Assembly (NCBI GenBank): GCA_003551675.1
Contig: PUNG01000152.1
Coordinates: 5,377-69,376 of the forward strand
Length of the DNA stretch: 64,000 bases
Source: Thermoplasmata archaeon
Lineage (GTDB): Archaea > Thermoplasmatota > Thermoplasmata > Halarchaeoplasmatales > Halarchaeoplasmataceae
Reading direction: 5' to 3'
In this document: positions 1-64,000 of the stretch, one piece after another
Numbering within the stretch: the first letter of the stretch is position 1
How the letters are laid out: every line of letters starts with the position of its first letter
Translations under genes and position numbers: made by a program
Notes under the pieces: model-generated
Told to the model about the DNA's origin: nothing
Databases searched by the model: none
Seen by the model: the letters and a program-made list of their open reading frames with translations, nothing else

Positions 1-2
1 AT

Positions 3-1142
3 CCTGAAGAAGGTACTCATACCTACGAAGAAGGTGCTGAGGTGACTGTTACAGCAACATCTGACGCAGGCTGGTACTTCGACGGATGGACAGGAGATCA
101 TGAAGGGACGGAAGAAGAGATCACCATTACCATGGTCGATGACAAAGAAGTGACAGCAGTGTTTGAAGAAGATGTAGAGTATTACGAACTTACGTTAGAC
201 GTAGAAGGCGAAGGTGAAGTAAACATCGATCCTTATCAAGAGGAGTACGAAGAGGGTACCGAAGTTGAATTGACTGCTGTACCAGAAAAAGGTCACGTGT
301 TCGTGGAATGGACCGGTGATGCGGAAGGAACGGAGGAAGAGATCACCATCACCATGGACGGCAACAAGGAGATAACAGCGGTGTTCGAAGAGGAAGAGTA
401 TCATGAGCTCACAGTAAACGTAGAAGGTGAAGGCGAAGTAGAAATTGAGCCGGATCAAGATGAATACGAAGAGGGAACTGAAGTCGAATTGACAGCCTCA
501 CCGGAAGAGGACTGGGTATTTCTAGAATGGATCGGAGATAAAACCAGTACAGACACGACTATACAGGTCACAATGGACTCTGACAAGTCCATAACGGCAC
601 ACTTCGAGGAGTTAGGAGAAGCATATTTTGAAGTGAGTATAGTATCTCCTGAAGACGGTGAGGAATTTGAAAAAGGTGAAGAGATAGTCGTGGACTACGA
701 AGTAATGAATACTGGTGTGGTTACAGGCGAACAGGACATCGAATTTTACGTCGGCGGTGAGTTAGTAGACACAGAAGAAGGAGTCGAGATCGAACCCGAC
801 GGAACTTACGAAGGTCAATTTACTTGGGAGGTCGAAGAAGACGGTGCCGTCGAACTAGAGGTTCACAGTTCGGATGAAGGTGAAGTAGATTCGATCTCGT
901 TGACGATCTCTTCCATGGATGATCCGGAGGATGACGACTTCCCCTGGTGGCTGATCTTGGTCGTTCTCATAGTGCTAGCCTTAGTCGCTGTGATCTTCTT
1001 TGTGACTACGACTAAATCAGAGGAAGATGAAGAAGCAAACGAAAAAGTAGATGAGGATGATGAACCTGCAGATATCCCTATGAGCTCTACCGAGAAGAAA
1101 ACTTTCGTACATCCCGCCAAAAAAAGAAAAAATAGAAAGTAA
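3..1142 (+). CDS. Cell-surface repeat protein, 3' portion (5'-truncated by window edge); Listeria-Bacteroides-type ~90-aa repeats, CARDB-like domain, C-terminal TM anchor plus acidic tail
   Basis: The reading frame is open from nt 3 (PEEGTHTYEEGAEVTVTATSDAGWYFDGWTGD...). About 4 repeats of the unit E.EG.GEV.I.P..EYEEGTEVELTA.PE.GW.F.EWTGD...T...I.ITMD..K.ITA.FEE are paralogous to repeats in the 16546..19575 protein. The C-terminus has a hydrophobic helix WWLILVVLIVLALVAVIFFV followed by an acidic/K-rich tail. Confidence 0.75.
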   Translation, partial: PEEGTHTYEEGAEVTVTATSDAGWYFDGWTGDHEGTEEEITITMVDDKEVTAVFEEDVEYYELTLDVEGEGEVNIDPYQEEYEEGTEVELTAVPEKGHVFVEWTGDAEGTEEEITITMDGNKEITAVFEEEEYHELTVNVEGEGEVEIEPDQDEYEEGTEVELTASPEEDWVFLEWIGDKTSTDTTIQVTMDSDKSITAHFEELGEAYFEVSIVSPEDGEEFEKGEEIVVDYEVMNTGVVTGEQDIEFYVGGELVDTEEGVEIEPDGTYEGQFTWEVEEDGAVELEVHSSDEGEVDSISLTISSMDDPEDDDFPWWLILVVLIVLALVAVIFFVTTTKSEEDEEANEKVDEDDEPADIPMSSTEKKTFVHPAKKRKNRK

Positions 1143-1169
1143 AGTTCGAGAGAGGACTTTGATTGATGA

Positions 1170-2507
1170 TCACTCATTGTTCTCATCGATACTCTTCAAT
1201 GAACTCTTGTCCGGTTCTTTGACGGTAAAGTTGATGAAGATAACACCGATCAGGCCGACGAACAGGGCCAAGAAGAACGGCACCCGAAGTCCCATAAAGT
1301 CAGCCACGATACCGCCCAAAAAGGATCCAGATGCGAAGGCCAAGTTCTGGGCAAAATTGTAAACCCCCATCATCTTACCCCTGTGCTGTATGGGGCTCAA
1401 AGAGGAAACGAAAGCGGGAAAAGAAGGTCTTGCCAATGCTCTTCCTACTGTGTAAAATCCTACTGCGAACATTATGAAAAAGAAACCGGTCGAAAGTCCT
1501 ATGACACCCGAGAAGATTGCAGATATCAATATGCCCGACACGATCAATTTTTTTCTACCTATCCTATCGGACAGACTGCCGGCGGGGAACATCACTATCA
1601 CCTGAACTACTCCTATCAGCGTGAAGATAAGAGAGATCTGGAACGCCGATAAGTACAGTATCTCGTCTCCGAACAAAGACAACATGGACCATACCATGGC
1701 CAGGCCAAAGAAGACGGTGAAGGAGCCCACCGTGAGACCCAAGAAAGTTTTTGGATATGGGGTAATATCGGTGAGCTTGAACTTCAAGAATGAGAACGGA
1801 TGTCTTTTCTCACGAGAAACCGGTGAAATTTTCTTAGAACCTTCATAGGATTCCTTGACACCTACCAGTAAAAGTACGCCGCTCAGTGCGGCCAGTCCCG
1901 AAGTGAAGAAAAAAGGAACAGCGAGCGTGTAGTAACTAGCGATGAGCCCTCCTAAGATAGGGCCGGTAGCGTTACCGCTGGCGAAGGCCACGGAATACAG
2001 ACCCATGGCCTTTCCTCTATCTTCCTCTTTTACAACGTCACCGATATAAGTCATGGCCACGGGCCAAACCAGGCCCGACGCCGCACCTTGACCTCCTCTA
2101 TATATGAATAATTCAGGCAGTGTTCTGGCGGAACCGAAGAGGAACATCACTATCATGTACATGAACATGCCTCCGACCATGATGGGTTTCCTTCCGTACA
2201 TGTCCGCAAGTTTTCCACCTATGGGTGCGATGAAAATCTTTACCAAAGAAAAGATGCCCAGCATCAGCCCTATATGTGTCTTGGTAGCTCCAAAGTCTCT
2301 TGCATATATGGGTAGAAAGGGCATTATAAGCCCGAATCCCAACATACTTACAAAAACGGCGAAAGTCAGCACGGACAGCTCTTTGTACTTCAGCACGATC
2401 TTGAGATCGGATAGGATACTCTTTATGCCGAATGGTTCTAGTTCTTCAGAGGCACTCATCTGATTTTTCATTACGTACACGGCATTATTAAACGTTTGCA
2501 TTACCAT
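1170..2507 (-). CDS. Major facilitator superfamily transporter
   Basis: 445 aa with about 12 predicted TM helices. It has an MFS-like GxLaDrxGrkp motif (GGKLADMYGRKP) and two 6-TM halves. Confidence 0.8.
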   Translation of the reverse strand: MVMQTFNNAVYVMKNQMSASEELEPFGIKSILSDLKIVLKYKELSVLTFAVFVSMLGFGLIMPFLPIYARDFGATKTHIGLMLGIFSLVKIFIAPIGGKLADMYGRKPIMVGGMFMYMIVMFLFGSARTLPELFIYRGGQGAASGLVWPVAMTYIGDVVKEEDRGKAMGLYSVAFASGNATGPILGGLIASYYTLAVPFFFTSGLAALSGVLLLVGVKESYEGSKKISPVSREKRHPFSFLKFKLTDITPYPKTFLGLTVGSFTVFFGLAMVWSMLSLFGDEILYLSAFQISLIFTLIGVVQVIVMFPAGSLSDRIGRKKLIVSGILISAIFSGVIGLSTGFFFIMFAVGFYTVGRALARPSFPAFVSSLSPIQHRGKMMGVYNFAQNLAFASGSFLGGIVADFMGLRVPFFLALFVGLIGVIFINFTVKEPDKSSLKSIDENNE

Positions 2508-2621
2508 ACAAACAAAAATTCCCCTCTACTCAGTAAAAAATCCTGATAGCCATCCTTTCTGTAGAAATAGCGACGGTCCCCCTACCGCCAAATTTAAAAA
2601 TGAGTATGCACAATAGCTAAC

Positions 2622-3488
2622 ATGGGTCCGGTCCTCAGAGCTCTGATATGGTTCTTACCCGCCTTGGTTTTACTCGTTATTATCGCTTTACCTCTTTTCG
2701 ACGAGGATGGTAAGCTGAGGAGGAACTATGATGACTTCGATAGTTCTCTTTGGAAGGCAAGGGGAGGTATCTTGATCCTATCCCTAGTTTTCTTGGCACT
2801 GCAGATAGAAAATTTGATACAAGATTCCTACGAGCCCGGTCTGAGGATGTCTCAGCAATTCTACAGTTTTTCAGGAGTATCTCACGTTGTATGGCTTCAG
2901 GAGAACCTTGCCAATGGTGTGGTGATCCATTTTTTTTCTCTTTTTTACTTGGTAGGACTTCCCTTTTTGTTGGCTTTCATACCCACTTTTTTCTTGTTGA
3001 GAGGCGAGAACGATCTTTTTGAGCTGTACGCGAAAGCGGTGGCAGTCAACATGGTCTGTTTGATCGTGGCTTATCTATCTTTCCACGTTTGGATCCCGGC
3101 TTTTCAAAGCGAATCCGTTTTACCTTTGATGCACGAGATCCCACAATACGAAGGGATCATCAAACTCGTGAACAGACAGGTGAACAGTTTCCCTAGCGGA
3201 CATACCAGCTTAACTTTTACTCTCATGCTGATAGCTCTATACAAGACCGAGCTGAAGAGGCTGGCCTGGTTCGGAGTGGCATTTACGGTTTTAACCGTCT
3301 TCGCCATCACCTTTCTGGGATCGCACTGGTTCGTGGACGTGCTCGGCGGCATGGCGGTGGGAAGTTTCGCTTATTGGATAACTTCAACCGGGAAGATAGA
3401 TCCTTTCTTTGAACCTATCATGGAACGCTTTGATCGATTGACACTCAGGTGGTCAAAGGAGAGAACTTACCGTAAGGATAAAACCTAA
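2622..3488 (+). CDS. PAP2-superfamily membrane phosphatase
   Basis: Polytopic membrane protein carrying PAP2 signature motifs: SFPSGHTS (PSGH) and GSHWFVDVLGG (SRx5Hx3D-like). Confidence 0.7.
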   Translation: MGPVLRALIWFLPALVLLVIIALPLFDEDGKLRRNYDDFDSSLWKARGGILILSLVFLALQIENLIQDSYEPGLRMSQQFYSFSGVSHVVWLQENLANGVVIHFFSLFYLVGLPFLLAFIPTFFLLRGENDLFELYAKAVAVNMVCLIVAYLSFHVWIPAFQSESVLPLMHEIPQYEGIIKLVNRQVNSFPSGHTSLTFTLMLIALYKTELKRLAWFGVAFTVLTVFAITFLGSHWFVDVLGGMAVGSFAYWITSTGKIDPFFEPIMERFDRLTLRWSKERTYRKDKT

Positions 3489-3514
3489 ATGTATATCCTT
3501 CTTTTAATGGATAT

Positions 3515-4549
3515 ATGATATACAGTGAAGACGAACTAGACCTGCGGCTGCTACGTTTCCTTCTTTCGGGCGAAGGGGTCCACGTCAATGTAAGCGAGCT
3601 ATCCAGAGATCTAGATATACATTGGGCCACGGCAAAGAAAAAACTTCAGTTTTTGTACGACCGCGGTATATTGGCGCCGCCGTTCTACCCCTTCCTTCAG
3701 CTATTCGACGAGTATCCTTTGCTGGTACTGGTCAAGGCCGACATGCCGAGAACCCAGGGTGTTAAAAACTTTTACCGGGACGATTCGCATATATTCGCGG
3801 CATTCTCCTGCATGGAGGGCTTTTACAACACCTTTCTTCTAGAATTCTTCGAAAGTTTGGAGGACTATCACTCGTGGCGGAGTGAGATAGTCAAAGAGAA
3901 CAAGATCCCGGCAAGAGGAGAAAGGACACCCGCACAATCAGAATTCTTCAGCAACAGGCTGACCTTCAAATATGAACCTAACTGCTTCATCCACAAGATC
4001 GTGAGGGAATTCGAAGATCAGGGTTTTGTGGAGTTGAACGGGATAAAGATAGAATATAATACATTCCACATACTGGAGAAGGTGATGAAAGGGGAAGGCA
4101 TCCGGACCAATTACTCCTACATAGGTAGAGAGATAGGTGCTAACAGAAAAACGGTGAAGAGAAGGATAGATTCTCTTTTGGACAAAAAAATCATAGATAG
4201 GCCGGCGTGTTATTTTCCGAACCTGTTGATCCCGCCGGGCTACAATCTGATCGTGACCATGATAGAGGCGCGATCGGATATAGACGAAGTGAAGGCCTTT
4301 TTAGAAAGGGATGATAACGTTCCCAGGGCAGTAGAGACCAGTACAGAGAGATACAATTTTCTTGTATTCTCTGCCTTCGAAAGTATGGAGGAGTTTTTCG
4401 AATGGGGCGAGAAACTAAATTCCAAGTTTCCTGAAGCTATAGGAGCCATCTCTAAGACCATATTATCTTCCAGGATGGTGCACCTCATCGAGCCGCAGAA
4501 GGTCTCCTTGGGGTTCATCGAAAGGAGGTTATGGAATATCAAGAGTTGA
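3515..4549 (+). CDS. Lrp/AsnC-like transcriptional regulator, tandem-duplicated (two HTH + RAM-like units)
   Basis: There are two winged-HTH-like segments (LRFLLSGEGVHVNVSELSRDLDIHWATAKKKLQFLYDRGIL and NYSYIGREIGANRKTVKRRIDSLLDKKII). Each is followed by a beta-alpha-beta-like segment (LLVLVKAD..., NLIVTMIEAR...). Confidence 0.5.
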   Translation: MIYSEDELDLRLLRFLLSGEGVHVNVSELSRDLDIHWATAKKKLQFLYDRGILAPPFYPFLQLFDEYPLLVLVKADMPRTQGVKNFYRDDSHIFAAFSCMEGFYNTFLLEFFESLEDYHSWRSEIVKENKIPARGERTPAQSEFFSNRLTFKYEPNCFIHKIVREFEDQGFVELNGIKIEYNTFHILEKVMKGEGIRTNYSYIGREIGANRKTVKRRIDSLLDKKIIDRPACYFPNLLIPPGYNLIVTMIEARSDIDEVKAFLERDDNVPRAVETSTERYNFLVFSAFESMEEFFEWGEKLNSKFPEAIGAISKTILSSRMVHLIEPQKVSLGFIERRLWNIKS

Positions 4550-4692
4550 AAAGTTGAGATAGATCACCATATATCTTACTCACCTTCTTTAAAAATCTAA
4601 CATATAGCCTTTAATATCATAGAAAGGTGGATGTTATTTTTTAAAAAAATACACCATCTTATCTACTTTTCTCACATGATTTTGTAAAAAGG

Positions 4693-4702
4693 TTTTTTAT
4701 AC
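4693..4702 (+). promoter_or_regulatory. Putative archaeal TATA box upstream of gdhA
   Basis: A TTTTTATACT element sits about 40 bp upstream of the ATG at 4740, in an AT-rich intergenic region. Confidence 0.25.
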
Positions 4703-4739
4703 TACCCATTTTCTCCCCAAATCACCTATAGGTGGAAAT

Positions 4740-6026
4740 ATGACGGAAGATGGTTATAACCCATATAAGATGGCCCAGGAACAGTTCGACAGGATAGCTG
4801 AAAAGTTAGATCTTGAAGAATCACTGAGGGAACTGCTTAGAGAACCGATAAGGGAATATCACTTCAACCTGCCCGTGAAGATGGACGAAGGCGGGACTAA
4901 AGTTTTCAAAGCCTTCAGGGTTCAGCATAACGATGCTTTAGGACCGTGTAAAGGCGGCATCAGGTTCCATCCCGAAGAAACTATCGATACGGTAAGAGCC
5001 TTGGCCATGTGGATGACATGGAAAACGGCTGTTGCAGACCTTCCTCTCGGAGGCGGGAAAGGAGGCGTTATCTGTGACCCGAGAGAACTCTCAGATAGAG
5101 AGCAAGAAAGGATATGTCGAGAATATATCAAGGCGATAAATAAGAATATAGGGCCTCTACAAGACGTTCCTGCCCCGGATGTGATGACTACGGCACAACA
5201 CATGCTTTGGATGATGGATGAATACGAATGTATCAAAGGAGGACAATATCCAGGCGTCATAACCGGTAAACCCGAAGGTAAGGGTGGCTCGAAGGGTAGG
5301 ACTGAAGCTACAGGTTACGGAGTGATCTACGTTTTGAGAGAACTTCTTGACGAAATCGATCGAGATTTTGAAGAGATCACTGCATCGATACAGGGCTTCG
5401 GAAATGTTGCTCAACACGCTGCCGAACTCTTCATCGAGTACGGAGGAACTTTGGTATCAGTATCCTGCTGGGACCAAGAAGACAAGAAAGCTTACTGTTA
5501 TTATAGAGAAGACGGAGTATGTATCGATGAACTCAGAAGCATAACTGATCGCTATGGAAGTATAGATAAGAAAAAGGCTAAAGAGAGAGGTTACGAACAA
5601 TTCCCTGGAGATGATTGGTTAAAACACGAAGTTGACTTATTGATACCCGCCGCACTTGAGAACGCGATAAATGAAGACAACGTGGACGATATACCTTCCT
5701 GCGTGGAACTGATAGTATCAGGCGCCAACGGCCCGATAACTCCCGAGGCCGACGAAATCCTCGAAGATAGAGATATGATAGTTGTACCGGACTTTTTGGC
5801 GAATTCGGGTGGAGTAACCTGTAGTTACTTTGAACAGGTACAGAACAACCAAAATTATTATTGGCCGAAAGACGAAGTTCTAGAAAAACTAGATAACAGT
5901 ATGACCAAGGCTTTCCACGAAGTTTGGGACATGGCACAGGAAAAAGACGTCAGGATGAGAGACGCGGCCTATATGATTTCTATAAACAAGGTTGCCGAGG
6001 CCTGTAAAGCGAGAGGCTGGATCTGA
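4740..6026 (+). CDS. gdhA: Glutamate dehydrogenase
   Basis: Carries the Glu/Leu/Phe/Val dehydrogenase signature with the catalytic lysine (GPCKGGIRFHP), plus a Rossmann GFGNVAQH segment; 428 aa. Confidence 0.9.
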   Translation: MTEDGYNPYKMAQEQFDRIAEKLDLEESLRELLREPIREYHFNLPVKMDEGGTKVFKAFRVQHNDALGPCKGGIRFHPEETIDTVRALAMWMTWKTAVADLPLGGGKGGVICDPRELSDREQERICREYIKAINKNIGPLQDVPAPDVMTTAQHMLWMMDEYECIKGGQYPGVITGKPEGKGGSKGRTEATGYGVIYVLRELLDEIDRDFEEITASIQGFGNVAQHAAELFIEYGGTLVSVSCWDQEDKKAYCYYREDGVCIDELRSITDRYGSIDKKKAKERGYEQFPGDDWLKHEVDLLIPAALENAINEDNVDDIPSCVELIVSGANGPITPEADEILEDRDMIVVPDFLANSGGVTCSYFEQVQNNQNYYWPKDEVLEKLDNSMTKAFHEVWDMAQEKDVRMRDAAYMISINKVAEACKARGWI

Positions 6027-6122
6027 CGGAGTTAGGATCAGTACGAACTTAAAAACCCCCATCATCCATTCCAAAATTGGCCGAGAGTAATAAAATAATA
6101 CAAATCAGATGGAGTGTAATCT

Positions 6123-8341
<2,219 letters not shown>

Positions 8342-8399
8342 CAAAGTGCTTGAGCAAAGATCATTTCGATAGTTTTTAATCCTAGAAGTCGTTAAAGTA

Positions 8400-8879
8400 A
8401 TGCTCATGGATCATCTAGAGGACCTGTACGGAAAGCTTTCTGATCTGTACTCCAAAGAAGAGTTCTATCAGGAGATCGAAAAAAGGAAGGAAGAGTTCAA
8501 CGATCTCTTGGACGAAGAGGCTTTAGCGTACCTTATCGTAGCCGAAGAGGATAGGAACGAAGAGGCTTTGGACGATATAGAGAGCGTTGGACCTGGAGAC
8601 GAATGTACAGTAGAAGGTGAGGTAGTTGATCTAGGGGTTCTGCGGACTTTTGAGAACAAAAACGGACAAGGTAGAGTCAGGAACGTACGTATCGACGACG
8701 GTACCGGTTCCATAAAAGTGGTTTTCTGGAACGAAGAGACCGATAGGATAGAAGACGAGTTCGAGACCGGAACTGTCATAAGAGTGGCCAACGGCTACGT
8801 ACAGGATAGAGGGTACGGAAAGCAGATATCTGCGGGAAAATGGGGCGAAGTCAAAGTGATAGATAGGAAAAAGGATTAA
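8400..8879 (+). CDS. OB-fold ssDNA-binding (RPA/SSB-like) protein with N-terminal helical extension
   Basis: The C-terminal ~90 aa resemble an RPA-type OB fold (RVRNVRIDDGTGSIKVVFWNEETD...GTVIRVANGYV). Confidence 0.45.
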   Translation: MLMDHLEDLYGKLSDLYSKEEFYQEIEKRKEEFNDLLDEEALAYLIVAEEDRNEEALDDIESVGPGDECTVEGEVVDLGVLRTFENKNGQGRVRNVRIDDGTGSIKVVFWNEETDRIEDEFETGTVIRVANGYVQDRGYGKQISAGKWGEVKVIDRKKD

Positions 8880-8903
8880 TATCTTTATCTCTATCCCCCT
8901 TCG

Positions 8904-9122
8904 ATGGCAGAACAAGATAGAAAGGAAGGATTTATCGAAGAATTGGTCGAATGTCATTTCTGTGCAGGATTCATCCCCGACGAGTTCAAATGTATCTTGT
9001 GCGGGGAGGATCTTTTGGATACGGAGATGACCACCCGAACGAAAACGGTTTGTTCTAACTGTCGTACCGATGTGAACGAAGATGCGGAGGAATGCTTAAA
9101 CTGTGGTACCGCCTTCACCTAA
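8904..9122 (+). CDS. Small zinc-ribbon protein
   Basis: Four CxxC pairs (CHFCAG...CILCGE...CSNCRTD...CLNCGT). Confidence 0.4.
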   Translation: MAEQDRKEGFIEELVECHFCAGFIPDEFKCILCGEDLLDTEMTTRTKTVCSNCRTDVNEDAEECLNCGTAFT

Positions 9123-9176
9123 GATCTATCCGGAAACAACAAATTTCTTAAAATACATACAAGGTCGCGAAGAAAC

Positions 9177-9827
9177 ATGGATGATAAAGAGCTCACCTAT
9201 GAAGATGTCTTAGACGTTTTGGAGAGAGAGAAAGGATCCGAACAGCCGTGCGCTTTACCGGATGATTTTTACCGCCGCCTAAGGGAATACATACAAAGGT
9301 TGGAAGAGAGGAGCGAAGAGATCGGTGTAGCTCCCAGCGATAAAAGGGAAAGGAGGATGCAAAGACAGCATGAAAAGGTGAAACAGATCGCTAATCATTT
9401 TTTTAAAGAGCGTCAGAAGAAGATAATTTTAGCCGCTTATCACAGATCATTAGGCCAGAGAGTAAATACTGATAATCTGATAGATCGTGAACAACAGCTT
9501 TTGAACGAAGTTTCTAGTCTTTTGAAAGACTTGAAGAACCTCGTCTTCTTAGGAGAGTACAAACGCAAAACTAAAGATGAAGAAAAGAAAAAGGTCGAAG
9601 AGGTCAGGGAGGAAAAAGATGTGGAAGAAGAACCGTCGGAAAAACCCTCTTTAGAAAAAAAAGTAGAACCCCATGAAGAACTGCTTGTACACATAATCGA
9701 TGACGTGCCTCCCTTCGTGGACGTAAACACCTCTTACGATCTAAAGAAAGAAGATGTAGTGACGCTTCATGAAGAAATAGCTAACGTTCTGATAGAGAGG
9801 GGTAAAGCTAGGAAGGTAAAGCTGTGA
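9177..9827 (+). CDS. GINS-like (Gins51/Gins15-type) replication protein, tentative
   Basis: The N-terminal helical pattern YEDVLDVLEREKGSEQPCALPDDFYRRLREYIQRL resembles the archaeal Gins51 A-domain. The protein has a K/E-rich linker and lies next to the OB-fold and Zn-ribbon genes. Confidence 0.35.
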   Translation: MDDKELTYEDVLDVLEREKGSEQPCALPDDFYRRLREYIQRLEERSEEIGVAPSDKRERRMQRQHEKVKQIANHFFKERQKKIILAAYHRSLGQRVNTDNLIDREQQLLNEVSSLLKDLKNLVFLGEYKRKTKDEEKKKVEEVREEKDVEEEPSEKPSLEKKVEPHEELLVHIIDDVPPFVDVNTSYDLKKEDVVTLHEEIANVLIERGKARKVKL

Positions 9828-9843
9828 AAAGTATCTGTGAAGA

Positions 9844-10320
9844 TCAGAAAGCCGAGTCGTAATCTCCTTCGTCTATGAGTTTTTGGACTTCCCTAGGCTC
9901 TTTTTCATCCACGGTGATACCCATGGATACGCAGGTGCCTATGACCTCTTTGGTCTTCTGTTTCAAGTTTTTTCCGAGGAGATCATCTTCTTTCATCTCC
10001 GCGACCTCTTTAGCTTGTTTTATTGTTATGTTTCCCGCTTTACTGGTCTTAGGATTACCGCTCCCCTTTTCGATACCCGCCTTTTCTAAAACTAGGGCGG
10101 ATGTGGGAGGGGTACCTACTTCGATCTCGAAGTCACCAGATTCTGTATCGACCGTGAGTTTTATGGGGACTTTCATCCCTTCAAACTTGCCGGTCTTCTC
10201 GTTTATCGCGTTGACGATTTTCATTATGTCGACTCCGAGAGGTCCCAATTCAGGACCCAGCGGAGGTCCCGCGCTGGCTTCGCCGCCATCAATCAATGCT
10301 TCTATCGTTTCAGTTGCCAT
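9844..10320 (-). CDS. rpl11: 50S ribosomal protein L11 (uL11)
   Basis: uL11 signature SAGPPLGPELGPLGV; 158 aa. Confidence 0.9.
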   Translation of the reverse strand: MATETIEALIDGGEASAGPPLGPELGPLGVDIMKIVNAINEKTGKFEGMKVPIKLTVDTESGDFEIEVGTPPTSALVLEKAGIEKGSGNPKTSKAGNITIKQAKEVAEMKEDDLLGKNLKQKTKEVIGTCVSMGITVDEKEPREVQKLIDEGDYDSAF

Positions 10321-10346
10321 ATTATCATCTCTTTATGTGACTAATA

Positions 10347-11252
10347 TCATCTATCTTTTTCCAGGACTCTGACATGATCGCCTCTAACGGTAACGGGGAT
10401 GGGCACGGTGGCTTCGAACAGTTCCACGGTGATCTCGTCGTTATCTTTATCTATCTGGGCGACCCTTGCCTTCTCCCCCTTGAAAGGTCCTGCGGATAAC
10501 TCTACTATGTCCCCTTCCGCTATACCTTCCACTGCAAGTTTTGGAGCTAGAAAATGTTCTATCTCTTCGATACTCGTTTCGCCTCCTATGACCCCTTTGG
10601 CTTTCCTTGTACCGTCGGTGATCTCGTCGACCAGGGTTGGGTTCATTGCTTCTATAAATACGTATCCTCTGACTGGTTTTGGAGCTAGGATGGAAAAAAC
10701 GCCCATATCTTTATCTTTCGCCCAGGATGCTATGTAATCCGCGACGTTCTTCTCCTGGTTGATCTGAGTTTTCATGGCTATAACGGCCGGTCTCGCAGTA
10801 GTTACTAAAGTCAAAGAATCGGATAACATCTTATCTTTAGATGAAGTCGCATCGATTATGATCTCTGCTTTGTCTCCATAACTAGCTCCCTCTGGAGCAC
10901 GGACACCGATGGGCAACATAAATTCGTCATTTCCGTCAACTTTGATGGTCTTGTTGAATGAATCCGAAGGTTCTGACAATTTATCTCCGTCCCATAAGGT
11001 GATCTGCCACGGTATCGGGTTTTCCTCGTCCGAACTGTACAGTAGATGTATCCTCAAATCGATGCTGATCTCCGAAGACGAGGTGTTGACCAATTTGACA
11101 TTATAAGTGGTTTTTTCTCTAGTAGGGATGGATTTTTTGTAAGGTTCACACTTTAAAATGATTTCTTTCTCTTCCTTTTCCTCCTCTTCCTCGGGAAATT
11201 TTTCTTCTTCCTCTGTGATTTCGTCCTCGGTAAAGTCGTCTAACAGTCCCAT
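10347..11252 (-). CDS. spt5: Transcription elongation factor Spt5 (NusG family) with unusual ~150-aa N-terminal extension
   Basis: C-terminal NGN segment (VIAMKTQINQEKNVADYIA...RGYVFIEAMNPTLV) plus KOW segment (GDIVELSAGPFKGEKARVAQID). The N-terminal 150 aa are acidic (EEEEKFPEEEEEKEEKE) and followed by a beta-rich segment. Confidence 0.8.
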   Translation of the reverse strand: MGLLDDFTEDEITEEEEKFPEEEEEKEEKEIILKCEPYKKSIPTREKTTYNVKLVNTSSSEISIDLRIHLLYSSDEENPIPWQITLWDGDKLSEPSDSFNKTIKVDGNDEFMLPIGVRAPEGASYGDKAEIIIDATSSKDKMLSDSLTLVTTARPAVIAMKTQINQEKNVADYIASWAKDKDMGVFSILAPKPVRGYVFIEAMNPTLVDEITDGTRKAKGVIGGETSIEEIEHFLAPKLAVEGIAEGDIVELSAGPFKGEKARVAQIDKDNDEITVELFEATVPIPVTVRGDHVRVLEKDR

Positions 11253-11286
11253 GTTTTCACCTCGAATAGAATCCCTGATCTCATAA

Positions 11287-11532
11287 TCATCCCATCATGA
11301 AATAATCTGGTAAATTATTCCACAGCCAAGTAAGCAGAAAACCGACTGAGCCTATGAGCAGCAGTCCTCCTACGACTATGAGCAGGGTTTTTTTGAACTC
11401 TTCTCGATCTGGCTTTCTAGCCATCTTGAGAATCCTACCGTATTTGCCTTTTCCTATCTTTCCTGCTTTTTCTTCGATTTTATCTTGTATATTCCAGGAC
11501 CCTTCAATAATGTCCATCTGTTTTCCCCTCAT
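11287..11532 (-). CDS. secE: Preprotein translocase subunit SecE (Sec61 gamma)
   Basis: 81 aa with the motif KPDREEFKKTLLIVVGGLLLIGSVGFLLTWL and a single C-terminal TM. The ftsZ-secE-spt5-rpl11 order is conserved in archaea. Confidence 0.75.
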   Translation of the reverse strand: MRGKQMDIIEGSWNIQDKIEEKAGKIGKGKYGRILKMARKPDREEFKKTLLIVVGGLLLIGSVGFLLTWLWNNLPDYFMMG

Positions 11533-12653
11533 GCAATTGTTTTGATCTCATCTTTATTCATCGCTATCTCTTTTCCAAAGATCTGTTTAGACTTCACTCC
11601 TGTGATGACCACCATAACTTTCAGAGATTTTTCTTGGGTGGGCTCAACCGCGGCACCCCAGATGATCTTAGCATCCTTTCCTATCTTATTCTCTACGATC
11701 TTAGCGACTTCTTCGGCCTCTGATACCGTCATATCGCTACCGCCTACGACGTTGATCAACGCAGCGTTAGCACCACGTATATCCACTTCGAGCAACGGCG
11801 AATTGATGGCGTCTTCTATGGCCTTTTCCGCTCTATTTTCCGAGTCGTCTTCTCCCATGCCTATCATGGCCACTCCCGCTCCTTCCATGACCGTCTTCAG
11901 ATCGTTAAAATCAAGATTGACCAGGCCTGGTTTAGTTACTAGTTCCGTCAAACCTTTGATAGAGCGGGTGAGAACTTCATCGGCTACTTTGAATGCTTTG
12001 TTTAAAGACAAACGCGGACACAGTTCCAGCAGTTTATCGTTCGGGATGGTGATAACGGTGTCTGCCACGTTTTTAAGTCGGGAGAGACCCCATTCTGCGT
12101 TTTCCATCCTGGACTTTCCTTCGGCTTCGAAAGGAGTGGTACAAACTGCAACGGTCAAAGCACCTTCTTTTTTTGCCATCTCGGCCACAACGGGTGCTCC
12201 CCCAGTACCGGTACCTCCTCCCAGTCCACACGTAACGAATACCAGGTCGCTTCCTTCTAAGATATCCTTCAATTTGTCTCTCGCTTCTTCGGTCGCTTCC
12301 ATACCTATCTCGGGTCGAGCCCCTGCACCTAGTCCTCCGGTTTTACGTCGTCCCAATAGCACCTTTCTTTGCGCAAGAACGGTCAAAAGATGCTGAGCAT
12401 CGGTATTAGATGCTATAAGTTCCGCACCTTGTAATCCCTCTTCTGAGATCCGTTCTACAGTGTTGCATCCTGCTCCACCAACCCCGACGATCTTTATGTT
12501 CGTCTTCAGACCTTGAAGTACCTCTCTCAGCTCTTCGTCGGCGGCGGTTAGGTTCTCGCCTCTCTGATCTTTGGACCCCGTCCTTCCTGATTTGCTTCGT
12601 TCAGTTTTAGACAGAGCCTCTTCAACAATCGATTCCATCAATACACACTCCAT
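11529..12653 (-). CDS. ftsZ: Cell division protein FtsZ
   Basis: Tubulin/FtsZ signature GGGTGTGGAPVVAEMAKK; IASNTDAQHL; N-terminal VGVGGAGCN. Confidence 0.9.
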   Translation of the reverse strand: MECVLMESIVEEALSKTERSKSGRTGSKDQRGENLTAADEELREVLQGLKTNIKIVGVGGAGCNTVERISEEGLQGAELIASNTDAQHLLTVLAQRKVLLGRRKTGGLGAGARPEIGMEATEEARDKLKDILEGSDLVFVTCGLGGGTGTGGAPVVAEMAKKEGALTVAVCTTPFEAEGKSRMENAEWGLSRLKNVADTVITIPNDKLLELCPRLSLNKAFKVADEVLTRSIKGLTELVTKPGLVNLDFNDLKTVMEGAGVAMIGMGEDDSENRAEKAIEDAINSPLLEVDIRGANAALINVVGGSDMTVSEAEEVAKIVENKIGKDAKIIWGAAVEPTQEKSLKVMVVITGVKSKQIFGKEIAMNKDEIKTIA

Positions 12654-12698
12654 TTGGAGTTAAATCATACTGTATAGTATCCCAATCATTAATCCCTT

Positions 12699-12706
12699 AT
12701 ATAAAA
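12699..12706 (-). promoter_or_regulatory. Putative TATA box for ftsZ
   Basis: On the minus strand TTTATATA lies about 46-53 bp upstream of the ftsZ ATG. Confidence 0.3.
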
Positions 12707-12753
12707 TGTTTTGCCCCTAAGCCCGGTAAAAACGATCATTCAACTTTTTCAGT

Positions 12754-13305
12754 TCATGCCGTCTTTTTCCAGGAGAATATATTGATCAAGAGATACAGTA
12801 TGAAAAATACCGCCGAAGAGAAGATAACCATGAGTATTATCTCTATATTGGCTCCTATGCCCATCTCTAAAGAACTGTATGCGCCTATCAATCCGGCGAA
12901 AACGGCCAAAAAAAATCCCATCACGACGTTACCAAACAAGTCATTCAAGGCGGATCTTTTAAAGTCCTGCACGTTCTTGTCCGAACTACTTTCAAAAACT
13001 TCATCTATACCGCTGACCAGCAGCGTGTTCCTAGCGTAGAACCAAACACCTACGAAGAGGAAAAAGAAACCTATTATCGATAACAGGTTGGCGGTTGTGA
13101 AAGAGATCACCCTGTTGACGAAAAGGTAAGATATTATCAGCAGAGGTATACCTGAATCCAGGAATAATAGCCTACGCACATTGTAACCTATCAAGGGGAC
13201 TATACAGAAGATCAAGGGAAAAAACCAGTATACCGAATGAAGGGATGTCAGACTCGCCAGTGCCGCCGACAAGATCATCAAGGCGGAAACAAAAACTCTA
13301 GTCAA
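12754..13305 (-). CDS. Polytopic membrane protein (module gene D, copy 1)
   Basis: 183 aa with about 5 TM helices. Paralogous to 21198..21725 (shared SLHS.YWF.P..F......YN......LD.GI....S..FVN and IGFFFLFVG.WFY.RN). Confidence 0.5.
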   Translation of the reverse strand: MTRVFVSALMILSAALASLTSLHSVYWFFPLIFCIVPLIGYNVRRLLFLDSGIPLLIISYLFVNRVISFTTANLLSIIGFFFLFVGVWFYARNTLLVSGIDEVFESSSDKNVQDFKRSALNDLFGNVVMGFFLAVFAGLIGAYSSLEMGIGANIEIILMVIFSSAVFFILYLLINIFSWKKTA

Positions 13306-14588
13306 GCTCGTCTTTTTCTCTGTCTGTATCTTAACACCTCCTCTAAAGCCGGTTCTAAAGGTTGGTTAGGATCCCAATCCACTACCACCGTTCCGTAGGT
13401 CCAAAGTTTTTCTATTATATTCTTCCTTTCCGCACGGTGTAATTTTTCCGCCGTAGATCCAAGGTCACCCACGATATTTTTTTCTATCTTTACAGGGTCT
13501 GGAGAGATCACCATAACGTCGTATTCTCTTCTGCAAAAGTCTACGATGGTGTCGCTGAACTCGGGTACCGTTAAGGGGGAAATAAAGATGATCATGCTCC
13601 TTCTTGGAAAAAAATCCTCTAATAGCCACTTAACACCTTCAAGGCCCCAAGTACCCCCTTTTTCAAATTTGGCCAAGTTGGATAAGATGCTTTGGTATTG
13701 ATTTTTGCCCGTACCCGGGTAGACCCAGTTAAGGTACTCGCCCGCCACTATGACCCCTACCTGATTCCGGGCGGAAAGTATGGCCGAGGACAAACTCGCT
13801 GCCGCGTCTACGGAGGATTCCAGTGTGTTATTTCTCATGGTCCCTACTATACCTTTTTTATATCCGTCCACCACCAAGATCACGTCCCCTGATTTTTCAG
13901 CTTCGTATTCGTTGGTGAAGGGCTTTTGATATCGTGCGGTAGCCTTCCAGTTTATATCTCTGATCTCGTCGCCTATATGGTATTCCCGCAGAGAAAAGAA
14001 TTCGTTACCTACACCTATGCTTTTTGATTTTATATCTCCAAGCCAGTGCTTGGTATAACTGGGATTTATATCTATTTTTTTCATCTCTTGAACCCGTGGA
14101 AGTATCCGTATCGATATATTTTCTTCTTCATCTAATTCTTCACTAAAAAAATTAAAGGTGTCCCTGTATCTTATCTTGGTGGGGCCCACTTCTATCTTTC
14201 CACTGACAGGGCATGAGATCTTGTAGTATAGATCTTTTTTTTCTCCCTTTTCAAGCCTCACGATTTGATGGTTAGATCCATCTACCACTTCAACAAGGGA
14301 GGGGAGTATGTCGTGTACCTCCAAAAAACGTAGTTCATCTCCTTTATTTTCTAGATGGATATTCAGTTCGATCTCGTCGCCCAAGTAAACGTCTCTTATC
14401 CCTCTACTGGTCTCTCTACGAACATCTACGCGAATATCGTCAGGCGGTAGCGATCTACCCACGATGACGAAGAGTGCTAGGGACGATATGGCCCCCATAA
14501 AGAAAACCCAACTTCTGAATAGATTTCCCAGGAGCACCGTTAAAATGGTGAGTGCCGTCAGATAGACCAGGAGTTTATCCATCTTCAT
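13302..14588 (-). CDS. DUF58-family (vWA-like) protein with N-terminal TM segments (module gene C, copy 1)
   Basis: DUF58-like core NEFFSLREYHIGDEIRDINWKATARYQKPFTNEYEAEKSGDVILVVDG. Two N-terminal TM helices are followed by a beta-rich domain. A 4-nt overlap with the downstream gene suggests an operon. Confidence 0.7.
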   Translation of the reverse strand: MKMDKLLVYLTALTILTVLLGNLFRSWVFFMGAISSLALFVIVGRSLPPDDIRVDVRRETSRGIRDVYLGDEIELNIHLENKGDELRFLEVHDILPSLVEVVDGSNHQIVRLEKGEKKDLYYKISCPVSGKIEVGPTKIRYRDTFNFFSEELDEEENISIRILPRVQEMKKIDINPSYTKHWLGDIKSKSIGVGNEFFSLREYHIGDEIRDINWKATARYQKPFTNEYEAEKSGDVILVVDGYKKGIVGTMRNNTLESSVDAAASLSSAILSARNQVGVIVAGEYLNWVYPGTGKNQYQSILSNLAKFEKGGTWGLEGVKWLLEDFFPRRSMIIFISPLTVPEFSDTIVDFCRREYDVMVISPDPVKIEKNIVGDLGSTAEKLHRAERKNIIEKLWTYGTVVVDWDPNQPLEPALEEVLRYRQRKRRA

Positions 14589-14634
14589 GTATTACACCCC
14601 TCAGCAGCCGAGAACGTAGACTTCGTATTTTGCA

Positions 14635-15258
14635 CTAGTTCCATTCTTCGATCCTCCGTATGATCTCCTTTACTTTTTTTTCGTAATCTTTTTTTGACTC
14701 TTCATCCTTGGACCCAGGTCGTAGAAATCTTTCAAGTCCCTTTTTTTGCTCTCTCCCATGATCGTTAGAGAGCATGAAATCCGAGATCATATCGTCTTGA
14801 ACCATGCTGCGGAACTCGTCTGGGTTTCTCAAAAGATATCGTACGTCTTTTTCAGATAGATCTTTTTTTTCTTTCAATTTCATGATGAATATTTTTCTAA
14901 CCTTTTCCAAGAACATTTTTTGACTTATCTTCTTTCCCTCAGAAGCTCTTTGAAGGAGGACCGACGTATCCTGCATCCTTAGGTTTATGGTCTCGTCGAG
15001 TTCCTTTTTTTCTTTCCAGAAATCGGGCTTTTCAGTGGAGCTCATGGTCAACTGGATCAAGTCAAATCCGATGACGATCAGTAAAAGGAATCCCAACGCC
15101 CTTCCTATGCTCTTCTGTATGCCGCTCCCTCCCTCTAATGTCAATACGAAAAAAGAGACGATCAACAGCAGTAGTAGGATGTAATAGACATTCGAACTTT
15201 TTTTCCGTAGGATCAGGTCTTTTTTGATCATCGACATGTTAAACGAGGTTTCAGACAT
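14635..15258 (-). CDS. Membrane protein with 2 TM and cytoplasmic helical K/E-rich domain (module gene B, copy 1)
   Basis: Paralogous to 23035..23577 and 26419..27087 (shared C-terminal DVRYLLRNPDEFRSMVQDDMISDF / EVNKLIRYPDKFRDVVKDDTLADF / DIKELLKNEDDLRKIVEDETLVDF). Confidence 0.5.
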   Translation of the reverse strand: MSETSFNMSMIKKDLILRKKSSNVYYILLLLLIVSFFVLTLEGGSGIQKSIGRALGFLLLIVIGFDLIQLTMSSTEKPDFWKEKKELDETINLRMQDTSVLLQRASEGKKISQKMFLEKVRKIFIMKLKEKKDLSEKDVRYLLRNPDEFRSMVQDDMISDFMLSNDHGREQKKGLERFLRPGSKDEESKKDYEKKVKEIIRRIEEWN

Positions 15259-15261
15259 GTT

Positions 15262-16239
15262 TCACTCCAAATCTTTTTTTAATTCCTTAAGATTTTTTAA
15301 GGTCCGGTTCTTTTCCTTCTCACCCAGCGGATGAGAACTGTACTTGGCCAGCTCGAACACTTCTCTTATGTTTACGATCTTTAAGGAGGGCACATCTAAT
15401 TTTTCAGTCGCTAACTCTTCAAATTCCCTAGGTGTCATGGAATCTTCGTTCTCCACGCCCTTCTCTTCCAGTATCAAGCACATCTGCTGGTAGCATCTTA
15501 TTATGGTGGATTTCACGTCTCTGCCTTGGTGCAGCTCCGTTATGGCACGGTCAACGGCAGAAGTTATGTCGTCCTCCAACTTGTCTTCGTCTTCTACCTG
15601 TTTAGAGGGTTTCAGCGGCTGGAATCTTTGATACATGAAAAAAACGATGGCTAACACGAAGATAAGGATGAATACGGCCACCCCGGGTCCCCCTATACTT
15701 TCAGTAGCCACTCCAGCTTCATCCCAGAGATATGAGACGGACTCCCCGTTCAAAGAAGGTAGACGGTCAAGGGGAAAGTAGCCGTAAAGTGCATCCGCCA
15801 ATACATCACTGAAAGCATAGACTATCAATCCGCCGATCCCAATGAAAAGGGATACTAGGATCGCCACCTTTTTTGAACTTATATGCCCTTGCAAAACCGC
15901 AAAGAGTAGAAGACCACTACCCAGTATGATAAGCCCGAAATATAAAGCACCCAAAGCCTCAAAGAAGATCGGAGTTATGACCCAAAACAGTGCAAAACTC
16001 AACAGCAATAAGAGCATACGTGATCTTCCTTTATAGAATACGACTGCCGCTATAAAGAAGGGCGCGATGATACCTATGACTGCAAGGTAAGAAAGGTTTA
16101 GAGGACTCCCTCCTATGTCGTACTGAAAATTCATCATATTCCCTATAAGCCATGCACCTAGAAGGAAGAGGATGAAGGTCGTCACTACCGTTGTTTTTTT
16201 GTCCAAACTTATTCCTCTCAGTCGAAACAAAATCAACAC
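15262..16239 (-). CDS. DUF4129-like membrane protein (module gene A, copy 1)
   Basis: About 8 TM helices. The C-terminal cytoplasmic domain (DRAITELHQGRDVKSTIIRCYQQM...TPREFEELA...FELAKYSSHPLGEKE) matches the recalled DUF4129 pattern (TPrE...yE.arYs). Confidence 0.6.
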   Translation of the reverse strand: MLILFRLRGISLDKKTTVVTTFILFLLGAWLIGNMMNFQYDIGGSPLNLSYLAVIGIIAPFFIAAVVFYKGRSRMLLLLLSFALFWVITPIFFEALGALYFGLIILGSGLLLFAVLQGHISSKKVAILVSLFIGIGGLIVYAFSDVLADALYGYFPLDRLPSLNGESVSYLWDEAGVATESIGGPGVAVFILIFVLAIVFFMYQRFQPLKPSKQVEDEDKLEDDITSAVDRAITELHQGRDVKSTIIRCYQQMCLILEEKGVENEDSMTPREFEELATEKLDVPSLKIVNIREVFELAKYSSHPLGEKEKNRTLKNLKELKKDLE

Positions 16240-16260
16240 TCCGTGGATTTTAATCTTTTG

Positions 16261-16277
16261 CTATAGCCTCGCTAGTG
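16261..16277. repeat. 17-bp exact direct repeat CTATAGCCTCGCTAGTG (copy 1; copy 2 at 19746..19762)
   Basis: The 17-mer is identical at 16261 and 19746 and brackets the large surface-protein gene. Confidence 0.5.
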
Positions 16278-16289
16278 TCGTATCCCTAC

Positions 16290-16492
16290 ACATAAAAGAG
16301 TCTGGTGAGCACGAGTTGAAAGCGGAAGGTGTGAGCCTCACTTTTACAGTCGAAGAAGTCACAACCGACAGCTGGTTGGTAGTTGCGTTGATCCTCTCGA
16401 TCATAGCTCTGCTCTTGTTCGTCTGGATGGGGATGCAAAGTGACGAGAAGACGGTTGATAAGCCCACCCTTAGGAAAAAAGAGAATGAGTGA
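16290..16492 (+). pseudogene. 3' fragment of a surface-protein paralogue (C-terminal TM-anchor coding remnant)
   Basis: Its translation LKAEGVSLTFTVEEVTTDSWLVVALILSIIALLLFVWMGMQSDEKTVD matches the C-terminus of the 16546..19575 product (AEGFTRIIDVEEVTTDGWLIAALILSIIALLVFVWMGMESDGKTVD). Nucleotide identity is high, and no upstream gene body is present. Confidence 0.55.
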
Positions 16493-16545
16493 TATAACTG
16501 GTGTTATCGTGCGGTAGAGTATTCATCTCCTTAAGTGATATATAG

Positions 16546-19500
16546 ATGTATATCTATATAGTCTATAAAAGAAGGATTTGTATGAGGGAAAAGAGATTGG
16601 TCTTCGTCGTAAGTTGCCTACTTATAACCGGCGGGATGGTAGTTGTTGTCGGGGGCGAGGCGATAGAAGGGAACGAAAGTGTTGGTGGAGTGACAGGGGA
16701 AAATGAACCGCAGGCTGTTCAAGAGATCCACGACTGGTACGATCTCGATGATGTGCGGGACGATCTAGACGGCGATTATATTCTGATGAACGATTTGGAT
16801 GAAAATACCGACGGTCATGACGAATACAACAACCAGAAAGAGAATTATAAAATCAGAGAAGATGCTGGATATGAAGAAGCTTGGGACGATGGCGATACGA
16901 TAGATATACCCTTTGATGAAGATGATTATGATTCAGTTTTATCAGTTGAAGATGAAGACGGAAACTCTATAGATCATACTGTAGACCATCCCACGATCAC
17001 AATAGATGAAGACACGGGGGAACGATATATTTATGTAAACTACGAAGATGCTGTTGTGGGCTGGGAGCCGATAGGTGATGATGATGACGGATTTTCAGGT
17101 ACTTTCGACGGAGATGATTATGAAATAAGGGACCTCTACACCGACCGATTAGGCACAGATAACGTTGGCCTGTTTGGGTATATCGATGAAGGTGGAGAAG
17201 TTCGCAACGTTGGTGCTGTCGATACGGATGTGAGGGGATTCATTGGTGTAGGCGGGCTCATAGGATTTATCTATGAAGGCACGATCGAAAACTCATACGT
17301 CACGGGTGATGTGAGTGGAGACTCGCATGTTGGTGGGCTCGTTGGATGGAACGCGGGGGAAGGCACGGTGGCGAACTCGTATGCTACGGGAGATGTGAGT
17401 GGAGAAGGTGGTATAGGTGGGCTCGTTGGAACGAACATAGGCACGGTGGCGAACTCGTATGCAACTGGAGACGTGAGAGGGGGAGGTGGTATAGGCGGGC
17501 TCGTTGGATCGAACTCTGGCCTGGTGGCGAACTCGTATGCTACTGGTGTGGTGAGCGGGGGAGACAGTGTAGGCGGGCTCGTTGGTGTGAACCATGATAC
17601 GGTGTCGAACTCGTATGCTACTGGTGTGGTGAGTGGGGGAGATGGTATAGGCGGGCTCGTTGGAATGAACATAGGCACGGTGTCAAACTCGTATGCTATA
17701 GGAGATGTGAGTGGAGACGAGCTTGTAGGCGGGCTCGCAGGACTTAACTATAAAGGCACGATCGAAAACTCGTATGCAACTGGAGGGGTGAGCGGAGATG
17801 AGGACATAGGTGGGCTCGTTGGATTGAAATTTGAAGGCAGCACGGTTGAGAACTCGTTCTGGGATATCGAAACATCAGGACAAGATGATTCCAACGGCGG
17901 TACAGGGAAGACCACCGTTGAGATGAAGGATGCTGTGACCTACACAGATACAAGTACTGAAGGATTGAACGAGCCGTGGGATTTCGTAGGCGATCCGAAC
18001 GACGACGAAGGTGATGAGGATATATGGGACATCGACGATAGTACTAACGACGGATATCCATTCTTGACTTGGTCAGCAAGGGAACTTGCGATAAACATCG
18101 AAGGCAAAGGTAATACCGAACCTTTGGAAGGTACTCACACCTATGTAAAAGGTACTGAGGTAACTGTTACAGCAACGCCTGATGAGGGCTGGTACTTTGA
18201 CGGTTGGACTGGCGATCACGAAAATGCCAACAGGGAGATAACGATAATCATAGATGACAATAAAATCCTGACGGCTAATTTTGATGAGATAAGAGAAGGA
18301 GAACAAGTTTTAACGATAAATGTTGATGGTGAAGGCACGACGGAGCCGAAGCCAGGAGATCACATCTATGACAAGGGTGAAGAAGTCACGATTAAAGGGA
18401 TTCCGGAAGAAGGCTGGTACTTTGTCGAATGGACCGGCGATCACGAAGGTACAGAAGACAAGCTCACTATAACTATGGACGAGGATAAAGAAGTAACAGC
18501 TCATTTTGCCATACACGAATACACCTTGACGGTGAACGTCGAAGGAGAAGGAACTACCGATCCTGAAGAAGGTATTCATAGTTATGAAAAAGGAGATATC
18601 GTGACGGTTGAAGCTACGCCCGCAGAGGACTGGATTTTTGTAGAGTGGATAGGAGACGAGGTAGGAACGGACACGACCATAGAGATAAATATGTACGAAA
18701 ACAAGAGTATAACGGCTGTCTTCGAAGAGATCCAAACATACGAGTTGACGGTAGATGTAGAGGGTGAAGGCACCGTAGAAGTTGAGCCTGAGCGGGAAGA
18801 GTACGAAGAGGGCACGGAAGTCATTTTAACAGCGGTACCTGACGAAGGTTGGTACTTCGAAGAGTGGACAGAAGACTATGAAAGTACTGAAGACGAACTC
18901 ACCATAATCATGGACAGTAACAAAGAAATCACGGCATGGTTCGAAGAGGAAGTAAAGTATCACGAGCTAGAGGTGAACATAGACGGTGAAGGCACCGTAG
19001 AAGTTGAGCCCGAGCAGGACGAGTACGAAGCGGGCACGGAAGTCACTTTAACAGCGGTACCTGCCGAAGGTTGGTACTTCAAAGAGTGGTCTGGTGACGA
19101 AACAAGTACAGAAGTGGAAATCACCGTCACCATGGACGAAGACAAAAACATCACCGCACATTTCGAGAAGTTAGCTCCTGCGGAATTCGAATTCTCTGCC
19201 CTAACAATAGAGCCGGGAGAACCGGAGGTGGGCGAAGAAATCAAGATAAACATAGAAGTGACCAACATGGGTGGGCTAGAAGGAGAATACACCGTAGAAT
19301 TTTACATGAACCATGCTCTCATCGACGAAGTAGATGTAGAGCTGGAGGCCGGTGAAACAAAAACGGTTTCAACGACCTACGAGATCGAAGAGGCTGGGGA
19401 TTATCACATAGAAGCGGAAGGTTTCACTCGGATTATCGATGTCGAAGAAGTCACCACCGACGGTTGGTTGATCGCCGCTTTGATCCTTTCGATCATCGCT

Positions 19501-19575
19501 CTACTCGTGTTCGTCTGGATGGGGATGGAGAGTGACGGGAAGACAGTTGATGCTCCCGAGGAGGACGAAGACTAA
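16546..19575 (+). CDS. Large cell-surface protein: signal peptide, GLUG-motif repeats, about 7 Listeria-Bacteroides-type repeats, CARDB-like domain, C-terminal TM anchor
   Basis: N-terminal signal/TM segment (LVFVVSCLLITGGMVVVVGG) and an acidic region. About 8 repeats of GGLVG.N.GTV.NSYATGDVSG are GLUG-like. About 7 repeats carry GWYF.EWTGD...ITA.F. A CARDB-like segment reads EPGEPEVGEEIKINIEVTNMGGLEGEYTVEFYMN. The C-terminal TM is WLIAALILSIIALLVFVWMG, followed by an acidic tail. Confidence 0.85.
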   Translation: MYIYIVYKRRICMREKRLVFVVSCLLITGGMVVVVGGEAIEGNESVGGVTGENEPQAVQEIHDWYDLDDVRDDLDGDYILMNDLDENTDGHDEYNNQKENYKIREDAGYEEAWDDGDTIDIPFDEDDYDSVLSVEDEDGNSIDHTVDHPTITIDEDTGERYIYVNYEDAVVGWEPIGDDDDGFSGTFDGDDYEIRDLYTDRLGTDNVGLFGYIDEGGEVRNVGAVDTDVRGFIGVGGLIGFIYEGTIENSYVTGDVSGDSHVGGLVGWNAGEGTVANSYATGDVSGEGGIGGLVGTNIGTVANSYATGDVRGGGGIGGLVGSNSGLVANSYATGVVSGGDSVGGLVGVNHDTVSNSYATGVVSGGDGIGGLVGMNIGTVSNSYAIGDVSGDELVGGLAGLNYKGTIENSYATGGVSGDEDIGGLVGLKFEGSTVENSFWDIETSGQDDSNGGTGKTTVEMKDAVTYTDTSTEGLNEPWDFVGDPNDDEGDEDIWDIDDSTNDGYPFLTWSARELAINIEGKGNTEPLEGTHTYVKGTEVTVTATPDEGWYFDGWTGDHENANREITIIIDDNKILTANFDEIREGEQVLTINVDGEGTTEPKPGDHIYDKGEEVTIKGIPEEGWYFVEWTGDHEGTEDKLTITMDEDKEVTAHFAIHEYTLTVNVEGEGTTDPEEGIHSYEKGDIVTVEATPAEDWIFVEWIGDEVGTDTTIEINMYENKSITAVFEEIQTYELTVDVEGEGTVEVEPEREEYEEGTEVILTAVPDEGWYFEEWTEDYESTEDELTIIMDSNKEITAWFEEEVKYHELEVNIDGEGTVEVEPEQDEYEAGTEVTLTAVPAEGWYFKEWSGDETSTEVEITVTMDEDKNITAHFEKLAPAEFEFSALTIEPGEPEVGEEIKINIEVTNMGGLEGEYTVEFYMNHALIDEVDVELEAGETKTVSTTYEIEEAGDYHIEAEGFTRIIDVEEVTTDGWLIAALILSIIALLVFVWMGMESDGKTVDAPEEDED
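17290..17830 (+). repeat. ~60-bp tandem nucleotide repeats (about 8 units) encoding GLUG motifs
   Basis: Recurring units such as ggtataggcgggctcgttgga...ggcacggtggcgaactcgtatgctactggag...gtgagtgg occur with high inter-unit identity. Confidence 0.7.
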
Positions 19576-19745
19576 CTGCAGATCCTCACCAACAAAGTCG
19601 ACCTCAGTTTTTCCTTCGTATCGAATTCGTGCCCTTTGATGATGAGCACGTTCCGATTTTCCAACGATCTATCCGTTCAGATGAAAACGTCTACACCTCA
19701 TTTCGATCCAAAAACGAAAAGCAGATCCCGGAAAAATTAGAAAAA

Positions 19746-19762
19746 CTATAGCCTCGCTAGTG
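19746..19762. repeat. 17-bp direct repeat CTATAGCCTCGCTAGTG (copy 2)
   Basis: Exact match to 16261..16277, located 170 bp downstream of the surface-protein stop codon. Confidence 0.5.
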
Positions 19763-19790
19763 AAAGATTAATGTACTACCAAAAACAGTT

Positions 19791-20537
19791 ATGATCGAGG
19801 TATGGAATATGAGGAGTTTCACCAGGACAAAAGTCCTGATCGTTTTGGGGCTTATCTTGTTCAGTCCGGTACTTCCCTGGTATTATGGGGGAGAACAACA
19901 TGGCGAGCAGCTTTCTAGGGTCCCGGACTCTGAAAGCGTCAACTTGAACCCCGGTGATGATATGTTCACTTACCATTTTAGGGCCGAAGCCGAGGACGAA
20001 ATACATATCAGAGTATCCTCCGACAGACAGCCGTCTTTCCAAGTGGTCCTCATACCCGTAGAACACCTGGACGAATATAGACAAGATCCATCCTTTACAG
20101 ATATAGAGAAGATCGAAGAGGCGTCCAACAAACAAACCAGATCGTTCAGGGCACATCTATCCGTACCTGAAGAGGGCGAATACGTTCTGGTCGTTCGTTC
20201 CTTGGACTCCAGGAGTGCGGTTTACAACGTTTTGATCGGAAGAGGTCTTTTTTCATCGATGGTGGTACGATCAGGAGGATTTGTGGAGTTTTTCGGTATC
20301 CTCTTTATGGGTGTCGGTGCTGTATCCGCTAGCATCTATCTTTACATGAGGTTGAAAGAAAAAAAGAAAGACTCACTGAAGAACGGAATTTCCTTGGATA
20401 TGAGTTTATCGCAGATCGATGAGGAAGACAAGGAGAGATACAAAACGGAGGAAAAAAGACCGGATATAGGCTCTTCCACCCATACCGTCGAGGACGACTC
20501 TTCACCCGAAGAAGACTACCTTAGATATGATGATTGA
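19791..20537 (+). CDS. Secreted/membrane-anchored protein of unknown function (signal peptide, C-terminal TM, acidic tail)
   Basis: N-terminal hydrophobic segment VLIVLGLILFSPVL, a central soluble domain, a C-terminal TM FGILFMGVGAVSASIYLYM and a D/E-rich tail. Confidence 0.45.
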   Translation: MIEVWNMRSFTRTKVLIVLGLILFSPVLPWYYGGEQHGEQLSRVPDSESVNLNPGDDMFTYHFRAEAEDEIHIRVSSDRQPSFQVVLIPVEHLDEYRQDPSFTDIEKIEEASNKQTRSFRAHLSVPEEGEYVLVVRSLDSRSAVYNVLIGRGLFSSMVVRSGGFVEFFGILFMGVGAVSASIYLYMRLKEKKKDSLKNGISLDMSLSQIDEEDKERYKTEEKRPDIGSSTHTVEDDSSPEEDYLRYDD

Positions 20538-20605
20538 ATACAAGTCCGACCGAAGAGTTAAAAGTAGTAACGATTATTTATTTTCTGAGATGATAGGAGA
20601 CAGTC

Positions 20606-21205
20606 ATGAGTAAAACAGGAAAGTACCGTTCTCTAGATCTCGATGATAGCAACTCGAGGACAAAGGCCAATCCCTTCTTGAGAGTGATCGCTTTTTTTAT
20701 AGACGTGGTGATGATCAGGCTCGTTGTGGAGTTTGTAGCGTTTTCTCTGGCCCGGGCAGAATTGATCTCTGAAAGATGGATGGACGTAGTCGGAGGATAC
20801 CTAAGAGAAGGTCTAGCTCCATTACGAGGGGGTGCCATGAGTAGGGAAGAGATACTCATCATAACATCCACCGAGGACCTAACGGTACATATCCTCTACA
20901 GTGCTTTGTTTTTGATGTATTTTATTTTACTGGAGTCCAGGTACGGCTGGGGTCAGACAATCGGGAAGAAGATCTTGAGCATGGAAGTTTTAGACCGACA
21001 CAGCAAAAAGATATCCTTGAAGGAATCATCTTTACGGAACATCCCCAAGTACGTACTCCGCATACCGGTAGTGGGAGTTTTTTTTGGCTTGTTCGAGTTG
21101 TTTCTGATGTTCTATTACCTCAAACGAACAGGCGATATCTTGGCGAACACCGACGTGGTTTCACAGTATGGAAAAGGCTTGCTAGGACGGATCTTCTCTA
21201 GATAG
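20606..21205 (+). CDS. RDD-family membrane protein (tentative)
   Basis: The N-terminus ANPFLRVIAFFIDVVMIRLV resembles the RDD-domain start. There are 3-4 TM helices. Confidence 0.45.
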   Translation: MSKTGKYRSLDLDDSNSRTKANPFLRVIAFFIDVVMIRLVVEFVAFSLARAELISERWMDVVGGYLREGLAPLRGGAMSREEILIITSTEDLTVHILYSALFLMYFILLESRYGWGQTIGKKILSMEVLDRHSKKISLKESSLRNIPKYVLRIPVVGVFFGLFELFLMFYYLKRTGDILANTDVVSQYGKGLLGRIFSR

Positions 21206-21725
21206 AACTCTCTATAGAAAGAGCTCTTATGATAAAGTAGACTATAAAGAAAATTCCTGAGGAAAAGGCCACCATGAGTAGTATCTCGACCATGGGGCTC
21301 ACATCTATCCCAAGAGGACTGTACATACCTACCAGCGATGCAACTATCGCAAGAAAAGCCGCAATAAAAAGTCTGCCCGATATATCAATCGAAACGGCTC
21401 TTTTGAAAGAGACTAAACTATCTACCTCACCTATCTCCGAGACCAAGTTGTCCTCGATACCACTGATATATATCAAGTTTCTAACGTAGAACCAGATGCC
21501 AACGAATAAGAAGAAAAAACCTATGACCGATGATAAGTTGAGAAGGTTTGGATACAATCCGTGGTTGACAAAAAATAAGGAGAGTATGGAGGATAGGATC
21601 CCGATATCCAAAAGAAAGATGCTCTTCAGGTTGTAAGCTAGTATAACGAAGCAGCCGAATAAGATGGGTAAGAACCAGTAATGGGAATGTAAAGAAAAAA
21701 CACTGGCTAGGATAGCCACTGCCAA
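21198..21725 (-). CDS. Polytopic membrane protein (module gene D, copy 2)
   Basis: Paralogue of 12754..13305. Confidence 0.5.
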   Translation of the reverse strand: MAVAILASVFSLHSHYWFLPILFGCFVILAYNLKSIFLLDIGILSSILSLFFVNHGLYPNLLNLSSVIGFFFLFVGIWFYVRNLIYISGIEDNLVSEIGEVDSLVSFKRAVSIDISGRLFIAAFLAIVASLVGMYSPLGIDVSPMVEILLMVAFSSGIFFIVYFIIRALSIESSI

Positions 21726-21751
21726 GACCAGCAGCGAAACAAAGATATCTC

Positions 21752-23077
21752 TTATCTTCGCTTGTATCTTAACACCTCCTCCAAAGTCGGTTCTAGAGGC
21801 TCTCTAGGGTCCCAGTCCACCACGATGGCTCCGTGGGTCCAGAGCTTGTCTAACAGATGCTGCCTTTCCGCGTGGTGCAGCTTTTCGGCCAGACCTTCAT
21901 AATTATCCGTGAGATCCATCTCGATCTTGAGGGGGTCTGGAGAGATGACCATCACGTCGTATTCTCTCATACAAAGATCGATCATGGTCTCGCTGAATTT
22001 TGAAACCGTCAACGGAGAGATAAAGATAATCATGCTCTTTCTCGGAAAAAGATCCTCTAGGATCCATTTTACTCCCTCCATCCCCCAGCCGCCGCCCTCC
22101 TCGAATTTCGTAAGGTTCGCGATTATACGATGATAGTGATTTTTACCGGTACTAGGGTACAGCCAATTAAGATAACTGCCCGAAACTATCAATCCCACAC
22201 GGTGTCTAGATGAAAGAAGAACTGAGGCTAGACTTGCGGTTGCATCTATGGACGCCTTCATGGTATTATGTTCCATGGTTCCTATCATACCTTCTTGGTA
22301 GCCATCTACAACCAATATCACGTCTCCGCTTTTTTCGCCTTCGTATGCGTTGGTCTTGGGGTCCAAGTATCTAGCCGTGGCCTTCCAATTGATGTCTTTT
22401 AAGCCGTCTCCCGGATGGTATTCGCGGAGAGCAAAAAATTCACTACCGAAGCCTATGTTTTTAGACTTAGTATCTCCTAACCAGTGCTTGGTGTAGCTTG
22501 GAGCAATGCTCACTTTCTCCATATCTTCGGTTTTAGGTAATACTTGAAGATCTATCTTTTTTCTTGGCTCCAATACCCTGGAAAAAAGACAAAGACCGTC
22601 TCTGTATCTCAACTTTATGGGCCCCACTTCAAAATTTCCTGTGACTGGACATTTTATCTTATAATCGAACTCGAAGACATCATTTGCTTTTATCGTACAG
22701 ATGTGGTGGTTGGTTCCCTCCGAAACTTCGATCCGCGGTGGAAGAACATCATGCACCTCCAAAAAGCGTATCTCGTCTCCCTTGTTTTTGATCTTTATCT
22801 TCAGTCGGAGTTCGCCTTCAACGTGAACTTCCCTCGCTTCATGCCGGGAACCCCTTTCCACTTCGATATGAAGGTTTTTAGGAGGTAGTGACCCCACGGC
22901 CACGACTAAAATTGCTACTGAACAGATGGTGCCTATGAAAAAGATCCAACTACCTAAAAGATTGCCGAATATGATCCCCGCAACCGCCAAGAGCACTATG
23001 TAAAGGAACGGCCTCCCTTTTTTCGTCTCTCCATCTACCCCCATCTGTCGATCCTCTCCATGATCTCTGATAACCAT
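21752..23077 (-). CDS. DUF58-family (vWA-like) protein (module gene C, copy 2)
   Basis: SEFFALREYHPGDGLKDINWKATARYLDPKTNAYEGEKSGDVILVVDG; about 60% identical to copy 1. Confidence 0.7.
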   Translation of the reverse strand: MVIRDHGEDRQMGVDGETKKGRPFLYIVLLAVAGIIFGNLLGSWIFFIGTICSVAILVVAVGSLPPKNLHIEVERGSRHEAREVHVEGELRLKIKIKNKGDEIRFLEVHDVLPPRIEVSEGTNHHICTIKANDVFEFDYKIKCPVTGNFEVGPIKLRYRDGLCLFSRVLEPRKKIDLQVLPKTEDMEKVSIAPSYTKHWLGDTKSKNIGFGSEFFALREYHPGDGLKDINWKATARYLDPKTNAYEGEKSGDVILVVDGYQEGMIGTMEHNTMKASIDATASLASVLLSSRHRVGLIVSGSYLNWLYPSTGKNHYHRIIANLTKFEEGGGWGMEGVKWILEDLFPRKSMIIFISPLTVSKFSETMIDLCMREYDVMVISPDPLKIEMDLTDNYEGLAEKLHHAERQHLLDKLWTHGAIVVDWDPREPLEPTLEEVLRYKRR

Positions 23078-23577
23078 TCTTCGTATTCCTCGTCTTCCCT
23101 AACATCCTCTTCTGCATCGTCCTCGTCGGCTAGTACGAAATCAGCCAGGGTGTCGTCCTTCACCACGTCTCTAAATTTATCAGGGTACCGGATAAGTTTA
23201 TTCACTTCGTCTCTGGATAGATTTCTTTCAACTTGCAGTTTGCTTAAAAAAATATCTTTTATCTTTCTTTCTAAAAGACCGCGGCTGACCCGCATCCCTT
23301 TAGACGCTCTTTTGACCAGGTTGGAAGTGTTCCCCAATCTAATATCTATCTCCTCTTTCAGAACTTCTTCGTGTTTCCAGATATCCTCGTCTTCCGTAAT
23401 TTCTCTCGCCCAGAGAACCAGGTTCATCCCCATGAGGAACAATATGAACATGGCTGAGAAATATCGTAGTAGTCCTTCCGAACCGACGGTAAAAACGGTT
23501 AAAACTAGGATGAAAAAACCGCTCAAGATATAGTATGATCTGTTCTTTTTATGGCCGAGACTATTCACGGCGTTCAT
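23035..23577 (-). CDS. Module gene B, copy 2 (2-TM plus cytoplasmic helical domain)
   Basis: Paralogue of 14635..15258. Confidence 0.5.
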   Translation of the reverse strand: MNAVNSLGHKKNRSYYILSGFFILVLTVFTVGSEGLLRYFSAMFILFLMGMNLVLWAREITEDEDIWKHEEVLKEEIDIRLGNTSNLVKRASKGMRVSRGLLERKIKDIFLSKLQVERNLSRDEVNKLIRYPDKFRDVVKDDTLADFVLADEDDAEEDVREDEEYEEWLSEIMERIDRWG

Positions 23578-24512
23578 CCCAATTCCTCCTGTATATCCTT
23601 CAGAGTCCTTACAGCTCGATCCCTTTCTTTTTCACCGAGTTCATGCTGGCTGTACTTTGCGATCTCGAACAATTTCCTGATCTCTGTTATTTTAGAGGCG
23701 GATACGTGTATGTTGTTGATAGCTCTTTTTTCGAACTCTCTAGGTGTGGTGAACTCAGTATCTTTCAAACCTTTCTTTTCAAGTATATTACACATCCTTT
23801 GATAGCATCTCAATATGGTGGATTTTACATCTTTTCCTTTGTGAAGCTCTTTGATGGCTTCATCTACAGTAGATGATATATCGTATTCTATATCTTTTTC
23901 AGATCCCTCCTCCTCGGATTTACGGAGTAAAGGTATCACTCTCTGCACCAATAAGAAGAGCAGTACCGCCGCGATCAAAAGTACGAGTATGAACGTGCCC
24001 ATACTACCGAATGCATGTTCTACCATGGCTCTAGAGTTATCCCAGGGGAGTGAAAGTCCCTCTCCGTTCCCCTCTGTTTGGATCGGGATCAGATCTCCTC
24101 CTGTTCCGAAATAGGTGACGATCAAAAGTAAAAGGCCTCCCAAAGCTATCACAACAAAATAGGCCGACATCCCTTTCTGTCCCAGCCCCTTCCAATACAT
24201 CAGAGCCAAAAGGAATATGGTGATGATTATCACCGAAGGCCAAAGTATCCCGTATCTCAGAAAAAGATAAGGTGCGAGTCCCATGGCCACAAGGCTACCT
24301 GAGACCATCAAAATAGTGGGAGACTTACTCTTCAAAACTATAAAGAGCGGCACGATCAATAACGGTAAATAGATCCACAACCAGGATATGGTGAAATCGA
24401 AGGTCTGTGTGTCCTCATCTAGTGTGGGTGATAAAGACATCACATTACCTATGCTCCAGGAAGCAAAAAGAAAGAGGATCAAGATCAATCCGGTCAATGT
24501 TTTTCTATCCAT
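23574..24512 (-). CDS. DUF4129-like membrane protein (module gene A, copy 2)
   Basis: C-terminal DEAIKELHKGKDVKSTILRCYQRM...TPREFEKRA...FEIAKYSQHELGEKE is paralogous to 15262..16239. Confidence 0.6.
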   Translation of the reverse strand: MDRKTLTGLILILFLFASWSIGNVMSLSPTLDEDTQTFDFTISWLWIYLPLLIVPLFIVLKSKSPTILMVSGSLVAMGLAPYLFLRYGILWPSVIIITIFLLALMYWKGLGQKGMSAYFVVIALGGLLLLIVTYFGTGGDLIPIQTEGNGEGLSLPWDNSRAMVEHAFGSMGTFILVLLIAAVLLFLLVQRVIPLLRKSEEEGSEKDIEYDISSTVDEAIKELHKGKDVKSTILRCYQRMCNILEKKGLKDTEFTTPREFEKRAINNIHVSASKITEIRKLFEIAKYSQHELGEKERDRAVRTLKDIQEELG

Positions 24513-24584
24513 GTGACGTGACCGATATCATATGATGATCCCTTGAACTTTAATCTTTCCCCACTGATCATTTCAAACCCATGT

Positions 24585-25247
24585 TCAACCGATCTTCTTA
24601 CGTGCGAAGTACTTCGGTAAGAAAACTACGACTCCGTATACCGCTGTGAAAACTACTGCACCGAACAGGAGTATGATAAATGTGGCAAGATCAGGGGAAA
24701 AAGGTCCCACGAAACTATAGATGGCTACGACTCCTCCCAACGAAGCTACGACGAATCCCCAAAACAAAGACCACAGGTGATAATGTGCGGAATGTCTTTT
24801 GTATTCCTGAAGAAGATCCGTCTCTCCGTCTCCCTGCATATCTTTTTCTATCTCTCCGATCAACGATGCTCTTCTCATGAATGACCATGCACCAAAATAT
24901 AGGATGAACATGGTCAAAATAAAGATGAGATTAGCAGGGTTTAGTGAGATATAACGGACGAAGTAGAAAAAGGACGAAGCCGAAGCGAGGATACTCACAT
25001 CCACTGCAATTTTTATTTCCCGGTAGAATCCGATGATACCTACAGAACCACTTACCAGAGGAAACCACCATCCAGAAGTATCGTAAGATACCGCGGAGGC
25101 TAATAGACAGATGGTGAAGACGAACACGCCTAGTAAGATCTTATCAATTTTCAGCCTCCACTCATCTTCCAATATCTTATCACCTCCTCTAAAGACGCCT
25201 CTAAAGGTTCGTTGGGATCCCAGTCCACTACCACGCTGTATTTCCAC
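24585..25247 (-). CDS. Polytopic membrane protein (module gene D-like, copy 3, more divergent)
   Basis: 220 aa with about 5-6 TM helices, in the same position and orientation as gene D in copies 1 and 2. Similarity is weak. Confidence 0.4.
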   Translation of the reverse strand: MEIQRGSGLGSQRTFRGVFRGGDKILEDEWRLKIDKILLGVFVFTICLLASAVSYDTSGWWFPLVSGSVGIIGFYREIKIAVDVSILASASSFFYFVRYISLNPANLIFILTMFILYFGAWSFMRRASLIGEIEKDMQGDGETDLLQEYKRHSAHYHLWSLFWGFVVASLGGVVAIYSFVGPFSPDLATFIILLFGAVVFTAVYGVVVFLPKYFARKKIG

Positions 25248-26422
25248 AGCTTTTCTAGGATGATATCTCTTTCAAGCCGTGTGAGCTCTTCAGCTAACAA
25301 GTTATGTTCTTTCATGATCTCTTTCTGGATCACCAACGGGTTAGGCGATATCACCATGATATTATATTCCCTCATGCAGATATCGATTATCGTTTCGCTC
25401 ACCTTTTTGGAGAGCAGAGGGGATATGAATATGATCATACTCCTGTTAGGGAAAAACCGCCTCAAAAGCCACCTCGCATCTTTTAGTTTCCAATGACCTC
25501 CTTTTTCCACCTCGCTCAGATGCTCCATTATCTTATAAAATTGATCTCTCCCCGTCTCCGGATAGAGCCAATTCAGATAGTCGCCTAAGATGATCAGACC
25601 TACTCTGTTCCTGTCCGCGAGTATAGACGAGGCAAGGGAGCCGGCGGCTTGAATGGTCGCATCGAGAGTATTGATATCCGAGTTGCCTATGTTTCCCAAC
25701 CTATGTCCATCTACTACGATGATCACATCTCCTGATTTTTCACCGACGAATTCGTTGGTCATGGGTTCAAGAAATCTTGCACTAGCTTTCCAATTTATCT
25801 TTCTTATTTCATCGTCCACCATGTACTCTCTAAGGGAAAAAAATTCCGTACCTATCCCCATATGCTGTGACCCTATATTTCCCATCCACTTCTTCGTGTA
25901 TAAGGGTCTTACATTTACACTCTCCATGTCCTGTACTTTTGGCAGGACGAAGAGTTTCATCAATTTGTTGCTGGTCCATTCCTCAACATAGTAGTTAAGA
26001 GGATCTCTGTATCTGATCTCGATAGGACCTACTTTGATATCCCCTCTTTTAGGACATTTTATCTTGTAGCGGATGGTTTTCTCTTCTTTTTCATCCAATC
26101 TCAAAACCTGGTGATTTGATCCTTTTATAACCTTCACGTTAGAAGGAAGTGAATCGTATATCTCGATATAGTTCAGTGCAGAGCCATGATTCTTGACTGA
26201 CAGTTCGACCCATACATGGTCTCCTTCGTACAAACTCATCTTTTCAGATTTTCTTTCGGCTTTCAATTTGACGTCGCCTTTTAAAGCACCTCTGTTTCCA
26301 ACGGCCAGCATGGAAAAATTAGCGATGGCTAAGATGAGAAAAACCCAACTATCTAGGATCATACCGATGATAAGCGATAGGATGGTGACGGCGATCAGGC
26401 TGAAACTAGTGATCGATCTCAT
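25151..26422 (-). CDS. DUF58-family (vWA-like) protein (module gene C, copy 3)
   Basis: TEFFSLREYMVDDEIRKINWKASARFLEPMTNEFVGEKSGDVIIVVDG. Confidence 0.7.
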   Translation of the reverse strand: MRSITSFSLIAVTILSLIIGMILDSWVFLILAIANFSMLAVGNRGALKGDVKLKAERKSEKMSLYEGDHVWVELSVKNHGSALNYIEIYDSLPSNVKVIKGSNHQVLRLDEKEEKTIRYKIKCPKRGDIKVGPIEIRYRDPLNYYVEEWTSNKLMKLFVLPKVQDMESVNVRPLYTKKWMGNIGSQHMGIGTEFFSLREYMVDDEIRKINWKASARFLEPMTNEFVGEKSGDVIIVVDGHRLGNIGNSDINTLDATIQAAGSLASSILADRNRVGLIILGDYLNWLYPETGRDQFYKIMEHLSEVEKGGHWKLKDARWLLRRFFPNRSMIIFISPLLSKKVSETIIDICMREYNIMVISPNPLVIQKEIMKEHNLLAEELTRLERDIILEKLWKYSVVVDWDPNEPLEASLEEVIRYWKMSGG

Positions 26423-27087
26423 ACTTCATCCCCCCTCCATCCCGAGACCTTCTCCATCACGTCTTTCATCTTTTTTTCATAGGCGCTGTCCTTCTTCTTA
26501 TTCACATCCTCAGAGCGAGATAACAGATGGAAACCGTTTACTCTTTCGTCCTCTTTTCCAACGATATCTTCGATTTTTTTACTGTTAAGCAAAAAGTCTA
26601 CTAGAGTTTCGTCTTCGACTATCTTTCTCAAATCATCCTCATTTTTCAAAAGTTCTTTTATATCCCCCTCCGACATGTCTTTTTTTTCCTTGATCTTCTC
26701 CACCAAATCCCTTTTCAACCGTTTCTCTATCAAGGTTTGGCTCAGTTCCAACCCTTTCAGTGCCCTATCCATCCTACCAGACATCCTCTCCAACGGCAAA
26801 TTTTGGACTTTATCCTCACCTTGGGGTCTTCTCCATGTTGAGATGATGTTGACGTCTTTCGAGGCGGTAAATATTATATGTGATCCTATCCAACTCAGCA
26901 GGAGCATCGTGACGAACCGTTGTAAGTATCCCCCTGAAAACAGGAGTATTATCATCAAAGCCACACCTACGAAAAGAAATAAGAGAGGAGGCCCCATAAT
27001 ATCTCTTCTCTCCAGACCTGTTTTTTGCACCCATTCCGGTTTTAGATGCAGCCTTTCGACTGTGATTTCTCCTCCAGCATCCGTCAT
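26419..27087 (-). CDS. Module gene B, copy 3
   Basis: Paralogue of 14635..15258 and 23035..23577. Confidence 0.5.
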   Translation of the reverse strand: MTDAGGEITVERLHLKPEWVQKTGLERRDIMGPPLLFLFVGVALMIILLFSGGYLQRFVTMLLLSWIGSHIIFTASKDVNIISTWRRPQGEDKVQNLPLERMSGRMDRALKGLELSQTLIEKRLKRDLVEKIKEKKDMSEGDIKELLKNEDDLRKIVEDETLVDFLLNSKKIEDIVGKEDERVNGFHLLSRSEDVNKKKDSAYEKKMKDVMEKVSGWRGDEV

Positions 27088-27923
27088 AAGGATCCTCTCC
27101 TGAGTTCCTTTAGTTGCTGTAGAACTTTGCTTCTATGTGATTCATCCAGATCATGAGGACTGTATCTAGCTTCTTCAAACAGGTACGTTATATCCGAGAC
27201 CAGCTTTTCGGCCTTCGGCATCTTCTCTATAGTGTATTTTTTGAATTCCCTAGGAGTCATAGAATGATGGTTTTTAGCGCCTTTTTCTTCCAACAGCATG
27301 CTCATCTCTCTGTAGCAATTTATTATGGTAGTGCGGATTTCGCCGCCTCTATCTAGATCCGTGATAGCTTTGTCTAAAGTCGAATAGAAAGAGTCTTCGA
27401 TATCTTCCCTTTTTTTTAGCTCCTTCTTGGGTAAGCTGATATCTGTCTTTTCTCTCTCATCTTTACCGCCGGGGATATTCAGATATATATAATAGGTGAA
27501 CAGGGCTCCCAAGAGTAAAAGCAGCAGAACAAAGCCTATATCTAGAAGAAAGATCAGGGAGGGTACCTCGACTCCTAAAAAATATTCCAATCTCACCTGC
27601 ATCGCTAAAGGCCAAACTGCCAATACAACGAACAAAAGACCACCTATGGATGCAAAGATCCAAAATCCTAACAATAATAGTTCACTCACCATCATCCTAT
27701 CGTTACTTTCGGAACGAAGATATACGATGGATAAGTAAAGTATAGGCGTGGTTAAAAGCAAGATCATGCCGACTATAAATACCTCTTCAGGTACGCCAAG
27801 AAAAACGGGTTCGGAGTCCTGATCGACACTCATATCCATCAGATTGCCGATGAACCATGAAGATATAAGGACCACGAAGACGGACCATATCAATATCTTT
27901 TCACTTTTTAAATCCATGCGCAA
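27084..27923 (-). CDS. DUF4129-like membrane protein (module gene A, copy 3)
   Basis: C-terminal DKAITDLDRGGEIRTTIINCYREM...TPREFKKYT...FEEARYSPHDLDESH. Confidence 0.6.
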   Translation of the reverse strand: MRMDLKSEKILIWSVFVVLISSWFIGNLMDMSVDQDSEPVFLGVPEEVFIVGMILLLTTPILYLSIVYLRSESNDRMMVSELLLLGFWIFASIGGLLFVVLAVWPLAMQVRLEYFLGVEVPSLIFLLDIGFVLLLLLLGALFTYYIYLNIPGGKDEREKTDISLPKKELKKREDIEDSFYSTLDKAITDLDRGGEIRTTIINCYREMSMLLEEKGAKNHHSMTPREFKKYTIEKMPKAEKLVSDITYLFEEARYSPHDLDESHRSKVLQQLKELRRGSL

Positions 27924-27959
27924 TATTATAAATTTGAGATAGGGCTATTATACTTTTCC

Positions 27960-30788
27960 ATGGTAACCGCATCTCACATACCCGCCGAACATTTTATTTA
28001 TCCCGTTCCGAATCGATTAGATATCATGTTTGAAGAAGAGTACAGACTTGAATATTTCGAAGAGAACGCTTTCGTCAGAAAGGAGTGCACCAGCTGCGGC
28101 TCTTATTTTTGGACTTTGAACGAGGATATGGAAACTTGTCAGGACGCGCCCTGCACCGAATTCGGTTTCATAGGAGACCCTCCTACCAGTCGAACTTTTT
28201 CGGTTGAAGAGATGAGAAGTTTTTTCATCGATTTTTTTGCCCAGAGAGACCATACGCCTCTAGAAAGATATCCTGTGGTGGCCCGTTGGAGAGACGATGT
28301 TTTCTTAGTTCATGCAAGCATATATGATTTTCAACCCCATGTGACTTCTGGTCGAGTAAAGCCTCCGGCTAATCCTTTGGTGGTGTCTCAGCCCTGTATA
28401 AGATTACCCGACGTTGACGAAGTCGGGCGAACGGGTAAGCATCAGACGGCTTTCGAGATGATGGGGCATCATTCCTTCAACTCACCTGAAAATCAAGTGT
28501 ATTGGAAAGAGGAAACCGTTGAATATTGTCACGATCTGCTCAAAAAGATGGGAGTCCCTGAAAACTTGATCGCCTACAAAGAACATCCTTGGATCGGTGG
28601 GGGTAACGCAGGACCTTCTTTGGAAGTTAACGTACAGGGTCTCGAAGTAGCTACGTTGGTATTCATGAACCTCAAAAAAGACCCAAAGGGGGAAATAGAA
28701 TTGGACGGAGAGGGTTATTCTCCACTGAGGTTGAACGTCGTAGATACGGGATACGGCCTTGAACGCTTGGCCTGGATCAGCGGAGGTGAACCCACCATAT
28801 ACGATTCCGTTTACCCCAGGATGATACGATTTATCCTCGACGATATGGACATAGAGCATCCTTTGGATGATGAGGATTATAAACGCATGCTCACAGAATA
28901 TACCAACTTGGCGGGTACGTCCGATAAAGATTTTGAGGACCCGGATCTGATAGATGGATTGATGGACAGACTATCCTCCTTCTCGACAAGTATGGATAGA
29001 GATGAAGTAGTGGAACAGCTCTCAAAATTGAAATCGGTTTATACTTTGGCGGATCACAGCTATGCCGTGGCATTCATGTTATCCGACGGAGTCGTGCCTT
29101 CTAACGTTGAAGAGGGCTATCTGGCCAGGATGATGATCAGGAGAGCGCTGAGACAGATGGATCGACTCGGCACAACTCTTTCTTTACCTGAGTTGGTAGG
29201 TAAACAGATGGACCTGCATCCTGACGTAATAGATCAAAATAAAAAAGATATGGTCTTCGATATCCTAGAGAACGAGATAGAAAAGTACCGGATAACTTTA
29301 GAAAAGGGTAAGAGGATGGTGACCAGGGAGCTCGAAGGCATGGACAGTGAAGAACTTTCACTGGAAAGGCTGATAGACTTTTACGATACACATGGGATAC
29401 ATCCAACCATAGTCGAAGAGCTTGCGAAGGACTTTGAGATAAGTATAGATATACCTGACGATTTCAACGCCATGCTGGCGGAGCATCACCAGGGATCTGG
29501 AAAAAAGAAAGACGAAGTCGAGTCGGAAGAAAAGACAAAAGAGAGAAAATTAGATATCCCTGAAACAAAGATCATCTATTACGATAATCCAAATAGTAGG
29601 TCCTTCGAAGCCGTAGTATTACATTCCCAGGAGGGCGAAGTTTTTCTTGATCGAACACTGTTCTACCCTGAAGGTGGCGGACAACCATCGGATCATGGAG
29701 TTTTGACCACGGACGAGGCGAGCTATCCCGTGAACCACGTACGAAGAGAGAACGGTTTGATAGTCCATGAGATCGAAGGAACCATACCCAAGGGAGAAGT
29801 GGTTCAAGGGAGGATCGATTGGGAAAGGCGAAGTGCGCTTTCAAGACATCATTCTGCGACCCATCTTATAATCAGCGCCGCCAGGAAAGTGCTGGGTGAC
29901 CATATATGGCAGAGAGGCGCTCAAAAGGGCGTAAAAAGTGCTAGATTGGATATATCTCATCATAAGAGGATAACTAGGGACGAGTTAAAGGATATAGAGA
30001 AAATAGCGAACCAGGTAGTGCTGAAAGACGTTCCGGTAAGAAAGGAAGAATTGAGTAGAGACGAGGCGGAGCAAAGGTTCGGTTTTCAACTCTACCAGGG
30101 CGGAGTGCCGGAGAGCGAAGTCATCAGAGTTGTTCATATATCCGATGTAGAAGATTACGATGCCCAGGCCTGCGGTGGGACTCATGTAGAAAGTACCGCG
30201 GGGATCGGTGCCATAAAAGTGCTAAATACCCAGCGTATACAAGACGGGGTGGAAAGGCTGGAATACTCCGCAGGCATGGCTACCGTGGAGCACGTACAAC
30301 ACCAGGAGGACCTTCTCAAAAAGGCGGCCTCCAAGTTCAACGTGGAGCCCGAAAAACTTCCAGAAACTTCAGAACGTTTCTTCAAGGAGTGGAAGGAGCG
30401 GGGTAAACAGATAGAAGAGTTGAAGGAATACAGGTCCATCGCGACTGCCGAAGAGCTACTACCTGGAGACGAGATCGAAGGTGTTGAGTTCGTAGTGGAC
30501 TCGGTAGACATGAGTACCAAAGAGATGCTGTCTACCGCGGAACGTATCACCTCTGAAGAAGGGAGAGTAGTTTTACTCGCTTCAAAGGGTGAAAAAGTAG
30601 AGCTTGTCTTTTCACGGAGCGACGATATAGACTTGAACATGGTAAAGATCTTAAATAGGGCCGCAAAGGAGATCAACGGCGGCGGCGGTGGGTCACCCAA
30701 GACCGCCCAGGGCGGTGGAAACAAGCCAGAAGGCAGAGACGCCGCTCTGAAGAAAGCCAAGTCGTTTGTCCTGGAAGGATTGAGGTAA
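27960..30788 (+). CDS. alaS: Alanyl-tRNA synthetase, archaeal type
   Basis: 942 aa. The N-terminal catalytic region reads FFAQRDHTPLERYPVV. The editing domain carries HSATHLI...CGGTHV (HxxxH/CxxxH). The true start may be an internal Met (MFEEEYRLEYF at about 28024). Confidence 0.9.
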   Translation: MVTASHIPAEHFIYPVPNRLDIMFEEEYRLEYFEENAFVRKECTSCGSYFWTLNEDMETCQDAPCTEFGFIGDPPTSRTFSVEEMRSFFIDFFAQRDHTPLERYPVVARWRDDVFLVHASIYDFQPHVTSGRVKPPANPLVVSQPCIRLPDVDEVGRTGKHQTAFEMMGHHSFNSPENQVYWKEETVEYCHDLLKKMGVPENLIAYKEHPWIGGGNAGPSLEVNVQGLEVATLVFMNLKKDPKGEIELDGEGYSPLRLNVVDTGYGLERLAWISGGEPTIYDSVYPRMIRFILDDMDIEHPLDDEDYKRMLTEYTNLAGTSDKDFEDPDLIDGLMDRLSSFSTSMDRDEVVEQLSKLKSVYTLADHSYAVAFMLSDGVVPSNVEEGYLARMMIRRALRQMDRLGTTLSLPELVGKQMDLHPDVIDQNKKDMVFDILENEIEKYRITLEKGKRMVTRELEGMDSEELSLERLIDFYDTHGIHPTIVEELAKDFEISIDIPDDFNAMLAEHHQGSGKKKDEVESEEKTKERKLDIPETKIIYYDNPNSRSFEAVVLHSQEGEVFLDRTLFYPEGGGQPSDHGVLTTDEASYPVNHVRRENGLIVHEIEGTIPKGEVVQGRIDWERRSALSRHHSATHLIISAARKVLGDHIWQRGAQKGVKSARLDISHHKRITRDELKDIEKIANQVVLKDVPVRKEELSRDEAEQRFGFQLYQGGVPESEVIRVVHISDVEDYDAQACGGTHVESTAGIGAIKVLNTQRIQDGVERLEYSAGMATVEHVQHQEDLLKKAASKFNVEPEKLPETSERFFKEWKERGKQIEELKEYRSIATAEELLPGDEIEGVEFVVDSVDMSTKEMLSTAERITSEEGRVVLLASKGEKVELVFSRSDDIDLNMVKILNRAAKEINGGGGGSPKTAQGGGNKPEGRDAALKKAKSFVLEGLR

Positions 30789-30789
30789 G

Positions 30790-31203
30790 ATGATTTACGA
30801 TATAGAGGTCAGAACGGAAAAACAACTACAAGTTGTAGATATCACCAAAGAGGTGGGCAAACATCTGGTAGATGTAGATGAAGGATCACTGACCCTTTTT
30901 GTTCCCCACACCACGGCGGCCTTGACCATACAGGAGGCTGACGAAGAACTATGGGACGATATGTTGGAGATCTATAAGAGACTGGTTCCCCTCAAAAACA
31001 ACTACAAGCATAATGCGAAGTATGGTGATATGACAGCGGAGCAAAACGCACACGCCCACATATTGAGCAGTCTGATCAAACCATCCGTTCATATACCCGT
31101 GAAGGACGGTAAGATGGTCTTGGGAACTTGGCAGAGAGTTCTTTTCATAGAGTTGGACGGAGGTAGGGCTCGAAAGGTGATGATGTATATATTGGAACCG
31201 TGA
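30790..31203 (+). CDS. YjbQ/UPF0047-family protein
   Basis: 137 aa with FVPHTTAALTIQEAD and the typical YjbQ length. Its start is 2 nt after the alaS stop. Confidence 0.6.
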   Translation: MIYDIEVRTEKQLQVVDITKEVGKHLVDVDEGSLTLFVPHTTAALTIQEADEELWDDMLEIYKRLVPLKNNYKHNAKYGDMTAEQNAHAHILSSLIKPSVHIPVKDGKMVLGTWQRVLFIELDGGRARKVMMYILEP

Positions 31204-31236
31204 ATTGTAACCGGTTTCACGGCTCCGTGTTAAACG

Positions 31237-31482
31237 TCATCCAAAGATGTTATCGAGTTCTTTTTTTACAGTCCCTCTGACCGACTTTCTGAGGCTTTTA
31301 GTTTCACACCTTGGACAGTCCACTTCTACTAGGCTCTTACCCTTTTCGATCTCTACGTCACCATGGAAAGAACAGTTGGAGCAGCTCATCCTTTCGATGT
31401 AGGTTCCCTTACCTTCTTCAGGAGTTTCCTCCTCTTGGTCAAGGTTTTCTTCTTCGTTGTTATATTCCATACTTTCAAACAA
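31237..31482 (-). CDS. Small acidic zinc-ribbon protein
   Basis: CSNCSF...CPRCET with an acidic N-terminus. Confidence 0.4.
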   Translation of the reverse strand: MFESMEYNNEEENLDQEEETPEEGKGTYIERMSCSNCSFHGDVEIEKGKSLVEVDCPRCETKSLRKSVRGTVKKELDNIFG

Positions 31483-31576
31483 ATCAATGTCTGTTTCGAT
31501 ATATAAGAATTAGGTCTGATACAAGGAAAGGAGGGTAGCTAGACATGTTTTCGGATCCCCCTCGAAGGTATTGTTT

Positions 31577-31930
31577 TCAGAAAACAAGGCCGTATATGCC
31601 TACCAACAGAGTTATTATGCCTATGATCGTCTGGAAGCTGCCTAACCATCTTGCAAGTTTATCTAGATGATCACCCACAGCTGGAAGAGTCTGGAGTATC
31701 CCTGCGCCTAACATTATTCCTGCTATTATCAGCATTATAGGACTTAGGCTTATACTGAACTTCCAGATACCTACGACCAGTGCAACTATGCCTATTATCC
31801 CTTGGAAACTGCCCAGCCATCTGGCAAATTTTTCTAGATGATCACCCAATGCGGGGATCGCTCCCAACAACCCAGTCAGCAGGACTAGACCTGCCAAGAT
31901 CAAGAGTATGTCTACTATCAATTTTTTCAC
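31577..31930 (-). CDS. Small membrane protein with internal tandem duplication
   Basis: Two ~55-aa halves each contain LPA(L/V)GDHL(E/D)K(F/L)ARWLGSFQ.IIGI..LVVGI. Confidence 0.5.
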   Translation of the reverse strand: MKKLIVDILLILAGLVLLTGLLGAIPALGDHLEKFARWLGSFQGIIGIVALVVGIWKFSISLSPIMLIIAGIMLGAGILQTLPAVGDHLDKLARWLGSFQTIIGIITLLVGIYGLVF

Positions 31931-31976
31931 CTATTATGAATATAGAATCGCATATATTTATATTTTTCTGCATTAT

Positions 31977-32063
31977 AGTTAAGGACATATGCTTTCTGTA
32001 ATTTAGATATGTCCTTAACTAGCAGTGGAGGACATAACGAATTGGCCATGAGTTATGTCTTCC
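31977..32063. promoter_or_regulatory. Two adjacent palindromes built from four GGACATA(T/A) half-sites (putative operator array)
   Basis: AGTTAAGGACATAT-N16-ATATGTCCTTAACT is a perfect 14-bp inverted repeat. It is followed by GGAGGACATAAC-N12-GTTATGTCTTCC. The array lies between the minus-strand TATA-like box (31931..31965) of the membrane-protein gene and the 3' end of tRNA-Ala. Confidence 0.35.
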
Positions 32064-32082
32064 ACTATAAATAGTTAAAGGA

Positions 32083-32180
32083 TGGACCAGCGGGGATTTG
32101 AACCCCGGGCCTCCACCATTCTAGCGGAGATGTTTTCTCCCGTTGCCAAGGTGGCGATCTTCCAACTGATCTACTGGCCC
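32083..32180 (-). tRNA. tRNA-Ala (anticodon GGC) with ~25-nt intron in the anticodon loop; CCA not encoded
   Basis: The reverse complement folds as a tRNA. The acceptor GGGCCAG/CTGGTCC includes a G3:U70 wobble, the Ala identity element. The D-stem is GATC/GATC and the anticodon stem CCACC/GGTGG with loop TTGGCA-intron-. The T-arm is CGGGG TTCAAAT CCCCG and the discriminator is A. Confidence 0.75.
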
Positions 32181-32296
32181 ATAAATACTCTCGGTTGGGA
32201 TGTCTGCCATGATAGTTCCACCTCCCATAAAAAACTTACGTCTCGGATGGGGGCGAAAGACTTATACCCACTTTCTAATACCGGCTTGGTGGTATA

Positions 32297-33394
32297 TTGA
32301 AAAAAGAAGATCCCTTTGTTTACGCCCACGAGAGGGAGCAAAAAATAGTTTGGATGAGCCAGAACACGAACCAGATCGAAACGTCTCCTGAGATAATAAA
32401 AGCCATGAAGGAGGCACTAGAAGAGGGTAAGTACAACCTTTATCCTCACCGTGACGGCATACTCGGATTGAAGCAGGCACTCCTGGATGACCTTGGTTTA
32501 AAGGATGGATTCGACGCCTTGATCACCAACGGGGCCATAGAAGGCACATATACTTTGACGAGGGCGATGCTGGAGGAAGGAGATAACGTCATCGCCTCCG
32601 ATCCCAGTTTCATGCCGATACATCACCAGATCGAACTCAGCGGTGCCGAGCCAAGGGAAATAGACGTTTATAAAGACCCCTACAAGTTGAGAGTGGAAGA
32701 GATCGAGGAGGCGGTGGATAAAAACACGAAGATGATACTTTTGATCGATCCCTTGAACCCTTTGGGTTCGTCCTACTCAAAAAAAGAAGTGAAGCAGATC
32801 TCTCAGATAGCTGAAGACAACGACCTTTTACTCATACATGATATCACCTATAGGGACTTTGCGTACGAACATACTTTGGCATCGGAGTTCGTTCCGGAAA
32901 GGACCATCTTTGTTTACTCGTTTTCGAAAAACGTAGGTTTCGCAGGGATGAGATTAGGCGCCCTCGTTATGCCAAAGGAGTATTCCGATATACTCCACAG
33001 ATATCGTACCAACGTTCTCTCGGCCAACGTTATAGCGCAGGTCGGCGCGAAAAAAGCTTTAGAAACCAAGGACGGTTGGTTACCAGATATGTTGAAACGA
33101 TCCAGAAAAAATCAGGCCATAATAAAGGAGGCCGTGGACAAGATACCGGATATAAGCTTACCCGTTTACCCCTCCAATACGAACATGTTCGTCATAGACG
33201 TGGAAAAAACGGGTTTAGATCCCCAGGAGATCCAAGAAAAGCTCCTCTATGAACACGATGTTTTCGTTAGGGGCGGCAATTATTTATCGAAAACAGCAGG
33301 GGATAAGTTCATACGGATATCTTTTACCGTATCTGAGGAAGGTACAAGAAAGTTTGCGGAAAGATTACCCATGGTGTTGGATGATCTGAGATGA
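32297..33394 (+). CDS. PLP-dependent aminotransferase, class I/II
   Basis: YSFSKNVGFAGMRLG supplies the PLP-lysine motif. The fold is aminotransferase-like. The start is possibly at a downstream Met. Confidence 0.8.
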   Translation: MKKEDPFVYAHEREQKIVWMSQNTNQIETSPEIIKAMKEALEEGKYNLYPHRDGILGLKQALLDDLGLKDGFDALITNGAIEGTYTLTRAMLEEGDNVIASDPSFMPIHHQIELSGAEPREIDVYKDPYKLRVEEIEEAVDKNTKMILLIDPLNPLGSSYSKKEVKQISQIAEDNDLLLIHDITYRDFAYEHTLASEFVPERTIFVYSFSKNVGFAGMRLGALVMPKEYSDILHRYRTNVLSANVIAQVGAKKALETKDGWLPDMLKRSRKNQAIIKEAVDKIPDISLPVYPSNTNMFVIDVEKTGLDPQEIQEKLLYEHDVFVRGGNYLSKTAGDKFIRISFTVSEEGTRKFAERLPMVLDDLR

Positions 33395-34047
33395 CCGAAG
33401 AACCTATACCGGTTTCCCACGGCGTATTCAAAATACAAGGAAACATATATACGCTAAATCTGGTACCCGGAAAGTCAGTTTACGGCGAAGAGCTCTTCCT
33501 GTATAAAGATGTAGAGTACCGGAGATGGGATCCTCGAAGGAGCAAACTGGGCGCCTTTTTGATCAAAGAAAAAGATCTGCCTTTCCGATACGACTCAGTG
33601 GTGCTTTATTTGGGAGCGGGCGACGGCACCACCGTATCTCATCTTTCAGATATTTTGACCCACGGAAAAGTTTTTGCCGTAGAAGTCGCTAAGAAACCTT
33701 ACAGAAATCTTTTAGAACTGTCAAAAAAAAGAAAGAACATATTTCCTGTACTTGCCGATGCTAGAAACCCCGAAAATTACAAGGACATCATAGGAAAAGT
33801 AGATGTGATCTACCAAGATATAGCGCAACGGGATCAGGTGGAGATATTCCTCAAGAACCTTTTCCTTCTCGAGGAAGAAAGATTCGCTCTCATAGCGGTG
33901 AAGGCTAGAAGTATGGACGTGTCAAGTCCCCCGAAAGAGATGTATCGTAAGGTAGAAAAAAGGCTGGAAGAACGTCACGAAGTGATCTCCTGTGTAGATA
34001 TATCCCCATGGCAGAAGGACCACGCCATAGTGGTGATCAAGAGATGA
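33391..34047 (+). CDS. flpA: Fibrillarin-like rRNA/tRNA 2'-O-methyltransferase
   Basis: VLYLGAGDGTTVSHLSDI...VFAVEVAKKPYRNL...VLADARNPENY...VDVIYQDIAQ. There is a 4-nt overlap with the upstream gene. Confidence 0.85.
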   Translation: MTEEPIPVSHGVFKIQGNIYTLNLVPGKSVYGEELFLYKDVEYRRWDPRRSKLGAFLIKEKDLPFRYDSVVLYLGAGDGTTVSHLSDILTHGKVFAVEVAKKPYRNLLELSKKRKNIFPVLADARNPENYKDIIGKVDVIYQDIAQRDQVEIFLKNLFLLEEERFALIAVKARSMDVSSPPKEMYRKVEKRLEERHEVISCVDISPWQKDHAIVVIKR

Positions 34048-34110
34048 ATCCGCAAAAGGCGACGCAAATCATCCAAATCTATTTTACACCCTTAACGATA
34101 TCACGGAACG

Positions 34111-34836
34111 ATGATCGATACGATCTTTATAGATGAAGATAAATTCTATGAAACGATATGGGGTAAATTATTCCTATTTTTCCTCCCGATCATGATCGGA
34201 TTCTCATACGTCGGTCTGCTTTACTTGATTTTAAAGGATGTTAATAACGTGTTTTGGGTCATCGGCCCCGCGATATTCGTTTATTTTTTCCCACCCTTAG
34301 GAAAGGAAACGGTGATACCTGGTGCGATCATCGCACTTCATGGAACCCTGGATCCCGTGGCCGCTGTATTTTTAGTTTCCGGCTCCATCGCGTTCGTAGA
34401 TATCGTGAGTTCATACTTTTTGATGTGGAATTTTTACATGGTAAAAAAGATACCTATGCTTGGAGATTGGATCGATGACTTCCAGAGCTTCGGTGCCCAA
34501 AAGATGAAAGAAAACAGATGGATAAAAAACACAGCCTTCCTAGGTGTCTCGAGTTTCGTAGTTTTTCCGTTCCAGGGGAGTGGCGGTGTCGGTGCGACCA
34601 TATTGGGGAGGATCATAGGCTTAAAAAAATTTCATGCGTGGCTGGCCATCATCGTTGGTTCTTTCGTAGGGTGTTTTACATTGGGGATACTTTCGTATTA
34701 CATGGGTGATGCCGTCAAGGGTGCGTTCGAAAGGAATATCTGGGCGGGTATAGGCGCTCTTGCTGTAGTGATAGTAGTGTTTATATTCTTTTATTACATA
34801 GCGAAAACCCGCTTGTTTGCAGAAAAAAAGAGGTAA
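34111..34836 (+). CDS. Polytopic membrane protein of unknown function
   Basis: 241 aa with about 6 TM helices. Confidence 0.4.
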   Translation: MIDTIFIDEDKFYETIWGKLFLFFLPIMIGFSYVGLLYLILKDVNNVFWVIGPAIFVYFFPPLGKETVIPGAIIALHGTLDPVAAVFLVSGSIAFVDIVSSYFLMWNFYMVKKIPMLGDWIDDFQSFGAQKMKENRWIKNTAFLGVSSFVVFPFQGSGGVGATILGRIIGLKKFHAWLAIIVGSFVGCFTLGILSYYMGDAVKGAFERNIWAGIGALAVVIVVFIFFYYIAKTRLFAEKKR

Positions 34837-34841
34837 GAAAG

Positions 34842-35810
34842 ATGAGGTTGAAAGATAGAAAGATCTTGGTGACAGGTGCCGCGGGCTTCATAGGCAGCCA
34901 TCTTTGTGATGCACTGTTGGAAAACAATAGAGTGATCGGATACGACAATCTCTCTTCTGGAAAGAAGGAGTTATTAGAACATCTTGAAGACGAAGATAGG
35001 TTCGAACTCGTGGTAGGAGATATATTGGATGAAGAATTCCTTTCACGGCAGATGGAACGATGCGATATGGTGTTCCATCTCGCGGCCAATCCAGATGTTA
35101 AAGTCGGGGCCGAAGACACCTTCGTCCATCTAGAGCAGAACATAATCGGGACCTATAACGTTCTGGAGTCCATGAGAAAAAATGCAGTCCAGGACATCGT
35201 GTTCACCTCCTCCTCTACGGTCTATGGTGAAACTGATGTCATACCGACGCCGGAGGACCTAGGTCCATTGAAACCCATATCATTATACGGCTCTTCCAAA
35301 CTGAGCTGCGAAGCCCTGATATCTTCTTTCTGTGAAACTTTCGAGATGAATTCCGTCTCTTTCAGATTTGCAAACGTAGTCGGTCCTCGAAGCACCCATG
35401 GGGTCACCTACGACTTCGTTGAAAAATTGAACAAAGATCCTTCTAAACTGGAGATACTAGGGGCTCCCCCCGGTACCAGCAAGTCTTATTTTTACATCAC
35501 CGATTGTATCGAAGGGATGCTCTTTGCGACTAAGAACGCAAAAAAAAGAGTGGAGTATTTCAACCTGGGTTCCGAAGATCACATAACCGTTGAAAAGATA
35601 GCGAACACAGTATGTGACGAGATGGGCCTCGAAGATGTAGAATACAGGTGGACAGGCGGCTCTAAAGATGACAAAGGAGGGTGGAAAGGAGACGTAAAAA
35701 CCATGCTCCTATCGTTAGAAAAGATAAAAGACCTTGGTTGGAAACCCCGGTACGACAGTAGTGAAGCCATCGCTAGAACTGTAAGGGCCTTAACGGGTAC
35801 GGTCCGTTGA
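34842..35810 (+). CDS. NAD-dependent epimerase/dehydratase (UDP-sugar 4-epimerase family)
   Basis: N-terminal ILVTGAAGFIGSHLCDAL Rossmann motif and an SDR-extended YGSSK catalytic motif (YxxxK). Confidence 0.8.
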   Translation: MRLKDRKILVTGAAGFIGSHLCDALLENNRVIGYDNLSSGKKELLEHLEDEDRFELVVGDILDEEFLSRQMERCDMVFHLAANPDVKVGAEDTFVHLEQNIIGTYNVLESMRKNAVQDIVFTSSSTVYGETDVIPTPEDLGPLKPISLYGSSKLSCEALISSFCETFEMNSVSFRFANVVGPRSTHGVTYDFVEKLNKDPSKLEILGAPPGTSKSYFYITDCIEGMLFATKNAKKRVEYFNLGSEDHITVEKIANTVCDEMGLEDVEYRWTGGSKDDKGGWKGDVKTMLLSLEKIKDLGWKPRYDSSEAIARTVRALTGTVR

Positions 35811-36280
35811 AGATCCCTATCACGTCATATGAATGAACCTAGTATGTCGGCTGGTTTGGCGATCCAAACAGCCAGCAATATACAACCAACGAAGTAGAGA
35901 TAGTACAATATCTCGTACTTATGGTCGTCCAATTTTTTACTCAGCTCATCCGTCATACGATATCACCTAACTTGTCATACATATTTATGACAAAGTCATT
36001 CAATTTCGTACACCTATAAATACTTTTTCACCGATTTCTACTTTTCTTACCGCTAACAACAACCAAAAAAATATAAGTAGTTCAATCACTATCTTAAGTC
36101 ACTTGAGGAATCTGAATGGATAAAAAAATCCACAAAAAAATAGATAAGCAGGACGAATCTATCGGCATCGGCGATATCCAGGATATGATGAAAAAGATAC
36201 AAGAGGAGAATCCTGATAGAGAGGTCTTCTTCGACGGAGATGAATATGCTATCTGTAGTACAAAAAAGGAAGGATGACCC

Positions 36281-37033
36281 TTGATCCTGATCAAACTAGG
36301 CGGCAGTATTTTAACCTTCAAGGACCGCAAGTATTCTTTTAGAACTCATGTGGCAGAGAGATTGATCAAAGAGATAAAAAATAGTTCCGTTGACCGATAC
36401 GTGTTGGTTCACGGAGGTGGAAGTTTTGGTCATCCTGGAGCCCAGAAGTACGGCTTGAATACCACTGAACCTCCATCGCCGGCCGAGGGTATTTCTAGAG
36501 TTCAATTGGATATGAGGAGGATGAACAATCACATATTAGAGATGATGCTGGACCAAGGTATTTGGGCGGTCTCTATGCCCGGGGGCTTGATCACTATTTT
36601 CGATGGTGGTGAGCTTTATGAGATAGATCACGAGATGGTAAGGCGGTATCTTTCTTTAGGCACGGTACCGTTGGCCTTCGGCGACGTGACCATCGATAAG
36701 AAAAGAGGCACCACCATCTGTTCCGGAGATGATATCATGTTGGGTCTGTCCGACTTTGCCGACAGAGCTGTCTTCGTCAGTGATATCGACGGTATCTACA
36801 AAGGAGGAGAACTCCAGGAAGAATTTACGGAAGATATGCTGCCTTTGGAGACCCATGACCTGCCCAACGAGAAAAAAAAGATAGACGTCACCGGAGGCAT
36901 GAACAAAAAAGTGAAAAACATGCTCAAGATCTCCGAGAGATCCAAGACCTATCTGGTCAATGGTGAGGTAAAGGGTAGATTGAGAAAGATATTGGATGAA
37001 GAAGAAGTGCTCGCAACGGAAGTGATAGGATGA
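36281..37033 (+). CDS. ipk: Isopentenyl phosphate kinase
   Basis: Amino-acid-kinase fold (ILIKLGGSILT...VLVHGGGSFGH) and a position immediately upstream of fni and GGPPS. The apparent start is TTG. Confidence 0.75.
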   Translation: MILIKLGGSILTFKDRKYSFRTHVAERLIKEIKNSSVDRYVLVHGGGSFGHPGAQKYGLNTTEPPSPAEGISRVQLDMRRMNNHILEMMLDQGIWAVSMPGGLITIFDGGELYEIDHEMVRRYLSLGTVPLAFGDVTIDKKRGTTICSGDDIMLGLSDFADRAVFVSDIDGIYKGGELQEEFTEDMLPLETHDLPNEKKKIDVTGGMNKKVKNMLKISERSKTYLVNGEVKGRLRKILDEEEVLATEVIG

Positions 37034-38076
37034 TAGAATCGAGGAAAGAGGATCATGTAGATATATGTCTGAATGAAGAAGTCGAGATAAAAAAGAATTA
37101 TTGGGACGAGATAAAACTGCATCACCAATCGGCACCTGAGATCGATCTAGATGATATATCTTTGAAAGCTAATTTTTTGGGAGGAAGGCTTGACGCGCCC
37201 ATCGTCATCGCAGGGATCACCGGAGGTTATGGAGGCGCTGCCGAGTTGAATCGGGGTTTAGCAAAAACAGCCGAAAAGATGGGGATCGGCTTTGGAGTCG
37301 GTAGTCAAAGAGCGGCACTAGAAGATGAAAGATTGAGAGACAGTTATGAACTGATATCGGATCATTCCATACCTCTGGTTTTTGGTAATATAGGTGCACC
37401 TCAATTGATAAGTCAGAACGATGAAGAACCCTTCGGTGTGCAGGAAGCTAAAAAGGCCCTTGATATGATAGGCGGAGATTATCTCGCCGTACATTTTAAT
37501 TATCTTCAAGAAGCGGTACAACCTGAAGGCGACACGAGAGCTAAAGGAGTCATGAACGCTCTGAGTGAAATATCGGATCATGTTCCTACCATCGCTAAAG
37601 AGACAGGTGCGGGAGTATCTTCCGCCACGGCGATGGAATTTCGTGATGCGGGTGTAGCCGCCATAGACGTGGGTGGCATGGGCGGTACGTCGTTCTCCGC
37701 GGTGGAGTATCACCGACTCAAAGACGAAAGGAAAAAGAAAATAGCGAAGGATCTCTGGGACTGGGGTATACCCACTCCCGTTTCGCTGATAGAATGTAGA
37801 GGATCCGTATCTTTACCCATGATGGCTACAGGAGGCATCAGGAACGGAGTTCAGATAGCCAAAGCACTGTCTCTAGGGGCAGACGTGGTAGGGATAGCCG
37901 GGGGCATTCTTCCCGAAATAGATAAAGGTGAGAACGCATCTCTCCAATATATCGAAAGATTGAAAGAGGAGCTGAAGATCACCATGTTCTTGTTGGGATG
38001 TGAGAGACCTAAAGATCTATGTGATATAGACAAGGTGATCACAGGAGAATTGGAAGCCTGGATAGGAAGGAGGTAG
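37030..38076 (+). CDS. fni: Isopentenyl-diphosphate delta-isomerase, type 2 (FMN-dependent)
   Basis: TIM-barrel FMN motifs (MATGGIRNGVQIAKALSLGADVVGIAGG). There is a 4-nt overlap with ipk. Confidence 0.85.
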   Translation: MIESRKEDHVDICLNEEVEIKKNYWDEIKLHHQSAPEIDLDDISLKANFLGGRLDAPIVIAGITGGYGGAAELNRGLAKTAEKMGIGFGVGSQRAALEDERLRDSYELISDHSIPLVFGNIGAPQLISQNDEEPFGVQEAKKALDMIGGDYLAVHFNYLQEAVQPEGDTRAKGVMNALSEISDHVPTIAKETGAGVSSATAMEFRDAGVAAIDVGGMGGTSFSAVEYHRLKDERKKKIAKDLWDWGIPTPVSLIECRGSVSLPMMATGGIRNGVQIAKALSLGADVVGIAGGILPEIDKGENASLQYIERLKEELKITMFLLGCERPKDLCDIDKVITGELEAWIGRR

Positions 38077-38081
38077 AGATC

Positions 38082-39065
38082 ATGTCGTTGATGGATGAGA
38101 TGAACAAAAGAAAGGGCAGGATAGAGAAAGAGATATCTGAAGTCTTTGATCATAACAGGAGCCATCCCATGTGGGAAAATATGGCGTATTATCCTGAAGC
38201 GGGAGGAAAGAGACTGCGACCGTTTTTGACTATGATCACCACCGGTGCGTTCGGTGAGGAGGAAAGCAGGGCTATACCTTACGCTGTGGCGATAGAGTTA
38301 GTACATAATTTTACACTGGTACACGACGACATAATGGACAAAGACGAGAGGCGGAGGGGTAAAAAAACGTTGTACAAAAAGATCGGCGACGCCCGCGCCA
38401 TCAATGCAGGGGACGGTCTTTTTGCTCTAGCTTTTAAAAAACTGGCCGAAACCGATGTGGATGAAAAAGATCTGAGAGTTTTGCTTGATGAGTTATCCAC
38501 CTCCATCGTTAGAGTGGCCGAGGGACAGGAAGAAGATCTTAGTTTTCAAGGAACATACGATATCACCGAGGATGAATTCATAGATATGATAGAAAAGAAG
38601 ACCGGCTATCTTTTCAGAGCCGCCACCCGGGGAGGCGCTATGATAGGCGGAGCGGATGAAGCCTCGATCAAGGCGGTCGGTGAATACGCCAGAAAGATGG
38701 GGATCGCCTTCCAGATACAGGACGATTATTTAGACCTCATAGGAGATGAAGAGCTCATAGGTAAGGATGTCGGCAGCGATATAGGAGAAGGAAAAAAAAC
38801 ATTGATGGTGATAAAGTCCCTATCGGAGTTGCCCCATGAGAACAAAGAAAGGCTCATCGAGATATTAGAAAAGGAAAGTAATACGACGGAGGAAGTCAGA
38901 GAGGCCGTGGACCTGTTCGAAAAAGCCGGAGCCGTCGAATATTCTAAAGATTTAGCTGAAAAGTACGCTAGGGAAGCTAAAGAACATCTAGAGATCCTCT
39001 CGGATGGAGAATACAAAAAGATGCTTGAAGAATTGATAGAATTTATGATCTCCCGGAACAGGTAG
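38082..39065 (+). CDS. idsA: Geranylgeranyl diphosphate synthase (polyprenyl synthetase)
   Basis: First DDxxD motif LVHDDIMDKDERRRGK; second motif FQIQDDYLDL. Confidence 0.85.
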   Translation: MSLMDEMNKRKGRIEKEISEVFDHNRSHPMWENMAYYPEAGGKRLRPFLTMITTGAFGEEESRAIPYAVAIELVHNFTLVHDDIMDKDERRRGKKTLYKKIGDARAINAGDGLFALAFKKLAETDVDEKDLRVLLDELSTSIVRVAEGQEEDLSFQGTYDITEDEFIDMIEKKTGYLFRAATRGGAMIGGADEASIKAVGEYARKMGIAFQIQDDYLDLIGDEELIGKDVGSDIGEGKKTLMVIKSLSELPHENKERLIEILEKESNTTEEVREAVDLFEKAGAVEYSKDLAEKYAREAKEHLEILSDGEYKKMLEELIEFMISRNR

Positions 39066-39066
39066 A

Positions 39067-39603
39067 TCAAAATAATTTTTTTAAGCTCTCCCGTGCTCTA
39101 CAAAGTGCGATCATAGTGTGAGGGTGTAAAATCTTCCCACTATCCAACATATCGTACACCTCTTTTATTTTCAATGATACCACATCTATATCTTCCCCTT
39201 GGTCGTGGTTCACTTCACCGCTCTTCTCCGCTTCTCCTAGATAAAGATAAGCTTTTTGATCGTTCAAACTCGCAACGGGATGGTAGTCTATGAGCCTTTG
39301 GCTTTTTTTGAGCTCATAACCAGTTTCTTCTCTGAGCTCTCTTCCCGCCGCTTCCTGAGGAGATTCTCCTTCTTCGATGAAACCCGCCGGGAGTTCTATT
39401 ACCTTTTGATCTATGGGATACCTGTAGTTTTTTACCATGACCAGTTCATCTTCTACTCTAGGGAGGACTCCTGCGAAGTCAGGTAGATCCAACATAGTAT
39501 AGGTCATTTCAGTCCCATCTGGAAGAACGACGTCGTCTTCTGCCAGGGTAAAAAAAGTAGATCTCGCCACCGTCCTGGAATCTTTTTTTTTCCACGAGTT
39601 CAT
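39067..39603 (-). CDS. NUDIX hydrolase (ADP-ribose pyrophosphatase-like)
   Basis: Nudix box GFIEEGESPQEAAGRELREETG. Confidence 0.8.
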   Translation of the reverse strand: MNSWKKKDSRTVARSTFFTLAEDDVVLPDGTEMTYTMLDLPDFAGVLPRVEDELVMVKNYRYPIDQKVIELPAGFIEEGESPQEAAGRELREETGYELKKSQRLIDYHPVASLNDQKAYLYLGEAEKSGEVNHDQGEDIDVVSLKIKEVYDMLDSGKILHPHTMIALCRARESLKKLF

Positions 39604-39638
39604 ATCGTCAAAACAGAGAAAGAGGTATTTTTACTTGT

Positions 39639-40214
39639 TCATGTAAACAAGGCTTCTATCAAAAACACCATCCCTATAACTATGAAAAGCCCTCCCGTGA
39701 TCAGGTCTATCTTATCCCTTTCAAAGAGATCGCCGATTTTAGATCCTAGTAGTACACCGATGGCCGTGATGGTTCCCAAGCCCGCGATGGCTCCTATAAA
39801 AACAAAAACAGGAGAACCATAATGGGCGGTGAGCGCTATGATCGCTAACTGAGTTTTATCTCCAAATTCAGCAAAGATCGAGAGTAAAATAGCGGTGCTC
39901 ATGGCCCCTCCCTTTTTTCTCTTTACCTCCTCAACGTCCTTTTTTCTTTTTCTAAACGTCAGTACGCCGAAGACGATGAAGATAAGCGCTGCTGAGATCT
40001 TGACCGTTCTCATGGGGACAAATCTGAATACCAAAGTTCCCAACGCTACGGACAAGACCGTTACCAGTGCGGTCCCCAGTAAAAGTCCTAAAAACACGAT
40101 TTTTTTCTCGTCGTACCGTGAAGCTAAAGATATGGTGATCAGTTGACTCTTGTCCCCTAACTCCGCGACGAAAACGGTCGTGAAAGTTATAAGGATTATA
40201 CCAAACCACAGCAT
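39639..40214 (-). CDS. UPF0016 (GDT1/TMEM165) family cation transporter
   Basis: Two internal repeats each carry the E-x-G-D-K-[ST] motif (AELGDKSQLI; AEFGDKTQLA). Confidence 0.7.
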   Translation of the reverse strand: MLWFGIILITFTTVFVAELGDKSQLITISLASRYDEKKIVFLGLLLGTALVTVLSVALGTLVFRFVPMRTVKISAALIFIVFGVLTFRKRKKDVEEVKRKKGGAMSTAILLSIFAEFGDKTQLAIIALTAHYGSPVFVFIGAIAGLGTITAIGVLLGSKIGDLFERDKIDLITGGLFIVIGMVFLIEALFT

Positions 40215-40293
40215 CGATATATGTTAATACCTACAGTATAATAACTTTTTTCAAAACAGGATACGGATTGATGGGAAAGGATTAGATTTATAT

Positions 40294-41367
40294 TTGATGG
40301 ATACTTTCCTGAAAAAAGGTGTCCACTTGAAGATATCCTCTCTGGTATCTCGCCCCTATCATGTCCATTTCTTCCAAAACTTTGCCAAGGAGATGGAAAA
40401 AAAGGGCCATAAGGTATTATTGTTCCATACCGGAAACGAGTTGACCCAGAAGTTACTGGAACCACTTCAAATAAAAAATAAAATATACGGCCGCCATTTT
40501 AAAAAACGTGCTACAGCCGCTGTTTCCTCTTTATACAACAAAGCTTCTCTACTCAGAGGGTTGAAAAAATTTGAACCGGATCTTATTTTATCCCTCAACG
40601 GCTCACCGCTATCTCCTTTCAATTCCCTATTAGACGCACCTACCATCGTATTTTTGGATACACGACCTCTCCGTAGAGAAGAGTACTTTATATTCAATTA
40701 TTCTACCAAGATCATCACTCCCGACTGTTATCATGCGGATCTACCTAAAAAGAAGACCCTGTGTCATTCAAGTTATCACCCTCTTGCGTATCTTCATCCT
40801 AATTGGTTCAGTCCTTCTACTAAAGTTCTCGATGCACTGGATATAGAGCCGAAAGATTATGTTATAGCTAGTTTTGGGAGGAACTTACGGAAGAAAATAG
40901 ACATAAGAAAACATCCGCTCAGGAGAAGACAGGTCATCGATCTTGTCAGAAAGTTTGATGAACACTGTACAGTTTTCGTGGATAAAAGAGGGTACGTTCC
41001 AGAGATCTTAGAGGAGTATTGTCCTCCCATCCATCCAGTTCATTATCAAGATCTTTTGGCTAATTCCGCTTTGGTGATAGGCGACAATCCCGTGGTATCG
41101 GCCGAAGCCGGAGTGTTAGGTACTCCTTGGATACACATATCTAATCATACGACCTTTACTTTAGAGGAACAAGAGATCAAATATGAGATCGGTAGCCAGA
41201 TCCCTAATTTAGACGAGGCTATCGAGCTGGGAGAGATGATCTTATCCGGCGAATTGGAGTTGGACCTTAAAAACGTTCGAAAAAATATTTTGAAAGACAA
41301 GTCGGATCTAACTAAGTGGATGCTATATATGACCAGGTCGATGAAAAAACGAGGCTATTTTTCTTGA
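40294..41367 (+). CDS. DUF354-like protein (GT-B-like, predicted glycosyltransferase/epimerase-related)
   Basis: The N-terminal SRPYHVHFFQNFAKEMEKKGHKVLLF resembles the recalled DUF354 start (HPAHVHFFK..I..L...GHEV). Confidence 0.4.
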   Translation: MMDTFLKKGVHLKISSLVSRPYHVHFFQNFAKEMEKKGHKVLLFHTGNELTQKLLEPLQIKNKIYGRHFKKRATAAVSSLYNKASLLRGLKKFEPDLILSLNGSPLSPFNSLLDAPTIVFLDTRPLRREEYFIFNYSTKIITPDCYHADLPKKKTLCHSSYHPLAYLHPNWFSPSTKVLDALDIEPKDYVIASFGRNLRKKIDIRKHPLRRRQVIDLVRKFDEHCTVFVDKRGYVPEILEEYCPPIHPVHYQDLLANSALVIGDNPVVSAEAGVLGTPWIHISNHTTFTLEEQEIKYEIGSQIPNLDEAIELGEMILSGELELDLKNVRKNILKDKSDLTKWMLYMTRSMKKRGYFS

Positions 41368-41368
41368 T

Positions 41369-43192
41369 TTAGATCAGGATGTTCACTCTTTTTCCTTTAT
41401 CTCTATCTCGGAGTATACGTTTTCCCACCCTGGTGCCTTTTCTTATCTTTATAGAACCGTCTTGTCCAACGGTCAGGGTCGAGACGTATTCGTTTTCCGA
41501 GTAGATATCTACACTCTTTCCTGAGTGTTGTGCTCCTATGTCTATCTCTATCTTATCCTTCAGTATGTTTATGTCTACGTTTTTCAGCTCAGAGCCGGTC
41601 TTTCTACGTTCTGCTTTTTCCCATAGAGGTTGGACGTCTATCCTCATATCAAAATCTTCTTCGATCCGTGAGATATTTCTACCGTTTTTACCTAATAAAC
41701 GAGGTATCTCACCGTCGGGCACGTAAACCGTCATCTTGTTAGAAGAGTCGACTTCAACTTCTACCCTTCCTTTAACATATCTCTTCATCTCTCTCCCGAT
41801 CTCACGTTCCGCCATATCCCATATAGGCTTTTTTGTTTTGTCTTCCTTTACGGGCATAACCACGACTTGTTCGCCGTAGGAATACACCTCGTATTCCAGC
41901 ATATCGCTTTCAAAGTCCCTGACCTCTATGACGGGTCGAGCCAAGTCTTCTTCTGTCATGCCTGCTGGAACTTTTACGGTATAGGTGACATCGTAAACTT
42001 TGTTGATCTCCCCCTCTTCCACATATACGATGGTATCCACTACCTGAGGTACCATCCCTAGTTCTACTCTTCCGATCAATCTTTGAAGGGCGTCGATAGC
42101 TCGATTCGCGTGAGTCACTCCTATCATACCGACTCCTGCCAATCTCATATCTGCGAAAACCTTGAAATCGGGAGTTTTTCTTACTTCGTCGTAGATCGTA
42201 TAGTCCGGTCTTACCAAGAGTAGTATGTCTCCTGTATCTTCCATCTTTCCGTCCAGACTGGTATATTGTGTTATCTCGTCTCCTACCTGTAGGTCCCTTG
42301 GTTTTTCCATGGTCTTCACCGTATAATCTAGATTTTTAAGGTATTCCGCGATCGCCTGGGCTAGGGTACTTTTTCCCGCACCCGGTGAACCCGCCAAAAG
42401 AACACCACGCTGCTTTTTTACCAATCTCTTTTTTAGCTTTTCTGATAACCTGTATTGCTCCAGTTCTATCTTGGCCACAGGTTTTACTGCGGTGATCTCG
42501 AAGCCGTCGGAGAATGGAGGTCTAGCTATAACTATCCGTATATCTTCAAGTTGTACTATGGTGGCACCTTCTTTGTCTATCTCTATGAATCCTTCAGAAG
42601 ATCGTTTAGTACTTTCGATGATATCATGGGCTATCTCTCTGAGTTCTTTTTCCGTTAAAACTTCGTCTTCGATTATCTTCGTGCTGATATCACCTGGAGT
42701 TCCCACTTTTGCTTTGGGTTTATCTCCCTTTCTCAGGTGTATCGACATCACATTTTCATGGAAATAATCTCTGATACTCTTATCCGTTTCTCCGTGATTG
42801 AGTTCGGGTTCTAAGTACTCTATGTTTAGTCCTTTTGCTTTGCCAACTTCGGCTTGAACTATGTCGCTGGTGATGAGGGTGGCTTTTTCGTCTATGGCGA
42901 GTTCACGTATGATAGAATCTATCTCTCCGCCGGGACTCAGTTTTTTTTGTTCAAGAGTGGGTCTTTTACCTGCAAAAGAGAGTTTTATCATTCCCTGCTC
43001 ATGATATTTTCTCAATTTTTGTATCTCTTCTAGTCCGCTCAAACCCGTCTCCTGGCCTCGATTGGCCTGTTCCTCTAGTTCGAACAAAACAGCCTCGGGT
43101 ACGATCACCTCCGCCCCTTGGTACAGACTCTCTTCTACTCTGTCCGTGATACGGCCATCGATTATAACACTGGTGTCTGGAACTATCTTCAT
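41369..43192 (-). CDS. PIN-domain / PhoH-like P-loop ATPase / KH-domain protein
   Basis: N-terminal PIN ([15 protein letters not shown]), Walker [13 protein letters not shown] and a C-terminal KH-like [12 protein letters not shown]. Confidence 0.7.
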
Positions 43193-43589
43193 ATCTATCT
43201 TTCGAATCGGCCCCTGCCTATTTAGTTTTTCTTTAGATCCGATTCCTTTCGTCTTTTTCCGTTTTTCTTTCGTCAGACAGAACTATCATGGATGATATTC
43301 ATACGAATGATAAAAAACCAGGGGATCGGAAACCGTTAGTAAAGATGGAATTTGCTAAAGTTCTGTTAGAATCTTTGTTTATGCTCGTTCAAACATGATG
43401 AACTATAAGGATAAAATGATGCAGTTTTTCACGTCAGACGGCGGTATCTTTCAGGGATGAAAACCATGGAAAAACCCGGATTTTAGGGATAAAAATCCTG
43501 GATATTAGCGAAAGGTATTTATATTAATAGATTATTCACTACCTGGGGATCGGTGATGACACCGACCTCCCATTTAGGAGGAAAAAAAA

Positions 43590-43810
43590 TGAGCATGGAA
43601 AAAATAAGCGTAGAAAAAGCAAGAGAGATAGCGGATAAGAAAGGTCTAAAGCCCGGCTTAGTTAAAGGTACAGACGGAATCCAGTTCACGAAGGGGAATA
43701 ACGACAGGATAAAGACTGTAGATTGGCCGGAATTCGAGGAGAAATTGAACGAAAGAAACCTTGCGGTCTACGAATCTGGCGGCTGGATGAAAATAATGAG
43801 TGAGGACTAA
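43590..43810 (+). CDS. Small hypothetical protein
   Basis: A GGAGG Shine-Dalgarno-like site lies 8 nt upstream of the ATG (MSMEKISVEKAREIADKKGLKPGL...). Confidence 0.35.
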
Positions 43811-43875
43811 GAAAAACTTAGTCCTCCCTTTCTTTTTTTTATTTCTTTTCGAACTAAATCTTTTTTACACCCCCT

Positions 43876-45564
43876 TTGATTGTATGTCTGATGATAGAGA
43901 TAACCGACAGATGGGGACTCGCAAAAAAAGGCCTATGGGATTTCGAAGGCCATACCATAAAGATACCCAACGTATTTTTTCTTGAAGGAGATCGATTTAC
44001 TCCACCACAGGATGCCGAACTCACACTTTCCGTCGACCGCGGCTCTCTTTTCGATATCTCTAGTTTTTTTATAGATTACCATGAAAGTACGTTTCCAAGG
44101 ATCTTCTCTTATCCGGGAGTCATGGGTAACGTTTTAGTCCAGGAGAAAGACGGACATGAAAAGATACAGGTGGTATATCATCAGCCGTTGGATCCCGAAG
44201 CCGAACTCTATGTGGTGGGCAACGCTCCCGAACTCCTGCAGAGGAGCAGACTACTTTTTGAAAAGATAATAGGACTTAGGAAGGAGATAGATGAGCATAA
44301 GCTTATCTATGTACCGGGTATAGCACAACCTCAAAATATGGCTTTATTGACTTATCTAGGCGTTGATCTGTTTGATTCTACTTTTGCGGAGTTAGTCGGT
44401 TCAGAGGGCGTAGAACTGTCTGATTGGATGGGTTTTTCCGGTGAAACTGAAAAAAGCAAGTTGAATATGTTGAGAGAGCTCCGCCTCCTGCGCAAGGGTA
44501 TCGAACACGGCCGCATAAGGGAGCTGGTCGAGAGTCGGGTCAGCACCGAACCTTGGATGGTGGAGGTTTTGAGACATGCTGACCATGAACAGGAACTATT
44601 TTTGGAGGGCGTACCGGTGACAGGGGACGATGTTTACGTAACGACGAGAGAGAGTTTGAACAGGCCGGAGATAAAGAGATTTTCCCAAAGGATAAAATCA
44701 AGGTACGAGCCGCCGGAAAGAGAAGTTCTACTGCTTCTACCTTGTTCGGCTAGAAAGCCTTACTTTCGATCAAGGACTCATCAACGCATAAGGGAAGCGA
44801 CCCGGCAGGCAGATTGGACTAATATGCAGGAATTGATACTTACCTCTCCCTTAGGTGCGGTACCGAGAGAGCTTGAGCTCTTCTACCCTGCTCAACAGTA
44901 CGATATACCAGTTTCAAATATGTGGTTCAAGGAAGAGAAGGAACTTATCATAGGGCAGTTGAACACGGTGATGGACAAAGGAGACTACAAAAAAGTCATC
45001 TCTCACCTACCAAAAGATATGGAGTTCGTACCCGATAGTATCGAGTGTATAAACACCGCGGCAGGAGATCATCCAACCTCTTCCGAAGCCATAGATAGGC
45101 TTGCGAAAACAGTGAAAAACTTTACTGGACAGAAAAAGGGTGATGTACAGCGGTACTTACGAGAAAATCTTACATCCTTCGCCAGATTTCAATTCGGGAA
45201 GGAGGGCGAAGCCCTGCTCAAGGACGCAGAAGTCAAGGGCAGATACCCTCGTTATAGGATAATATCTAGAGGAAAACAGAGAGGTATGCTGGTCCCGGAA
45301 AGAGGTTTGATCTCCCTGACCATGGAAGGAGCTCGAAAGTTGAAGGAAAAAGGCATCTATCAGGCGCAGATCGATGATTTTGAACCCAAGGGAAGCGTGT
45401 TCGCCGTAGGGGTGAAAAAGGCGTCACATGAGATCAGACCTGAGGACGAAGTTATGGTCATGCACGAGGACGAGCTCAGAGGCGTCGGCCCGGCATCCAT
45501 GTCGGGAAAGGAGATGGAAAAAGCGAATAGAGGCGAAGCCGTAAGGCTCAGACATCACACTTAG
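43876..45564 (+). CDS. arcS: Archaeosine synthase ArcS-like (TGT-like domain plus C-terminal PUA)
   Basis: PCSARKPY matches the recalled PC-X3-KPY ArcS motif. The C-terminal PUA domain reads GSVFAVGV...EVMVMHEDELRGVG. Confidence 0.7.
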   Translation: MIVCLMIEITDRWGLAKKGLWDFEGHTIKIPNVFFLEGDRFTPPQDAELTLSVDRGSLFDISSFFIDYHESTFPRIFSYPGVMGNVLVQEKDGHEKIQVVYHQPLDPEAELYVVGNAPELLQRSRLLFEKIIGLRKEIDEHKLIYVPGIAQPQNMALLTYLGVDLFDSTFAELVGSEGVELSDWMGFSGETEKSKLNMLRELRLLRKGIEHGRIRELVESRVSTEPWMVEVLRHADHEQELFLEGVPVTGDDVYVTTRESLNRPEIKRFSQRIKSRYEPPEREVLLLLPCSARKPYFRSRTHQRIREATRQADWTNMQELILTSPLGAVPRELELFYPAQQYDIPVSNMWFKEEKELIIGQLNTVMDKGDYKKVISHLPKDMEFVPDSIECINTAAGDHPTSSEAIDRLAKTVKNFTGQKKGDVQRYLRENLTSFARFQFGKEGEALLKDAEVKGRYPRYRIISRGKQRGMLVPERGLISLTMEGARKLKEKGIYQAQIDDFEPKGSVFAVGVKKASHEIRPEDEVMVMHEDELRGVGPASMSGKEMEKANRGEAVRLRHHT

Positions 45565-45566
45565 CT

Positions 45567-47087
45567 CTAATATACCTTTTGAAGTCTTGGATGCTCTTCC
45601 AATATCATACCTTCAACTTTTAAAGGTTTCAAGTGTTTAGCTACCTTCACGGCTTCCTCTAATTCTTTCTTACTCTCAGAATACAATCTGTATAGGCATT
45701 CGTCCTTTTCTACCTTATCTCCCTTTTTCTTTTCCAAGAACAAACCAGCACCTTTACAGTGTGGTCCTCCTGCGGCTCTAACGATCCTGATTATCTCGTC
45801 ATTGTTTATACTGTTCACGTATCCTTCTTCTAATGAGCAGATCTCTTCGGAGTACTTTCCTATCTCGACATCTTCGGAACTTACTTCGGGATCACCACCT
45901 TGCCTGTCTATTATCTGTTTCATCTTGTCCAATGCCTTCCCACTTTTCAGGATCCGCTTAGCTTCTTTTTTTCCATTTCTTGAGCCCCCCAGCTCTAATA
46001 TCATGCCTGCTAGTGTAGTAGATTTTTCTATCAGGCTGGAAGGTACATCCTTACTCTCCAAAGCTCTCAGGGCTTCTTTCGCCTCTATGGCGGGCCCCAC
46101 AGCTCTTCCTACCGGTTGTCCGCCGTAGCTCAGGGCACATCTGGTTTCTATACCTATCTCCTCACCCAGTGAGACAAAATCCCGGGCATATCTTCGTCCT
46201 TCTTCCAGGCTTTTAACTTTGGTGTTTTCCCCTATAGGTATATCCATAACAAGATATTCCGCTCCTGCGGCTTTTTTCTTAGACAGGACCGAAGCCAATA
46301 CCTGGGCATAGGGGTCGATCCTCAAAGGATATTCGGCCTTTATTATCAGATCATCGCTGGGAGCCAGATTTACGGCGCCGCCCCATGCGATGGTTCCTCC
46401 TATATCCTCGGCGATCTCTTTTATCTGCTCCGTTGTCAAAGTAACATCGGCCAAAGTTTCGAATATATCTGCCGTACCTCCTGCGCTAGATATGGCCCTG
46501 GAGCTGGTTTTGGGTATCATCAGACCGGCGGCGGCGATGATGGGAACTATCAATAAAGTGATCTTGTTACCAGGAACGCCACCGATACTGTGGTGATCGA
46601 AGACGGGATGCTTGTCGAATTCTATCTTATCGCCTGTATCGATCATGGCTTGGGTAAGATCTTTTATCTCTCTCTGGTTCATACCCTGGGAATATACGCC
46701 CGAGACGTAGGCTGAAAGCTCTATATCCGATAAACGTCTTTCTACGATATCTTGGATTATCTCGTTGATAGCATGGGTAGATAATTCCTTTCCCTCCAAT
46801 TTTTCCCTTATATGTTCGACTGATTCGGGTCTGCCAGTTTGATTCACGCTCAGTCTTTTGCCTTCCTCCGCATGGATCTCGTCTACGATCTTTTCTACCA
46901 GGCCGATCTCTCCTTCGTCCACTAACGTTCTAGATACTTTTACCACTGCAGTGGTGTTTTTTCCATTTTTGTTAACCCTGACCCTGCTCTGACTTTGTAA
47001 CCCCATCCTTTTCGCATCTTCTTTGTGAAGGATAACAACATGTTCTTCAGATTCGAGATCTATGATCTTGGCAGTTAGTTTGATCAT
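45567..47087 (-). CDS. deoA: AMP phosphorylase (thymidine phosphorylase family)
   Basis: HSIGGVPGNKITLLIVPIIAAAGLMIPKTSSRAISSAGGTADIFE; about 505 aa. The start is assumed at MIKLTAKIIDL. Confidence 0.85.
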   Translation of the reverse strand: MIKLTAKIIDLESEEHVVILHKEDAKRMGLQSQSRVRVNKNGKNTTAVVKVSRTLVDEGEIGLVEKIVDEIHAEEGKRLSVNQTGRPESVEHIREKLEGKELSTHAINEIIQDIVERRLSDIELSAYVSGVYSQGMNQREIKDLTQAMIDTGDKIEFDKHPVFDHHSIGGVPGNKITLLIVPIIAAAGLMIPKTSSRAISSAGGTADIFETLADVTLTTEQIKEIAEDIGGTIAWGGAVNLAPSDDLIIKAEYPLRIDPYAQVLASVLSKKKAAGAEYLVMDIPIGENTKVKSLEEGRRYARDFVSLGEEIGIETRCALSYGGQPVGRAVGPAIEAKEALRALESKDVPSSLIEKSTTLAGMILELGGSRNGKKEAKRILKSGKALDKMKQIIDRQGGDPEVSSEDVEIGKYSEEICSLEEGYVNSINNDEIIRIVRAAGGPHCKGAGLFLEKKKGDKVEKDECLYRLYSESKKELEEAVKVAKHLKPLKVEGMILEEHPRLQKVY

Positions 47088-47091
47088 GGGT

Positions 47092-48321
47092 TCACATCCA
47101 TTTATCAAGGGCCTTTTTTAACTCGGTATGCTCTTTTGCATACTCTCTCAATCCGATCCCCGAACAGACGGCATCTACAGCTTGCGTCAACGCCTTAGCT
47201 CCCGCCATCACTCCGTCCGGGTGACCCGAGACACCTCCTCCTGCTTGTATTTGAACGTCTTTACCGCTCACATCCATGAGTTCTTGTACTAATCCAGGAT
47301 GGAGTCCGCCGCTTGAAACCGGCATCACTTTTTTTAAGTCGTGTTCTTCACCTAGTAATACTTCTTTCGAAAATAGCTCTTCAGATATGTCGGCGTGCAT
47401 CTTTCCGGCCCCGTACGTACCCGTATGCAGAGCGTCTCCTCCTGCCATCCTTACCAGTTTGGCTATGACAGGCATGGAGATCCCGTGGTCTGGATTTTTT
47501 GTTATGGCTCCGTGCATGGCTCTATGTACGTGTATAGGCACATCCACTGAAGGATCTTCAGCCAAAGCCTGTAGACCGGGGAACCCTACGGTCAAAACGT
47601 CCACCATAAGTTGTCTAGCACCGTTTTCCAATGCTATATCCGCCGCATCCAATATCTCATGGGCGTTGGTACTGATGTTGTGGGCATGTATCATCTGGTG
47701 ACCTTCTTCTTGAAGCAGGTCCAGCTTTTCACTCACACAGTTTACCCTATCTTCCAAGGGACAGAAGTCTTGGTCCACCAGGGTCTCGTCGTCTTTAGAG
47801 TTAGTGAGTCCACCCTTTCCCGCCTGGTAAACGTAGTCGGCGAATTCCTTGGGTGGCAGTCCTATCTTCGGTTTCACGATGGTCCCTACTAGAGGTTTTT
47901 TAGGTCTGTTAAGTATCGTTCTCAAACCCTCCAGGCCGAATCGGGGTCCAGGATAGTTTTTTACGAGCTTAGAGGGCATCTCTAGATTCACTAAACGCAC
48001 TCCCTCTAACGAATCTAAACCAAAAAGGTTGCCGGCGATTATACTCAAAATCTGGGGGATACCTCCTATGTCGCCTGAAAAATCTATTACAGGGTAGCCT
48101 ATCCTGACTTTGTCGTTCTTGGCCTCAGTAACTTTTGCTCCGTACCTCTGGAATATATCATCCGATAGGGTGGTAGGATGAGTCCAAGTTCCTGTGGATT
48201 CTTCTTCGGCTATCCTCACTCCCGCGGTTTTTATATCCAAGTCGCTTTTGACGGTATATTCACATATCACATACTCTTCCGGGTCTAACTCTTCATCCAA
48301 TGCTAAGTAATCCATACTCAT
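47092..48321 (-). CDS. rbcL: Ribulose-1,5-bisphosphate carboxylase, form III large subunit
   Basis: RuBisCO large-subunit motifs (GGLDFTKDDE-like TNSKDDETL; VSSGGLHPGLV; GGGVSGHPDG). The ATG at 48319..48321 overlaps the TGA stop of the upstream isomerase gene (ATGA). Confidence 0.9.
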   Translation of the reverse strand: MSMDYLALDEELDPEEYVICEYTVKSDLDIKTAGVRIAEEESTGTWTHPTTLSDDIFQRYGAKVTEAKNDKVRIGYPVIDFSGDIGGIPQILSIIAGNLFGLDSLEGVRLVNLEMPSKLVKNYPGPRFGLEGLRTILNRPKKPLVGTIVKPKIGLPPKEFADYVYQAGKGGLTNSKDDETLVDQDFCPLEDRVNCVSEKLDLLQEEGHQMIHAHNISTNAHEILDAADIALENGARQLMVDVLTVGFPGLQALAEDPSVDVPIHVHRAMHGAITKNPDHGISMPVIAKLVRMAGGDALHTGTYGAGKMHADISEELFSKEVLLGEEHDLKKVMPVSSGGLHPGLVQELMDVSGKDVQIQAGGGVSGHPDGVMAGAKALTQAVDAVCSGIGLREYAKEHTELKKALDKWM

Positions 48322-49241
48322 GATTCCATCTCCTTTATTATTCGGTATGCTCCTTCGGGCGATATGACCCCGTTTTCGGTTATTATACAATCTATATATT
48401 CCGAAGGAGTCGCGTCGAAAACGGGGTTTCTTATCTCAACACCAGGAAATTTTTTGGGATCTACGATCTCAGAGGGGTCCCTTTCCTCGATGGGCACCAG
48501 ATCACCGAATGCAGTTTTTCTCGAAAATTTATAACTCTCCGCACAGACGGTGAGAGGCACCCTCGCTTCGTTTGCACACAATGCCACCTGAGATGTACCG
48601 ATCTTGTTGATAACCGCTCCGTTAGAGGTTATGGTATCCGCTCCCACATAAACTTTATCCACGTCTTTCATGGTATGTCTTACGGCGGAATCCACGATGA
48701 GAGTAACGGGTACTCCTACGTTAGAGAGTTCTTTGATGGTTATGTAGCCCTGTTTTTTGGGACGTGATTCGGTGGCGATCACTTTTATGTTCTTACCTTG
48801 ATCCCACGCGTACTTGATCGCGGCCAATGCTAAGGAACTGTTGCAGTGAGTCAATATCACATCGTCTTCTCCGATCCTTTTACCACCGTATTCTGCTATA
48901 TTCTCCTTCGCTTCCAATGAACGTTGGATAAAATCCGAGCAGTTCTTCTTTATCCTTTTTTTCAGTCGTTCAACGTCTTCTTCTTTTTGCGCTCCTTTCA
49001 TGGCACACACAAGGCAGTTCTCTAGAGACACCGCAGTTGGCCTAGTACTGAGCAATTCAGATCTGCATCTTTCCAATTCCTTTAAAAGATCTTCTTTATC
49101 TTCGTTTTCAAACTCTTCTATGACTTTTTTAAGCGCATGGGCTCCAGCCCTAGCTATCTCAGCGGCCCCTCTTATCTCCATGCATTCTATCTTTTCAGCG
49201 ATCTCTTGTATATCGAGTTTCTCTATATCTTCGCACTCCAT
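48318..49241 (-). CDS. Ribose-1,5-bisphosphate isomerase (eIF2B-like family)
   Basis: eIF2B/MtnA-like fold (VILTHCNSSLALAAI...VGADTITSNGAVINKIGT) and a position directly upstream of rbcL. Confidence 0.8.
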   Translation of the reverse strand: MECEDIEKLDIQEIAEKIECMEIRGAAEIARAGAHALKKVIEEFENEDKEDLLKELERCRSELLSTRPTAVSLENCLVCAMKGAQKEEDVERLKKRIKKNCSDFIQRSLEAKENIAEYGGKRIGEDDVILTHCNSSLALAAIKYAWDQGKNIKVIATESRPKKQGYITIKELSNVGVPVTLIVDSAVRHTMKDVDKVYVGADTITSNGAVINKIGTSQVALCANEARVPLTVCAESYKFSRKTAFGDLVPIEERDPSEIVDPKKFPGVEIRNPVFDATPSEYIDCIITENGVISPEGAYRIIKEMES

Positions 49242-49287
49242 GGATAGAGAAAATAGACATATGCTTTAAAAAACCTTTGTAACCTTC

Positions 49288-49938
49288 TCACATATCTAGG
49301 ACATCAAAGAGAGCGGACAGATCCTTTTCTTCTATGACCCAATCCGCAGATCTTTTTACCTTTTCGTCGTCCGGATTGAATGCTATACCCAATCCAGCCC
49401 TTTCAAGCATGGGCGCATCGATATGACTGTTTCCTATGGCTACGCATCGTTCTTTTTTTATGCCTTCTTCGGAGAGCAGTTTTTCGAGGATATCCCCTTT
49501 GTTTTTCAAAGGTACGTCTACGATCCCACGGGAGCTCAACCTTCCTTCATGATCTTTTATATCGTTGGCAAATATCCTGTCAAAGTATTCTCCGCCTACG
49601 TGTTCCGCCAAAGGCTTCAAACCGCCGCTGATTATCGCCGTGTTGTAATTCTCTTTTAGAGAAGGTATCACTTTATGAAAACCTTTCATCACAGGTGCTG
49701 TTTTCAATATGTCTATGATATCTTGTCTCGATATGTTAGGTTCGGCGGACTTCCAAAGTTCGATATCTCTTCTGATGAATTCACCATCGTCTATATCGCC
49801 TCTTTCGTACGCTTTTAAAGAATCTTCGTTATCGACTCCGAATCTATCGTGGATCCATGCCCATGAACTTTTCGCATCGATGAGCACACCATCCATATCG
49901 AATACGATGATCTTCCAATCTGAACTCATTTTATCCAT
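49288..49938 (-). CDS. HAD-superfamily phosphatase (PSP-like)
   Basis: Motif I IVFDMDGVLID and motif IV GNSHIDAPML. Confidence 0.75.
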   Translation of the reverse strand: MDKMSSDWKIIVFDMDGVLIDAKSSWAWIHDRFGVDNEDSLKAYERGDIDDGEFIRRDIELWKSAEPNISRQDIIDILKTAPVMKGFHKVIPSLKENYNTAIISGGLKPLAEHVGGEYFDRIFANDIKDHEGRLSSRGIVDVPLKNKGDILEKLLSEEGIKKERCVAIGNSHIDAPMLERAGLGIAFNPDDEKVKRSADWVIEEKDLSALFDVLDM

Positions 49939-51862
49939 TTATCTCGTCCATGCTCTTTTTGTACTTCTTTAGATTTTCAAAACTTTTTTTGACGTCTCCT
50001 CTTTTTAGAGCTTTGTTCGTTTCTTTTAGATATTTCACGGGTTTCGATACGTCAGCACCCTTTATTTTTGCCTCTTTCAATTTGTTTTTTGCACCTTTTA
50101 TCTCATCTCTCAAGATCGCTGGCAGCTCATCGGATAATTTATCCTCCGCTTGTAAAAGGAATTTTCTAGATATCTGTGGATTTTTTTGTTTACTCCTCTC
50201 TTTCGCTTTTTTCAGCAGTTTTTCGGCTTCAGGAAACTTAAAACCATGTTCTTTTACGTCTTTTATTATACCTTCTAGTACGGCGATATCTTTTTTCACC
50301 TCTTCCATGACCTCTTTTTTATCCTCGGCTTTTTCTTTTCGTTTCTCCTCTATCTTTTCTTTCGCCTTTTCTATGGACTCAGAAACTTTTTCATAATCCT
50401 CTTGGTCTCTATACTTTTTTATGTCTTCTATTATGGTGCCTCTCTCTTTTTGTGGCAGTCGTCTCTCTATATTTTTTATCTTTTCGTTTATCTGGTTTTC
50501 GAGTTTTTTCTGGAAAAATATCTTACACTCATTTAATGAATTCAAGGCATCCTCGTATTCGTTATCCTTTGTCTTTTTCACAGCTTGGTTGATCAGTTCT
50601 TTCCCATCTTTAACGTCGACATCGAAGTTTTTAGCGGTTTTCAGAAGCGCCGTCATCTCGGGTATCTTCTGTTGTATTTTCTTGAAGTGATCCTTCTTAT
50701 CTTGATCTTTGAAAACCAATTTTTTTTCTAAAGTCTTCTTCATCTCTGCGATATTTTCATCTAATAGATCTTTTGCTTCAGTGAAATCACCATGTTCCGC
50801 TTTGTCCATGGCCTCATCTATTTTATTTGAATATTCGCTGGTGTCTACGCCTTTAAGACTGAGTTTTTCCAGATGTGATTTAGCTTCGGCGGCGTCTTCG
50901 GCAACATCGTACAAACTTTCTGACATCTTTTGCGCACTCATAAGGCTGTGGTAGCTCGCCAGTATCCGGTTTTTTTTCTTTTCTTTTTCAGCTTTTTTCA
51001 GCATCTTTTTGATCCGGTGGGTTTTGATGATCTTCTTCTCTAACTCCGAAAGTATCTCTTGAATCGATTTTTTCTTCTCTTTCATCACCTTTGAGAATTC
51101 GTGTTTTTTCGTCAGTCCCATATCCTCGACGACTTCTTCTACGTCCCTTTCGACTTCTTTCGCCTTTTTCGCCGCTATGGCATACTCGCCTATTTCACAA
51201 CCCCTGTATACCTGATCCAACCAACCTTCGATCTCAGATGCATCAGTCTTTTGGGAGATCCATTCAAGGTAATTCTTGCATCTTTCCAACCTTTCCTTTA
51301 TCTCTTCAGCGTGACTTATGGTGATCTTCAATCGTTCCATCAGTGTATTTTCTCTTTCAGGATCTAATTCGTCGGTCTTTTTTACTTCTTCGAGATCCTC
51401 TTTTATCTCCTCCAATCCTATTCCAAATCGGTCCAACTTCCCTATCCTTTTTTCAAAAGATTCGATGCTGTCTTCTTCCTCTACTTCGTCTATTTCGACC
51501 TCATCCTCCTCTTCCTCTGCTTCGAACACAACGCCACACTCAGGGCATTTAGAAGCGTCATCCGAGACCTCGCTCTCGCATATGGGGCACTCAAAGGTGA
51601 AGAAACTTTCATCTTCGGACTCTTCTAAGATATCCTCTTCAGACAGCCCCAACTCTTCGAGATCACCTATCAGTTCTTCTTCGTCCTCCTCGTCGAGTAC
51701 CAGACCCATGACTTTTTCTATGGATTCCTCTGATACTTCTTCATCTAGATCTATACCTTCCTCGAAAAGGTTTAGATCAGCTTTGCACACAGGGCATCTA
51801 TCTTTGCCCTGGGGTACCTCTGAATCGCAGACTGGACATGGTCTTTTAGAATCTTTTGCCAA
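49931..51862 (-). CDS. Double zinc-ribbon, acidic, long coiled-coil protein of unknown function
   Basis: N-terminal CPVCDSE...CPVCKAD and CPICESE...CPECGV zinc ribbons, D/E-rich linkers and about 450 aa of K/E-rich predicted coiled coil. Confidence 0.5.
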   Translation of the reverse strand: MAKDSKRPCPVCDSEVPQGKDRCPVCKADLNLFEEGIDLDEEVSEESIEKVMGLVLDEEDEEELIGDLEELGLSEEDILEESEDESFFTFECPICESEVSDDASKCPECGVVFEAEEEEDEVEIDEVEEEDSIESFEKRIGKLDRFGIGLEEIKEDLEEVKKTDELDPERENTLMERLKITISHAEEIKERLERCKNYLEWISQKTDASEIEGWLDQVYRGCEIGEYAIAAKKAKEVERDVEEVVEDMGLTKKHEFSKVMKEKKKSIQEILSELEKKIIKTHRIKKMLKKAEKEKKKNRILASYHSLMSAQKMSESLYDVAEDAAEAKSHLEKLSLKGVDTSEYSNKIDEAMDKAEHGDFTEAKDLLDENIAEMKKTLEKKLVFKDQDKKDHFKKIQQKIPEMTALLKTAKNFDVDVKDGKELINQAVKKTKDNEYEDALNSLNECKIFFQKKLENQINEKIKNIERRLPQKERGTIIEDIKKYRDQEDYEKVSESIEKAKEKIEEKRKEKAEDKKEVMEEVKKDIAVLEGIIKDVKEHGFKFPEAEKLLKKAKERSKQKNPQISRKFLLQAEDKLSDELPAILRDEIKGAKNKLKEAKIKGADVSKPVKYLKETNKALKRGDVKKSFENLKKYKKSMDEING

Positions 51863-51989
51863 AGGGTTAGCACCTCGTGTAGCTGGTGAAAAAGATAGGA
51901 TAGCATATAAAGGTTTTATGTTGATATATTAATGAAACGGTACTCACTCACCAAAATCTTTTAAACTACCTCGATACCATGGTCATCCG

Positions 51990-53255
51990 ATGACTCTCAT
52001 AGAAAGATGTGAAAAAAGCGTACCTGAACAGGTCGTTAAAGCGGTGGAGAACGAACCCATAGACTCTAAGAGATTGGCTCGTCTGATAAAAAACGGTCGA
52101 GCGGTCATACCCTACAATCCTATCCACGGTCCTGAACCGATCCCGATCGGCAAAGATATGAAAGTGAAGATAAACGTTAATCTTGGCACCTCTAGAGACC
52201 ATAAGGATGAGGACCTAGAACTGAAAAAATTAAAGGTGGCGGAAGAATACGGGAGCCACGCGGTCATGGATTTAAGCACAGGTGGAGATATCGACAGGGT
52301 GAGAAGGAAAGTGATAGATAACACCGATCTACCTGTGGGTACCGTTCCAATATACCAATGCGGCCTTACCAAGGCGAGAGAGTCATCCGTAGTGGATATG
52401 AATTCTGATGAGATGTTCAACAGTGTGAGGAAGCACGCCAGAGACGGTGTTGACTTTGTAACGGTACATTGTGGCGTCACGAAAAAAGCTATCGACAGTT
52501 TGAAGGAATGTGGAAGATTAACAGACATAGTGAGCAGAGGTGGATCCTTTTTAGCGGCGTGGATATTACACAATCAAGAGGAAAATCCACTCTACCAGGA
52601 ATTCGATTACCTTTTGGAGATCGCTAGAGAATACGACCTAACTTTGAGTTTAGGCGACGGGTTGAGACCTGGTTCCATAGCAGATGCTACTGATAGACCG
52701 CAGATACAAGAATTGATCACACTCGGTGAACTGGTAAAAAGGTCGAGAGAGAAAAAAGTACAGGCCATGGTCGAAGGACCGGGTCACGTGCCCCTTGATC
52801 AGATAAGTGCTAACGTTAAGATACAAAAGGAGATATGTGACGGAGCACCCTTTTACGTGCTTGGTCCTCTTGTTACCGATTTCGCACCGGGCTATGATCA
52901 TATCTCCGGAGCTATAGGAGGCGCGTTGGCTGCATATCATGGTGCAGATTTTCTTTGTTATGTAACTCCTGCAGAGCACCTGGGTCTTCCCGACGTCGAA
53001 GACGTAAAAGAAGGCGTCATAGCCTCTAGGATAGCTGCCCACGCCGCCGATATAACCAAAGGTATAGACGTCGATATAGATGATGACCTATCAAAGGCGA
53101 GAAAAGAGCTCAACTGGGAAAAGATGTTCGAAAAAGTGGTGGATCCTAAAAAAGCTAAAAAGATGAGAAAAGAAAAGAACAGTGCGGACGAGGATGTATG
53201 CTCCATGTGCGGAGACGTCTGTGCCATAAAGATGGTTGAAGATCAATTTCGGTAA
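51990..53255 (+). CDS. thiC: Phosphomethylpyrimidine synthase ThiC
   Basis: IVSRGGSFLAAWI and the C-terminal CSMCGDVCAIK radical-SAM-like cluster motif. Confidence 0.85.
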   Translation: MTLIERCEKSVPEQVVKAVENEPIDSKRLARLIKNGRAVIPYNPIHGPEPIPIGKDMKVKINVNLGTSRDHKDEDLELKKLKVAEEYGSHAVMDLSTGGDIDRVRRKVIDNTDLPVGTVPIYQCGLTKARESSVVDMNSDEMFNSVRKHARDGVDFVTVHCGVTKKAIDSLKECGRLTDIVSRGGSFLAAWILHNQEENPLYQEFDYLLEIAREYDLTLSLGDGLRPGSIADATDRPQIQELITLGELVKRSREKKVQAMVEGPGHVPLDQISANVKIQKEICDGAPFYVLGPLVTDFAPGYDHISGAIGGALAAYHGADFLCYVTPAEHLGLPDVEDVKEGVIASRIAAHAADITKGIDVDIDDDLSKARKELNWEKMFEKVVDPKKAKKMRKEKNSADEDVCSMCGDVCAIKMVEDQFR

Positions 53256-53328
53256 TTTTAAAAGTGAGTAGCCATTTCTTCTGGACCTCGAGGGCCATAA
53301 AAACACTACAACACGGCCCCTTCTTCAT

Positions 53329-53479
53329 GCCGAGGTAGCTAAGCCTGGACCAAGGCGCCGGCCTTGAGAGCCGCCGATCAGAGGAAAGTCTTCACGGGCT
53401 TTCCTCGAGCCGGGATTCCCGGCGATCAAGCAAGCCGGTGGCGCGCTGCGCCTCAGGAGTTCGAATCTCCTCCTCGGCG
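53329..53479 (+). tRNA. tRNA-Ser (anticodon UGA), type II, with 64-nt intron at canonical 37/38 position
   Basis: The acceptor GCCGAGG/CCTCGGC is a perfect 7-bp helix and the discriminator is G. The D-arm is GCU...GGC and the anticodon stem CCGGC/GCCGG with loop CUUGAG-intron-A. A 16-nt variable-arm hairpin reads UGGCGCGCUGCGCCUC. The T-arm is AGGAG UUCGAAU CUCCU. The intron spans 53369..53432 and has its own hairpins. Confidence 0.7.
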
Positions 53480-53620
53480 TTCGTTCCTATGTCACTCACG
53501 CCTTCAGATGAGATTCGAAAACTGTTCGGAATGCCTCTGGCATTCCAAACGCTCACAATTCGCAGGAAACCGAAGGTTTCTGAATAAGAATAGGATGAAA
53601 TCCTACGAAATCAAAGATTT

Positions 53621-53641
53621 GTTCGTCTCCTCCTCGGCGTT
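53621..53641 (+). repeat. Direct repeat of tRNA-Ser 3' end (GTTCG..TCTCCTCCTCGGCGTT), possible attR/integration scar
   Basis: An exact 16-mer TCTCCTCCTCGGCGTT occurs at 53466..53481 (tRNA T-stem/acceptor 3' strand) and again at 53626..53641. The second copy is preceded by GTTCG, a T-loop fragment. Confidence 0.5.
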
Positions 53642-53773
53642 TTCATTAACTTTCGAGCGAAGCGAAAAATGAAAAGACAAAAAAATATTCCATTTCCCTA
53701 TTCCACCAAGAAAAGTTAAATCAAAGTAGTATTTCATCTTATGTCATAGGTCCAATTATCTATTTAAAGAAGT

Positions 53774-54250
53774 GTGATTAATTTGAAGATGGAAAAACCG
53801 ACGGACATATACAAGGTTACAGGAAGGATCAGAGTGATCTTCAACTATATTATAATAAACTTGATCTGTTCTCCTCTTCCGCCTGGAAGGCTAAAAAACT
53901 GGTTTCTGAGGAGAACTGGTATGAAAGTTGGTAAGGACGCGTGGGTGAATCCGCAGTGCGTTTTCGACCCGTTAAATCCTGAAATGATCACCATAGATGA
54001 TGGGGCTTTTCTAGGTTGGGGATGCAGACTGATGGCCCACGTGATAGTCCCCAGCGAAAAAGGTGGTTATGATTATAAAGATGGCGAAGTGGTGATCAAA
54101 TCAAAAGCCTTCGTCGGTGGATTCTCTACGGTCCTACCGGATACGATAGTGGAAGGTATGCTTTTCAATAATTCACTGGTTTGTGAGGATATACCAAAAG
54201 GGGAAAGGTGGGGAGGAGTTCCTGCAAAAAAGATCAGTAACAACGATTGA
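53774..54250 (+). CDS. Hexapeptide-repeat acetyltransferase (left-handed beta-helix)
   Basis: Hexapeptide-like repeats (IDDGAFLGWGCRLMAHVIV...VIKSKAFVGGFSTVLPDTIV); 158 aa. Confidence 0.65.
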   Translation: MINLKMEKPTDIYKVTGRIRVIFNYIIINLICSPLPPGRLKNWFLRRTGMKVGKDAWVNPQCVFDPLNPEMITIDDGAFLGWGCRLMAHVIVPSEKGGYDYKDGEVVIKSKAFVGGFSTVLPDTIVEGMLFNNSLVCEDIPKGERWGGVPAKKISNND

Positions 54251-54508
54251 TCCAAATTGATGACAATCCATGAAAAACCTTTTTCTGTTTTTGCCCTTAT
54301 ACAAAAAATACTTTTAGCGTATGCTCTAGTAAAAGAATGCGTCTAAATCGCTCTGTAGAAACTAACTTTGCCCCTTGATAAAATTTTCATAGCAATCAGA
54401 AGATACAATTTTGTTTAAGCAAGGTATTAGGATGATATTCGGGATGTTGAAAGACGAATTAGAGCTCGAAAGAAAAGTGATTTAAATGATCGGTTCTATC
54501 CTTAAAGT

Positions 54509-55066
54509 ATGTCGTGGATAGACGAGATAGAAAAAGAAGATGCTCAAGGCGAGCTCAAAGATATTTATGATGAATTGATGGAGAGCAGAGGAAACGTATC
54601 AAATATCTTAAAAGTGCACAGCTTGAACCCAGGAGCTATGAAAGCACATCTTGATCTTTACATGTCAGTGATGTTCAAAGATTCAAGCCTTAGTCGAAAA
54701 GAATCGGAGATGATAGCGGTTGTCGTTTCCGCAGCAAACGGCTGTGAATACTGCGTTGAACATCATGTAGAAGCTTTGAACCACTACTGGCGAGACGAAG
54801 AAAGGGTAAGACTTCTGGCGGAAGACTATGAAAAAACCGAGGTAGACGAAAGATATAAGGTGATGCTCGGATTCGCCAAAAAGTTGACTGAAGAGCCCCA
54901 TAAGATGATAGAGGATGATGTGGATAAACTAAAAGACGAAGGTTTTTCTCATCAGGACGTACTCAATATAACTTTGGTAACCGGCTATTTTAACTTCGTC
55001 AATCGTATAGCACTGGGGCTCGGTGTCGAACCACAGGAAGAAGAGGTCAAGGGTTACGAGTATTGA
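54509..55066 (+). CDS. AhpD-like / carboxymuconolactone decarboxylase family protein
   Basis: VVSAANGCEYCVEHH, the CxxC...H AhpD-core motif. Confidence 0.7.
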   Translation: MSWIDEIEKEDAQGELKDIYDELMESRGNVSNILKVHSLNPGAMKAHLDLYMSVMFKDSSLSRKESEMIAVVVSAANGCEYCVEHHVEALNHYWRDEERVRLLAEDYEKTEVDERYKVMLGFAKKLTEEPHKMIEDDVDKLKDEGFSHQDVLNITLVTGYFNFVNRIALGLGVEPQEEEVKGYEY

Positions 55067-55069
55067 TTT

Positions 55070-56251
55070 TCACTTGGATATCAAGGTGAACCATGCCCAA
55101 ACACCGCTCAAAATCCCAACGCCTAGGAACACCACGTTTAAATCTGTGAATACCAGAGACAAACCGATCACTAGGGGGGCCATCGTCATGCCCACGTACT
55201 TCATGGTGTTGAAGATCGATATCACGGATCCTGTGAGTTTCGGAGGTGATAATCGGGTCACCCGGTTATATATGGTGGGTGAAACGATGCCCATGCCTAT
55301 GCCATAAAAGATGAAGCTGAAACTGATCAGATAGCTTCCTTCTGGCCAGTACGGCAGCGTTAAGAAGCTGCCGCAGATGAGAGCGAACCCAAGAGAAGCT
55401 CGTTTCCGCCAATTTAGATGATCGGCGATAAAAGTAGCTCTTGATGCGAGTACTGCTGAAAAAACCGCCTGACCGGACAGGGCTATGCCGTTGAAGATTT
55501 CAGAGAAGCCGTGGGCCTCCATGAGATATATAGGCAGATATGTGATCAGCGCGTAGAGCAAAAAATAAAGGATCAGAGAATGTATCATCACGTTACGTAT
55601 CTTTTTAATTTTCAGCGTAGAGAACAATGATGATACGTAATCAAAGACTCCGTCGTGCTTAGGCTTTTTTGATTTAGAACTCGTTTCAGGGATAGTAAAG
55701 TAAAACAACGCGGCCAAAAATATAGATAGACCGTACACGGCGAAGACGAGCTTCCAACTTACCGATGCGAGTACACCACCGATGAAAGGGATAACCGCTG
55801 CTCCAAGAGAGATGGTTCCGGATAGATAACCCATGAGCTGTAACCTTTTATCGCCTGAAAAAAGGTCCCCTATCACTGTCATGGCTATAGGTACCAATCC
55901 GGCGATACCGATACCTTGTATGAATCGGAGGATCAAAAGTGTAGAAAAATTTGGAGCAAAGACTATAGCTAAACCGGCACATCCGTCGATGAGTAGGCAC
56001 ACAACTCCTACTTTTTTCCGACCTACGAAATCGATAAGGTATCCTATGACGGGCAGGCTCAAAGCGGCCGCTAGAGTATAGATGCTCAAGATCAAACCAA
56101 CATGTTCCTCGGCGGCGTCGAAAGCGGCCCCTATGGTAGGTAAACCTGGAGCTACCAAACCACCTCCCATCACTCCGAAGGCCCCCAACAGTAGAAGTAT
56201 CATCACCACGAATTTGGAGATGTTTCCTTTATCTGTCTGCAAGACCATCAC
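55070..56251 (-). CDS. Major facilitator superfamily transporter
   Basis: 393 aa with about 12 TM helices and the MFS motif GYLIDFVGRKK. Confidence 0.8.
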   Translation of the reverse strand: MMVLQTDKGNISKFVVMILLLLGAFGVMGGGLVAPGLPTIGAAFDAAEEHVGLILSIYTLAAALSLPVIGYLIDFVGRKKVGVVCLLIDGCAGLAIVFAPNFSTLLILRFIQGIGIAGLVPIAMTVIGDLFSGDKRLQLMGYLSGTISLGAAVIPFIGGVLASVSWKLVFAVYGLSIFLAALFYFTIPETSSKSKKPKHDGVFDYVSSLFSTLKIKKIRNVMIHSLILYFLLYALITYLPIYLMEAHGFSEIFNGIALSGQAVFSAVLASRATFIADHLNWRKRASLGFALICGSFLTLPYWPEGSYLISFSFIFYGIGMGIVSPTIYNRVTRLSPPKLTGSVISIFNTMKYVGMTMAPLVIGLSLVFTDLNVVFLGVGILSGVWAWFTLISK

Positions 56252-56368
56252 TCCGGAACACGGTGAACATATTGAAAGGATGAAGTCCTATGCAAAAATA
56301 AAATTTCCCCATGAAAAAGAAAGATATCATCCAAAAAAAGATTAAAACCATCACCGATTGGGTAGATC

Positions 56369-57613
56369 ATGTTGATCGACATACCTTACGCAGATGACAA
56401 GATAACCGTGGATGTGGAAGAGCAAAAAGTCCATGCGGTCCTACATCCCAACGAGGTACAGAAAAAAGAAGAGAAAGAAGTGATACTCGAAGCACTAAAG
56501 TATCCCATAGACAAACCCAAATTTTCAGATTTCATCGAAGACGGCACTTTGATGATCGTCAATGATGCAACTAGACCGACTCCAACTTCGTTGGTACTGG
56601 AAACGATATCAGAATATATAGAAGAGCACGAGGTAGAATTCATAGTTGCTACAGGTTCCCATCGGAAGCCCACCGGAGAAGAACTCCGATGGATATTCGG
56701 TGATATCTATCAGAGCGTCAAAGAAAATATACACATCCACGATGCAAAAAACGACGATACGGTGGATTACGGAACTACCAAGAGAGGAACTCCAGTCAGA
56801 TTCAACAAACTCGCTGCGGAGGCCGAAAAGGTCTTTGCCGTGAACACTGTAGAACCCCACTACTTTGCCGGATTCACGGGAGGAAGAAAATCATTTTTAC
56901 CGGGGATAGCCTCCTACGAAACCATAACAGAAAATCATTATCATTCTCTCAAAAAAGATGCAAAAGCGTTGAAACTCAAAGGCAATCCGATCCATGAGGA
57001 TATGATGGAGGCTTACAGAAAATTTGATGCTGAAGTTTACGGACTTAATATAACGTTGGATAAAGAGGGAAGAGTTTACTCCGCAAGCTCGGGAAATTTA
57101 GAAAGAGTTTTCCTTGAAGAAGTCAGAACAGCCAAAAGGATATTCACAGCAAGTATAGAAAATAGATCTGAAGTTGTCGTGACCGCCGCATATCCCATGG
57201 ACCTAGACCTTTACCAGAGCCACAAAGCCGTAGAATTCGCAAAGTCGGCTCTGAAGAAAGGAGGGATCATGATACTTGTATCGCACTGTTCCGACGGGAT
57301 AGGGCCTAAAAATTTCTATGAATTGATGAGCTCTGTTGATTCATTAGAAGGAATTTTAGAAAGGGTAAAAGAGGAGTACCGATTAGGCTATCAAAAGGCT
57401 GTAAAATTAGAATATCTATGCTCAAACGATTCTCTTTGGGCGGTAACTGGTTTAAACGACCGAGTTCTCAAATCGATATCCATTGAGCCAAAAGAGTCGC
57501 TTCAAAAAGCCATCGACGAGGCTCTTCTTAAGACTGGAGGAAAAGTTACATTTATTCCTGAAGGTGGTACCACGGTGCCCATATTTAAAGAAGAGTCAGT
57601 TTATCTAGAGTAG
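56369..57613 (+). CDS. LarA-like (nickel-pincer lactate racemase family, DUF2088) protein
   Basis: IVATGSHRKPT (G[ST]HR motif) and FAGFTGGRKSFLPGIA (conserved Lys); 414 aa. Confidence 0.6.
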   Translation: MLIDIPYADDKITVDVEEQKVHAVLHPNEVQKKEEKEVILEALKYPIDKPKFSDFIEDGTLMIVNDATRPTPTSLVLETISEYIEEHEVEFIVATGSHRKPTGEELRWIFGDIYQSVKENIHIHDAKNDDTVDYGTTKRGTPVRFNKLAAEAEKVFAVNTVEPHYFAGFTGGRKSFLPGIASYETITENHYHSLKKDAKALKLKGNPIHEDMMEAYRKFDAEVYGLNITLDKEGRVYSASSGNLERVFLEEVRTAKRIFTASIENRSEVVVTAAYPMDLDLYQSHKAVEFAKSALKKGGIMILVSHCSDGIGPKNFYELMSSVDSLEGILERVKEEYRLGYQKAVKLEYLCSNDSLWAVTGLNDRVLKSISIEPKESLQKAIDEALLKTGGKVTFIPEGGTTVPIFKEESVYLE

Positions 57614-58057
57614 GTGGGGAGGAACATCCGCTTCTAGAGGGTCTTCTTGGCTCCAGTCGGGTCGGTATCGAAGGATCATACCTGTCTCGTCTTCCTGGAT
57701 TTCGAAGCTGATCCTGAACGTATCGCTCTCTCCACCGGCGATCTTGCTTGGAAACCCTATTTCATCGTGGTAAGATCTGCTGTATCTTTTATCTGTCTCG
57801 AGTTCGAAATGCCGAGCTACGGGATAAAAATCCGATCCTACATCTAGGTTTTCCATTCTCACCTGGATGTACAAAAATACATGATCATCTTTGGGAGCAC
57901 GGTTCCTTGCATCGTACTCTTTTATCTCCGCATCCTGCACCGTCATATCTATCTCTGGGTCGAGAGAAACTTCATCATCTAAGCATCCTGTGAGCGCAAC
58001 TACACTAAATAGGAGTATGACAGAAACAAAGATCGCAGAGACATCTACTACTCTCAT
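57605..58057 (-). CDS. Predicted lipoprotein / secreted protein
   Basis: Signal peptide with a lipobox-like LTGC (MRVVDVSAIFVSVILLFSVVALTGC). Confidence 0.45.
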   Translation of the reverse strand: MRVVDVSAIFVSVILLFSVVALTGCLDDEVSLDPEIDMTVQDAEIKEYDARNRAPKDDHVFLYIQVRMENLDVGSDFYPVARHFELETDKRYSRSYHDEIGFPSKIAGGESDTFRISFEIQEDETGMILRYRPDWSQEDPLEADVPPHLL

Positions 58058-58198
58058 GGCGCACACGTCTTGGAGGGTATAGAAAGTGAAAGGATATGAA
58101 ATTTTCTCATGATATGTGAAATGTGTTGGTCCGTATACCAAAACACTGGGTATTCAAAACATATATATAGACGTCTATAAATCATAAAACGTGATATC

Positions 58199-58570
58199 TT
58201 GTCATGGTCTGACAGAATCGAGTTTGATCTATCTCAGAGGTTGAAAACCAAGACAGAAGCTGGTGATGGAGATGAGGTCAAAACTCCACGAAAGAAAAAC
58301 AAAAAGAGAGCCGCTTTAGCATCTCTATTCTTTCCAGGTTTAGGTCAACTCTATAACAGACATTGGGGGAAAGGCATCCTTTTTTTCGCCATAGGTGTGG
58401 TATGTGCGGTATACCTTTTTTACTATATTACCGGCTATCTGATTTTCACTCCGGTGATGATCATATCGCTTTTCTGGGCGTACAATGTTTACGATGCGTT
58501 TTCAAAGGCTGAAGGGGACCATGAAGACGAAGGTAGTATGATGCTCAGGAAGAGTAAGAGACGAAGCTAA
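58199..58570 (+). CDS. Small TM2-like membrane protein
   Basis: SLFFPGLGQLYNRHWGKGILFFAIG is followed by a second TM. The N-terminus is basic. Confidence 0.4.
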   Translation: MSWSDRIEFDLSQRLKTKTEAGDGDEVKTPRKKNKKRAALASLFFPGLGQLYNRHWGKGILFFAIGVVCAVYLFYYITGYLIFTPVMIISLFWAYNVYDAFSKAEGDHEDEGSMMLRKSKRRS

Positions 58571-58599
58571 AGGTCAAAAAAATAAGGGTCAAAAGACAT

Positions 58600-59466
58600 T
58601 TATTTCTTTTTGATATCTTTCAAACCCTTTTTGTTTTTTACAGTTGCGGATTCGTGGACCTTAAGGTTTTTTGCCTTGACCGTCTGGATCTTACATCCGG
58701 GGCCTATGACAACATCACTTCCCATAACATTTTCAGCTTTCGTATTCTCCAGGTAGATGTCGTTCCCTGTGATGCTTTCCACATCAAGGGAGCCGGTCTT
58801 TCTAAAACCGAAGGAGAAGAATCCCGAACCACCGCTTTCCACGACGACATCTCCGCCTTCTATCTTTTTTATCTTTGACTTATCAGAGAGTTTGAGGGCA
58901 ATGTCGCCTCTCAAGACATTTTTTATGTGGACAGCACCACTGGCGTTCATGGTTTCACACACCACATCACCATCGACTTTAAAAGAACCAGAAGCTTCTA
59001 TCACATCCACTTTTACATCTTTTTCAAACTTCGACGCGCCGCTGACATCAAGTTTTTCTCCCTCTGTTTTCCCCAGCACTTTTAGAGCTCCGCTCGAACT
59101 CAATTTTCCTATGTATACGTTGCCGTTTACTTTAGTGGCTCCGGAGATTTTTGCATCATCGGCTATAAGGTCACCGCTTATACCGGATGCACCGGCGGCT
59201 CTAAAGATCTCACAGTTGCAGCTGTCGATCCTGGTGGCTCCCGTGATCTTGACCTTTTTTGTTTTTTCATCCGTTTTTGTTTCTTTTTCTGAAACATCTT
59301 CTATCTCTTCGTCTATAATCTCTTCTTCTATTTCGTCTTCCGTGTTTTCTTCGCTCTTCTTGTACCTGGAAACGATCTCGTTGTAAAGCTCCTGGGATAT
59401 CTCTCCATCAGCAAGCCTTTGGTCCAATTTTTTTAACATCTTTTCGTTTTCATCCATTTTTACCAC
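58600..59466 (-). CDS. Bactofilin-like (polymer-forming beta-helical) protein with N-terminal SHOCT-like domain
   Basis: The central domain has repeated short beta-strand units with regularly spaced G/A/S/V (GATRIDSCNCEIFRAAGASGISGDLIADDAKISGATKVNGNVYIGKLSSSGALKVLG...), typical of bactofilin DUF583. The N-terminal LADGEISQELYNEIVSRY is SHOCT-like. Confidence 0.55.
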   Translation of the reverse strand: MVKMDENEKMLKKLDQRLADGEISQELYNEIVSRYKKSEENTEDEIEEEIIDEEIEDVSEKETKTDEKTKKVKITGATRIDSCNCEIFRAAGASGISGDLIADDAKISGATKVNGNVYIGKLSSSGALKVLGKTEGEKLDVSGASKFEKDVKVDVIEASGSFKVDGDVVCETMNASGAVHIKNVLRGDIALKLSDKSKIKKIEGGDVVVESGGSGFFSFGFRKTGSLDVESITGNDIYLENTKAENVMGSDVVIGPGCKIQTVKAKNLKVHESATVKNKKGLKDIKKK

Positions 59467-59600
59467 CTGTTTACATTGTACATGATCACGAGATTATATA
59501 TACTTATCTTGAATATATTATTAGATAGGCTGAACTTTGAAGTAGTTATCATCAACTTTTTAGTTGAAAAACCTAAATATCTCCTTTCTTATGGGTATTC

Positions 59601-60032
59601 ATGAAAGATTTCACCGAAGAGATGATAGGCATATTTTCATCTAAGACAAGGTGCGAGATCTTGGATATGTTAGGGGAGGGCTACGATCATCCTGAGGATC
59701 TAGCCGAAGAGTTAGAACTTACAAGACAGGCCGTGGACAAACACCTGATATTACTACACGATCGGGGTATGGTGGAGAGGAACGCCATATTCCCTCCCGA
59801 AGGAAGACCTAGGATCATCTATGAGATAACTAAAACAGGGAAAAGATTGATGAATACATTGGACAAACTCGCCGATAGATACAAGGCAACGATGTTGGAA
59901 AGAGCGGAGAACGAGATCGAGCAGTTGGACATGAAGCTCGCCGCGGGTGACCTCTCGGAAAAGATATATAAGAAAAAGGTAGAAGAGGTCAAAAAAAGGT
60001 GGAATTATTCCGCATTGAAAGAACAAGAGTGA
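59601..60032 (+). CDS. Winged-helix (ArsR/TrmB-like) transcriptional regulator with C-terminal coiled coil
   Basis: SKTRCEILDMLGEGYDHPEDLAEELELTRQAVDKHLILLHDRGMVER. Confidence 0.55.
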   Translation: MKDFTEEMIGIFSSKTRCEILDMLGEGYDHPEDLAEELELTRQAVDKHLILLHDRGMVERNAIFPPEGRPRIIYEITKTGKRLMNTLDKLADRYKATMLERAENEIEQLDMKLAAGDLSEKIYKKKVEEVKKRWNYSALKEQE

Positions 60033-60307
60033 AAAGCGGGATTTCTTACCGTTGTTATCATGATTTAGTAGGCCAGGGGGACTTTTACAACTTTTGAGTT
60101 GACGTTGTTCAACCTCGTTTTGGACATATCCATTATTATTTTCAAGAATAATATAAATACCTCCCTCTCCTTATCATTATTAGTGAGAAAAATGATGAAA
60201 GGAAAAAGATTCAAGGTAAGAAGGGCCGGATATCCGAGTTACGAACACGCTAACCTGTTGTCGGTGTTGGTCGGCAACAAATAAAGCTCCGGTCAAAAAC
60301 CCTTTTT

Positions 60308-61768
60308 TTACTTTTCTTTTCCTCTTGCTTTTGTGAATTTACAACCACCAACTTTTATGGAAGGTATAAATGTGGGTGTATCCACCGCCCACCACTTCAC
60401 CTGTTTAGTATCTTTTCCTATGGCTTGCATGTTCTCGCACATCTTTAAAAGGTTCCCTTTCAATCTGAGTCCTTTTATAGGTTTTTTGATCTCTCCGTTT
60501 TCTATTAAGAACATTGCGTCCCTGGGAACCGTTGAAAACTCTCCTTCGCTCATGTTAGTGAACCTGGTATACCAGTTCGAAGTTAGATATATGGTGGGTC
60601 TAGTGGAGGTGGATATGATCTCGTCGAGACTGTACGAGCCGGGGTCGAAACGATAATTTGAAGGCGCGGGTAGAAGGATCCTTGGGTTCTCCTCGGTACC
60701 CGTCATCCCCATCTGCCCTAAGATCGAATTCGAAGAAGTTTTTGCCCTTCTCCAGAATTTCAGTTTTATCGTGTTGATGAAGCTCCAAAATTTAGCCGTA
60801 GACGTATTGTGTATCAATCCTGTGAACTCTCCGTCTTTGAATAGAGTTGTTTTCTGGGAGGGGGTTCCTTCGTCGTCGAAAGGTCTGCTGTTCAGTCCTT
60901 CTTCTACCAAAGAATCGTCTTTTACGGTCAGTTCTTCAGGGCCGACCTTCTTTTTCATCTTGCCTCTGAGACAGCTCATACCCGCGATCATCATGATAGG
61001 GTTAGTGCCGCTCAGCAGGTTACCAAATAGGTTGGCGCCAACAGTGGGGCTCATTATCATATCGTAGGTACCTGGTTTACCCTGTTCGGCCCCTGTACTC
61101 CGCCTGGACAATCGGCCGGCTTTTCGACCCGCATCTTCGAACTTTTTCTCTATGTTGGAAAGTTTTCTAGTGACTACCAACCCCTGACCACTGCTCTCTT
61201 CGTCGTGAAATGCACGTATGGTGCCCCTGCAGAAAGAGGACTCGTACTCGCCTCCGTTTCCGTAGCCGGTGAGAAGACCGGTTTTGCTGATACCTGAATG
61301 CAGCACGCCTGCGGAATTTTTGGCACCGACCTCGTCTGCTGAGTCTATCATCTTCTTTACAAGTTTTGGACCTTTTTTATGGAACTCTTCCATCCCTTCG
61401 TCGTATAGCTTTATGGAAGGGTAAGAACTGTGGGGCTCCTCATCCATACCCCAATATAGTTTACTTTTAGGTAGTTGGTCTAAAAACCTCACCTGTTTTG
61501 GTACTCTTTTTTTGACCTTTTTTTCATCGGGATCGTGGATTGTCAAGGTATCGATCTTTCTGGTGAGAGAAAAACGTGGTTTTTTGGAGATGAACACATC
61601 CAAATAATGATTATCCCATCCTTTATTCACGTCGATGGATGAATTTGAAAATCTTATCTGGTATTTTTTCTCTTCAACCAGTTTAGCTATGACTTCATCC
61701 GCTCCGGATCTCAATGCTGTTTCTACAGCGGTCTTCAATATTTCCTCATCAAATCTTTTTCCCATCAT
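60308..61768 (-). CDS. pmbA: TldE/PmbA-family metallopeptidase subunit
   Basis: Peptidase U62 fold that lacks the HExxxH motif and is paired with tldD. The start is assumed at the internal Met (MMGKRF). Confidence 0.7.
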   Translation of the reverse strand: MMGKRFDEEILKTAVETALRSGADEVIAKLVEEKKYQIRFSNSSIDVNKGWDNHYLDVFISKKPRFSLTRKIDTLTIHDPDEKKVKKRVPKQVRFLDQLPKSKLYWGMDEEPHSSYPSIKLYDEGMEEFHKKGPKLVKKMIDSADEVGAKNSAGVLHSGISKTGLLTGYGNGGEYESSFCRGTIRAFHDEESSGQGLVVTRKLSNIEKKFEDAGRKAGRLSRRSTGAEQGKPGTYDMIMSPTVGANLFGNLLSGTNPIMMIAGMSCLRGKMKKKVGPEELTVKDDSLVEEGLNSRPFDDEGTPSQKTTLFKDGEFTGLIHNTSTAKFWSFINTIKLKFWRRAKTSSNSILGQMGMTGTEENPRILLPAPSNYRFDPGSYSLDEIISTSTRPTIYLTSNWYTRFTNMSEGEFSTVPRDAMFLIENGEIKKPIKGLRLKGNLLKMCENMQAIGKDTKQVKWWAVDTPTFIPSIKVGGCKFTKARGKEK

Positions 61769-61773
61769 GTGGA

Positions 61774-63258
61774 TCACTCTATCCTCACGTTTCTCATCCT
61801 GAGGTAAGGACCTCCGGTCGACACACTCACAGGCTGCATGGGATCGCTCTTCCCACAAAAGTTCATACGGTACTCGTAATCGTTGGAAACGGCATCTATG
61901 CTTTCTAGAAGCGCCGGTGTGGTCATTTCCAGGGCCGGGCGCTTGATCATCTTGTTTGTGATCCTTCCGTTCTCTATCAGATAGGATTCGAGTCCAACGT
62001 ACTTACTATGATACCTCCTATCGTCTATGTTCCATTCGGTGAAACTCTCTATGAGGACGCCTTTTTTCACGTCTTCTACGAGTTCCTCTTTACTCTGATC
62101 CTTTGGTTCAAAAAAAGTGTTGGACATCCTGGGTATAGGTTCTCTGCTGAATCCCGCCGAACGTGCGGCTCCGTTAGAGGAAGTCCCAAAACAAGAGGCG
62201 AACTCACGATTCAAAAGGAGATCGTTCAGCTGTCCATCTTTGATCAGATAGCGCGCCCTCGCTTCAACACATTCTTCATCGTAGAGATAAAAACCGGGGC
62301 TTCCCTTGAGGGTGGGATCATCGACCACTGAAACCACTTCAGAGCCTATATCTACACCGGTATCATCCAGATCGATTTTTTTCGCGTCATTATTTTCCTT
62401 GATACCCAAAAGTTCCCTGTAAAATGATCCACCGGCCTGCGCCTTTTCACGACCCATTATCCTGTCACTTTCGCTGGGATGTCCTACGTTCTCGTGGGCC
62501 ATGATCCCTGAAACTTCCGGACCGACGATCACATCCAATGGTTTACGGAAATTCACTTTTTTAGCCTCTTCAGCGGACCGTACCAGTTTTTTGCTTTCCC
62601 GGAGTATCACATCTCGTACGTTACCTTCCTTCAGCCATTCCCATCCTGAACTTCCTCCTAGCCCGAACATCCTCTGCTCTTTATCGTTTTTTGTCTCGGC
62701 GTTCATAACACAGAATATGGATATGAATGATTCGTCCGAGTGTACCTTGGAGTCTTCTGAGGTCACGATGTACTTTTTAGATGAGTTTGTATGAAAGAAG
62801 AGGATCCTGTTCTTTATCTTGTTCCGGATAGAAAATTTTTTTGAACCGCATTTTTTAATATCATCGTCTAATTTTTTGACGAACTCCTGTTTCTCCTTTT
62901 TTGAAATATCTTTGAAAGGTATTTTGGTGGGCACGCTCCAATTCTTCTTGACGCTCTTTTCTTCAGAGAATTCTATGGGCTCTTTTCTTTCGCTCAACTG
63001 CGCCATCTTAGATATAGATTGAACCCTTTCTTCTACCTGTTCTTTTTCCAAACTATCCACGGAGCCGAATCCGAGACAGCCGTCCATGAGGACTCTTATC
63101 CCGAGACCCTTTGTGGGTTTTTTTTGTATGCTCAGAAATTCTCCATTTCTTGAAAAGTAATTTTCGTTGATAGAATCTATGAAGCGAGCCTCTACGTAAT
63201 CCGCTCCGTTATTCATCCCATACTCTACTGTATGCTCCGCTAGAGTCTTTCCGTCCAT
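61774..63258 (-). CDS. tldD: TldD-family metallopeptidase
   Basis: HENVGH (HExxxH) and GxC...; 494 aa. Confidence 0.8.
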   Translation of the reverse strand: MDGKTLAEHTVEYGMNNGADYVEARFIDSINENYFSRNGEFLSIQKKPTKGLGIRVLMDGCLGFGSVDSLEKEQVEERVQSISKMAQLSERKEPIEFSEEKSVKKNWSVPTKIPFKDISKKEKQEFVKKLDDDIKKCGSKKFSIRNKIKNRILFFHTNSSKKYIVTSEDSKVHSDESFISIFCVMNAETKNDKEQRMFGLGGSSGWEWLKEGNVRDVILRESKKLVRSAEEAKKVNFRKPLDVIVGPEVSGIMAHENVGHPSESDRIMGREKAQAGGSFYRELLGIKENNDAKKIDLDDTGVDIGSEVVSVVDDPTLKGSPGFYLYDEECVEARARYLIKDGQLNDLLLNREFASCFGTSSNGAARSAGFSREPIPRMSNTFFEPKDQSKEELVEDVKKGVLIESFTEWNIDDRRYHSKYVGLESYLIENGRITNKMIKRPALEMTTPALLESIDAVSNDYEYRMNFCGKSDPMQPVSVSTGGPYLRMRNVRIE

Positions 63259-63429
63259 TTTCTAATAACCTCCTAGATTGAAGTTCAGATAGATATTTAC
63301 ATATTTTGGTGGAAACGGTAGAGATGACCGTGGGTAACAATAAAAATTAATATAAAAAGAAAAATTGTTTTTTGAACAAGTTTCAAGTTAATTTTGTTGG
63401 TGAGTAAAAAAAGTTACCGACCTCTAAAA

Positions 63430-63624
63430 TCACTCGAGCTTTTTAACGTTAACAGCCCTAGGGCCTCTATCGCTCTGTTCTGTTTCGAACTCTACAATAT
63501 CTCCTTCGCTCAAGTAGTTACCTTCTATGTCGCTTCTGTGAACGAACAAATCTTCATCACCTTCGTCAGGCTTGATGAATCCAAAGTTTTTCATGGTGTT
63601 GTAGAACTTTACTTCGCCTTTCAT
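63430..63624 (-). CDS. csp: Cold-shock domain protein
   Basis: MKGEVKFYNTMKNFGFIKPDEGDEDLFVHRSDI carries the RNP1-like KGFGFI and RNP2-like VFVH motifs. Confidence 0.85.
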   Translation of the reverse strand: MKGEVKFYNTMKNFGFIKPDEGDEDLFVHRSDIEGNYLSEGDIVEFETEQSDRGPRAVNVKKLE

Positions 63625-63760
63625 ATCTAGTTCACCTCCTTTTTGTTCTTTTTCTACTATGTGAATCCCTTCTACATGCTCCTTGTATATATAGCTATGG
63701 ATAGCGAAACCGGTCAGTGGGCTTTCGAAAAAGTATAATTAACCCTTTTGAATGGAAGAG

Positions 63761-64000
63761 TATGTATCGAAGAGTCATATTACCTACTGACGGATCGGAA
63801 GAATCCATGAAAGGGGTCGAAGAAGGTATGAAGTTGGCCAGTTTTTTGGAAGTTCCCGTTACCGCCATCCACGTGGTCGAGTTAGGCGAATTACATATAT
63901 CGGAGAAGATGGAAAAAGCGCTCAGAAGATCCGGTGAAAAGATATTAGATGAAGTCGGATCTCTTGCGAACGAAATGGATGTAGAGATCGAAAAGAAGAT
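63761..64000 (+). CDS. Universal stress protein UspA family (3'-truncated by window edge)
   Basis: MYRRVILPTDGSEESMKGVEEG...PVTAIHVVE; the frame stays open to the window end. Confidence 0.65.

Follow-up and report, generated by a model that had tools for sequence, protein, structure and literature searches.

An Ig-like domain N-terminal to NGN and KOW in the Spt5 of Thermoplasmata archaea

Spt5/NusG is, to our knowledge, the only transcription factor common to all domains of life. Reviews describe archaeal Spt5 as an NGN domain plus one KOW domain (PMC7289017). The window analyzed here, a 64-kb stretch of DNA from a soda-lake Thermoplasmata archaeon, contains an ORF whose 301-aa product departs from this description. 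It had been predicted from the DNA sequence to be a Spt5 with an unusual N-terminal extension of about 150 residues, consisting of an acidic stretch and a beta-rich domain. The locus raises three questions: whether the extension belongs to the protein, what it consists of, and what it may contribute to a transcription factor that binds the polymerase clamp.

The ORF encodes the genuine Spt5 orthologue

Family models were used to assign the C-terminal part of the protein. Pfam Spt5-NGN (PF03439) matches residues 158-235 with E = 6.9e-17 and Pfam KOW (PF00467) matches residues 246-277 with E = 1.8e-8, the order predicted for the region behind the extension. The NCBIfam Spt5 equivalog model TIGR00405 reaches 165.9 bits (its cutoff is 69.95) and covers residues 159-300 only. 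Solved archaeal Spt5 chains have 147-152 aa and align without gaps only to about residues 157-300, which leaves approximately 156 residues ahead of the alignable part and bears out the predicted size of the extension. The protein shares with canonical archaeal Spt5 (TIGR00405; PDB 3p8b, 9bct, and 4zn1) the NGN domain and the single KOW domain, at 41-49% identity over 143-146 residues. The KOW block has 46-49% identity to the Spt5 of P. furiosus and T. kodakarensis and is the most conserved block of the protein, with a mean top-residue frequency of 0.88 in an alignment of 186 sequences. Canonical archaeal Spt5 differs in lacking the 156 N-terminal residues, and the extension is found in no solved Spt5 structure and lies outside the Pfam and NCBIfam family models.

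The residues that connect Spt5 to its partners were located by alignment with the M. jannaschii protein, in which the RNA polymerase clamp coiled-coil pocket (Ala4, Tyr42, and Leu44) and the Spt4-contact Glu46 have been assigned (PMC2896526). The alignment is gapless with an offset of +155. The clamp pocket corresponds to A159, Y197, and F199, and the Spt4-contact glutamate corresponds to E201. Among the homologues of the window protein, A159, Y197, and E201 do not vary (92 homologues for A159 and Y197). As these residues are retained, NGN most likely keeps its canonical roles and its binding to Spt4.

The gene neighborhood agrees with this assignment. SecE (Pfam SecE, E = 5e-5) and L11 genes flank spt5 on the same strand, in the secE-spt5-rpl11 order of canonical archaeal Spt5 that is also present in relatives (Table 1). 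The secE product has 81 aa counted from the first ATG vs 76 aa in metagenome gene calls. These results show that the ORF encodes the single, genuine Spt5 orthologue of this organism, as had been proposed.

Table 1. Coordinates of spt5, its parts, and its neighbors in the window
Feature	Coordinates	Strand	Remarks
spt5, complete CDS	10347..11252	-	301 aa plus stop; ORF list, TIGR00405, metagenome gene calls
N-terminal motif MGLLDDF, residues 1-7	11232..11252	-	small residue, two hydrophobic residues, then acidic
Low-complexity linker, residues 8-29	11166..11231	-	disordered, pLDDT below 50
Ig-like beta-sandwich, residues 30-156	10785..11165	-	divergent E-set domain, FixG_C/NEW3/CARDB type
NGN domain, residues 157-235	10548..10784	-	Pfam PF03439
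NGN-KOW linker and KOW domain, residues 236-301	10350..10547	-	Pfam PF00467
Shine-Dalgarno-like GAGGTGA	11257..11263	-	5 nt 5' of the spt5 ATG; read from the sequence
secE	11287..11532	-	upstream neighbor of spt5; Pfam SecE
ftsZ (FtsZ)	11529..12653	-	gene row ftsZ-secE-spt5-rpl11
rpl11 (L11)	9844..10320	-	downstream neighbor of spt5; Pfam Ribosomal_L11_N and Ribosomal_L11

A shorter protein that starts at the NGN domain would leave no extension to explain. The original prediction allowed for such a mis-called start, or for a small upstream ORF fused to spt5 (a fusion that annotation or assembly could produce), and added that no internal methionine closely precedes the NGN domain. This last statement needs correction, as M160 is located in NGN strand 1, and start-type codons occur at the NGN boundary near this position in 51 of 77 relatives. 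M160 is, however, a valine in most homologues. Inspection of the window sequence found no Shine-Dalgarno-like motif 5' of M160, and a Shine-Dalgarno 5-mer accompanies the internal codon in only 1 of the 77 relatives, while the annotated ATG at 11252 follows the strong GAGGTGA. The 156 upstream residues are conserved as protein over 186 sequences, with an invariant W82 (186/186) and a nearly invariant P120 (185/186), and they fold with pLDDT above 90. In the scored GTDB species genomes (78 of 80), an open frame of at least 275 codons leads up to the stop, except at one locus truncated by a contig end. Three independent soda-lake sediment metagenome contigs also carry the gene, and each was called with an identical 301-aa product. 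The retrieved orthologues do not start at the NGN domain behind upstream noise, and the Shine-Dalgarno sequence, protein-level conservation, open frame, and fold effectively refute a mis-called start, which we consider next to impossible.

Several arrangements around spt5 vary. The window rpl11 is not followed by rpl1-rpl10-rpl12. Beyond rpl11 (8400..10320), the opposite strand carries a GINS51-like gene (9177..9827, +), a double zinc-ribbon ORF (8904..9122, +), and an OB-fold gene (8400..8879, +). In an Aciduliprofundum-type locus (L085, 3670..8337) the row ftsZ-secE-spt5-L11-L1-L10-P1 is intact. One Thermoplasmata MAG (L079) has ftsZ, secE, and spt5 in one stop-free frame of 786 codons, and its translation is rich in Pro, Ala, Gly, and Arg. 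High GC content is the probable cause of the single frame, and a true fusion is less likely.

Three parts of the N-terminal extension

The extension occupies residues 1-156 and has three parts: the MGLLDDF motif, a disordered linker of 22 aa, and an Ig-like sandwich of 127 aa. AlphaFold2 modeling with a 92-sequence alignment gave an all-beta structure for residues 30-156 with pLDDT 91-96, and values below 50 for residues 1-27. The Ig-like domain modeled by itself had a pLDDT of 91.6 and a pTM of 0.83. A beta-sandwich had been predicted at this place and the model agrees, with the correction that it begins at about residue 30 instead of 40 and extends to 156. The acidic stretch, which has 61% Asp/Glu, was likewise correctly called, but it spans residues 8-29 and not 1-40.

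The first seven residues are a candidate tethered linear motif, predicted with pLDDT below 50. Columns 2-5 of this motif are G/S, L/V/M, L/F, and D/E in most of the 186 homologues. The linker behind it is far more variable. The 186-sequence alignment has a gap fraction of 0.19 and many insertions in this segment, and linker length and composition change by lineage. The 61% Asp/Glu is a value for the window lineage; elsewhere linkers have 3-15% Asp/Glu and are rich in proline and alanine or in lysine, proline, and alanine, and the Asp/Glu fraction between lineages runs from 0.00 to 0.62. Methanomassiliicoccaceae and gut Methanomassiliicoccales-type lineages have neither motif nor linker, so both parts are dispensable in some lineages.

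Acidity is also a general property of the proteins encoded in the window. They contain 16.6% Asp plus Glu vs 12.3% Lys plus Arg, and 7 of 52 ORFs, for example 132..1142, 9177..9827, 23035..23577, and 49931..51709, have 20-residue segments with at least 55% Asp/Glu. This window-wide acidity fits a salt-adapted soda-lake organism. Because the linker Asp/Glu content varies by lineage and the window proteome is acidic, the poly-acidic linker is a lineage-specific compositional feature and not a conserved property. Short hydrophobic-acidic tails directly before the NGN domain were also seen in Thermoplasmatota Spt5 proteins that have no Ig-like domain, namely P0455 and P0456 (186 aa) and P0430 (176 aa), with the sequences MARF[LI]EEEEEE... 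and ...ADLFPEDEELEEEDK. Since these Ig-less proteins carry it, the tail may predate the Ig-like domain or be unconnected with it.

The Ig-like domain is joined tightly to the Spt5 core. In the AlphaFold2 model its last strand (residues 144-154) runs into the NGN strand at 156-162 with no linker between them, and in the 186-sequence alignment the junction (residues 146-166) is free of insertions and all but free of gaps. The domain ends at residue 156, the position to which Met1 of M. jannaschii Spt5 aligns, three residues before A159. Domain identity among the close and distant relatives retrieved ranges from 23 to 70%. An A-P-x-G-A-x-Y-G-D motif at residues 119-127 is strongly conserved. This motif and a conserved EW pair resemble residues that determine the fold in CARDB/NEW3-type domains more than they resemble an obvious functional site.

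Comparison with known families places the domain as a sub-threshold, distant relative of FixG_C/NEW3/CARDB repeats. The window domain is below the Pfam gathering threshold, with FixG_C scores of 16.7-18.7 bits against a cutoff of 25.6, and a sub-threshold FixG_C match recurs in 20 of 25 family members at E ≤ 0.1 (best E = 3e-6). A search with a profile of the domain returned 1119 matches at E ≤ 1e-3, and the top matches outside Spt5 were proteins with 6-7 FixG_C and 4-6 NPCBM_assoc repeats each. The predicted sandwich superposes on solved members of the FixG_C, NPCBM_assoc, and CARDB types. It has the fold of the FixG_C, NPCBM_assoc (NEW3), and CARDB repeats of large multi-repeat proteins and a weak but consistent sequence similarity to them that includes a P-x-G-x-x-Y-G-D type motif. 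Unlike these repeats, the Spt5 domain is single-copy, scores below the Pfam thresholds, and is fused to a cytoplasmic transcription factor. The Spt5 N-terminus is acidic and disordered and has no signal peptide-like features, which again differs from the multi-repeat proteins. An Ig-like repeat known mainly from large multi-repeat proteins is thus reused in the cytoplasmic transcription machinery.

The domain profile HMM was run against all ORFs of the window and matched nothing besides Spt5. A 1009-aa ORF at 16546..19575 (+), annotated with CARDB and Flg_new_2 on an identical contig, gave no match to the profile.

Distribution and annotation of the extended Spt5

The distribution of the extension was determined in protein and genome collections. 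A search over 5.8 billion proteins retrieved 1725 homologues. The best 120 of these are almost all 283-319 aa long with 43-100% identity, and most of them cover the extension. Named entries among these 120 are Spt5 of Thermoplasmata, Thermoplasmatota, Candidatus Natronoplasma, or Candidatus Saliniplasma, with the one exception of a MAG labeled Candidatus Aenigmatarchaeota. Across the protein searches and cluster look-ups, the only names returned were Aciduliprofundum, generic Thermoplasmata or Thermoplasmatota MAGs, the Natronoplasma/Saliniplasma MAGs, and the Aenigmatarchaeota-labeled MAG; Thermoplasma, Picrophilus, Ferroplasma, and Cuniculiplasma of the Thermoplasmatales were not among these names. 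The GTDB species genomes gave 565 relatives, and all of the best 80 of the 565 have the extended Spt5. Motif filtering scored 78 of them, and in the two that the filter missed the matches span query residues 1-300 or 1-301. The extension was conserved as protein in every close and distant relative retrieved.

Long Spt5 proteins occur in many uncultured Thermoplasmata lineages and in Methanomassiliicoccales, including the genus Methanomassiliicoccus. They also occur in the cultured Aciduliprofundum boonei T469 and Aciduliprofundum sp. MAR08-339, where the protein has 277 aa and the domain starts at residue 1; hhalign relates the Aciduliprofundum domain to that of the window with 95% probability (E = 3.7e-8). 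The description of the extension as unusual holds against textbook archaeal Spt5. It does not hold across much of the class Thermoplasmata, A. boonei included, where the extension is the norm. At least two groups of related Thermoplasmata-type Spt5 share the KOW signature but have no Ig-like domain. The first, a cluster of 422 member sequences named Candidatus Thermoplasmatota, consists of 186-aa proteins in which MARF[LI]EEEEEE leads directly into NGN. The second is represented by P0430, whose secE-spt5-rpl11 locus has no room for the domain. Because related Spt5 proteins of the same KOW type are without it, the Ig-like domain is, as judged from these sequence comparisons, a lineage-specific acquisition and not a phylum-wide trait. 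A proteomics supplement for Cuniculiplasma lists NusG and does not give its length.

These proteins are already in public databases as Spt5 or NusG, and full-text literature searches found no published description of the Ig-like domain. Family models overlook the domain or cut it short, and so do some annotations. Some database records (P0359, 190 aa, and P0387, 195 aa) have the start codon called inside the Ig-like domain, and an older A. boonei record (P0437, 277 aa) is named 'ribosomal protein L24, putative'. Errors of start and name in this family follow from the unmodeled domain. A structured third domain that is kept across much of Thermoplasmata, cultured and methanogenic gut-associated members included, makes archaeal Spt5 more modular than has been assumed.

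Proposed role of the Ig-like domain

Our preferred reading, held with somewhat better than even confidence, is that of a genuine Spt5 with an inherited three-part extension whose Ig-like domain provides an extra protein contact beside the clamp tip. NGN and KOW would work as in other archaea, with the clamp closed, processivity raised, and KOW coupled to downstream partners. The indel-free junction and the end of the domain three residues before the pocket residue A159 suggest a fixed pose beside the clamp-tip interface; we infer where the domain sits with respect to the polymerase only from this sequence adjacency to Ala159. In such a pose the domain would most likely be an accessory protein-contact module that offers an additional protein-protein surface. 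Candidate partners are the polymerase clamp, the stalk, or a lineage-specific factor, and the tethered N-terminal motif could form a second, flexible contact. As the conserved residues look like fold determinants, a mainly stabilizing role is a possible alternative to a contact module.

An extra globular domain confined to one clade has a precedent in the NusG of Aquifex aeolicus and Thermotoga maritima (PDB 1m1g, 1npp, 2xhc, and 2lq8), which raises the idea that the Spt5 domain is likewise a nucleic-acid-binding accessory. The bacterial domain carries positive charge, and nucleic-acid binding has been ascribed to it (PMC2995049). It is inserted in an NGN loop, whereas the window Spt5 has neither an NGN-loop insertion nor a positively charged extra domain. 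In Spt5 the extra domain precedes NGN, and its net charge is below zero in 160 of 170 homologues (median charge -6, pI 4.8), even where NGN-KOW is neutral, and a Foldseek comparison of the full model with 1m1g, 1npp, and 2xhc gave TM scores of only 0.16-0.22, so the arrangements do not superpose. Direct nucleic-acid binding by a domain that is so consistently acidic is unlikely, and a bacterial-type accessory role is improbable.

The acidity could also be read as a likeness to eukaryotic Spt5. The acidic region of eukaryotic Spt5 attaches at the N-terminus of NGN. The window extension attaches at the same point and includes a disordered, charged segment of 61% Asp/Glu, the Ig-like domain is itself acidic in most lineages, and the Ig-less relatives also begin with an acidic tail. 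These features could point to an analogue or homologue of the eukaryotic region that captures basic chromatin proteins during transcription, and a likeness to the eukaryotic acidic N-terminus was part of the original prediction. The likeness proved weak. The charged segment is a property of the window lineage; linkers fall to 3-15% Asp/Glu in other lineages and disappear in Methanomassiliicoccaceae, Pfam Spt5_N has no match at E ≤ 1, and similar acidic runs occur in the 7 of 52 ORFs counted above in a compositionally acidic genome. Eukaryotic Spt5 also has no Ig-like domain at this position. We therefore regard a eukaryotic-type function as very improbable. A further idea is that the Ig-like domain took the place of Spt4 and stabilizes NGN in a lineage that lost it. 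NGN stabilization is the main role of Spt4 in vitro (PMC2896526), and a zinc-ribbon ORF scan and a tblastn search with an approximate M. jannaschii query found no convincing Spt4 in the 64-kb window, although spt4 is not expected at this locus. The invariance of E201, the equivalent of Glu46, across the family argues that Spt4 is still bound. Replacement of Spt4 is accordingly the least credible of these functional alternatives.

The location of the proposed module suggests one further hypothesis. The genes for TFE-alpha and TFE-beta are reported to be missing in the class Thermoplasmata (PMC4495717, PMC7289017), and the sites of TFE and Spt4/5 on the clamp coiled-coil overlap (PMC7289017). 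A Thermoplasmata domain that adjoins the clamp pocket might be linked to this reported loss, with the Ig-like domain and the N-terminal motif together forming a Thermoplasmata-specific clamp-factor adaptation. The domain would then occupy or use the neighboring clamp or stalk surface that TFE contacts in other archaea, and through it Spt5 would either take an added part in controlling the clamp during initiation or promoter escape or recruit a lineage-specific partner. This hypothesis is speculative and we hold it at low probability. In either case, a domain next to the polymerase clamp contact offers a concrete handle on clamp control in a clade reported to be without TFE.

Two departures from the standard architecture were seen within the family. 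In one lineage (L051, a 359-aa ORF, and P0273, 363 aa) the Ig-like domain has an insertion of approximately 45 residues that separates the EW motif from the APxGAxYGD motif, contains many charged residues, and looks helical. In P0135 (406 aa) the Ig-like domain is followed by a fragment of ribosomal protein L1 and then by NGN-KOW, and this record is probably derived from a chimeric or misassembled contig.

Follow-up and report, generated by a model that had tools for sequence, protein, structure and literature searches.

Three old paralogous DUF4129-DUF58 membrane modules in a Thermoplasmata archaeon as probable derivatives of a MoxR operon with a candidate ATPase encoded elsewhere

What defines the MRP type of MoxR ATPase is a DUF58 gene next to it; the recognised partners of MoxR are vWA-type proteins (PMC12067865). 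The window analysed here (i.e. the whole 64 kb stretch of DNA, from a soda-lake archaeon) carries DUF58 genes within three four-gene modules, A-B-C-D, in none of which the initial annotation had seen an AAA+ gene. The question raised by this locus is whether such modules act without the ATPase or are served by one encoded elsewhere. An ORF listing reproduced the coordinates, the uniform minus-strand orientation and the identical gene order that had been annotated for the three modules:

15262..16239, minus strand: A1 of module 1 (ftsZ-proximal), polytopic membrane protein with a C-terminal DUF4129 domain (Pfam E 4.2e-7, residues 249-308)
14635..15258, minus strand: B1, two-TM hairpin followed by an all-helical K/E-rich domain; weakly DUF7269-like, otherwise of an unnamed family
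13302..14588, minus strand: C1, DUF58 protein with an N-terminal TM hairpin and a vWA-like domain without DxSxS (Pfam E 1.9e-18); ftsZ-proximal orthogroup
12754..13305, minus strand: D1, small membrane protein with six helices
23574..24512, minus strand: A2 of module 2 (RDD-adjacent), DUF4129 membrane protein (Pfam E 5.2e-10)
23035..23577, minus strand: B2, B-family protein (32% identity to B1, E 1e-31)
21752..23077, minus strand: C2, DUF58 protein (Pfam E 3.8e-15); RDD-adjacent orthogroup
21198..21725, minus strand: D2, D-family membrane protein (43% identity to D1, E 7e-43)
27084..27923, minus strand: A3 of module 3 (alaS-proximal), DUF4129 membrane protein (Pfam E 5.2e-9)
26419..27087, minus strand: B3, B-family protein (30% identity to B1, E 2e-22)
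25151..26422, minus strand: C3, DUF58 protein (Pfam E 1.2e-16); AlaRS-proximal orthogroup
24585..25172 (longest ORF from GTG 25247), minus strand: D3, D-family membrane protein (26% identity to D1, E 5e-15)

All 12 module ORFs are intact. Inspection of start candidates suggested that the real start of C2 may be ATG 23044 and that D3 more likely begins at TTG 25172 than at GTG 25247; a Shine-Dalgarno-like GGAGGTGA motif lies 8 nt upstream of this TTG. Copies 2 and 3 are adjacent, with a spacer of 72 nt, whereas copy 1 lies ~5 kb from the others with four plus-strand ORFs between. The 4-nt start/stop overlaps described for the modules were present at four of the nine intra-module junctions (i.e. 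C1/D1, A2/B2, A3/B3 and B3/C3), the other five having gaps of 3-46 nt or overlaps of more than 4 nt.

The assignment of A and C to families was examined using Pfam HMM searches. A1-A3 all matched DUF4129 (PF13559; E 4e-7 to 5e-10) and C1-C3 all matched DUF58 (PF01882; E 4e-15 to 2e-18), each above the gathering score, and the motifs noted in the initial annotation were found in alignments to be invariant, i.e. EFFSLREY..D....INWKATAR for DUF58 and the core TPREF / FE.A.YS among 30 A proteins. A1 contains ~6 hydrophobic segments and then a charged tail of 123 aa according to a hydropathy script. No Transglut_core match was obtained for A1, A2 or A3 with Pfam, and these proteins consist of a polytopic TM region and DUF4129 only. 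The only Transglut_core match, a weak one (E 5e-4), was in a relative from soil or sediment (L117), where it lies upstream of DUF4129 together with Ig-like repeats. In the C proteins of the window, the vWA MIDAS motif DxSxS was not found, the position reading DGYKKG, DGYQEG and DGHRLG in a comparison limited to sequence alignment (VVDGYKKG in C1; DG[YH]xxG overall), and a canonical metal-mediated vWA contact is therefore unlikely. Basal members of the C family carry DAxxx[ST] at this position, and the canonical form, DCSPS, occurs solely in an unrelated DUF58 paralogue (L014_348).

The B and D proteins (B1-B3 and D1-D3) matched no Pfam family above threshold, as had been noted for B. The uncharacterised Pfam family DUF7269 matched 15 of 61 B-family members over the same profile region (~4-119, i.e. 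the TM hairpin and first helices), but all of these scores were below the gathering score (best 24.9 versus 29.1 bits) and B1 itself was unmatched. B (180-220 aa) occupies an operon slot that is held elsewhere by a DUF4350 protein of ~435 aa; Pfam gave no DUF4350 match in B, and no homology to the marine DUF4350 proteins was detected with hhalign (probability 0.2% at full length, 4% with the C-terminal 150 aa). Similarly, no SpoIIM/DUF95 match at E<=1 was observed among the 25 D-family members scanned. As searches for informative structural or sequence relatives of B and D found none, the roles given to these proteins below are guesses.

Divergence between the copies was assessed by BLASTP. 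Every pairwise comparison had an E value of 1e-13 or lower, indicating that the repetition is real homology. Identities between copies were 45-57% for C, 26-38% for A, 24-32% for B and 26-43% for D, and the initial estimate of ~50-60% thus holds for C only. The three C proteins fell into three orthogroups in a neighbour-joining tree (constructed without bootstrap support), each having positional orthologues in loci of three other MAGs (i.e. L007, L011 and L015), indicating that the triplication is old, as had been proposed. The best orthologue of A1 in both L011 and L015 belongs to the ftsZ-proximal module, and the best matches of A, B, C and D fall together in one and the same module. In relatives, the loci retrieved add up to at least 4-5 modules per MAG. 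Together with the intact ORFs and the orthogroups, these counts and co-falling best matches indicate that the modules are maintained as units. In halophilic Thermoplasmata the module is a common operon that is inherited vertically; it occupies a fixed alaS-ftsZ site and is single-copy in several lineages.

A MoxR gene was sought first within the window. An HMM search of all ORFs of at least 60 aa gave no match and tblastn with the MoxR of the MAG itself reached a best E value of only 2.6, in agreement with the annotated lack of an AAA+ gene in any copy. A genome scan of relatives gave a different picture, with the order A-B-MoxR-C-D at 15 related Thermoplasmata loci, in which the inserted gene matches AAA_3 (E ~1e-63) and AAA_lid_2. 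The loci include the Saliniplasma sister clade and branches that are basal in the C tree. The ancestral gene order contained MoxR. A further ~60 metagenome loci read A-B-MoxR-C or A-DUF4350-MoxR-C, and marine relatives (contigs L124-L173) have the order DUF4129-DUF4350-MoxR-DUF58, a layout known from bacteria. At two loci, L015 and L065, MoxR lies beside the modules yet is separately transcribed. The locus is held by MAG GCA_003553425.1, with the modules on contig PWEF01000082.1, and the same MAG also encodes a MoxR (P0162), intact at 316 aa, alone on contig PWEF01000020.1. MoxR is thus the standard operon partner in relatives, close to what the initial annotation had named as a refutation, but does not lie immediately outside the window, and the view of the modules as a system without MoxR is not upheld.

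That the MoxR contig and the window belong to one organism is based on MAG binning, joint occurrence in a sample and composition. A MoxR fragment of 100% identity (L114) was present in the JGI sample of the window's contig; the MoxR contig has a GC content of 0.434 and its tetranucleotide correlation with the window was 0.959, as compared to 0.96 for a within-window control, a measure that cannot separate close relatives. The same split was observed in MAG PWHU, where three modules share one locus (L011) and MoxR is an orphan (L085). At 26 soda-lake metagenome or MAG loci, some of which are one contig retrieved twice, MoxR is 88-100% identical to P0162. None of the 26 has a module gene beside MoxR, and in the 24 with sequence upstream of MoxR a GyrI-like gene is divergently oriented to it. 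No DUF58, vWA or DUF4129 gene of any kind adjoins the orphan MoxR at these loci, so that the modules are its only evident partners; its neighbourhood in the MAG consists of GyrI-like, CoA-transferase and ThiI genes. The orphan protein shares 82% identity with the in-operon MoxR of Saliniplasma and retains Walker A (PGLAKT), Walker B (LLADEVNR) and ATQNP motifs. Between the window's organism and the MAGs of L007, L011 and L015, MoxR identity was 90-92%, as compared to 86-87% for FtsZ, 79-81% for NusG, 64-73% for C, 54-58% for A, 38-55% for D and 40-46% for B. Such a gradient from MoxR to B fits a MoxR hub shared between modules.

A crude hydropathy script, together with the positive-inside rule, was used to predict membrane orientation. 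By hydropathy, 12 of 12 module proteins are membrane proteins. N-terminal tails rich in K/R were observed (5 in 22 aa in B1, 5 in 23 aa in C2 and 4 in 17 aa in A1), the loops of the TM hairpins are of 2-5 aa with no K/R, and a K/R-rich sequence follows the last TM segment of A. These features put the large domains of A, B and C on the predicted cytoplasmic side, so that the DUF4129, B and DUF58 domains would share a compartment with MoxR.

The best explanation, to which we assign a probability of roughly 0.55, is that the three modules derive from an MRP-type MoxR AAA+ operon, amplified and without the ATPase, and that one separate, conserved MoxR serves them all. Starting from an order A(DUF4129)-B-MoxR-C(DUF58)-D, the ATPase gene would have left the operon in this lineage. 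Each module would form a membrane complex with its large domains in the cytoplasm, in which C may be a membrane-anchored vWA-like adaptor, the polytopic A may present its cytoplasmic DUF4129 tail as a docking or client domain, and B and the six-helix D may be membrane partners. The lone MoxR is proposed as a hub whose spokes are the paralogous modules, on all of which it would act in trans, with ATP driving remodelling or assembly of the A/B/C/D complexes. Membrane or stress homeostasis is a guess at the biological output, taken from the analogy of bacterial MoxR-DUF58 loci. A broader proposal, at somewhat less than even odds, is that in one soda-lake Thermoplasmata clade a detached MoxR, more conserved than FtsZ, is the shared motor for at least 3-5 fast-diverging ATPase-less modules. 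If true, the paralogous modules would be interchangeable specificity cassettes. We know of no earlier description of a one-ATPase-many-adaptors arrangement for MoxR.

The strongest competitor is that the modules became independent of the ATPase after loss of MoxR, as self-sufficient membrane complexes (e.g. a scaffold, or a channel-like A plus D), leaving the orphan MoxR to other clients. In its favour, no module is co-transcribed with MoxR, whose neighbours are unrelated, and the rapid evolution of A, B and D could reflect relaxed or new constraints. The degenerate MIDAS motif also points in this direction, but DxSxS is equally missing from modules that keep MoxR in the operon. Independence is further opposed by the lack of alternative partner genes at the 26 orphan loci, by the position of MoxR beside the modules in L015 and L065, and by its conservation at 90-92% across exactly those lineages without an in-operon MoxR. 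We consider independence unlikely.

Two plus-strand genes neighbouring the modules are as follows:

20606..21205, plus strand: RDD-family membrane protein (Pfam RDD PF06271, E 5.4e-16), convergent with D2
19791..20537, plus strand: 248-aa predicted type-I membrane protein of no family, divergent neighbour upstream of module-1 orthologues

Each complete module-2 orthologue has an RDD gene downstream, at most one ORF away and in 11 of 13 directly after D; modules 1 and 3 have none. The RDD protein is possibly an accessory component. The 248-aa protein, which had no match in Pfam, NCBIfam or PADLOC, has homologues upstream of A in L007, L008, L011, L015, L019 and L026; its membership of the system is uncertain. 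Another proposal, that of the initial annotation, is an archaeal envelope-remodelling or surface-complex assembly system that works without an AAA+ partner and is tied to a giant surface protein. This surface protein (1009 aa, GLUG/InlB-B-repeat/CARDB) is encoded between copies 1 and 2. In favour of surface assembly, all 12 module proteins are membrane-bound, surface-protein homologues occur near modules at L016, L025, L026, L059 and L060, and in marine relatives the A protein itself has Ig-like repeats, presumably extracellular, over more than 1400 aa (L126). However, the surface gene is missing from the syntenic loci L007, L011 and L015, indicating a lineage-specific insertion, and a flanking relic of another surface-protein tail likewise points to local insertion. 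Surface-protein genes are abundant in these genomes in any case (24 matches in the loci examined). The A proteins of the window have only short loops on the extracytoplasmic side, the cytoplasm is the predicted location of the large domains of A, B and C, and an AAA+ partner is encoded in the same MAG. The link to the surface gene is not sustained and this explanation is improbable.

A diversifying MoxR-vWA-type conflict or defence system, with the modules as variable sensors or effectors, is more improbable still. Its attractions are the multiple copies and the fast divergence of A, B and D, and MoxR-vWA systems with conflict roles are described (PMC7159879). A PADLOC search gave a weak '2TM effector' match for D1 (E 1.2e-3), but no match for A, B, C, D, RDD or MoxR was significant, none being better than E 3e-4, and no beta-propeller, effector nuclease or peptidase was found in the loci. 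Furthermore, the fixed core-genome alaS-ftsZ site and vertical inheritance with positional orthologues are unlike a variable defence island. Lastly, loss of the ATPase gene from each copy and low identity of A, B and D between copies might suggest decaying, non-functional remnants of MoxR operons, but this is least credible of all given 12 intact ORFs with conserved motifs, intact positional orthologues of each copy in three MAGs of the same triple layout (C 64-73%) and the translational-coupling overlaps retained at several junctions.

Among known systems, the modules share their DUF58 core with the MoxR operons of the MRP subfamily, named in the Snider & Houry 2006 classification as summarised in PMC12067865 (e.g. 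mycobacterial moxR1-DUF58-vWA and Bacteroides bat), and a further likeness is that every other partner is a membrane protein. BatA/BatB-type vWA and TPR proteins are lacking in the modules. As in those operons, an AAA_3 MoxR lies directly upstream of the DUF58 gene in related Thermoplasmata, whereas the window has no MoxR in or near the modules, the only one found in the MAG being on another contig; the three old paralogous copies and the lack of DxSxS are further differences. A second type is the MoxR-DUF58-transglutaminase(DUF4129) operon, to which Pseudomonas TgpA belongs. The Bifidobacterium PFNA cluster is of the same type (PMC8430577, PMC6803598). Common to these and the modules is a membrane protein that ends in DUF4129 and is partnered with DUF58 and, ancestrally, MoxR, but the A proteins of the window lack the transglutaminase core or any other extracytoplasmic domain.

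A third comparison is with the co-regulated actinobacterial DUF4350-MoxR-DUF58-SpoIIM-RDD cluster (i.e. M. tuberculosis Rv3689-Rv3695 and M. chelonae BB28_RS01875-01900; PMC8191103). In contrast to this cluster, that of the window is triplicated and without MoxR, has B, with its two TM helices and helical domain, in the DUF4350 slot, and has a D that is not detectably SpoIIM-like. Rv3690, between Rv3689 and Rv3691, is presumably also a DUF4129 protein. Both clusters combine DUF58 with small polytopic membrane proteins, and in both an RDD-family gene is adjacent. In marine archaea the actinobacterial layout opens with a DUF4129 protein, as does each module of the window with A, and apart from the position between A and MoxR the gene order of the window is the one found in these marine archaea.

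An ORF listing confirmed the three minus-strand sets of four genes that the initial annotation had placed in the window. Each module encodes a DUF4129 membrane protein (i.e. A), a transmembrane hairpin with a helical domain (i.e. B), a DUF58 protein (i.e. C) and a six-helix membrane protein (i.e. D).

Genes of the three modules, with Pfam assignments
15262-16239, minus strand: A1, module 1, DUF4129
14635-15258, minus strand: B1, module 1, no Pfam family above threshold
13302-14588, minus strand: C1, module 1, DUF58
12754-13305, minus strand: D1, module 1, no Pfam family above threshold
23574-24512, minus strand: A2, module 2, DUF4129
23035-23577, minus strand: B2, module 2, no Pfam family above threshold
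21752-23077, minus strand: C2, module 2, DUF58
21198-21725, minus strand: D2, module 2, no Pfam family above threshold
27084-27923, minus strand: A3, module 3, DUF4129
26419-27087, minus strand: B3, module 3, no Pfam family above threshold
25151-26422, minus strand: C3, module 3, DUF58
24585-25247 (ORF), minus strand: D3, module 3, no Pfam family above threshold

The Pfam HMM search recovered both domains that had been recognised by eye, DUF4129 at the C-terminus of A1-A3 and DUF58 in C1-C3, all above gathering score, and gave no match above threshold for B or D in any copy. Between-copy BLASTP identities were 45-57% for C, 26-38% for A, 24-32% for B and 26-43% for D; the initial figure of 50-60% is thus roughly right for C alone but too high for the other three proteins (24-43%). 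Every between-copy E-value was ≤1e-13, indicating that the repetition reflects real homology. Four-nucleotide start/stop overlaps, originally ascribed to the modules in general, occur at 4 of the 9 intra-module junctions but not at the other 5. Modules 2 and 3 are adjacent, 72 nt apart, and module 1 lies ~5 kb off, with plus-strand genes for a 106-aa ORF, a 1009-aa surface protein (GLUG, InlB-B-repeat and CARDB domains), a 248-aa membrane protein and an RDD-family protein between modules 1 and 2. The start of D3 is most likely the TTG at 25172, preceded by a GGAGGTGA motif. A candidate element, AAAGATTAAA(A/G), precedes both A1 and A2 at short distance on the minus strand (window 16240-16265 and 24520-24560), and A3 has a similar element, AAAGTATAAT, upstream. 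If these are archaeal TATA boxes, as they may be, each module would form its own transcription unit.

The absence of an AAA+ gene from all three copies was borne out. As the P-loop of MoxR reads PGLAKT and would be missed by the classical Walker-A pattern (G....GK[ST]), the window was searched with a MoxR HMM built from related loci, which matched none of its ORFs, and by tblastn with the organism's own MoxR, for which the best E-value was 2.6. Elsewhere in the window, Pfam annotation showed housekeeping genes only, and the window is really without MoxR. The only P-loop ORF fitting the classical pattern encodes a 607-aa protein with PIN, T2SSE-type ATPase and KH domains (41369-43192, minus strand), which is unrelated to the modules.

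The identical C1 protein was found on soda-lake sediment contigs (JGI 3300000477 and 3300000557) and on PWEF01000082.1 of MAG GCA_003553425.1. A genome scan with the C alignment detected 467 relatives, of which the best 80 all belonged to halo(alkali)philic Thermoplasmata MAGs, including Natronoplasma, Saliniplasma, Halarchaeoplasma and Haladaptatiplasma. ORFs were called at the loci of these relatives and labelled with HMMs derived from A, B, C and D of the window. The order A>B>C>D was near-universal among the labelled loci, and at least 4-5 modules per MAG were common on the contigs retrieved. In 15 loci (L034, L037-L043, L045, L076 and L078-L082) a 316-318-aa gene lies between B and C, and its matches to AAA_3 (E ~1e-63) and AAA_lid_2 identify it as MoxR. 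In a neighbour-joining tree of 92 C proteins, both the Saliniplasma clade and the basal branches are represented among these loci; MoxR was part of the ancestral operon, A-B-MoxR-C-D. A metagenome scan with MoxR retrieved soil and other contigs ordered A-B-MoxR-C and ~50 marine contigs ordered A-DUF4350-MoxR-C, followed by a 281-298-aa membrane protein. The marine A proteins are giant (>1500 aa), with Ig-like repeats and DUF4129 at the C-terminus. On one such contig (L126, MDTE01150991.1, 1-4662), an A-equivalent of >1550 aa with Ig-like repeats (Big_3_5, CarboxypepD_reg, MG2 and MG4) and DUF4129 at its C-terminus precedes DUF4350-MoxR-DUF58; marine Thermoplasmatota thus have a giant form of the system that is presumably exposed at the surface.

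Two loci had unusual MoxR content. In L034, tandem A-B-MoxR-C-D modules encode 100% identical MoxR proteins (4515-5471 and 9026-9982) and C proteins from different sub-branches of the C tree, which suggests gene conversion, recent replacement of MoxR or an assembly artefact. In L075 (11966-18900), a regular A-B-C-D module adjoins a second, different MoxR of 335 aa, 55% identical to the orphan MoxR described below, with DUF4129-like and DUF58-like genes of its own (MoxR<328<A<239<C<).

In the C tree, C1, C2 and C3 fell into three separate orthogroups, comprising ftsZ-proximal copies with a 248-aa-type gene upstream (C1), RDD-adjacent copies (C2) and alaS-proximal copies (C3). The three-module layout is kept in the related loci L007, L011 and L015, and the triplication is old. 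Best matches of A, B, C and D in relatives came from the same module, indicating that the modules diverge as units. Many halophilic Thermoplasmata carry modules at one fixed site, between divergent alaS and ftsZ-secE-nusG-rpl11 (window flanks 10347-12753 and 27924-30788). The 100-nt spacer after D1 contains a separate TATA-like element for ftsZ, TTTATATAA. D1 matched the cell-division protein DrpB at 16.6 bits, far below the 50-bit threshold. L007 (JBKHKA010000013.1) is filed as 'Candidatus Aenigmatarchaeota archaeon', probably a taxonomic mislabel; it is syntenic with the Thermoplasmata loci and another source names its proteins Candidatus Natronoplasma sp. Literature searches produced no account of these modules from Natronoplasma or Halarchaeoplasmatales.

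At 89-96% identity, the MoxR of L015 has homologues in many soda-lake assemblies. Among these is P0162, whose gene lies on PWEF01000020.1 in GCA_003553425.1, the MAG carrying the window's locus; the same JGI sample also contains a fragment (L114) 100% identical to P0162. In GC content and tetranucleotide profile, the P0162 contig resembles the window as closely as the window's own two ends resemble each other; this is consistent with a common origin, close relatives matching equally well by tetranucleotide composition and so not being separable from the organism itself. The orphan MoxR is present in the same genome bin as the modules. It retains intact Walker A, Walker B and sensor motifs and is 82% identical to the in-operon MoxR of Saliniplasma. 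The P0162 gene is solitary: a GyrI-like/Cass2 gene is its divergent neighbour, and neither DUF58 nor DUF4129 is encoded nearby. A solitary MoxR (88-100% identical to P0162) was found in 26 loci, including one from MAG PWHU, which carries the triple-module locus L011. Two loci show intermediate states: in L015, MoxR lies between the RDD and 248-aa-type genes that adjoin in the window, and in L065 it lies two genes upstream of a module. Among the soda-lake loci L083-L107, L109, L110 and L114, the divergent GyrI-like/Cass2 gene (173-210 aa, small-molecule-binding type; e.g. L090, 3702-4223 and 4355-5305), paired with the orphan MoxR in 24, could encode a regulatory partner. Between the window and L007, L011 and L015, identities were 90-92% for MoxR, 86-87% for FtsZ and 79-81% for NusG, as compared to 64-73% for C, 54-58% for A, 38-55% for D and 40-46% for B. 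The detached ATPase thus exceeds FtsZ in conservation and its presumed partners evolve fast, a pattern expected of a hub with several diverging partners.

Hydropathy and the positive-inside rule were used to predict topology. Both B and C have a transmembrane hairpin with a K/R-rich N-tail and a 2-5-aa K/R-free loop, and their large domains are therefore predicted to be cytoplasmic. A has ~6 transmembrane segments, and the K/R-rich stretch before its DUF4129 tail likewise predicts a cytoplasmic tail. At the end of the first helix of A is a conserved motif, SWxxGNxM (e.g. A1 residues 28-36), with G33 nearly invariant among 30 sequences; outside the DUF4129 tail no other feature is strongly conserved. 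The vWA MIDAS motif, DxSxS, is absent throughout the C subfamily, whether MoxR lies in the operon or not. At 130 representatives among 1.84 billion proteins, the B family is narrow; these relatives came from a full HMMER profile search, and a word-indexed protein search with B1 returned only itself. Sub-threshold matches to Pfam DUF7269 were obtained for 15 of 61 B-family members. A relationship of B to the A/DUF4129 profile was rejected (hhalign probability 11%), and one to DUF4350 was not supported (0.2% at full length, 4% for the C-terminal 150 aa), even though B and DUF4350 have a similar operon slot and a C-terminal Trp in common. D was likewise not matched to the 281-317-aa membrane protein downstream of C in MoxR-containing, mostly marine metagenome loci (probability ≤14%). 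Neither the C nor the A profile gave a meaningful match in PDB sequence searches.

The best explanation, to which we assign a probability of about 0.55, is that each module forms a cytoplasm-facing membrane complex, in which DUF58 would be an adaptor, DUF4129 a client or dock and B and D further partners, and that in this lineage one trans-encoded MoxR would be shared by all these complexes. Whereas homology, ancestral gene order, the age of the triplication and the presence of the orphan MoxR are shown, topology, subunit roles and action of MoxR in trans are inferred; the predicted orientation of A, B and C is compatible with a cytoplasmic AAA+ partner. The one-MoxR-many-modules architecture, taken separately, is put forward tentatively, at somewhat less than even odds. 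The initial observation of old DUF58/DUF4129 paralogues with no MoxR in any copy stands with corrections, and its interpretation only partly: MoxR was in the ancestral operon and persists elsewhere in the same bin. That the modules have been neofunctionalised and are ATPase-independent appears unlikely. Less probable still is the assembly of surface complexes, proposed initially from the neighbouring giant surface-protein gene. The proposal is weakened by the absence of that gene from syntenic loci and by the remnant of another surface-protein tail that flanks it, and the predicted cytoplasmic location of the large domains of A, B and C is at odds with an extracellular assembly role. The flanking 106-aa ORF (window 16172-16492, plus strand), whose 5' end overlaps A1 on the opposite strand, ends in '...LILSIIALLLFVWMGMQSDEKTVD...', closely like the C-terminal membrane anchor of the adjoining 1009-aa protein ('...IIALLVFVWMGMESDGKTVD'); it looks like what is left of the tail of another surface-protein gene and is also present in independent assemblies (L001-L003 and L006). 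Neither NCBIfam nor PADLOC gave a significant hit for A, B, C, D, the RDD protein or the 248-aa protein, and a conflict system is considered very improbable. Decay, for modules lacking MoxR with a layout kept in three related loci, is scarcely credible.

This lineage provides a natural dissection, in which the ATPase is genetically apart from its presumed partners, A is cut down to a transmembrane core plus DUF4129 and several old module paralogues coexist per genome. If the shared-MoxR reading is true, the surfaces of DUF58, DUF4129 and B that touch MoxR should be tractable as conserved patches against a fast-diverging background, and the adaptor logic of other MoxR-type ATPases would be extended to one-to-many. 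Lack of an ATPase in the operon would then be a poor criterion for MoxR-independence of a DUF58/DUF4129 locus.

Loci encoding MoxR, DUF58 and DUF4129, two of whose products (DUF58 and DUF4129) are functionally uncharacterised, are found widely in both bacteria and archaea, and a neighbouring DUF58 gene is the defining feature of the MRP subfamily of MoxR (PMC12067865). A co-regulated mycobacterial cluster, Rv3689-Rv3695, contains DUF4350, MoxR, DUF58, SpoIIM-like and RDD genes (PMC8191103). The modules are a variant of this known, uncharacterised kind of system: the MoxR loci of relatives and marine contigs have a layout like the bacterial one, indicating that the modules of the window are its stripped, ATPase-less version.

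Follow-up and report, generated by a model that had tools for sequence, protein, structure and literature searches.

Gene B, the small membrane-protein gene that stands between the DUF4129 and DUF58 genes of three modules in a 64-kb stretch of archaeal DNA (hereafter the window), is best explained as a DUF4350-type subunit of the DUF4129/DUF4350/MoxR/DUF58 membrane system that has no ectodomain. We assign this explanation as a whole a probability of roughly 70%. Its core, namely the identity of gene B as a DUF4350-type subunit without the ectodomain and the homology on which this identity rests, appears very probable from the sequence comparisons described below. The initial annotation had left the protein outside any named family, and in one refinement of that reading the gene B family can now be placed, as its sequences point to homology with the transmembrane (TM) anchors and the cytoplasmic tail of DUF4350-type proteins. 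What is new here is an ectodomain-less variant of a known, uncharacterised subunit, which is a finding of annotation and of evolution.

Archaea and Actinobacteria, among the latter M. tuberculosis (Rv3689-Rv3695), widely carry the DUF4129/DUF4350/MoxR/DUF58 cluster, for which, to our knowledge, no function is known. We take the mycobacterial counterpart, Rv3689-Rv3695, to comprise the DUF4350 protein Rv3691, the MoxR protein Rv3692, the DUF58 protein Rv3693, the SpoIIM-like protein Rv3694c and the RDD protein Rv3695. In M. chelonae, the DUF4350, MoxR, DUF58, SpoIIM-like and RDD genes (homologs of Rv3691-Rv3695) were found to be co-regulated (PMC8191103). DUF58 has no established function (PMC12067865), and MoxR/DUF58 systems pair a cytoplasmic machinery with membrane proteins (PMC12067865, PMC8430577). 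Our literature search returned no functional study of DUF4350, DUF4129 or DUF7269 and no discussion of the DUF4350 tail.

All three modules of the window lie on the minus strand and share the gene order DUF4129, gene B, DUF58 and a multi-TM protein (Table 1). Pfam and module HMMs bear out what had been noted of this arrangement, namely that a protein of 180-222 aa stands between the DUF4129-like and DUF58 genes in every module. The ATG start of gene B copy 1 lies 3 nt past the DUF4129 stop codon, and 46 nt separate the end of the copy from the DUF58 gene. ATGA start/stop overlaps occur at three gene B junctions, those of copies 2 and 3, and they indicate translational coupling of gene B with its neighbours. 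Identity of the two paralogs to copy 1 is low, at 29-33%, and 26 alignment columns are invariant. The fourth module gene, which encodes a multi-TM protein of 175-220 aa, has no Pfam or NCBIfam family assigned to it, though it is kept in more than 40 modules. In module 3, the ORF of this gene overlaps the DUF58 gene by 97 nt, and for this reason its true start probably lies further downstream, inside the ORF.

Table 1. Positions of the modules, their genes and the features of gene B copy 1 in the window
Feature	Position	Strand	Support and remarks
Module 1	16239 down to 12754	minus	
Module 1 DUF4129 protein, 325 aa	15262..16239	minus	~6 TM and C-terminal DUF4129 domain; Pfam PF13559, 30.4 bits (cutoff 24.8)
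Gene B copy 1, 207 aa	14635..15258	minus	ORF; family profile E 3e-51; DUF4350-tail HMM E 4.2e-4 (among 3,320 ORFs)
Gene B copy 1, TM helix 1, aa 23-41	15136..15192	minus	hydropathy and AF2 helix 23-41; translation checked
Gene B copy 1, TM helix 2, aa 46-74	15037..15123	minus	hydropathy and AF2 helix 46-74; translation checked
Family signature R-A-x-x-G-x-x-x-S-Q, aa 104-113, RASEGKKISQ	14920..14949	minus	turn between cytoplasmic helices 1 and 2; translation checked
Conserved block LLRNPDEFRSMVQDDMISDF, aa 142-161	14776..14835	minus	holds family-wide D155 and F161; inside the segment aligned to DUF4350 tails
C-terminal E-x-W motif, aa 204-206	14641..14649	minus	also in DUF4350 tails, e.g. ...KIEAWST, ...MREWG
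Module 1 DUF58 protein, 428 aa	13302..14588	minus	N-terminal 2-TM hairpin; Pfam PF01882, 66.9 bits
Module 1 multi-TM protein, 183 aa	12754..13305	minus	fourth module gene; downstream of DUF58 in at least 40 modules
Inter-module pair	19791..21205	plus	248-aa TM-ectodomain-TM protein (p248), 19791-20537; RDD-family protein, 20606-21205
Module 2	24512 down to 21198	minus	
Module 2 DUF4129 protein, 312 aa	23574..24512	minus	DUF4129 module HMM E 7e-115
Gene B copy 2, 180 aa	23035..23577	minus	family profile E 3e-49; tail HMM E 7.1e-5; ATGA overlap with upstream DUF4129 gene
Module 2 DUF58 protein, 441 aa	21752..23077	minus	module HMM E 4e-214
Module 2 multi-TM protein, 175 aa	21198..21725	minus	module HMM E 6e-67
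Module 3	27923 down to 24585	minus	
Module 3 DUF4129 protein, 279 aa	27084..27923	minus	module HMM E 7e-90
Gene B copy 3, 222 aa	26419..27087	minus	family profile E 8e-51; tail HMM E 1.6e-4; ATGA overlaps at both junctions
Module 3 DUF58 protein, 423 aa	25151..26422	minus	module HMM E 4e-217
Module 3 multi-TM protein, 220-aa ORF	24585..25247	minus	module HMM E 3e-74

For the protein encoded by copy 1, hydropathy and an AlphaFold model with a mean pLDDT of 82.5 concur on a two-helix hairpin followed by an all-helical tail. This is the result of the structure prediction that the initial annotation had proposed as a check, and it agrees with the description given there of a conserved small two-TM protein with a charged helical cytoplasmic domain. 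The loop between TM1 and TM2 in the window copies counts only about 4-12 residues, and the residues K, R, D and E make up 45-46% of the tail. We infer that the tail is cytoplasmic from the K/R-rich N-terminus, from the hairpin topology and from the homology to DUF4350 proteins, in which the ectodomain lies between the TM helices. The motif L(L/I)(R/K)NPD.FR..V.DD...DF, quoted earlier for the C-terminal part, is exact in copy 1 but is off at one position in copy 2 and at three in copy 3, so that it describes a consensus and not a strict pattern.

The extent of the family was assessed by an exhaustive HMMER search with a six-sequence gene B profile against representatives of 50%-identity clusters. 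It returned 146 cluster representatives at E<=1e-3, among which 27 reach E<=1e-30; with few exceptions they measure about 170-240 aa, and they show two TM peaks in almost every case. Conservation is therefore broad and not confined to the genome of origin, and it is far beyond chance. Among 136 family members, the residues of the RAxxGxxxSQ signature are each present in 75-87%, E204 in 79% and W206 in 76%; for the signature, D155, F161 and the E-x-W residues taken together, the range is 75-89%. Scans of Pfam and NCBIfam gave no model with a meaningful score for any window copy of gene B, as the earlier failure to name a family would lead one to expect. A PADLOC scan of the module proteins gave marginal matches only (E>=6.5e-4, <=17.5 bits), with no defence-system model among them, and the best PDB match to the family profile (E 0.073) was noise. 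Word-indexed searching proved too insensitive for this family: with the alignment of the three paralogs it gave 6 matches and only three relatives; with the 136-sequence alignment, none of the 10 matches listed was annotated as DUF7269.

The relationship to DUF4350-type proteins was examined through the long proteins that occupy the position of gene B (slot B) in Poseidoniales/MGIII modules (L063-L091). These are DUF4350 proteins, with 40.5-47 bits to PF14258 against a cutoff of 30.4, and the match spans only the ectodomain between their two TM helices, a region that also gives sub-threshold GIFT/GldG-like matches. In the canonical DUF4350 layout, a GIFT-like extracytoplasmic domain of about 375 aa lies between TM1 and TM2, and TM2 leads into a helical tail of about 100 aa in the cytoplasm. 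The gene B profile is collinear with the long proteins at domain E-values of 6e-9 to 9e-5, its positions 15-41 corresponding to TM1, 44-72 to TM2 and 107-160 to the tail; the long proteins have about 375 additional residues between TM1 and TM2. Remote homology searches, another check named in the initial annotation, likewise place gene B with these proteins. Specifically, when the gene B family (136 members) was aligned with 21 DUF4350 tails by hhalign, the probability was 97.4%, the E-value 9.5e-12 and the score 69.9, compared with a score of 17.5 for reversed tails and at most 13.2 for 20 column shuffles; the alignment spans 102 columns (query columns 68-202), beginning where TM2 ends and reaching the C-terminus. 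An HMM built from the tails only picks up gene B copies 1, 2 and 3 of the window (E 7e-5 to 4e-4 among 3,320 ORFs). At E<=1e-3 it finds 28 complete short-form ORFs, or 29 matches with one contig-truncated long form, and its one off-target match among the 3,320 ORFs has an E-value of 0.002. The landmarks common to gene B and the DUF4350 tails include the Trp after TM2, an (L/M)(S/T)R(E/D)E helix, a D..L..F block and a terminal R(I/M)xxW(G).

By homology of TM1, TM2 and tail, together with gene position, all three window copies belong to the DUF4350-type slot-B group. The slot is the one held by DUF4350 proteins (PF14258, e.g., Rv3691 of M. tuberculosis in Rv3689-Rv3695), after DUF4129 and before MoxR/DUF58, and the Trp after TM2, the D..L..F block and the C-terminal E-x-W recur in both. 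In contrast to these proteins, gene B has no GIFT-like ectodomain, the part that defines PF14258, and so it is not a member of the Pfam family: no window copy matches PF14258 even at E<=1, let alone at the required 30.4 bits. The absence of this domain is also why domain databases miss gene B. Nor is gene B a degenerate fragment of a known domain, an outcome that had been considered for it, as the DUF4350 domain is wholly absent and the other conserved parts are kept. The two tails are not fully equivalent, since gene B has an extra cytoplasmic helix-turn with RAxxGxxxSQ that has no counterpart in DUF4350 tails. The modules of the window further differ from DUF4350 systems in having no MoxR gene. 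As to origin, the short and long forms may have arisen either by loss of the ectodomain or by its insertion.

Genomic context was examined in 78 loci from species-representative genomes, with DUF58 as the anchor and module components annotated by HMM; among 87 non-redundant DUF58-anchored modules, upstream DNA was usable in 78. The slot after DUF4129 holds the short gene B in 57 of these 78 modules, which answers the question of co-occurrence with DUF58 and DUF4129 raised in the initial annotation. A long protein of 430-600 aa fills it in 19 modules (Poseidoniales/MGIII and relatives), and an unrelated small 2-TM protein in 2, both of them bacterial loci. As candidate homologs of gene B, the slot 2-TM proteins of Anaerolineales and Spirochaetaceae loci were rejected, with hhalign probabilities of 1.9% and 10.9% and a match in architecture only. 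Of the 57 short-form modules, 16 carry MoxR in the interval from gene B to DUF58, and the other 41 have no adjacent MoxR. Short-form hosts are haloalkaliphilic Thermoplasmatota (Natronoplasma, Saliniplasma, Halarchaeoplasma) and Methanomassiliicoccales-like MAGs, as well as one Bathyarchaeia MAG and one Thermoproteota-labelled MAG. Family members follow directly after a DUF4129 gene in 8 of 8 contig look-ups, and even the weakest family match (P0148, E 7e-4) lies in a locus with the order DUF4129, gene B, MoxR, DUF58.

The earlier suggestion that strict positional conservation marks an obligate subunit is supported by these data: gene B occupies one and the same slot in all 57 non-redundant short-form modules, and DUF58 is the component whose divergence it follows most closely. 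The distance correlation of this pair, r = 0.895, is the highest of the six component pairs, and such a correlation can come from co-inheritance alone. In other genera, separate orthologs exist for each of the three window paralogs, which means that the triplication is old and that the modules do not exchange parts. Between the nearest gene B orthologs, which are 41-47% identical (70-73% for DUF58), synonymous sites are saturated.

Several other explanations of gene B were weighed against the DUF4350-type assignment. One of them would make it a divergent member of DUF7269 (PF23933), an uncharacterised archaeal family of haloarchaeal 2-TM proteins whose size is similar to that of gene B, with the likeness to DUF4350 tails being secondary or compositional. 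No paper mentioning DUF7269 was found in our literature search; haloarchaeal DUF7269 genes presumably also neighbour DUF58 and DUF4129 genes. Collinear alignment with PF23933 over the TM hairpin and the first part of the tail occurs in 17 of the 136 members of the gene B family (residues ~7-119 against profile positions 3-119 of 162; best E 1.2e-5), and one Bathyarchaeia member gives a weak match. However, the individually listed members score 23 bits or less, all family members stay below the gathering score of 29.1 bits, and the three window copies have no match to PF23933 even at E<=1. A search from the family member closest to DUF7269 returned Thermoplasmata proteins only. The similarity to DUF4350 tails, in turn, is reciprocal and survives the reversal and shuffling controls, and we regard membership in DUF7269 as quite unlikely. 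The two relationships are compatible, as DUF7269 may itself be a short-form branch; on the sequence alignments, it is probably another such branch, linked to the same system as gene B.

Gene B might also be a non-functional remnant of a DUF4350 gene, left after deletion of the ectodomain and passively carried in the operon. It does lack the only Pfam-defined domain of its long relatives, and it evolves fast compared with DUF58. Against decay stand the retention of length, hairpin and the residues R104, A105, G108, S112, Q113, D155, F161, E204 and W206 in 136 members from several archaeal lineages, the presence of gene B in all three ancient paralogous modules as well as in every short-form module, and the conserved helix absent from the long form, which is a gain. 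A remnant is therefore highly improbable. An unrelated small membrane protein (holin-like, stress-response or similar) whose position is coincidental has next to no probability. The weak, scattered Pfam matches to holin, Ninjurin and DUF4131-type TM families that could speak for such a protein are single, sub-threshold and restricted to TM segments, there is no PADLOC model, the slot is invariant across lineages, and all family-profile matches among the 3,320 ORFs fall in this one slot. These context statistics effectively refute that explanation.

The DUF4350-type assignment raises the question of the MoxR ATPase, of which no gene was found among the ORFs of the 64-kb window. As regards membership in a MoxR/DUF58 system, a DUF58 gene adjoins every gene B copy (by Pfam PF01882 in module 1 and by module HMM in the other two), and an AAA_3 MoxR gene, absent from the operons of the window, is present in the 16 short-form modules of relatives mentioned above. 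DUF58 is common to the window modules and to the MoxR (MRP subfamily) AAA+/DUF58/VWA systems, namely the mycobacterial moxR1 operon, the Bacteroides Bat operon and the bifidobacterial PFNA cluster; MoxR is common to those systems and to the relatives of the window modules. In contrast, the moxR1, Bat and PFNA operons have VWA, transglutaminase or FN3 partners in place of DUF4129 and a slot-B protein, and the window modules have neither an ATPase nor a VWA/MIDAS protein and essentially no extracytoplasmic domain.

Between modules 1 and 2, the window encodes the p248 protein and an RDD-family protein (Pfam PF06271, 59.6 bits), separated by 68 nt, and homologs of the two recur in 8 and 11 loci, respectively. 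In one relative (L019, 1578-4118), a stand-alone MoxR gene lies exactly between the p248 and RDD homologs; the window thus lacks an ATPase where this relative carries one. The arrangement suggests that a shared ATPase acts in trans and that it is missing from the p248-RDD position in the window. The layout of p248 (TM-ectodomain-TM-tail) is that of DUF4350 proteins, and the gene B profile does not match it. In another locus (L054, 7966-12963, minus strand), a partial second module composed of a 1009-aa DUF4129 protein, a 328-aa TM protein and MoxR is convergent with a short-form module that has no ATPase, and this partial module has no DUF58 of its own in the locus.

Such findings could be taken to mean that gene B is a dedicated adaptor that recruits or regulates MoxR and that modules without the ATPase strictly need MoxR in trans. 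In the long-form modules and in the 16 short-form modules with MoxR, the slot-B gene stands directly before the MoxR gene, the stop codon of the one often overlapping the start codon of the other, and stand-alone MoxR genes are found beside ATPase-less modules in L019 and L054. Nevertheless, the window has no MoxR, and 41 of the 57 short-form modules, its own three included, have no adjacent MoxR gene, which weakens ATPase recruitment as the main job of the tail. Among those 41, only 2 loci have a MoxR gene within 6 kb. Matched by a strict regular expression, the signature motif occurs in 5/16 modules with an adjacent MoxR and in 20/41 without one, which are similar rates with no clear difference. 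Moreover, gene B co-varies best with DUF58, and a dedicated MoxR adaptor is in our estimation unlikely.

Taking gene B as the ectodomain-less DUF4350-type subunit, a role in the system can be proposed. All soluble parts of the module would be cytoplasmic, as indicated by the DUF4129 protein with its ~4-6 TM helices and C-terminal domain, the DUF58 protein with its N-terminal hairpin and large globular part, and the K/R-rich N-terminus of gene B. The TM hairpin of gene B would sit in the membrane beside the polytopic DUF4129 protein, the DUF58 hairpin and the fourth, multi-TM protein, and its conserved tail would serve as a cytoplasmic docking or adaptor element for the beta-sandwich/VWA-like domain of DUF58 and, where MoxR is present, also for the MoxR AAA+ ring. 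Long-form systems would use the tail to link their ectodomain with the DUF58/MoxR machinery in the cytoplasm, and the short form would dispense with input from outside through the ectodomain. In the lineage of the window, where the module is triplicated with no ATPase gene in cis, MoxR would be encoded elsewhere in the genome, or the modules would function without ATP-driven remodelling. We propose this adaptor mechanism of the tail tentatively, at somewhat less than even odds. A more far-reaching idea is that the four-gene modules without ATPase and ectodomains, with 3-4 or more ancient copies per genome in haloalkaliphilic Thermoplasmatota and one of them by ftsZ-secE-spt5, form an autonomous, MoxR-independent membrane-cytoplasm assembly in which the RAxxGxxxSQ helix replaces a function of the ectodomain or the ATPase, for example in organising the envelope or the division site; this we consider speculative and decidedly improbable.

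On this assignment, the conserved core of a DUF4350-type subunit consists of the two TM helices and the cytoplasmic tail and not of the domain that gives the family its name, and many archaea keep that core only. An unannotated family of at least 146 clusters is thereby placed. The cytoplasmic tail would be the likeliest part to contact DUF58 or MoxR and is where experiments should point, and the natural minimal modules, which have neither ATPase nor ectodomains, could offer a simpler system for reconstitution or structural work.

Some further observations concern the distribution of the modules. In the window, ftsZ, secE, spt5 and L11 adjoin module 1 (ftsZ-side region 9844-12653). One module copy adjoins ftsZ-secE-spt5-L11 in 13 loci of halophilic Thermoplasmatota, including L004, L005, L016, L017, L019, L031, L036, L041 and L042, and in 12 of those ftsZ-linked loci alanyl-tRNA synthetase lies on the other side of the module. 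This adjacency may represent synteny of the lineage and not a functional link. The DUF4129/DUF58 module system is usually single-copy, and its amplification is unusual. Single MAGs of halophilic Thermoplasmatota carry 3-4 or more paralogous modules on separate contigs; MAGs with several modules include JAGXLI01 (L014/L025/L040/L053), PWHU01 (L016/L048) and CAZRSB01 (L017/L026/L056). A locus labelled as Neomarinimicrobiota bacterium (L084) holds a Poseidoniales-type DUF4350-MoxR-DUF58 module whose gene lengths, coordinates and tail sequence are nearly identical to those of L083 and L086, and its contig is probably mis-binned.

Additionally, other features of the window were recorded. A direct repeat of 164 nt with 77% identity (16296-16459 and 19388-19551) has its upstream copy in the divergent intergenic region between module 1 and the gene of a 1009-aa Glug/Flg_new_2/CARDB surface protein (16546-19575). 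This upstream copy encodes a relic of the C-terminal TM anchor of that adjacent protein, with 62% identity over 61 aa. Genes for AMP phosphorylase-like (513 aa), form III RuBisCO-like (432 aa) and ribose-1,5-bisphosphate isomerase-like (307 aa) proteins lie at 45567-49241 on the minus strand and, read by eye from their translations, would constitute the archaeal AMP salvage pathway. On the same strand, positions 49931-51862 encode a protein of 643 aa in which zinc-ribbon motifs (CPVC...CPVC, CPIC...CPEC) at the N-terminus precede a very long region that is rich in K and E and presumably forms a coiled coil.

Follow-up and report, generated by a model that had tools for sequence, protein, structure and literature searches.

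The question raised by this locus is how a surface-protein gene of an archaeon came to lie between two exact copies of a 17-bp sequence, next to the 3' end of a related gene. An earlier note on this DNA had suggested site-specific or homologous cassette replacement of surface-protein genes, with the 3' fragment left over from the previous resident, and hence a locus of antigenic or host-attachment variation. We followed up this proposal in the window, i.e. the whole stretch of 64,000 nucleotides (64 kb) that was analyzed, and in related loci and assemblies. Thermoplasmata are generally wall-less. The DNA derives from an archaeon of a near-clonal Thermoplasmatota population in Kulunda soda-lake sediments. 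Its lineage, probably the Thermoplasmata group KTK 4A (PMC6146748), is abundant in soda lakes and uncultured, and has an unstudied cell surface. The features of the locus are as follows.

1..1142, + strand: 3' part of a second surface-protein gene, with three InlB B-repeats, CARDB/Big_7 and a C-terminal TM (Pfam, translation)
15262..16230, - strand: DUF4129 gene, head of operon #1 (DUF4129 / 207 aa / DUF58), left neighbor of the putative insertion (Pfam, public gene calls)
16250..16258, - strand: AAAGATTAA, probable BRE/TATA core promoter for the DUF4129 operon, whose start lies about 20-25 nt downstream (motif scan)
16261..16277, + strand: 17-mer copy 1, putative left target duplication, centered on the dyad TAGC-CTC-GCTA (repeat search, dyad scan)
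16278..16492, + strand: 5'-truncated 3' end of a P0043/P0042-like family gene, with the last CARDB strand, TM anchor, basic tail and its own stop (alignment)
16316..16492, + strand: 58-aa ORF with a TTG start on this fragment, called as gene P0001 in one public assembly (gene call)
16493..16581, + strand: AT-rich intergenic stretch with the predicted promoter of the resident gene (read from sequence)
16582..19575, + strand: resident surface-protein gene, 997 aa, with a signal peptide, GLUG repeats, five InlB B-repeats, CARDB and a C-terminal TM anchor (Pfam, translation)
19576..19745, no strand: non-coding 170-bp tail of the segment, common to the remnants at related loci L032, L033 and L035 (alignment)
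19746..19762, + strand: 17-mer copy 2, putative right target duplication, where homology to L032 stops within about 5 nt (repeat search, alignment)
19763..19771, + strand: AAAGATTAA, probable core promoter of a 242/248-aa membrane-protein gene, whose ATG (19791) lies about 25 nt downstream (motif scan)
19791..20537, + strand: right neighbor, a membrane protein (242/248 aa) without a family match (Pfam, gene calls)
20606-21205: RDD-family gene, the next after the right neighbor (Pfam, gene calls)

Results

An exact 17-bp repeat brackets a composite segment

The 17-mer, CTATAGCCTCGCTAGTG, was found again in two exact copies (17/17, + strand) at 16261 and 19746, where the earlier note had placed them, and the chance expectation of such a pair, previously put at about 0.1, was recomputed as about 0.12 per window (N^2/2/4^17). 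A third copy was absent from the 64-kb window when up to three mismatches were allowed, none of 100 shuffled sequences contained a 17-mer match, and the pair is the only exact direct repeat of at least 17 nt in the window outside homologous genes and low-complexity sequence. The inverted repeat TAGC-N3-GCTA is restricted in the window to the two 17-mer sites, and the 17-mer as a whole is self-complementary at 10 of its 17 positions only.

Between the two copies lies a segment of 3,468 bp (16278-19745), which is a composite of pieces. At its left boundary, the family homology of the fragment begins about 12 nt past copy 1, these nucleotides (16278-16289) giving no match to anything, and the DUF4129 gene starts to the left, on the opposite strand; the fragment therefore lacks an upstream body, as had been noted before. 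At the right boundary, the homology of the 3' tail was compared with one locus, L032, and it stops within about 5 nt of copy 2. Comparison of the segment ends (16278-16300 with 19720-19745) revealed no terminal inverted repeat, and by eye they were unrelated. At the right junction, the letters CT allow at most 2-3 nt of microhomology with a donor like L032.

Removal of the segment and one repeat copy in silico gave a 37-nt near-palindrome, and this rebuilt empty site folds as a hairpin with an energy of -7.4 kcal/mol (z = -3.8; 2 of 200 shuffles were equally good), whereas neither junction as it stands today forms such a fold (z = -1.0 and -0.1). A 25-mer across the rebuilt junction, TTTGCTATAGCCTCGCTAGTGAAAG, had 0 matches in genome and metagenome contig collections, which lack the source contigs. 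Inverted copies of AAAGATTAA sit in the flanks outside both repeats (inverted-repeat pair I19), each 0-2 nt from the adjoining 17-mer. All four copies of this motif in the window are located upstream of gene starts in the correct orientation, three of them about 20-25 nt from the start codon and the fourth, at 24550, about 40 nt from ATG 24512. The latter is the promoter of a paralogous DUF4129 operon (#2), where the motif is present and the 17-mer absent. A scan for sigma-70 promoters and terminators gave nothing above shuffles, this bacterial model not being applicable to an archaeon. A homologue search with the 242-aa protein of the right flank returned that protein alone.

The 3' fragment and the surface-protein family

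Clear homology of the fragment to the family extends over 16290-16465 with the reading frame intact, and its content is limited to about 15 membrane-proximal residues and the TM anchor. Nucleotide alignment, one of the checks proposed earlier, showed 77% identity between the fragment (16296-16459) and the resident gene (19388-19551), with 18/9/25 differences by codon position, while the two proteins are 62% identical over 61 aa. The former description of a match almost residue for residue is thus correct for the TM core (ALILSIIALL.FVWMGM) and too strong for the whole. The best match of the fragment was a P0043-type gene, which agrees with it at 15/15 nt across GGTGAGCACGAGTTG and has a matching tail, and its identity to the genes of locus L040 was 84%; its closest relatives reach just 75-85% identity, and the donor array was not found. 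A recent local tandem duplication of the resident 3' end was rejected, since the identity is 77%, the substitutions are of the coding type and other paralogues match better. These alignments support the view that another, diverged member of the family left the fragment as its remnant. As both segment ends coincide with repeat copies, the stump most likely arrived together with the resident gene as a single piece, and it is unlikely to be what remains of a previous resident. The 58-aa ORF on the fragment would encode a putative peptide with a TTG start and a basic cytoplasmic tail, and a TATA-like CATAAAAG is present about 22 nt upstream of it.

The resident gene is intact, as had been claimed, and public gene calls give it a start at 16582 and 997 aa instead of the 1009 aa reported before. 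Three of its domains scored above the Pfam curated cut-offs (PF07581, 238.9 bits; PF18998, 87.9 bits; PF07705, 34.8 bits), and TIGR02543 scored 42.3 bits. BLAST found no homologue of the intergenic stretch preceding the gene. The tail following it holds the stump of the propeptide region of an S8 subtilase (19611-19664, - strand; LENRNVLIIKGHEFDTKE), and the junction with this stump is common to the window, L032, L033 and L035. The tails of the window and L032 stop at one point, an A-rich stretch GGAAAAATTAGAAAAA, while that of L033 ends elsewhere. The second surface-protein gene, at 1-1142, had been described as a paralogue of the resident; the architecture of InlB B-repeats, CARDB and a C-terminal TM is indeed shared, yet the two anchors are unrelated in sequence.

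The family is multi-copy and mosaic, and it includes several 5'-truncated remnants (the fragment in the window, L032/L033 and L035). Several truncated copies keep an intact, highly conserved anchor frame, L032/L033 have an in-frame stop, L035 has a frameshift, and the left ends appear to differ among the four. A tandem arrangement of an anchor gene, 377 nt and a GLUG gene is present in L040, from the same metagenome-assembled genome (MAG). An inverted InlB-repeat piece upstream of the L033 remnant, apparent by eye, was not confirmed by tblastn.

All junction-crossing assemblies carry the segment

Two contigs, L024 (JGI 3300000477) and L025 (GCA_003553425.1), span the full structure; the left junction was also found in L034 and L039, and the right one in L026-L030. 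The nine junction-crossing assemblies are alike, all of them in the occupied state with 99.6-100% identity, in place of the assembly heterogeneity that had been expected, and neither an empty nor an alternative allele was present in any assembly examined. Two further Logan contigs end inside copy 1, at 16267. An assembly artefact was rejected, since independent assemblies agree on both junctions. The resident gene, which is covered only by L024 and L025, shows 0 and 3 single-base differences from the window, and these two contigs contain no mosaic variants of the expressed gene tracing to silent copies.

Strain L039 is identical to the window over 14139-16322 and then carries 12 changes in 93 nt inside the fragment, with about 11 differences in the other 6.3 kb. 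Six of the changes are synonymous and six non-synonymous, and several restore the family consensus. The tract is sharp, and it shows that family 3' ends exchange sequence by recombination.

Search for mobile-element machinery and further copies of the repeat

The main ORFs of the 64 kb were screened by Pfam scans and by precomputed Pfam matches on fetched contigs. No recombinase, integrase, transposase, reverse transcriptase, Cas1/casposase or PolB was found among them, so the search for a nearby recombinase that had been recommended came out negative; the surroundings of the segment are core chromosome. The 17-mer was absent, with up to four mismatches allowed, from the other readable family loci (L032, L033 and L035) and from further fetched related loci (L024-L039), although the earlier proposal had anticipated it at other surface-protein genes. 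Exact scans of viral, genome and metagenome collections, which do not hold the source contigs, gave 2, 7 and 14 matches, respectively, all of them chance matches in unrelated taxa with unrelated flanks. With no recombinase in 64 kb, no 17-mer at other family loci and only the occupied state seen, the idea of a cassette-replacement or antigenic-variation locus was not borne out. Other parts of the earlier interpretation are supported, namely the origin of the fragment as a remnant and the recombination within the family.

Two further candidates were rejected: (i) a diversity-generating retroelement, since no reverse transcriptase is encoded in 64 kb and the substitutions are of all types, not adenine-specific; and (ii) a single crossover of the Campbell type between a circle and the anchor, which should place the complete gene upstream and the stump downstream, in the opposite order to that observed. 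An integron gene cassette did not fit either: the junctions do not fold into an attC hairpin, and no integrase is encoded in 64 kb.

Discussion

Proposed origin of the segment

We give slightly better than even chances to a single insertion event, in which a segment was copied out of a tandem family array and 17 bp of the target were duplicated. The donor of the 3,468-bp segment would be a tandem array of surface-protein genes located elsewhere in the lineage; the left break would have cut the upstream array gene within its 3' end, yielding the fragment, and the right break would lie in junk DNA about 170 bp beyond the downstream gene. The segment would have landed in the center of a short near-palindromic region of divergent promoters, with the DUF4129 operon on one side and the 242-aa/RDD genes on the other, where staggered breaks 17 bp apart, symmetric about the TAGC-CTC-GCTA dyad, may have been filled in to give the direct repeat. 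Both neighboring promoters and the promoter of the gene itself would have been left intact, so that the insertion could be kept. The fragment would be a passenger, which may exchange with family 3' ends by homologous recombination because about 80-85% identity remains. The repeat, the boundaries and mixed content of the segment, the palindrome of the rebuilt site, the occurrence of tandem family arrays and the L039 tract are established by observation. The polarity of the event, i.e. an insertion, and the staggered-cut and fill-in step are what we infer from these data; to our knowledge, no established mechanism duplicates 17 bp of a target when terminal inverted repeats and a transposase are both lacking.

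Alternative explanations

That the two 17-mers match by accident and have no biological meaning is barely credible: about 0.1 pairs are expected per 64 kb, but the shuffled sequences gave none, and both copies coincide with homology boundaries and inverted promoter motifs. The proximity of both copies to AAAGATTAA (0-2 nt) and the confinement of TAGC-N3-GCTA to these two sites would also suit an operator for a dimeric transcription factor upstream of two promoters, the copies then being older than the gene between them. However, the copies are 17/17 identical though only 10/17 self-complementary, they are oppositely oriented relative to the promoters, the promoter of DUF4129 operon #2 has no 17-mer, and the stop of homology at both copies is left unexplained, which makes such a regulatory motif improbable. 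Integrase-mediated insertion leaves identical direct repeats of 15-50 bp, and the 17-mer, an identical direct repeat within this range and with a central dyad, could accordingly be the att-like core of a site-specific system, in which an integrase encoded elsewhere swaps circular cassettes, or, equivalently, the trace of a decayed integrated element; the two Logan contigs that stop in copy 1 could even hint at another allele. We consider this unlikely, since the 64 kb contain no integrase or recombinase, no similar site was seen at the family loci checked, the collections gave chance matches only, five right-junction and four left-junction contigs read through without an empty or alternative allele, and there is no rationale for a circular cassette carrying the stump of another gene.

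Programmed gene conversion would assign another role to the truncated 3' copies, namely that of silent donor or recipient cassettes diversifying expressed genes via the conserved anchor and flank, with the 17-mer being incidental. It would account for several 5'-truncated copies with an intact anchor frame, for family members that are mosaics of each other, and for the L039 tract. But this tract affects the stump, and the expressed gene shows no such variation among the strains; the stump is almost the TM anchor alone, the least useful part to vary; the stop in L032/L033 and the frameshift in L035 fit decaying copies; and repeats of 80-90% identity recombine without any dedicated system. We therefore find it unlikely, and because the fragment covers only about 15 residues and the TM anchor, it would have little to offer as a donor in antigenic or attachment variation. 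There is also a slim chance that truncated anchor-bearing copies are working parts of a homologous-recombination system reshuffling the membrane-proximal ends of surface proteins, or that the fragment has been co-opted as a leaderless 58-aa membrane peptide, in which case the 17-bp duplication would mark an undescribed archaeal insertion activity moving family segments without terminal repeats. Still further down we place copying in trans by a reverse transcriptase or a casposase-like enzyme, resembling target-primed insertion, which is highly improbable. A common 3' end, variable 5' truncations (the four left ends appear to differ) and an A-rich end, GGAAAAATTAGAAAAA, shared by the tails of the window and L032 speak for it, and 17 bp is within the range of this mechanism, near the 15 bp of the Aciduliprofundum boonei casposase (PMC5137440). 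Nevertheless, the searches for a reverse transcriptase, Cas1 and terminal inverted repeats were negative, the copy in the window carries a promoter along with part of the upstream gene, a duplication is visible at just one copy, and the end of L033 lies at another point.

Comparison with known systems

Casposases, among them that of A. boonei, a member of the phylum Thermoplasmatota, produce target duplications of 15 bp, occasionally 16 or 22 bp (PMC5137440). The present locus resembles casposons and transposons in that a discrete segment is bracketed by an exact direct target repeat (17 versus 15 bp) and that a local dyad is present in the target, in keeping with staggered cutting by a dimer. 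In contrast to them, it has no terminal inverted repeats, casposase, PolB, transposase or tRNA target, and its cargo is a patchwork of pieces of chromosomal genes, apparently from a single event. With segmental duplications arising by break repair or template switching of the MMEJ or MMBIR type it shares arbitrary-looking breakpoints (one within a gene, the other in junk DNA), a composite content, the lack of mobile-element genes and the short microhomology at the right junction, whereas such events usually leave 0-5 bp of microhomology and not a clean 17-bp target duplication. As in Neisseria pilE/pilS, the Anaplasma msp2 pseudogenes and Borrelia vlsE, promoterless 5'-truncated copies share conserved ends, the family is mosaic, and a conversion-like tract separates two strains. 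Unlike in those systems, the tract is in the stump, the truncated copies are mainly TM anchor and some are degraded, and high-frequency switching is not evidenced at this locus.

The locus appears to reflect the usual genome churn of a gene family prone to recombination, and none of the findings shows programmed switching; it is a well-documented one-off rearrangement and not a new system. If the insertion is true, it shows in a clean natural case how a family of archaeal surface proteins spreads, in which a composite segment entered a palindromic divergent promoter with an unusually long 17-bp duplication and without transposon hallmarks, and it points to a break-and-fill or integrase-like activity so far undescribed in Thermoplasmata. 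The sharp tract in the stump shows that dead 3' ends still exchange with live members, which is the raw material for programmed variation systems.

Similarly to other surface proteins with GLUG, InlB B-repeat (TIGR02543) and CARDB domains, the resident protein has the usual domain order, a signal peptide and a C-terminal membrane anchor, but it differs from them in the anchor itself, which, judged by its occurrence in sequence databases, is lineage-specific. Word-index searches failed to recover even the resident protein when the fragment or the last 204 aa served as query, whereas an exhaustive profile search recovered the family and revealed eight credible carriers of the anchor EEVTTDxWLxxALILSIIALLVFVWMGM among 1.84 billion cluster representatives.

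Confirmation and uniqueness of the 17-bp direct repeat

The exact 17-bp direct repeat CTATAGCCTCGCTAGTG around the surface-protein gene, reported in the earlier note, was confirmed. When all exact direct repeats of at least 14 nt in the window were compared, no other repeat reaching 17 nt was located outside homologous coding sequence and T-runs; no third copy was found when up to three mismatches were allowed, and none of 100 shuffled sequences gave a match of this type. The elements of the locus are as follows:

13302-16230 (-), first of three paralogous DUF4129/small protein/DUF58 operons in a row
16250 (-), copy of AAAGATTAA
16261-16277, 17-mer copy 1
16278-16492, fragment, the 5'-truncated 3' end of a family gene
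16546-19575 (+), ORF of the resident surface-protein gene, 1009 aa from the first ATG, 997 aa from the start at 16582 in public gene calls
19576-19745, 170-bp tail behind the resident stop codon
19746-19762, 17-mer copy 2
19763 (+), copy of AAAGATTAA
21752-24512 (-), second paralogous operon
24550 (-), copy of AAAGATTAA
25151-27923 (-), third paralogous operon
56337 (+), copy of AAAGATTAA

An exact-protein look-up with the RDD gene led to ten contigs from metagenomes and MAGs of Kulunda steppe soda-lake sediments, all of them 99.8-100% identical to the window. Because the entire locus is covered by L024 (JGI 3300000477) and L025 (GCA_003553425.1), both with the two 17-mers at unchanged spacing, and because further contigs cover the left (L034 and L039) and right (L026-L030) junctions, an assembly artefact was ruled out as the source of the bracketed structure. 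An abundant uncultured group of Thermoplasmata, KTK 4A, has been described in these sediments (PMC6146748). A protein in one cluster with the AlaRS of the window carries the name Candidatus Thermoplasmatota archaeon. The window contains one more exact 17-nt direct repeat, ATAGATCTTTTTTTTCT, placed within two adjacent genes of the first DUF4129 operon (14228-14244 and 14856-14872); this low-complexity sequence is likely to code for consecutive lysines on the - strand.

The resident protein carries a signal peptide, GLUG repeats, five InlB B-repeat domains, CARDB and a C-terminal TM anchor. The proposed second paralogue, a partial gene at 1-1142, shares the repeat/CARDB/TM architecture, but its anchor is unrelated. 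A search of 1.84 billion cluster representatives with the anchor profile matched only nine proteins, one of them spurious: P0041 (855 aa), which consists of 13 near-identical units of about 60 aa and was set aside as the apparent translation of tandemly repeated DNA of unrelated origin.

Composition of the segment between the repeats

The 3,468 bp between the two copies are composite, and relatives of the pieces were located elsewhere. At the left end, the fragment (16296-16459) shares 77% DNA identity with the resident gene (19388-19551) and 62% protein identity over 61 aa, and its reading frame is open down to its own stop codon at 16490-16492. The differences fall 18/9/25 on codon positions 1/2/3, so the two 3' ends diverged as coding sequences, and a recent origin of the fragment by copying from the resident 3' end was ruled out. 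It is in fact closer to other family members than to the resident gene; L040, a related surface-protein locus, contains two genes whose 3' ends are 84% identical to the fragment. With the gene of a matched protein, P0043 (in L041), the fragment agrees in 15 of 15 nt over the stretch GGTGAGCACGAGTTG, and the two cytoplasmic tails resemble each other (KPTLRKKENE vs KPAVREKEKE). In a block-wise comparison, identity to the P0043 gene falls to random level left of about 16290, so that family homology begins about 12 nt past copy 1 and the 17-mer itself is not family sequence.

At the right end, the tail is about 85% alike to the DNA behind three further truncated copies of family genes (L032, L033 and L035), and its alignment with L032 stops no more than about 5 nt from the first base of copy 2. 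On its - strand, 19611-19664 is a stump matching residues 71-88 of an S8 subtilase (LEDRNELNIKGHEFNT), and a subtilase gene of the matching kind adjoins a family member in L042. The window gene, L032, L033 and L035 have the junction of anchor gene and subtilase stump in common, so these four go back to a single rearranged segment, copies of which later reached several places. L033 and L028, the carrier of the window's right junction, belong to one MAG. L032 and L033 agree at 96.7% over 1 kb, beyond which they run into different genes; both hold a second family remnant (L033 1329-1661, L032 430-762), composed of a CARDB piece, an in-frame TAG and a 60-aa anchor ORF that begins with TTG at a position homologous to the TTG of the window fragment.

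Putative flanking promoters and the reconstructed site

Inverted copies of a 9-mer lie immediately outside the 17-mers, reading TTAATCTTT-TG-17-mer on the left and 17-mer-AAAGATTAA on the right. Each of the four copies of AAAGATTAA in the window precedes a gene start and is properly oriented towards it, and in three the start codon follows about 20-25 nt downstream, the spacing expected of an archaeal BRE/TATA element with leaderless or short-leader mRNAs. Their position, orientation and start-codon spacing place the two 17-mers directly behind two divergent putative core promoters, serving the DUF4129/207-aa/DUF58 operon on the left and the 242-aa membrane-protein and RDD genes on the right. 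Deleting 16278-19762 in silico restores TTAATCTTTTG-CTATAGCCTCGCTAGTG-AAAGATTAA, for which a 37-nt hairpin is predicted (-7.4 kcal/mol, z = -3.8), whereas the present-day junctions do not fold (z = -1.0 and -0.1). The inner dyad TAGC-CTC-GCTA forms the centre of the 17-mer and was found at these two sites only. The + strand block of surface gene, 242-aa gene and RDD gene sits between the first DUF4129 operon and the other two, and the DUF58 genes of these operons have exact 14-19-mers in common (13325/21763).

Origin of the segment

The content of the segment is composite, its two ends coincide with the 17-mer copies, and the outer sequence joins into a symmetric divergent promoter. For these reasons, a single insertion of a copied segment that duplicated 17 bp of its target would be the simplest account, and we give a one-off segmental insertion of this kind into a palindromic divergent promoter, the best explanation at hand, slightly better than an even chance. 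As donor, one would expect a tandem family array that broke within the 3' end of its upstream gene. An arrangement of this type is present in the MAG of L025, where L040 contains a 1319-aa anchor gene, a 377-nt spacer and a GLUG-type gene; with only 84% identity and unrelated spacers, it was ruled out as the actual donor. At least five surface-protein genes are clustered there (GCA_003553425.1, PWEF01000123, 6086-18502), with VWA, GLUG, PQQ-propeller and NosD beta-helix heads, all on InlB-repeat stalks, and two have the same anchor. Because the duplication is placed symmetrically on the dyad, a dimeric enzyme may have nicked the two strands in a staggered way, and fill-in would then have produced the 17-bp duplication. 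We know of no archaeal element described with a 17-bp duplication and no terminal inverted repeats. The casposase of Aciduliprofundum boonei, of the same phylum Thermoplasmatota, produces duplications of 15 bp, rarely 16 or 22 (PMC5137440).

The earlier note had proposed that surface-protein genes are replaced as cassettes, the fragment being the stump of the previous resident. As stated, this was not supported: no recombinase, recurrent 17-mer or alternative allele was found, and the fragment is too short to diversify more than a membrane anchor. The main ORFs of the 64-kb window, examined by Pfam scans and precomputed Pfam matches, include no recombinase, integrase, transposase or reverse transcriptase, and the surroundings are core chromosome (L11, Spt5, FtsZ, AlaRS, GDH, type III RuBisCO, ThiC). 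Nothing within four mismatches of the 17-mer occurs at L032, L033, L035 or the other related loci checked (L024-L039); exact scans of three public collections gave chance matches only, which is weak evidence because these collections lack the source contigs. No assembly has an empty or alternative allele, and the right-junction contig of SRR16248216 crosses the 17-mer unbranched, joining right flank to tail. Programmed cassette exchange, an origin of the 17-mers as regulatory motifs and mobilisation of the segment in trans are each rated quite improbable.

Recombination among family 3' ends

L039 (SRR16248215), whose positions 1-105 correspond to window 16323-16427, keeps the window's junction and is identical to it over 14139-16322. 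Within 16323-16415, in the fragment interior, it differs at 12 of 93 nt (13%), compared with about 11 differences in the other 6.3 kb. Half of the 12 changes are synonymous, and several move one or the other allele to the family consensus or to the L032/L035 state. The sharp edges of this tract indicate that gene conversion or recombination with another family member, rather than local drift, produced it. L035 is likewise mosaic: its CARDB is of resident type, its VSLTFTV motif of fragment type and its tail of L032 type. The rearrangement in the window is real and well delimited and belongs to a recombination-prone, lineage-specific surface-protein family; its interest lies mainly in the mechanism of the 17-bp duplication and in the conversion tract.

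Contigs end at 19508, where a 20-mer common to fragment and resident gene begins; short-read assemblers are evidently misled by these repeats. L037 and L038, Logan contigs of separate sequencing runs, break off at one and the same position inside copy 1, 16267, with which the perfect 8-bp palindrome GCTATAGC (16260-16267) ends. Either fold-back chimeric reads or a third allele could account for this; an empty-site allele was ruled out, since it would branch at 16278.

Other genes in the window

Two tRNA genes, at 32083-32180 (-, 98 nt) and 53329-53479 (+, 151 nt), were found by Rfam and missed by ARAGORN in bacterial mode, and presumably contain introns, which suits an archaeal source. At 45567-49241 (-), genes for an AMP phosphorylase-like protein (Glycos_transf_3), the type III RuBisCO large subunit and an IF-2B-family protein resembling ribose-1,5-bisphosphate isomerase adjoin and constitute an archaeal AMP salvage set. 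A 607-aa protein encoded at 41369-43192 (-) joins PIN, secretion-type ATPase and KH domains.
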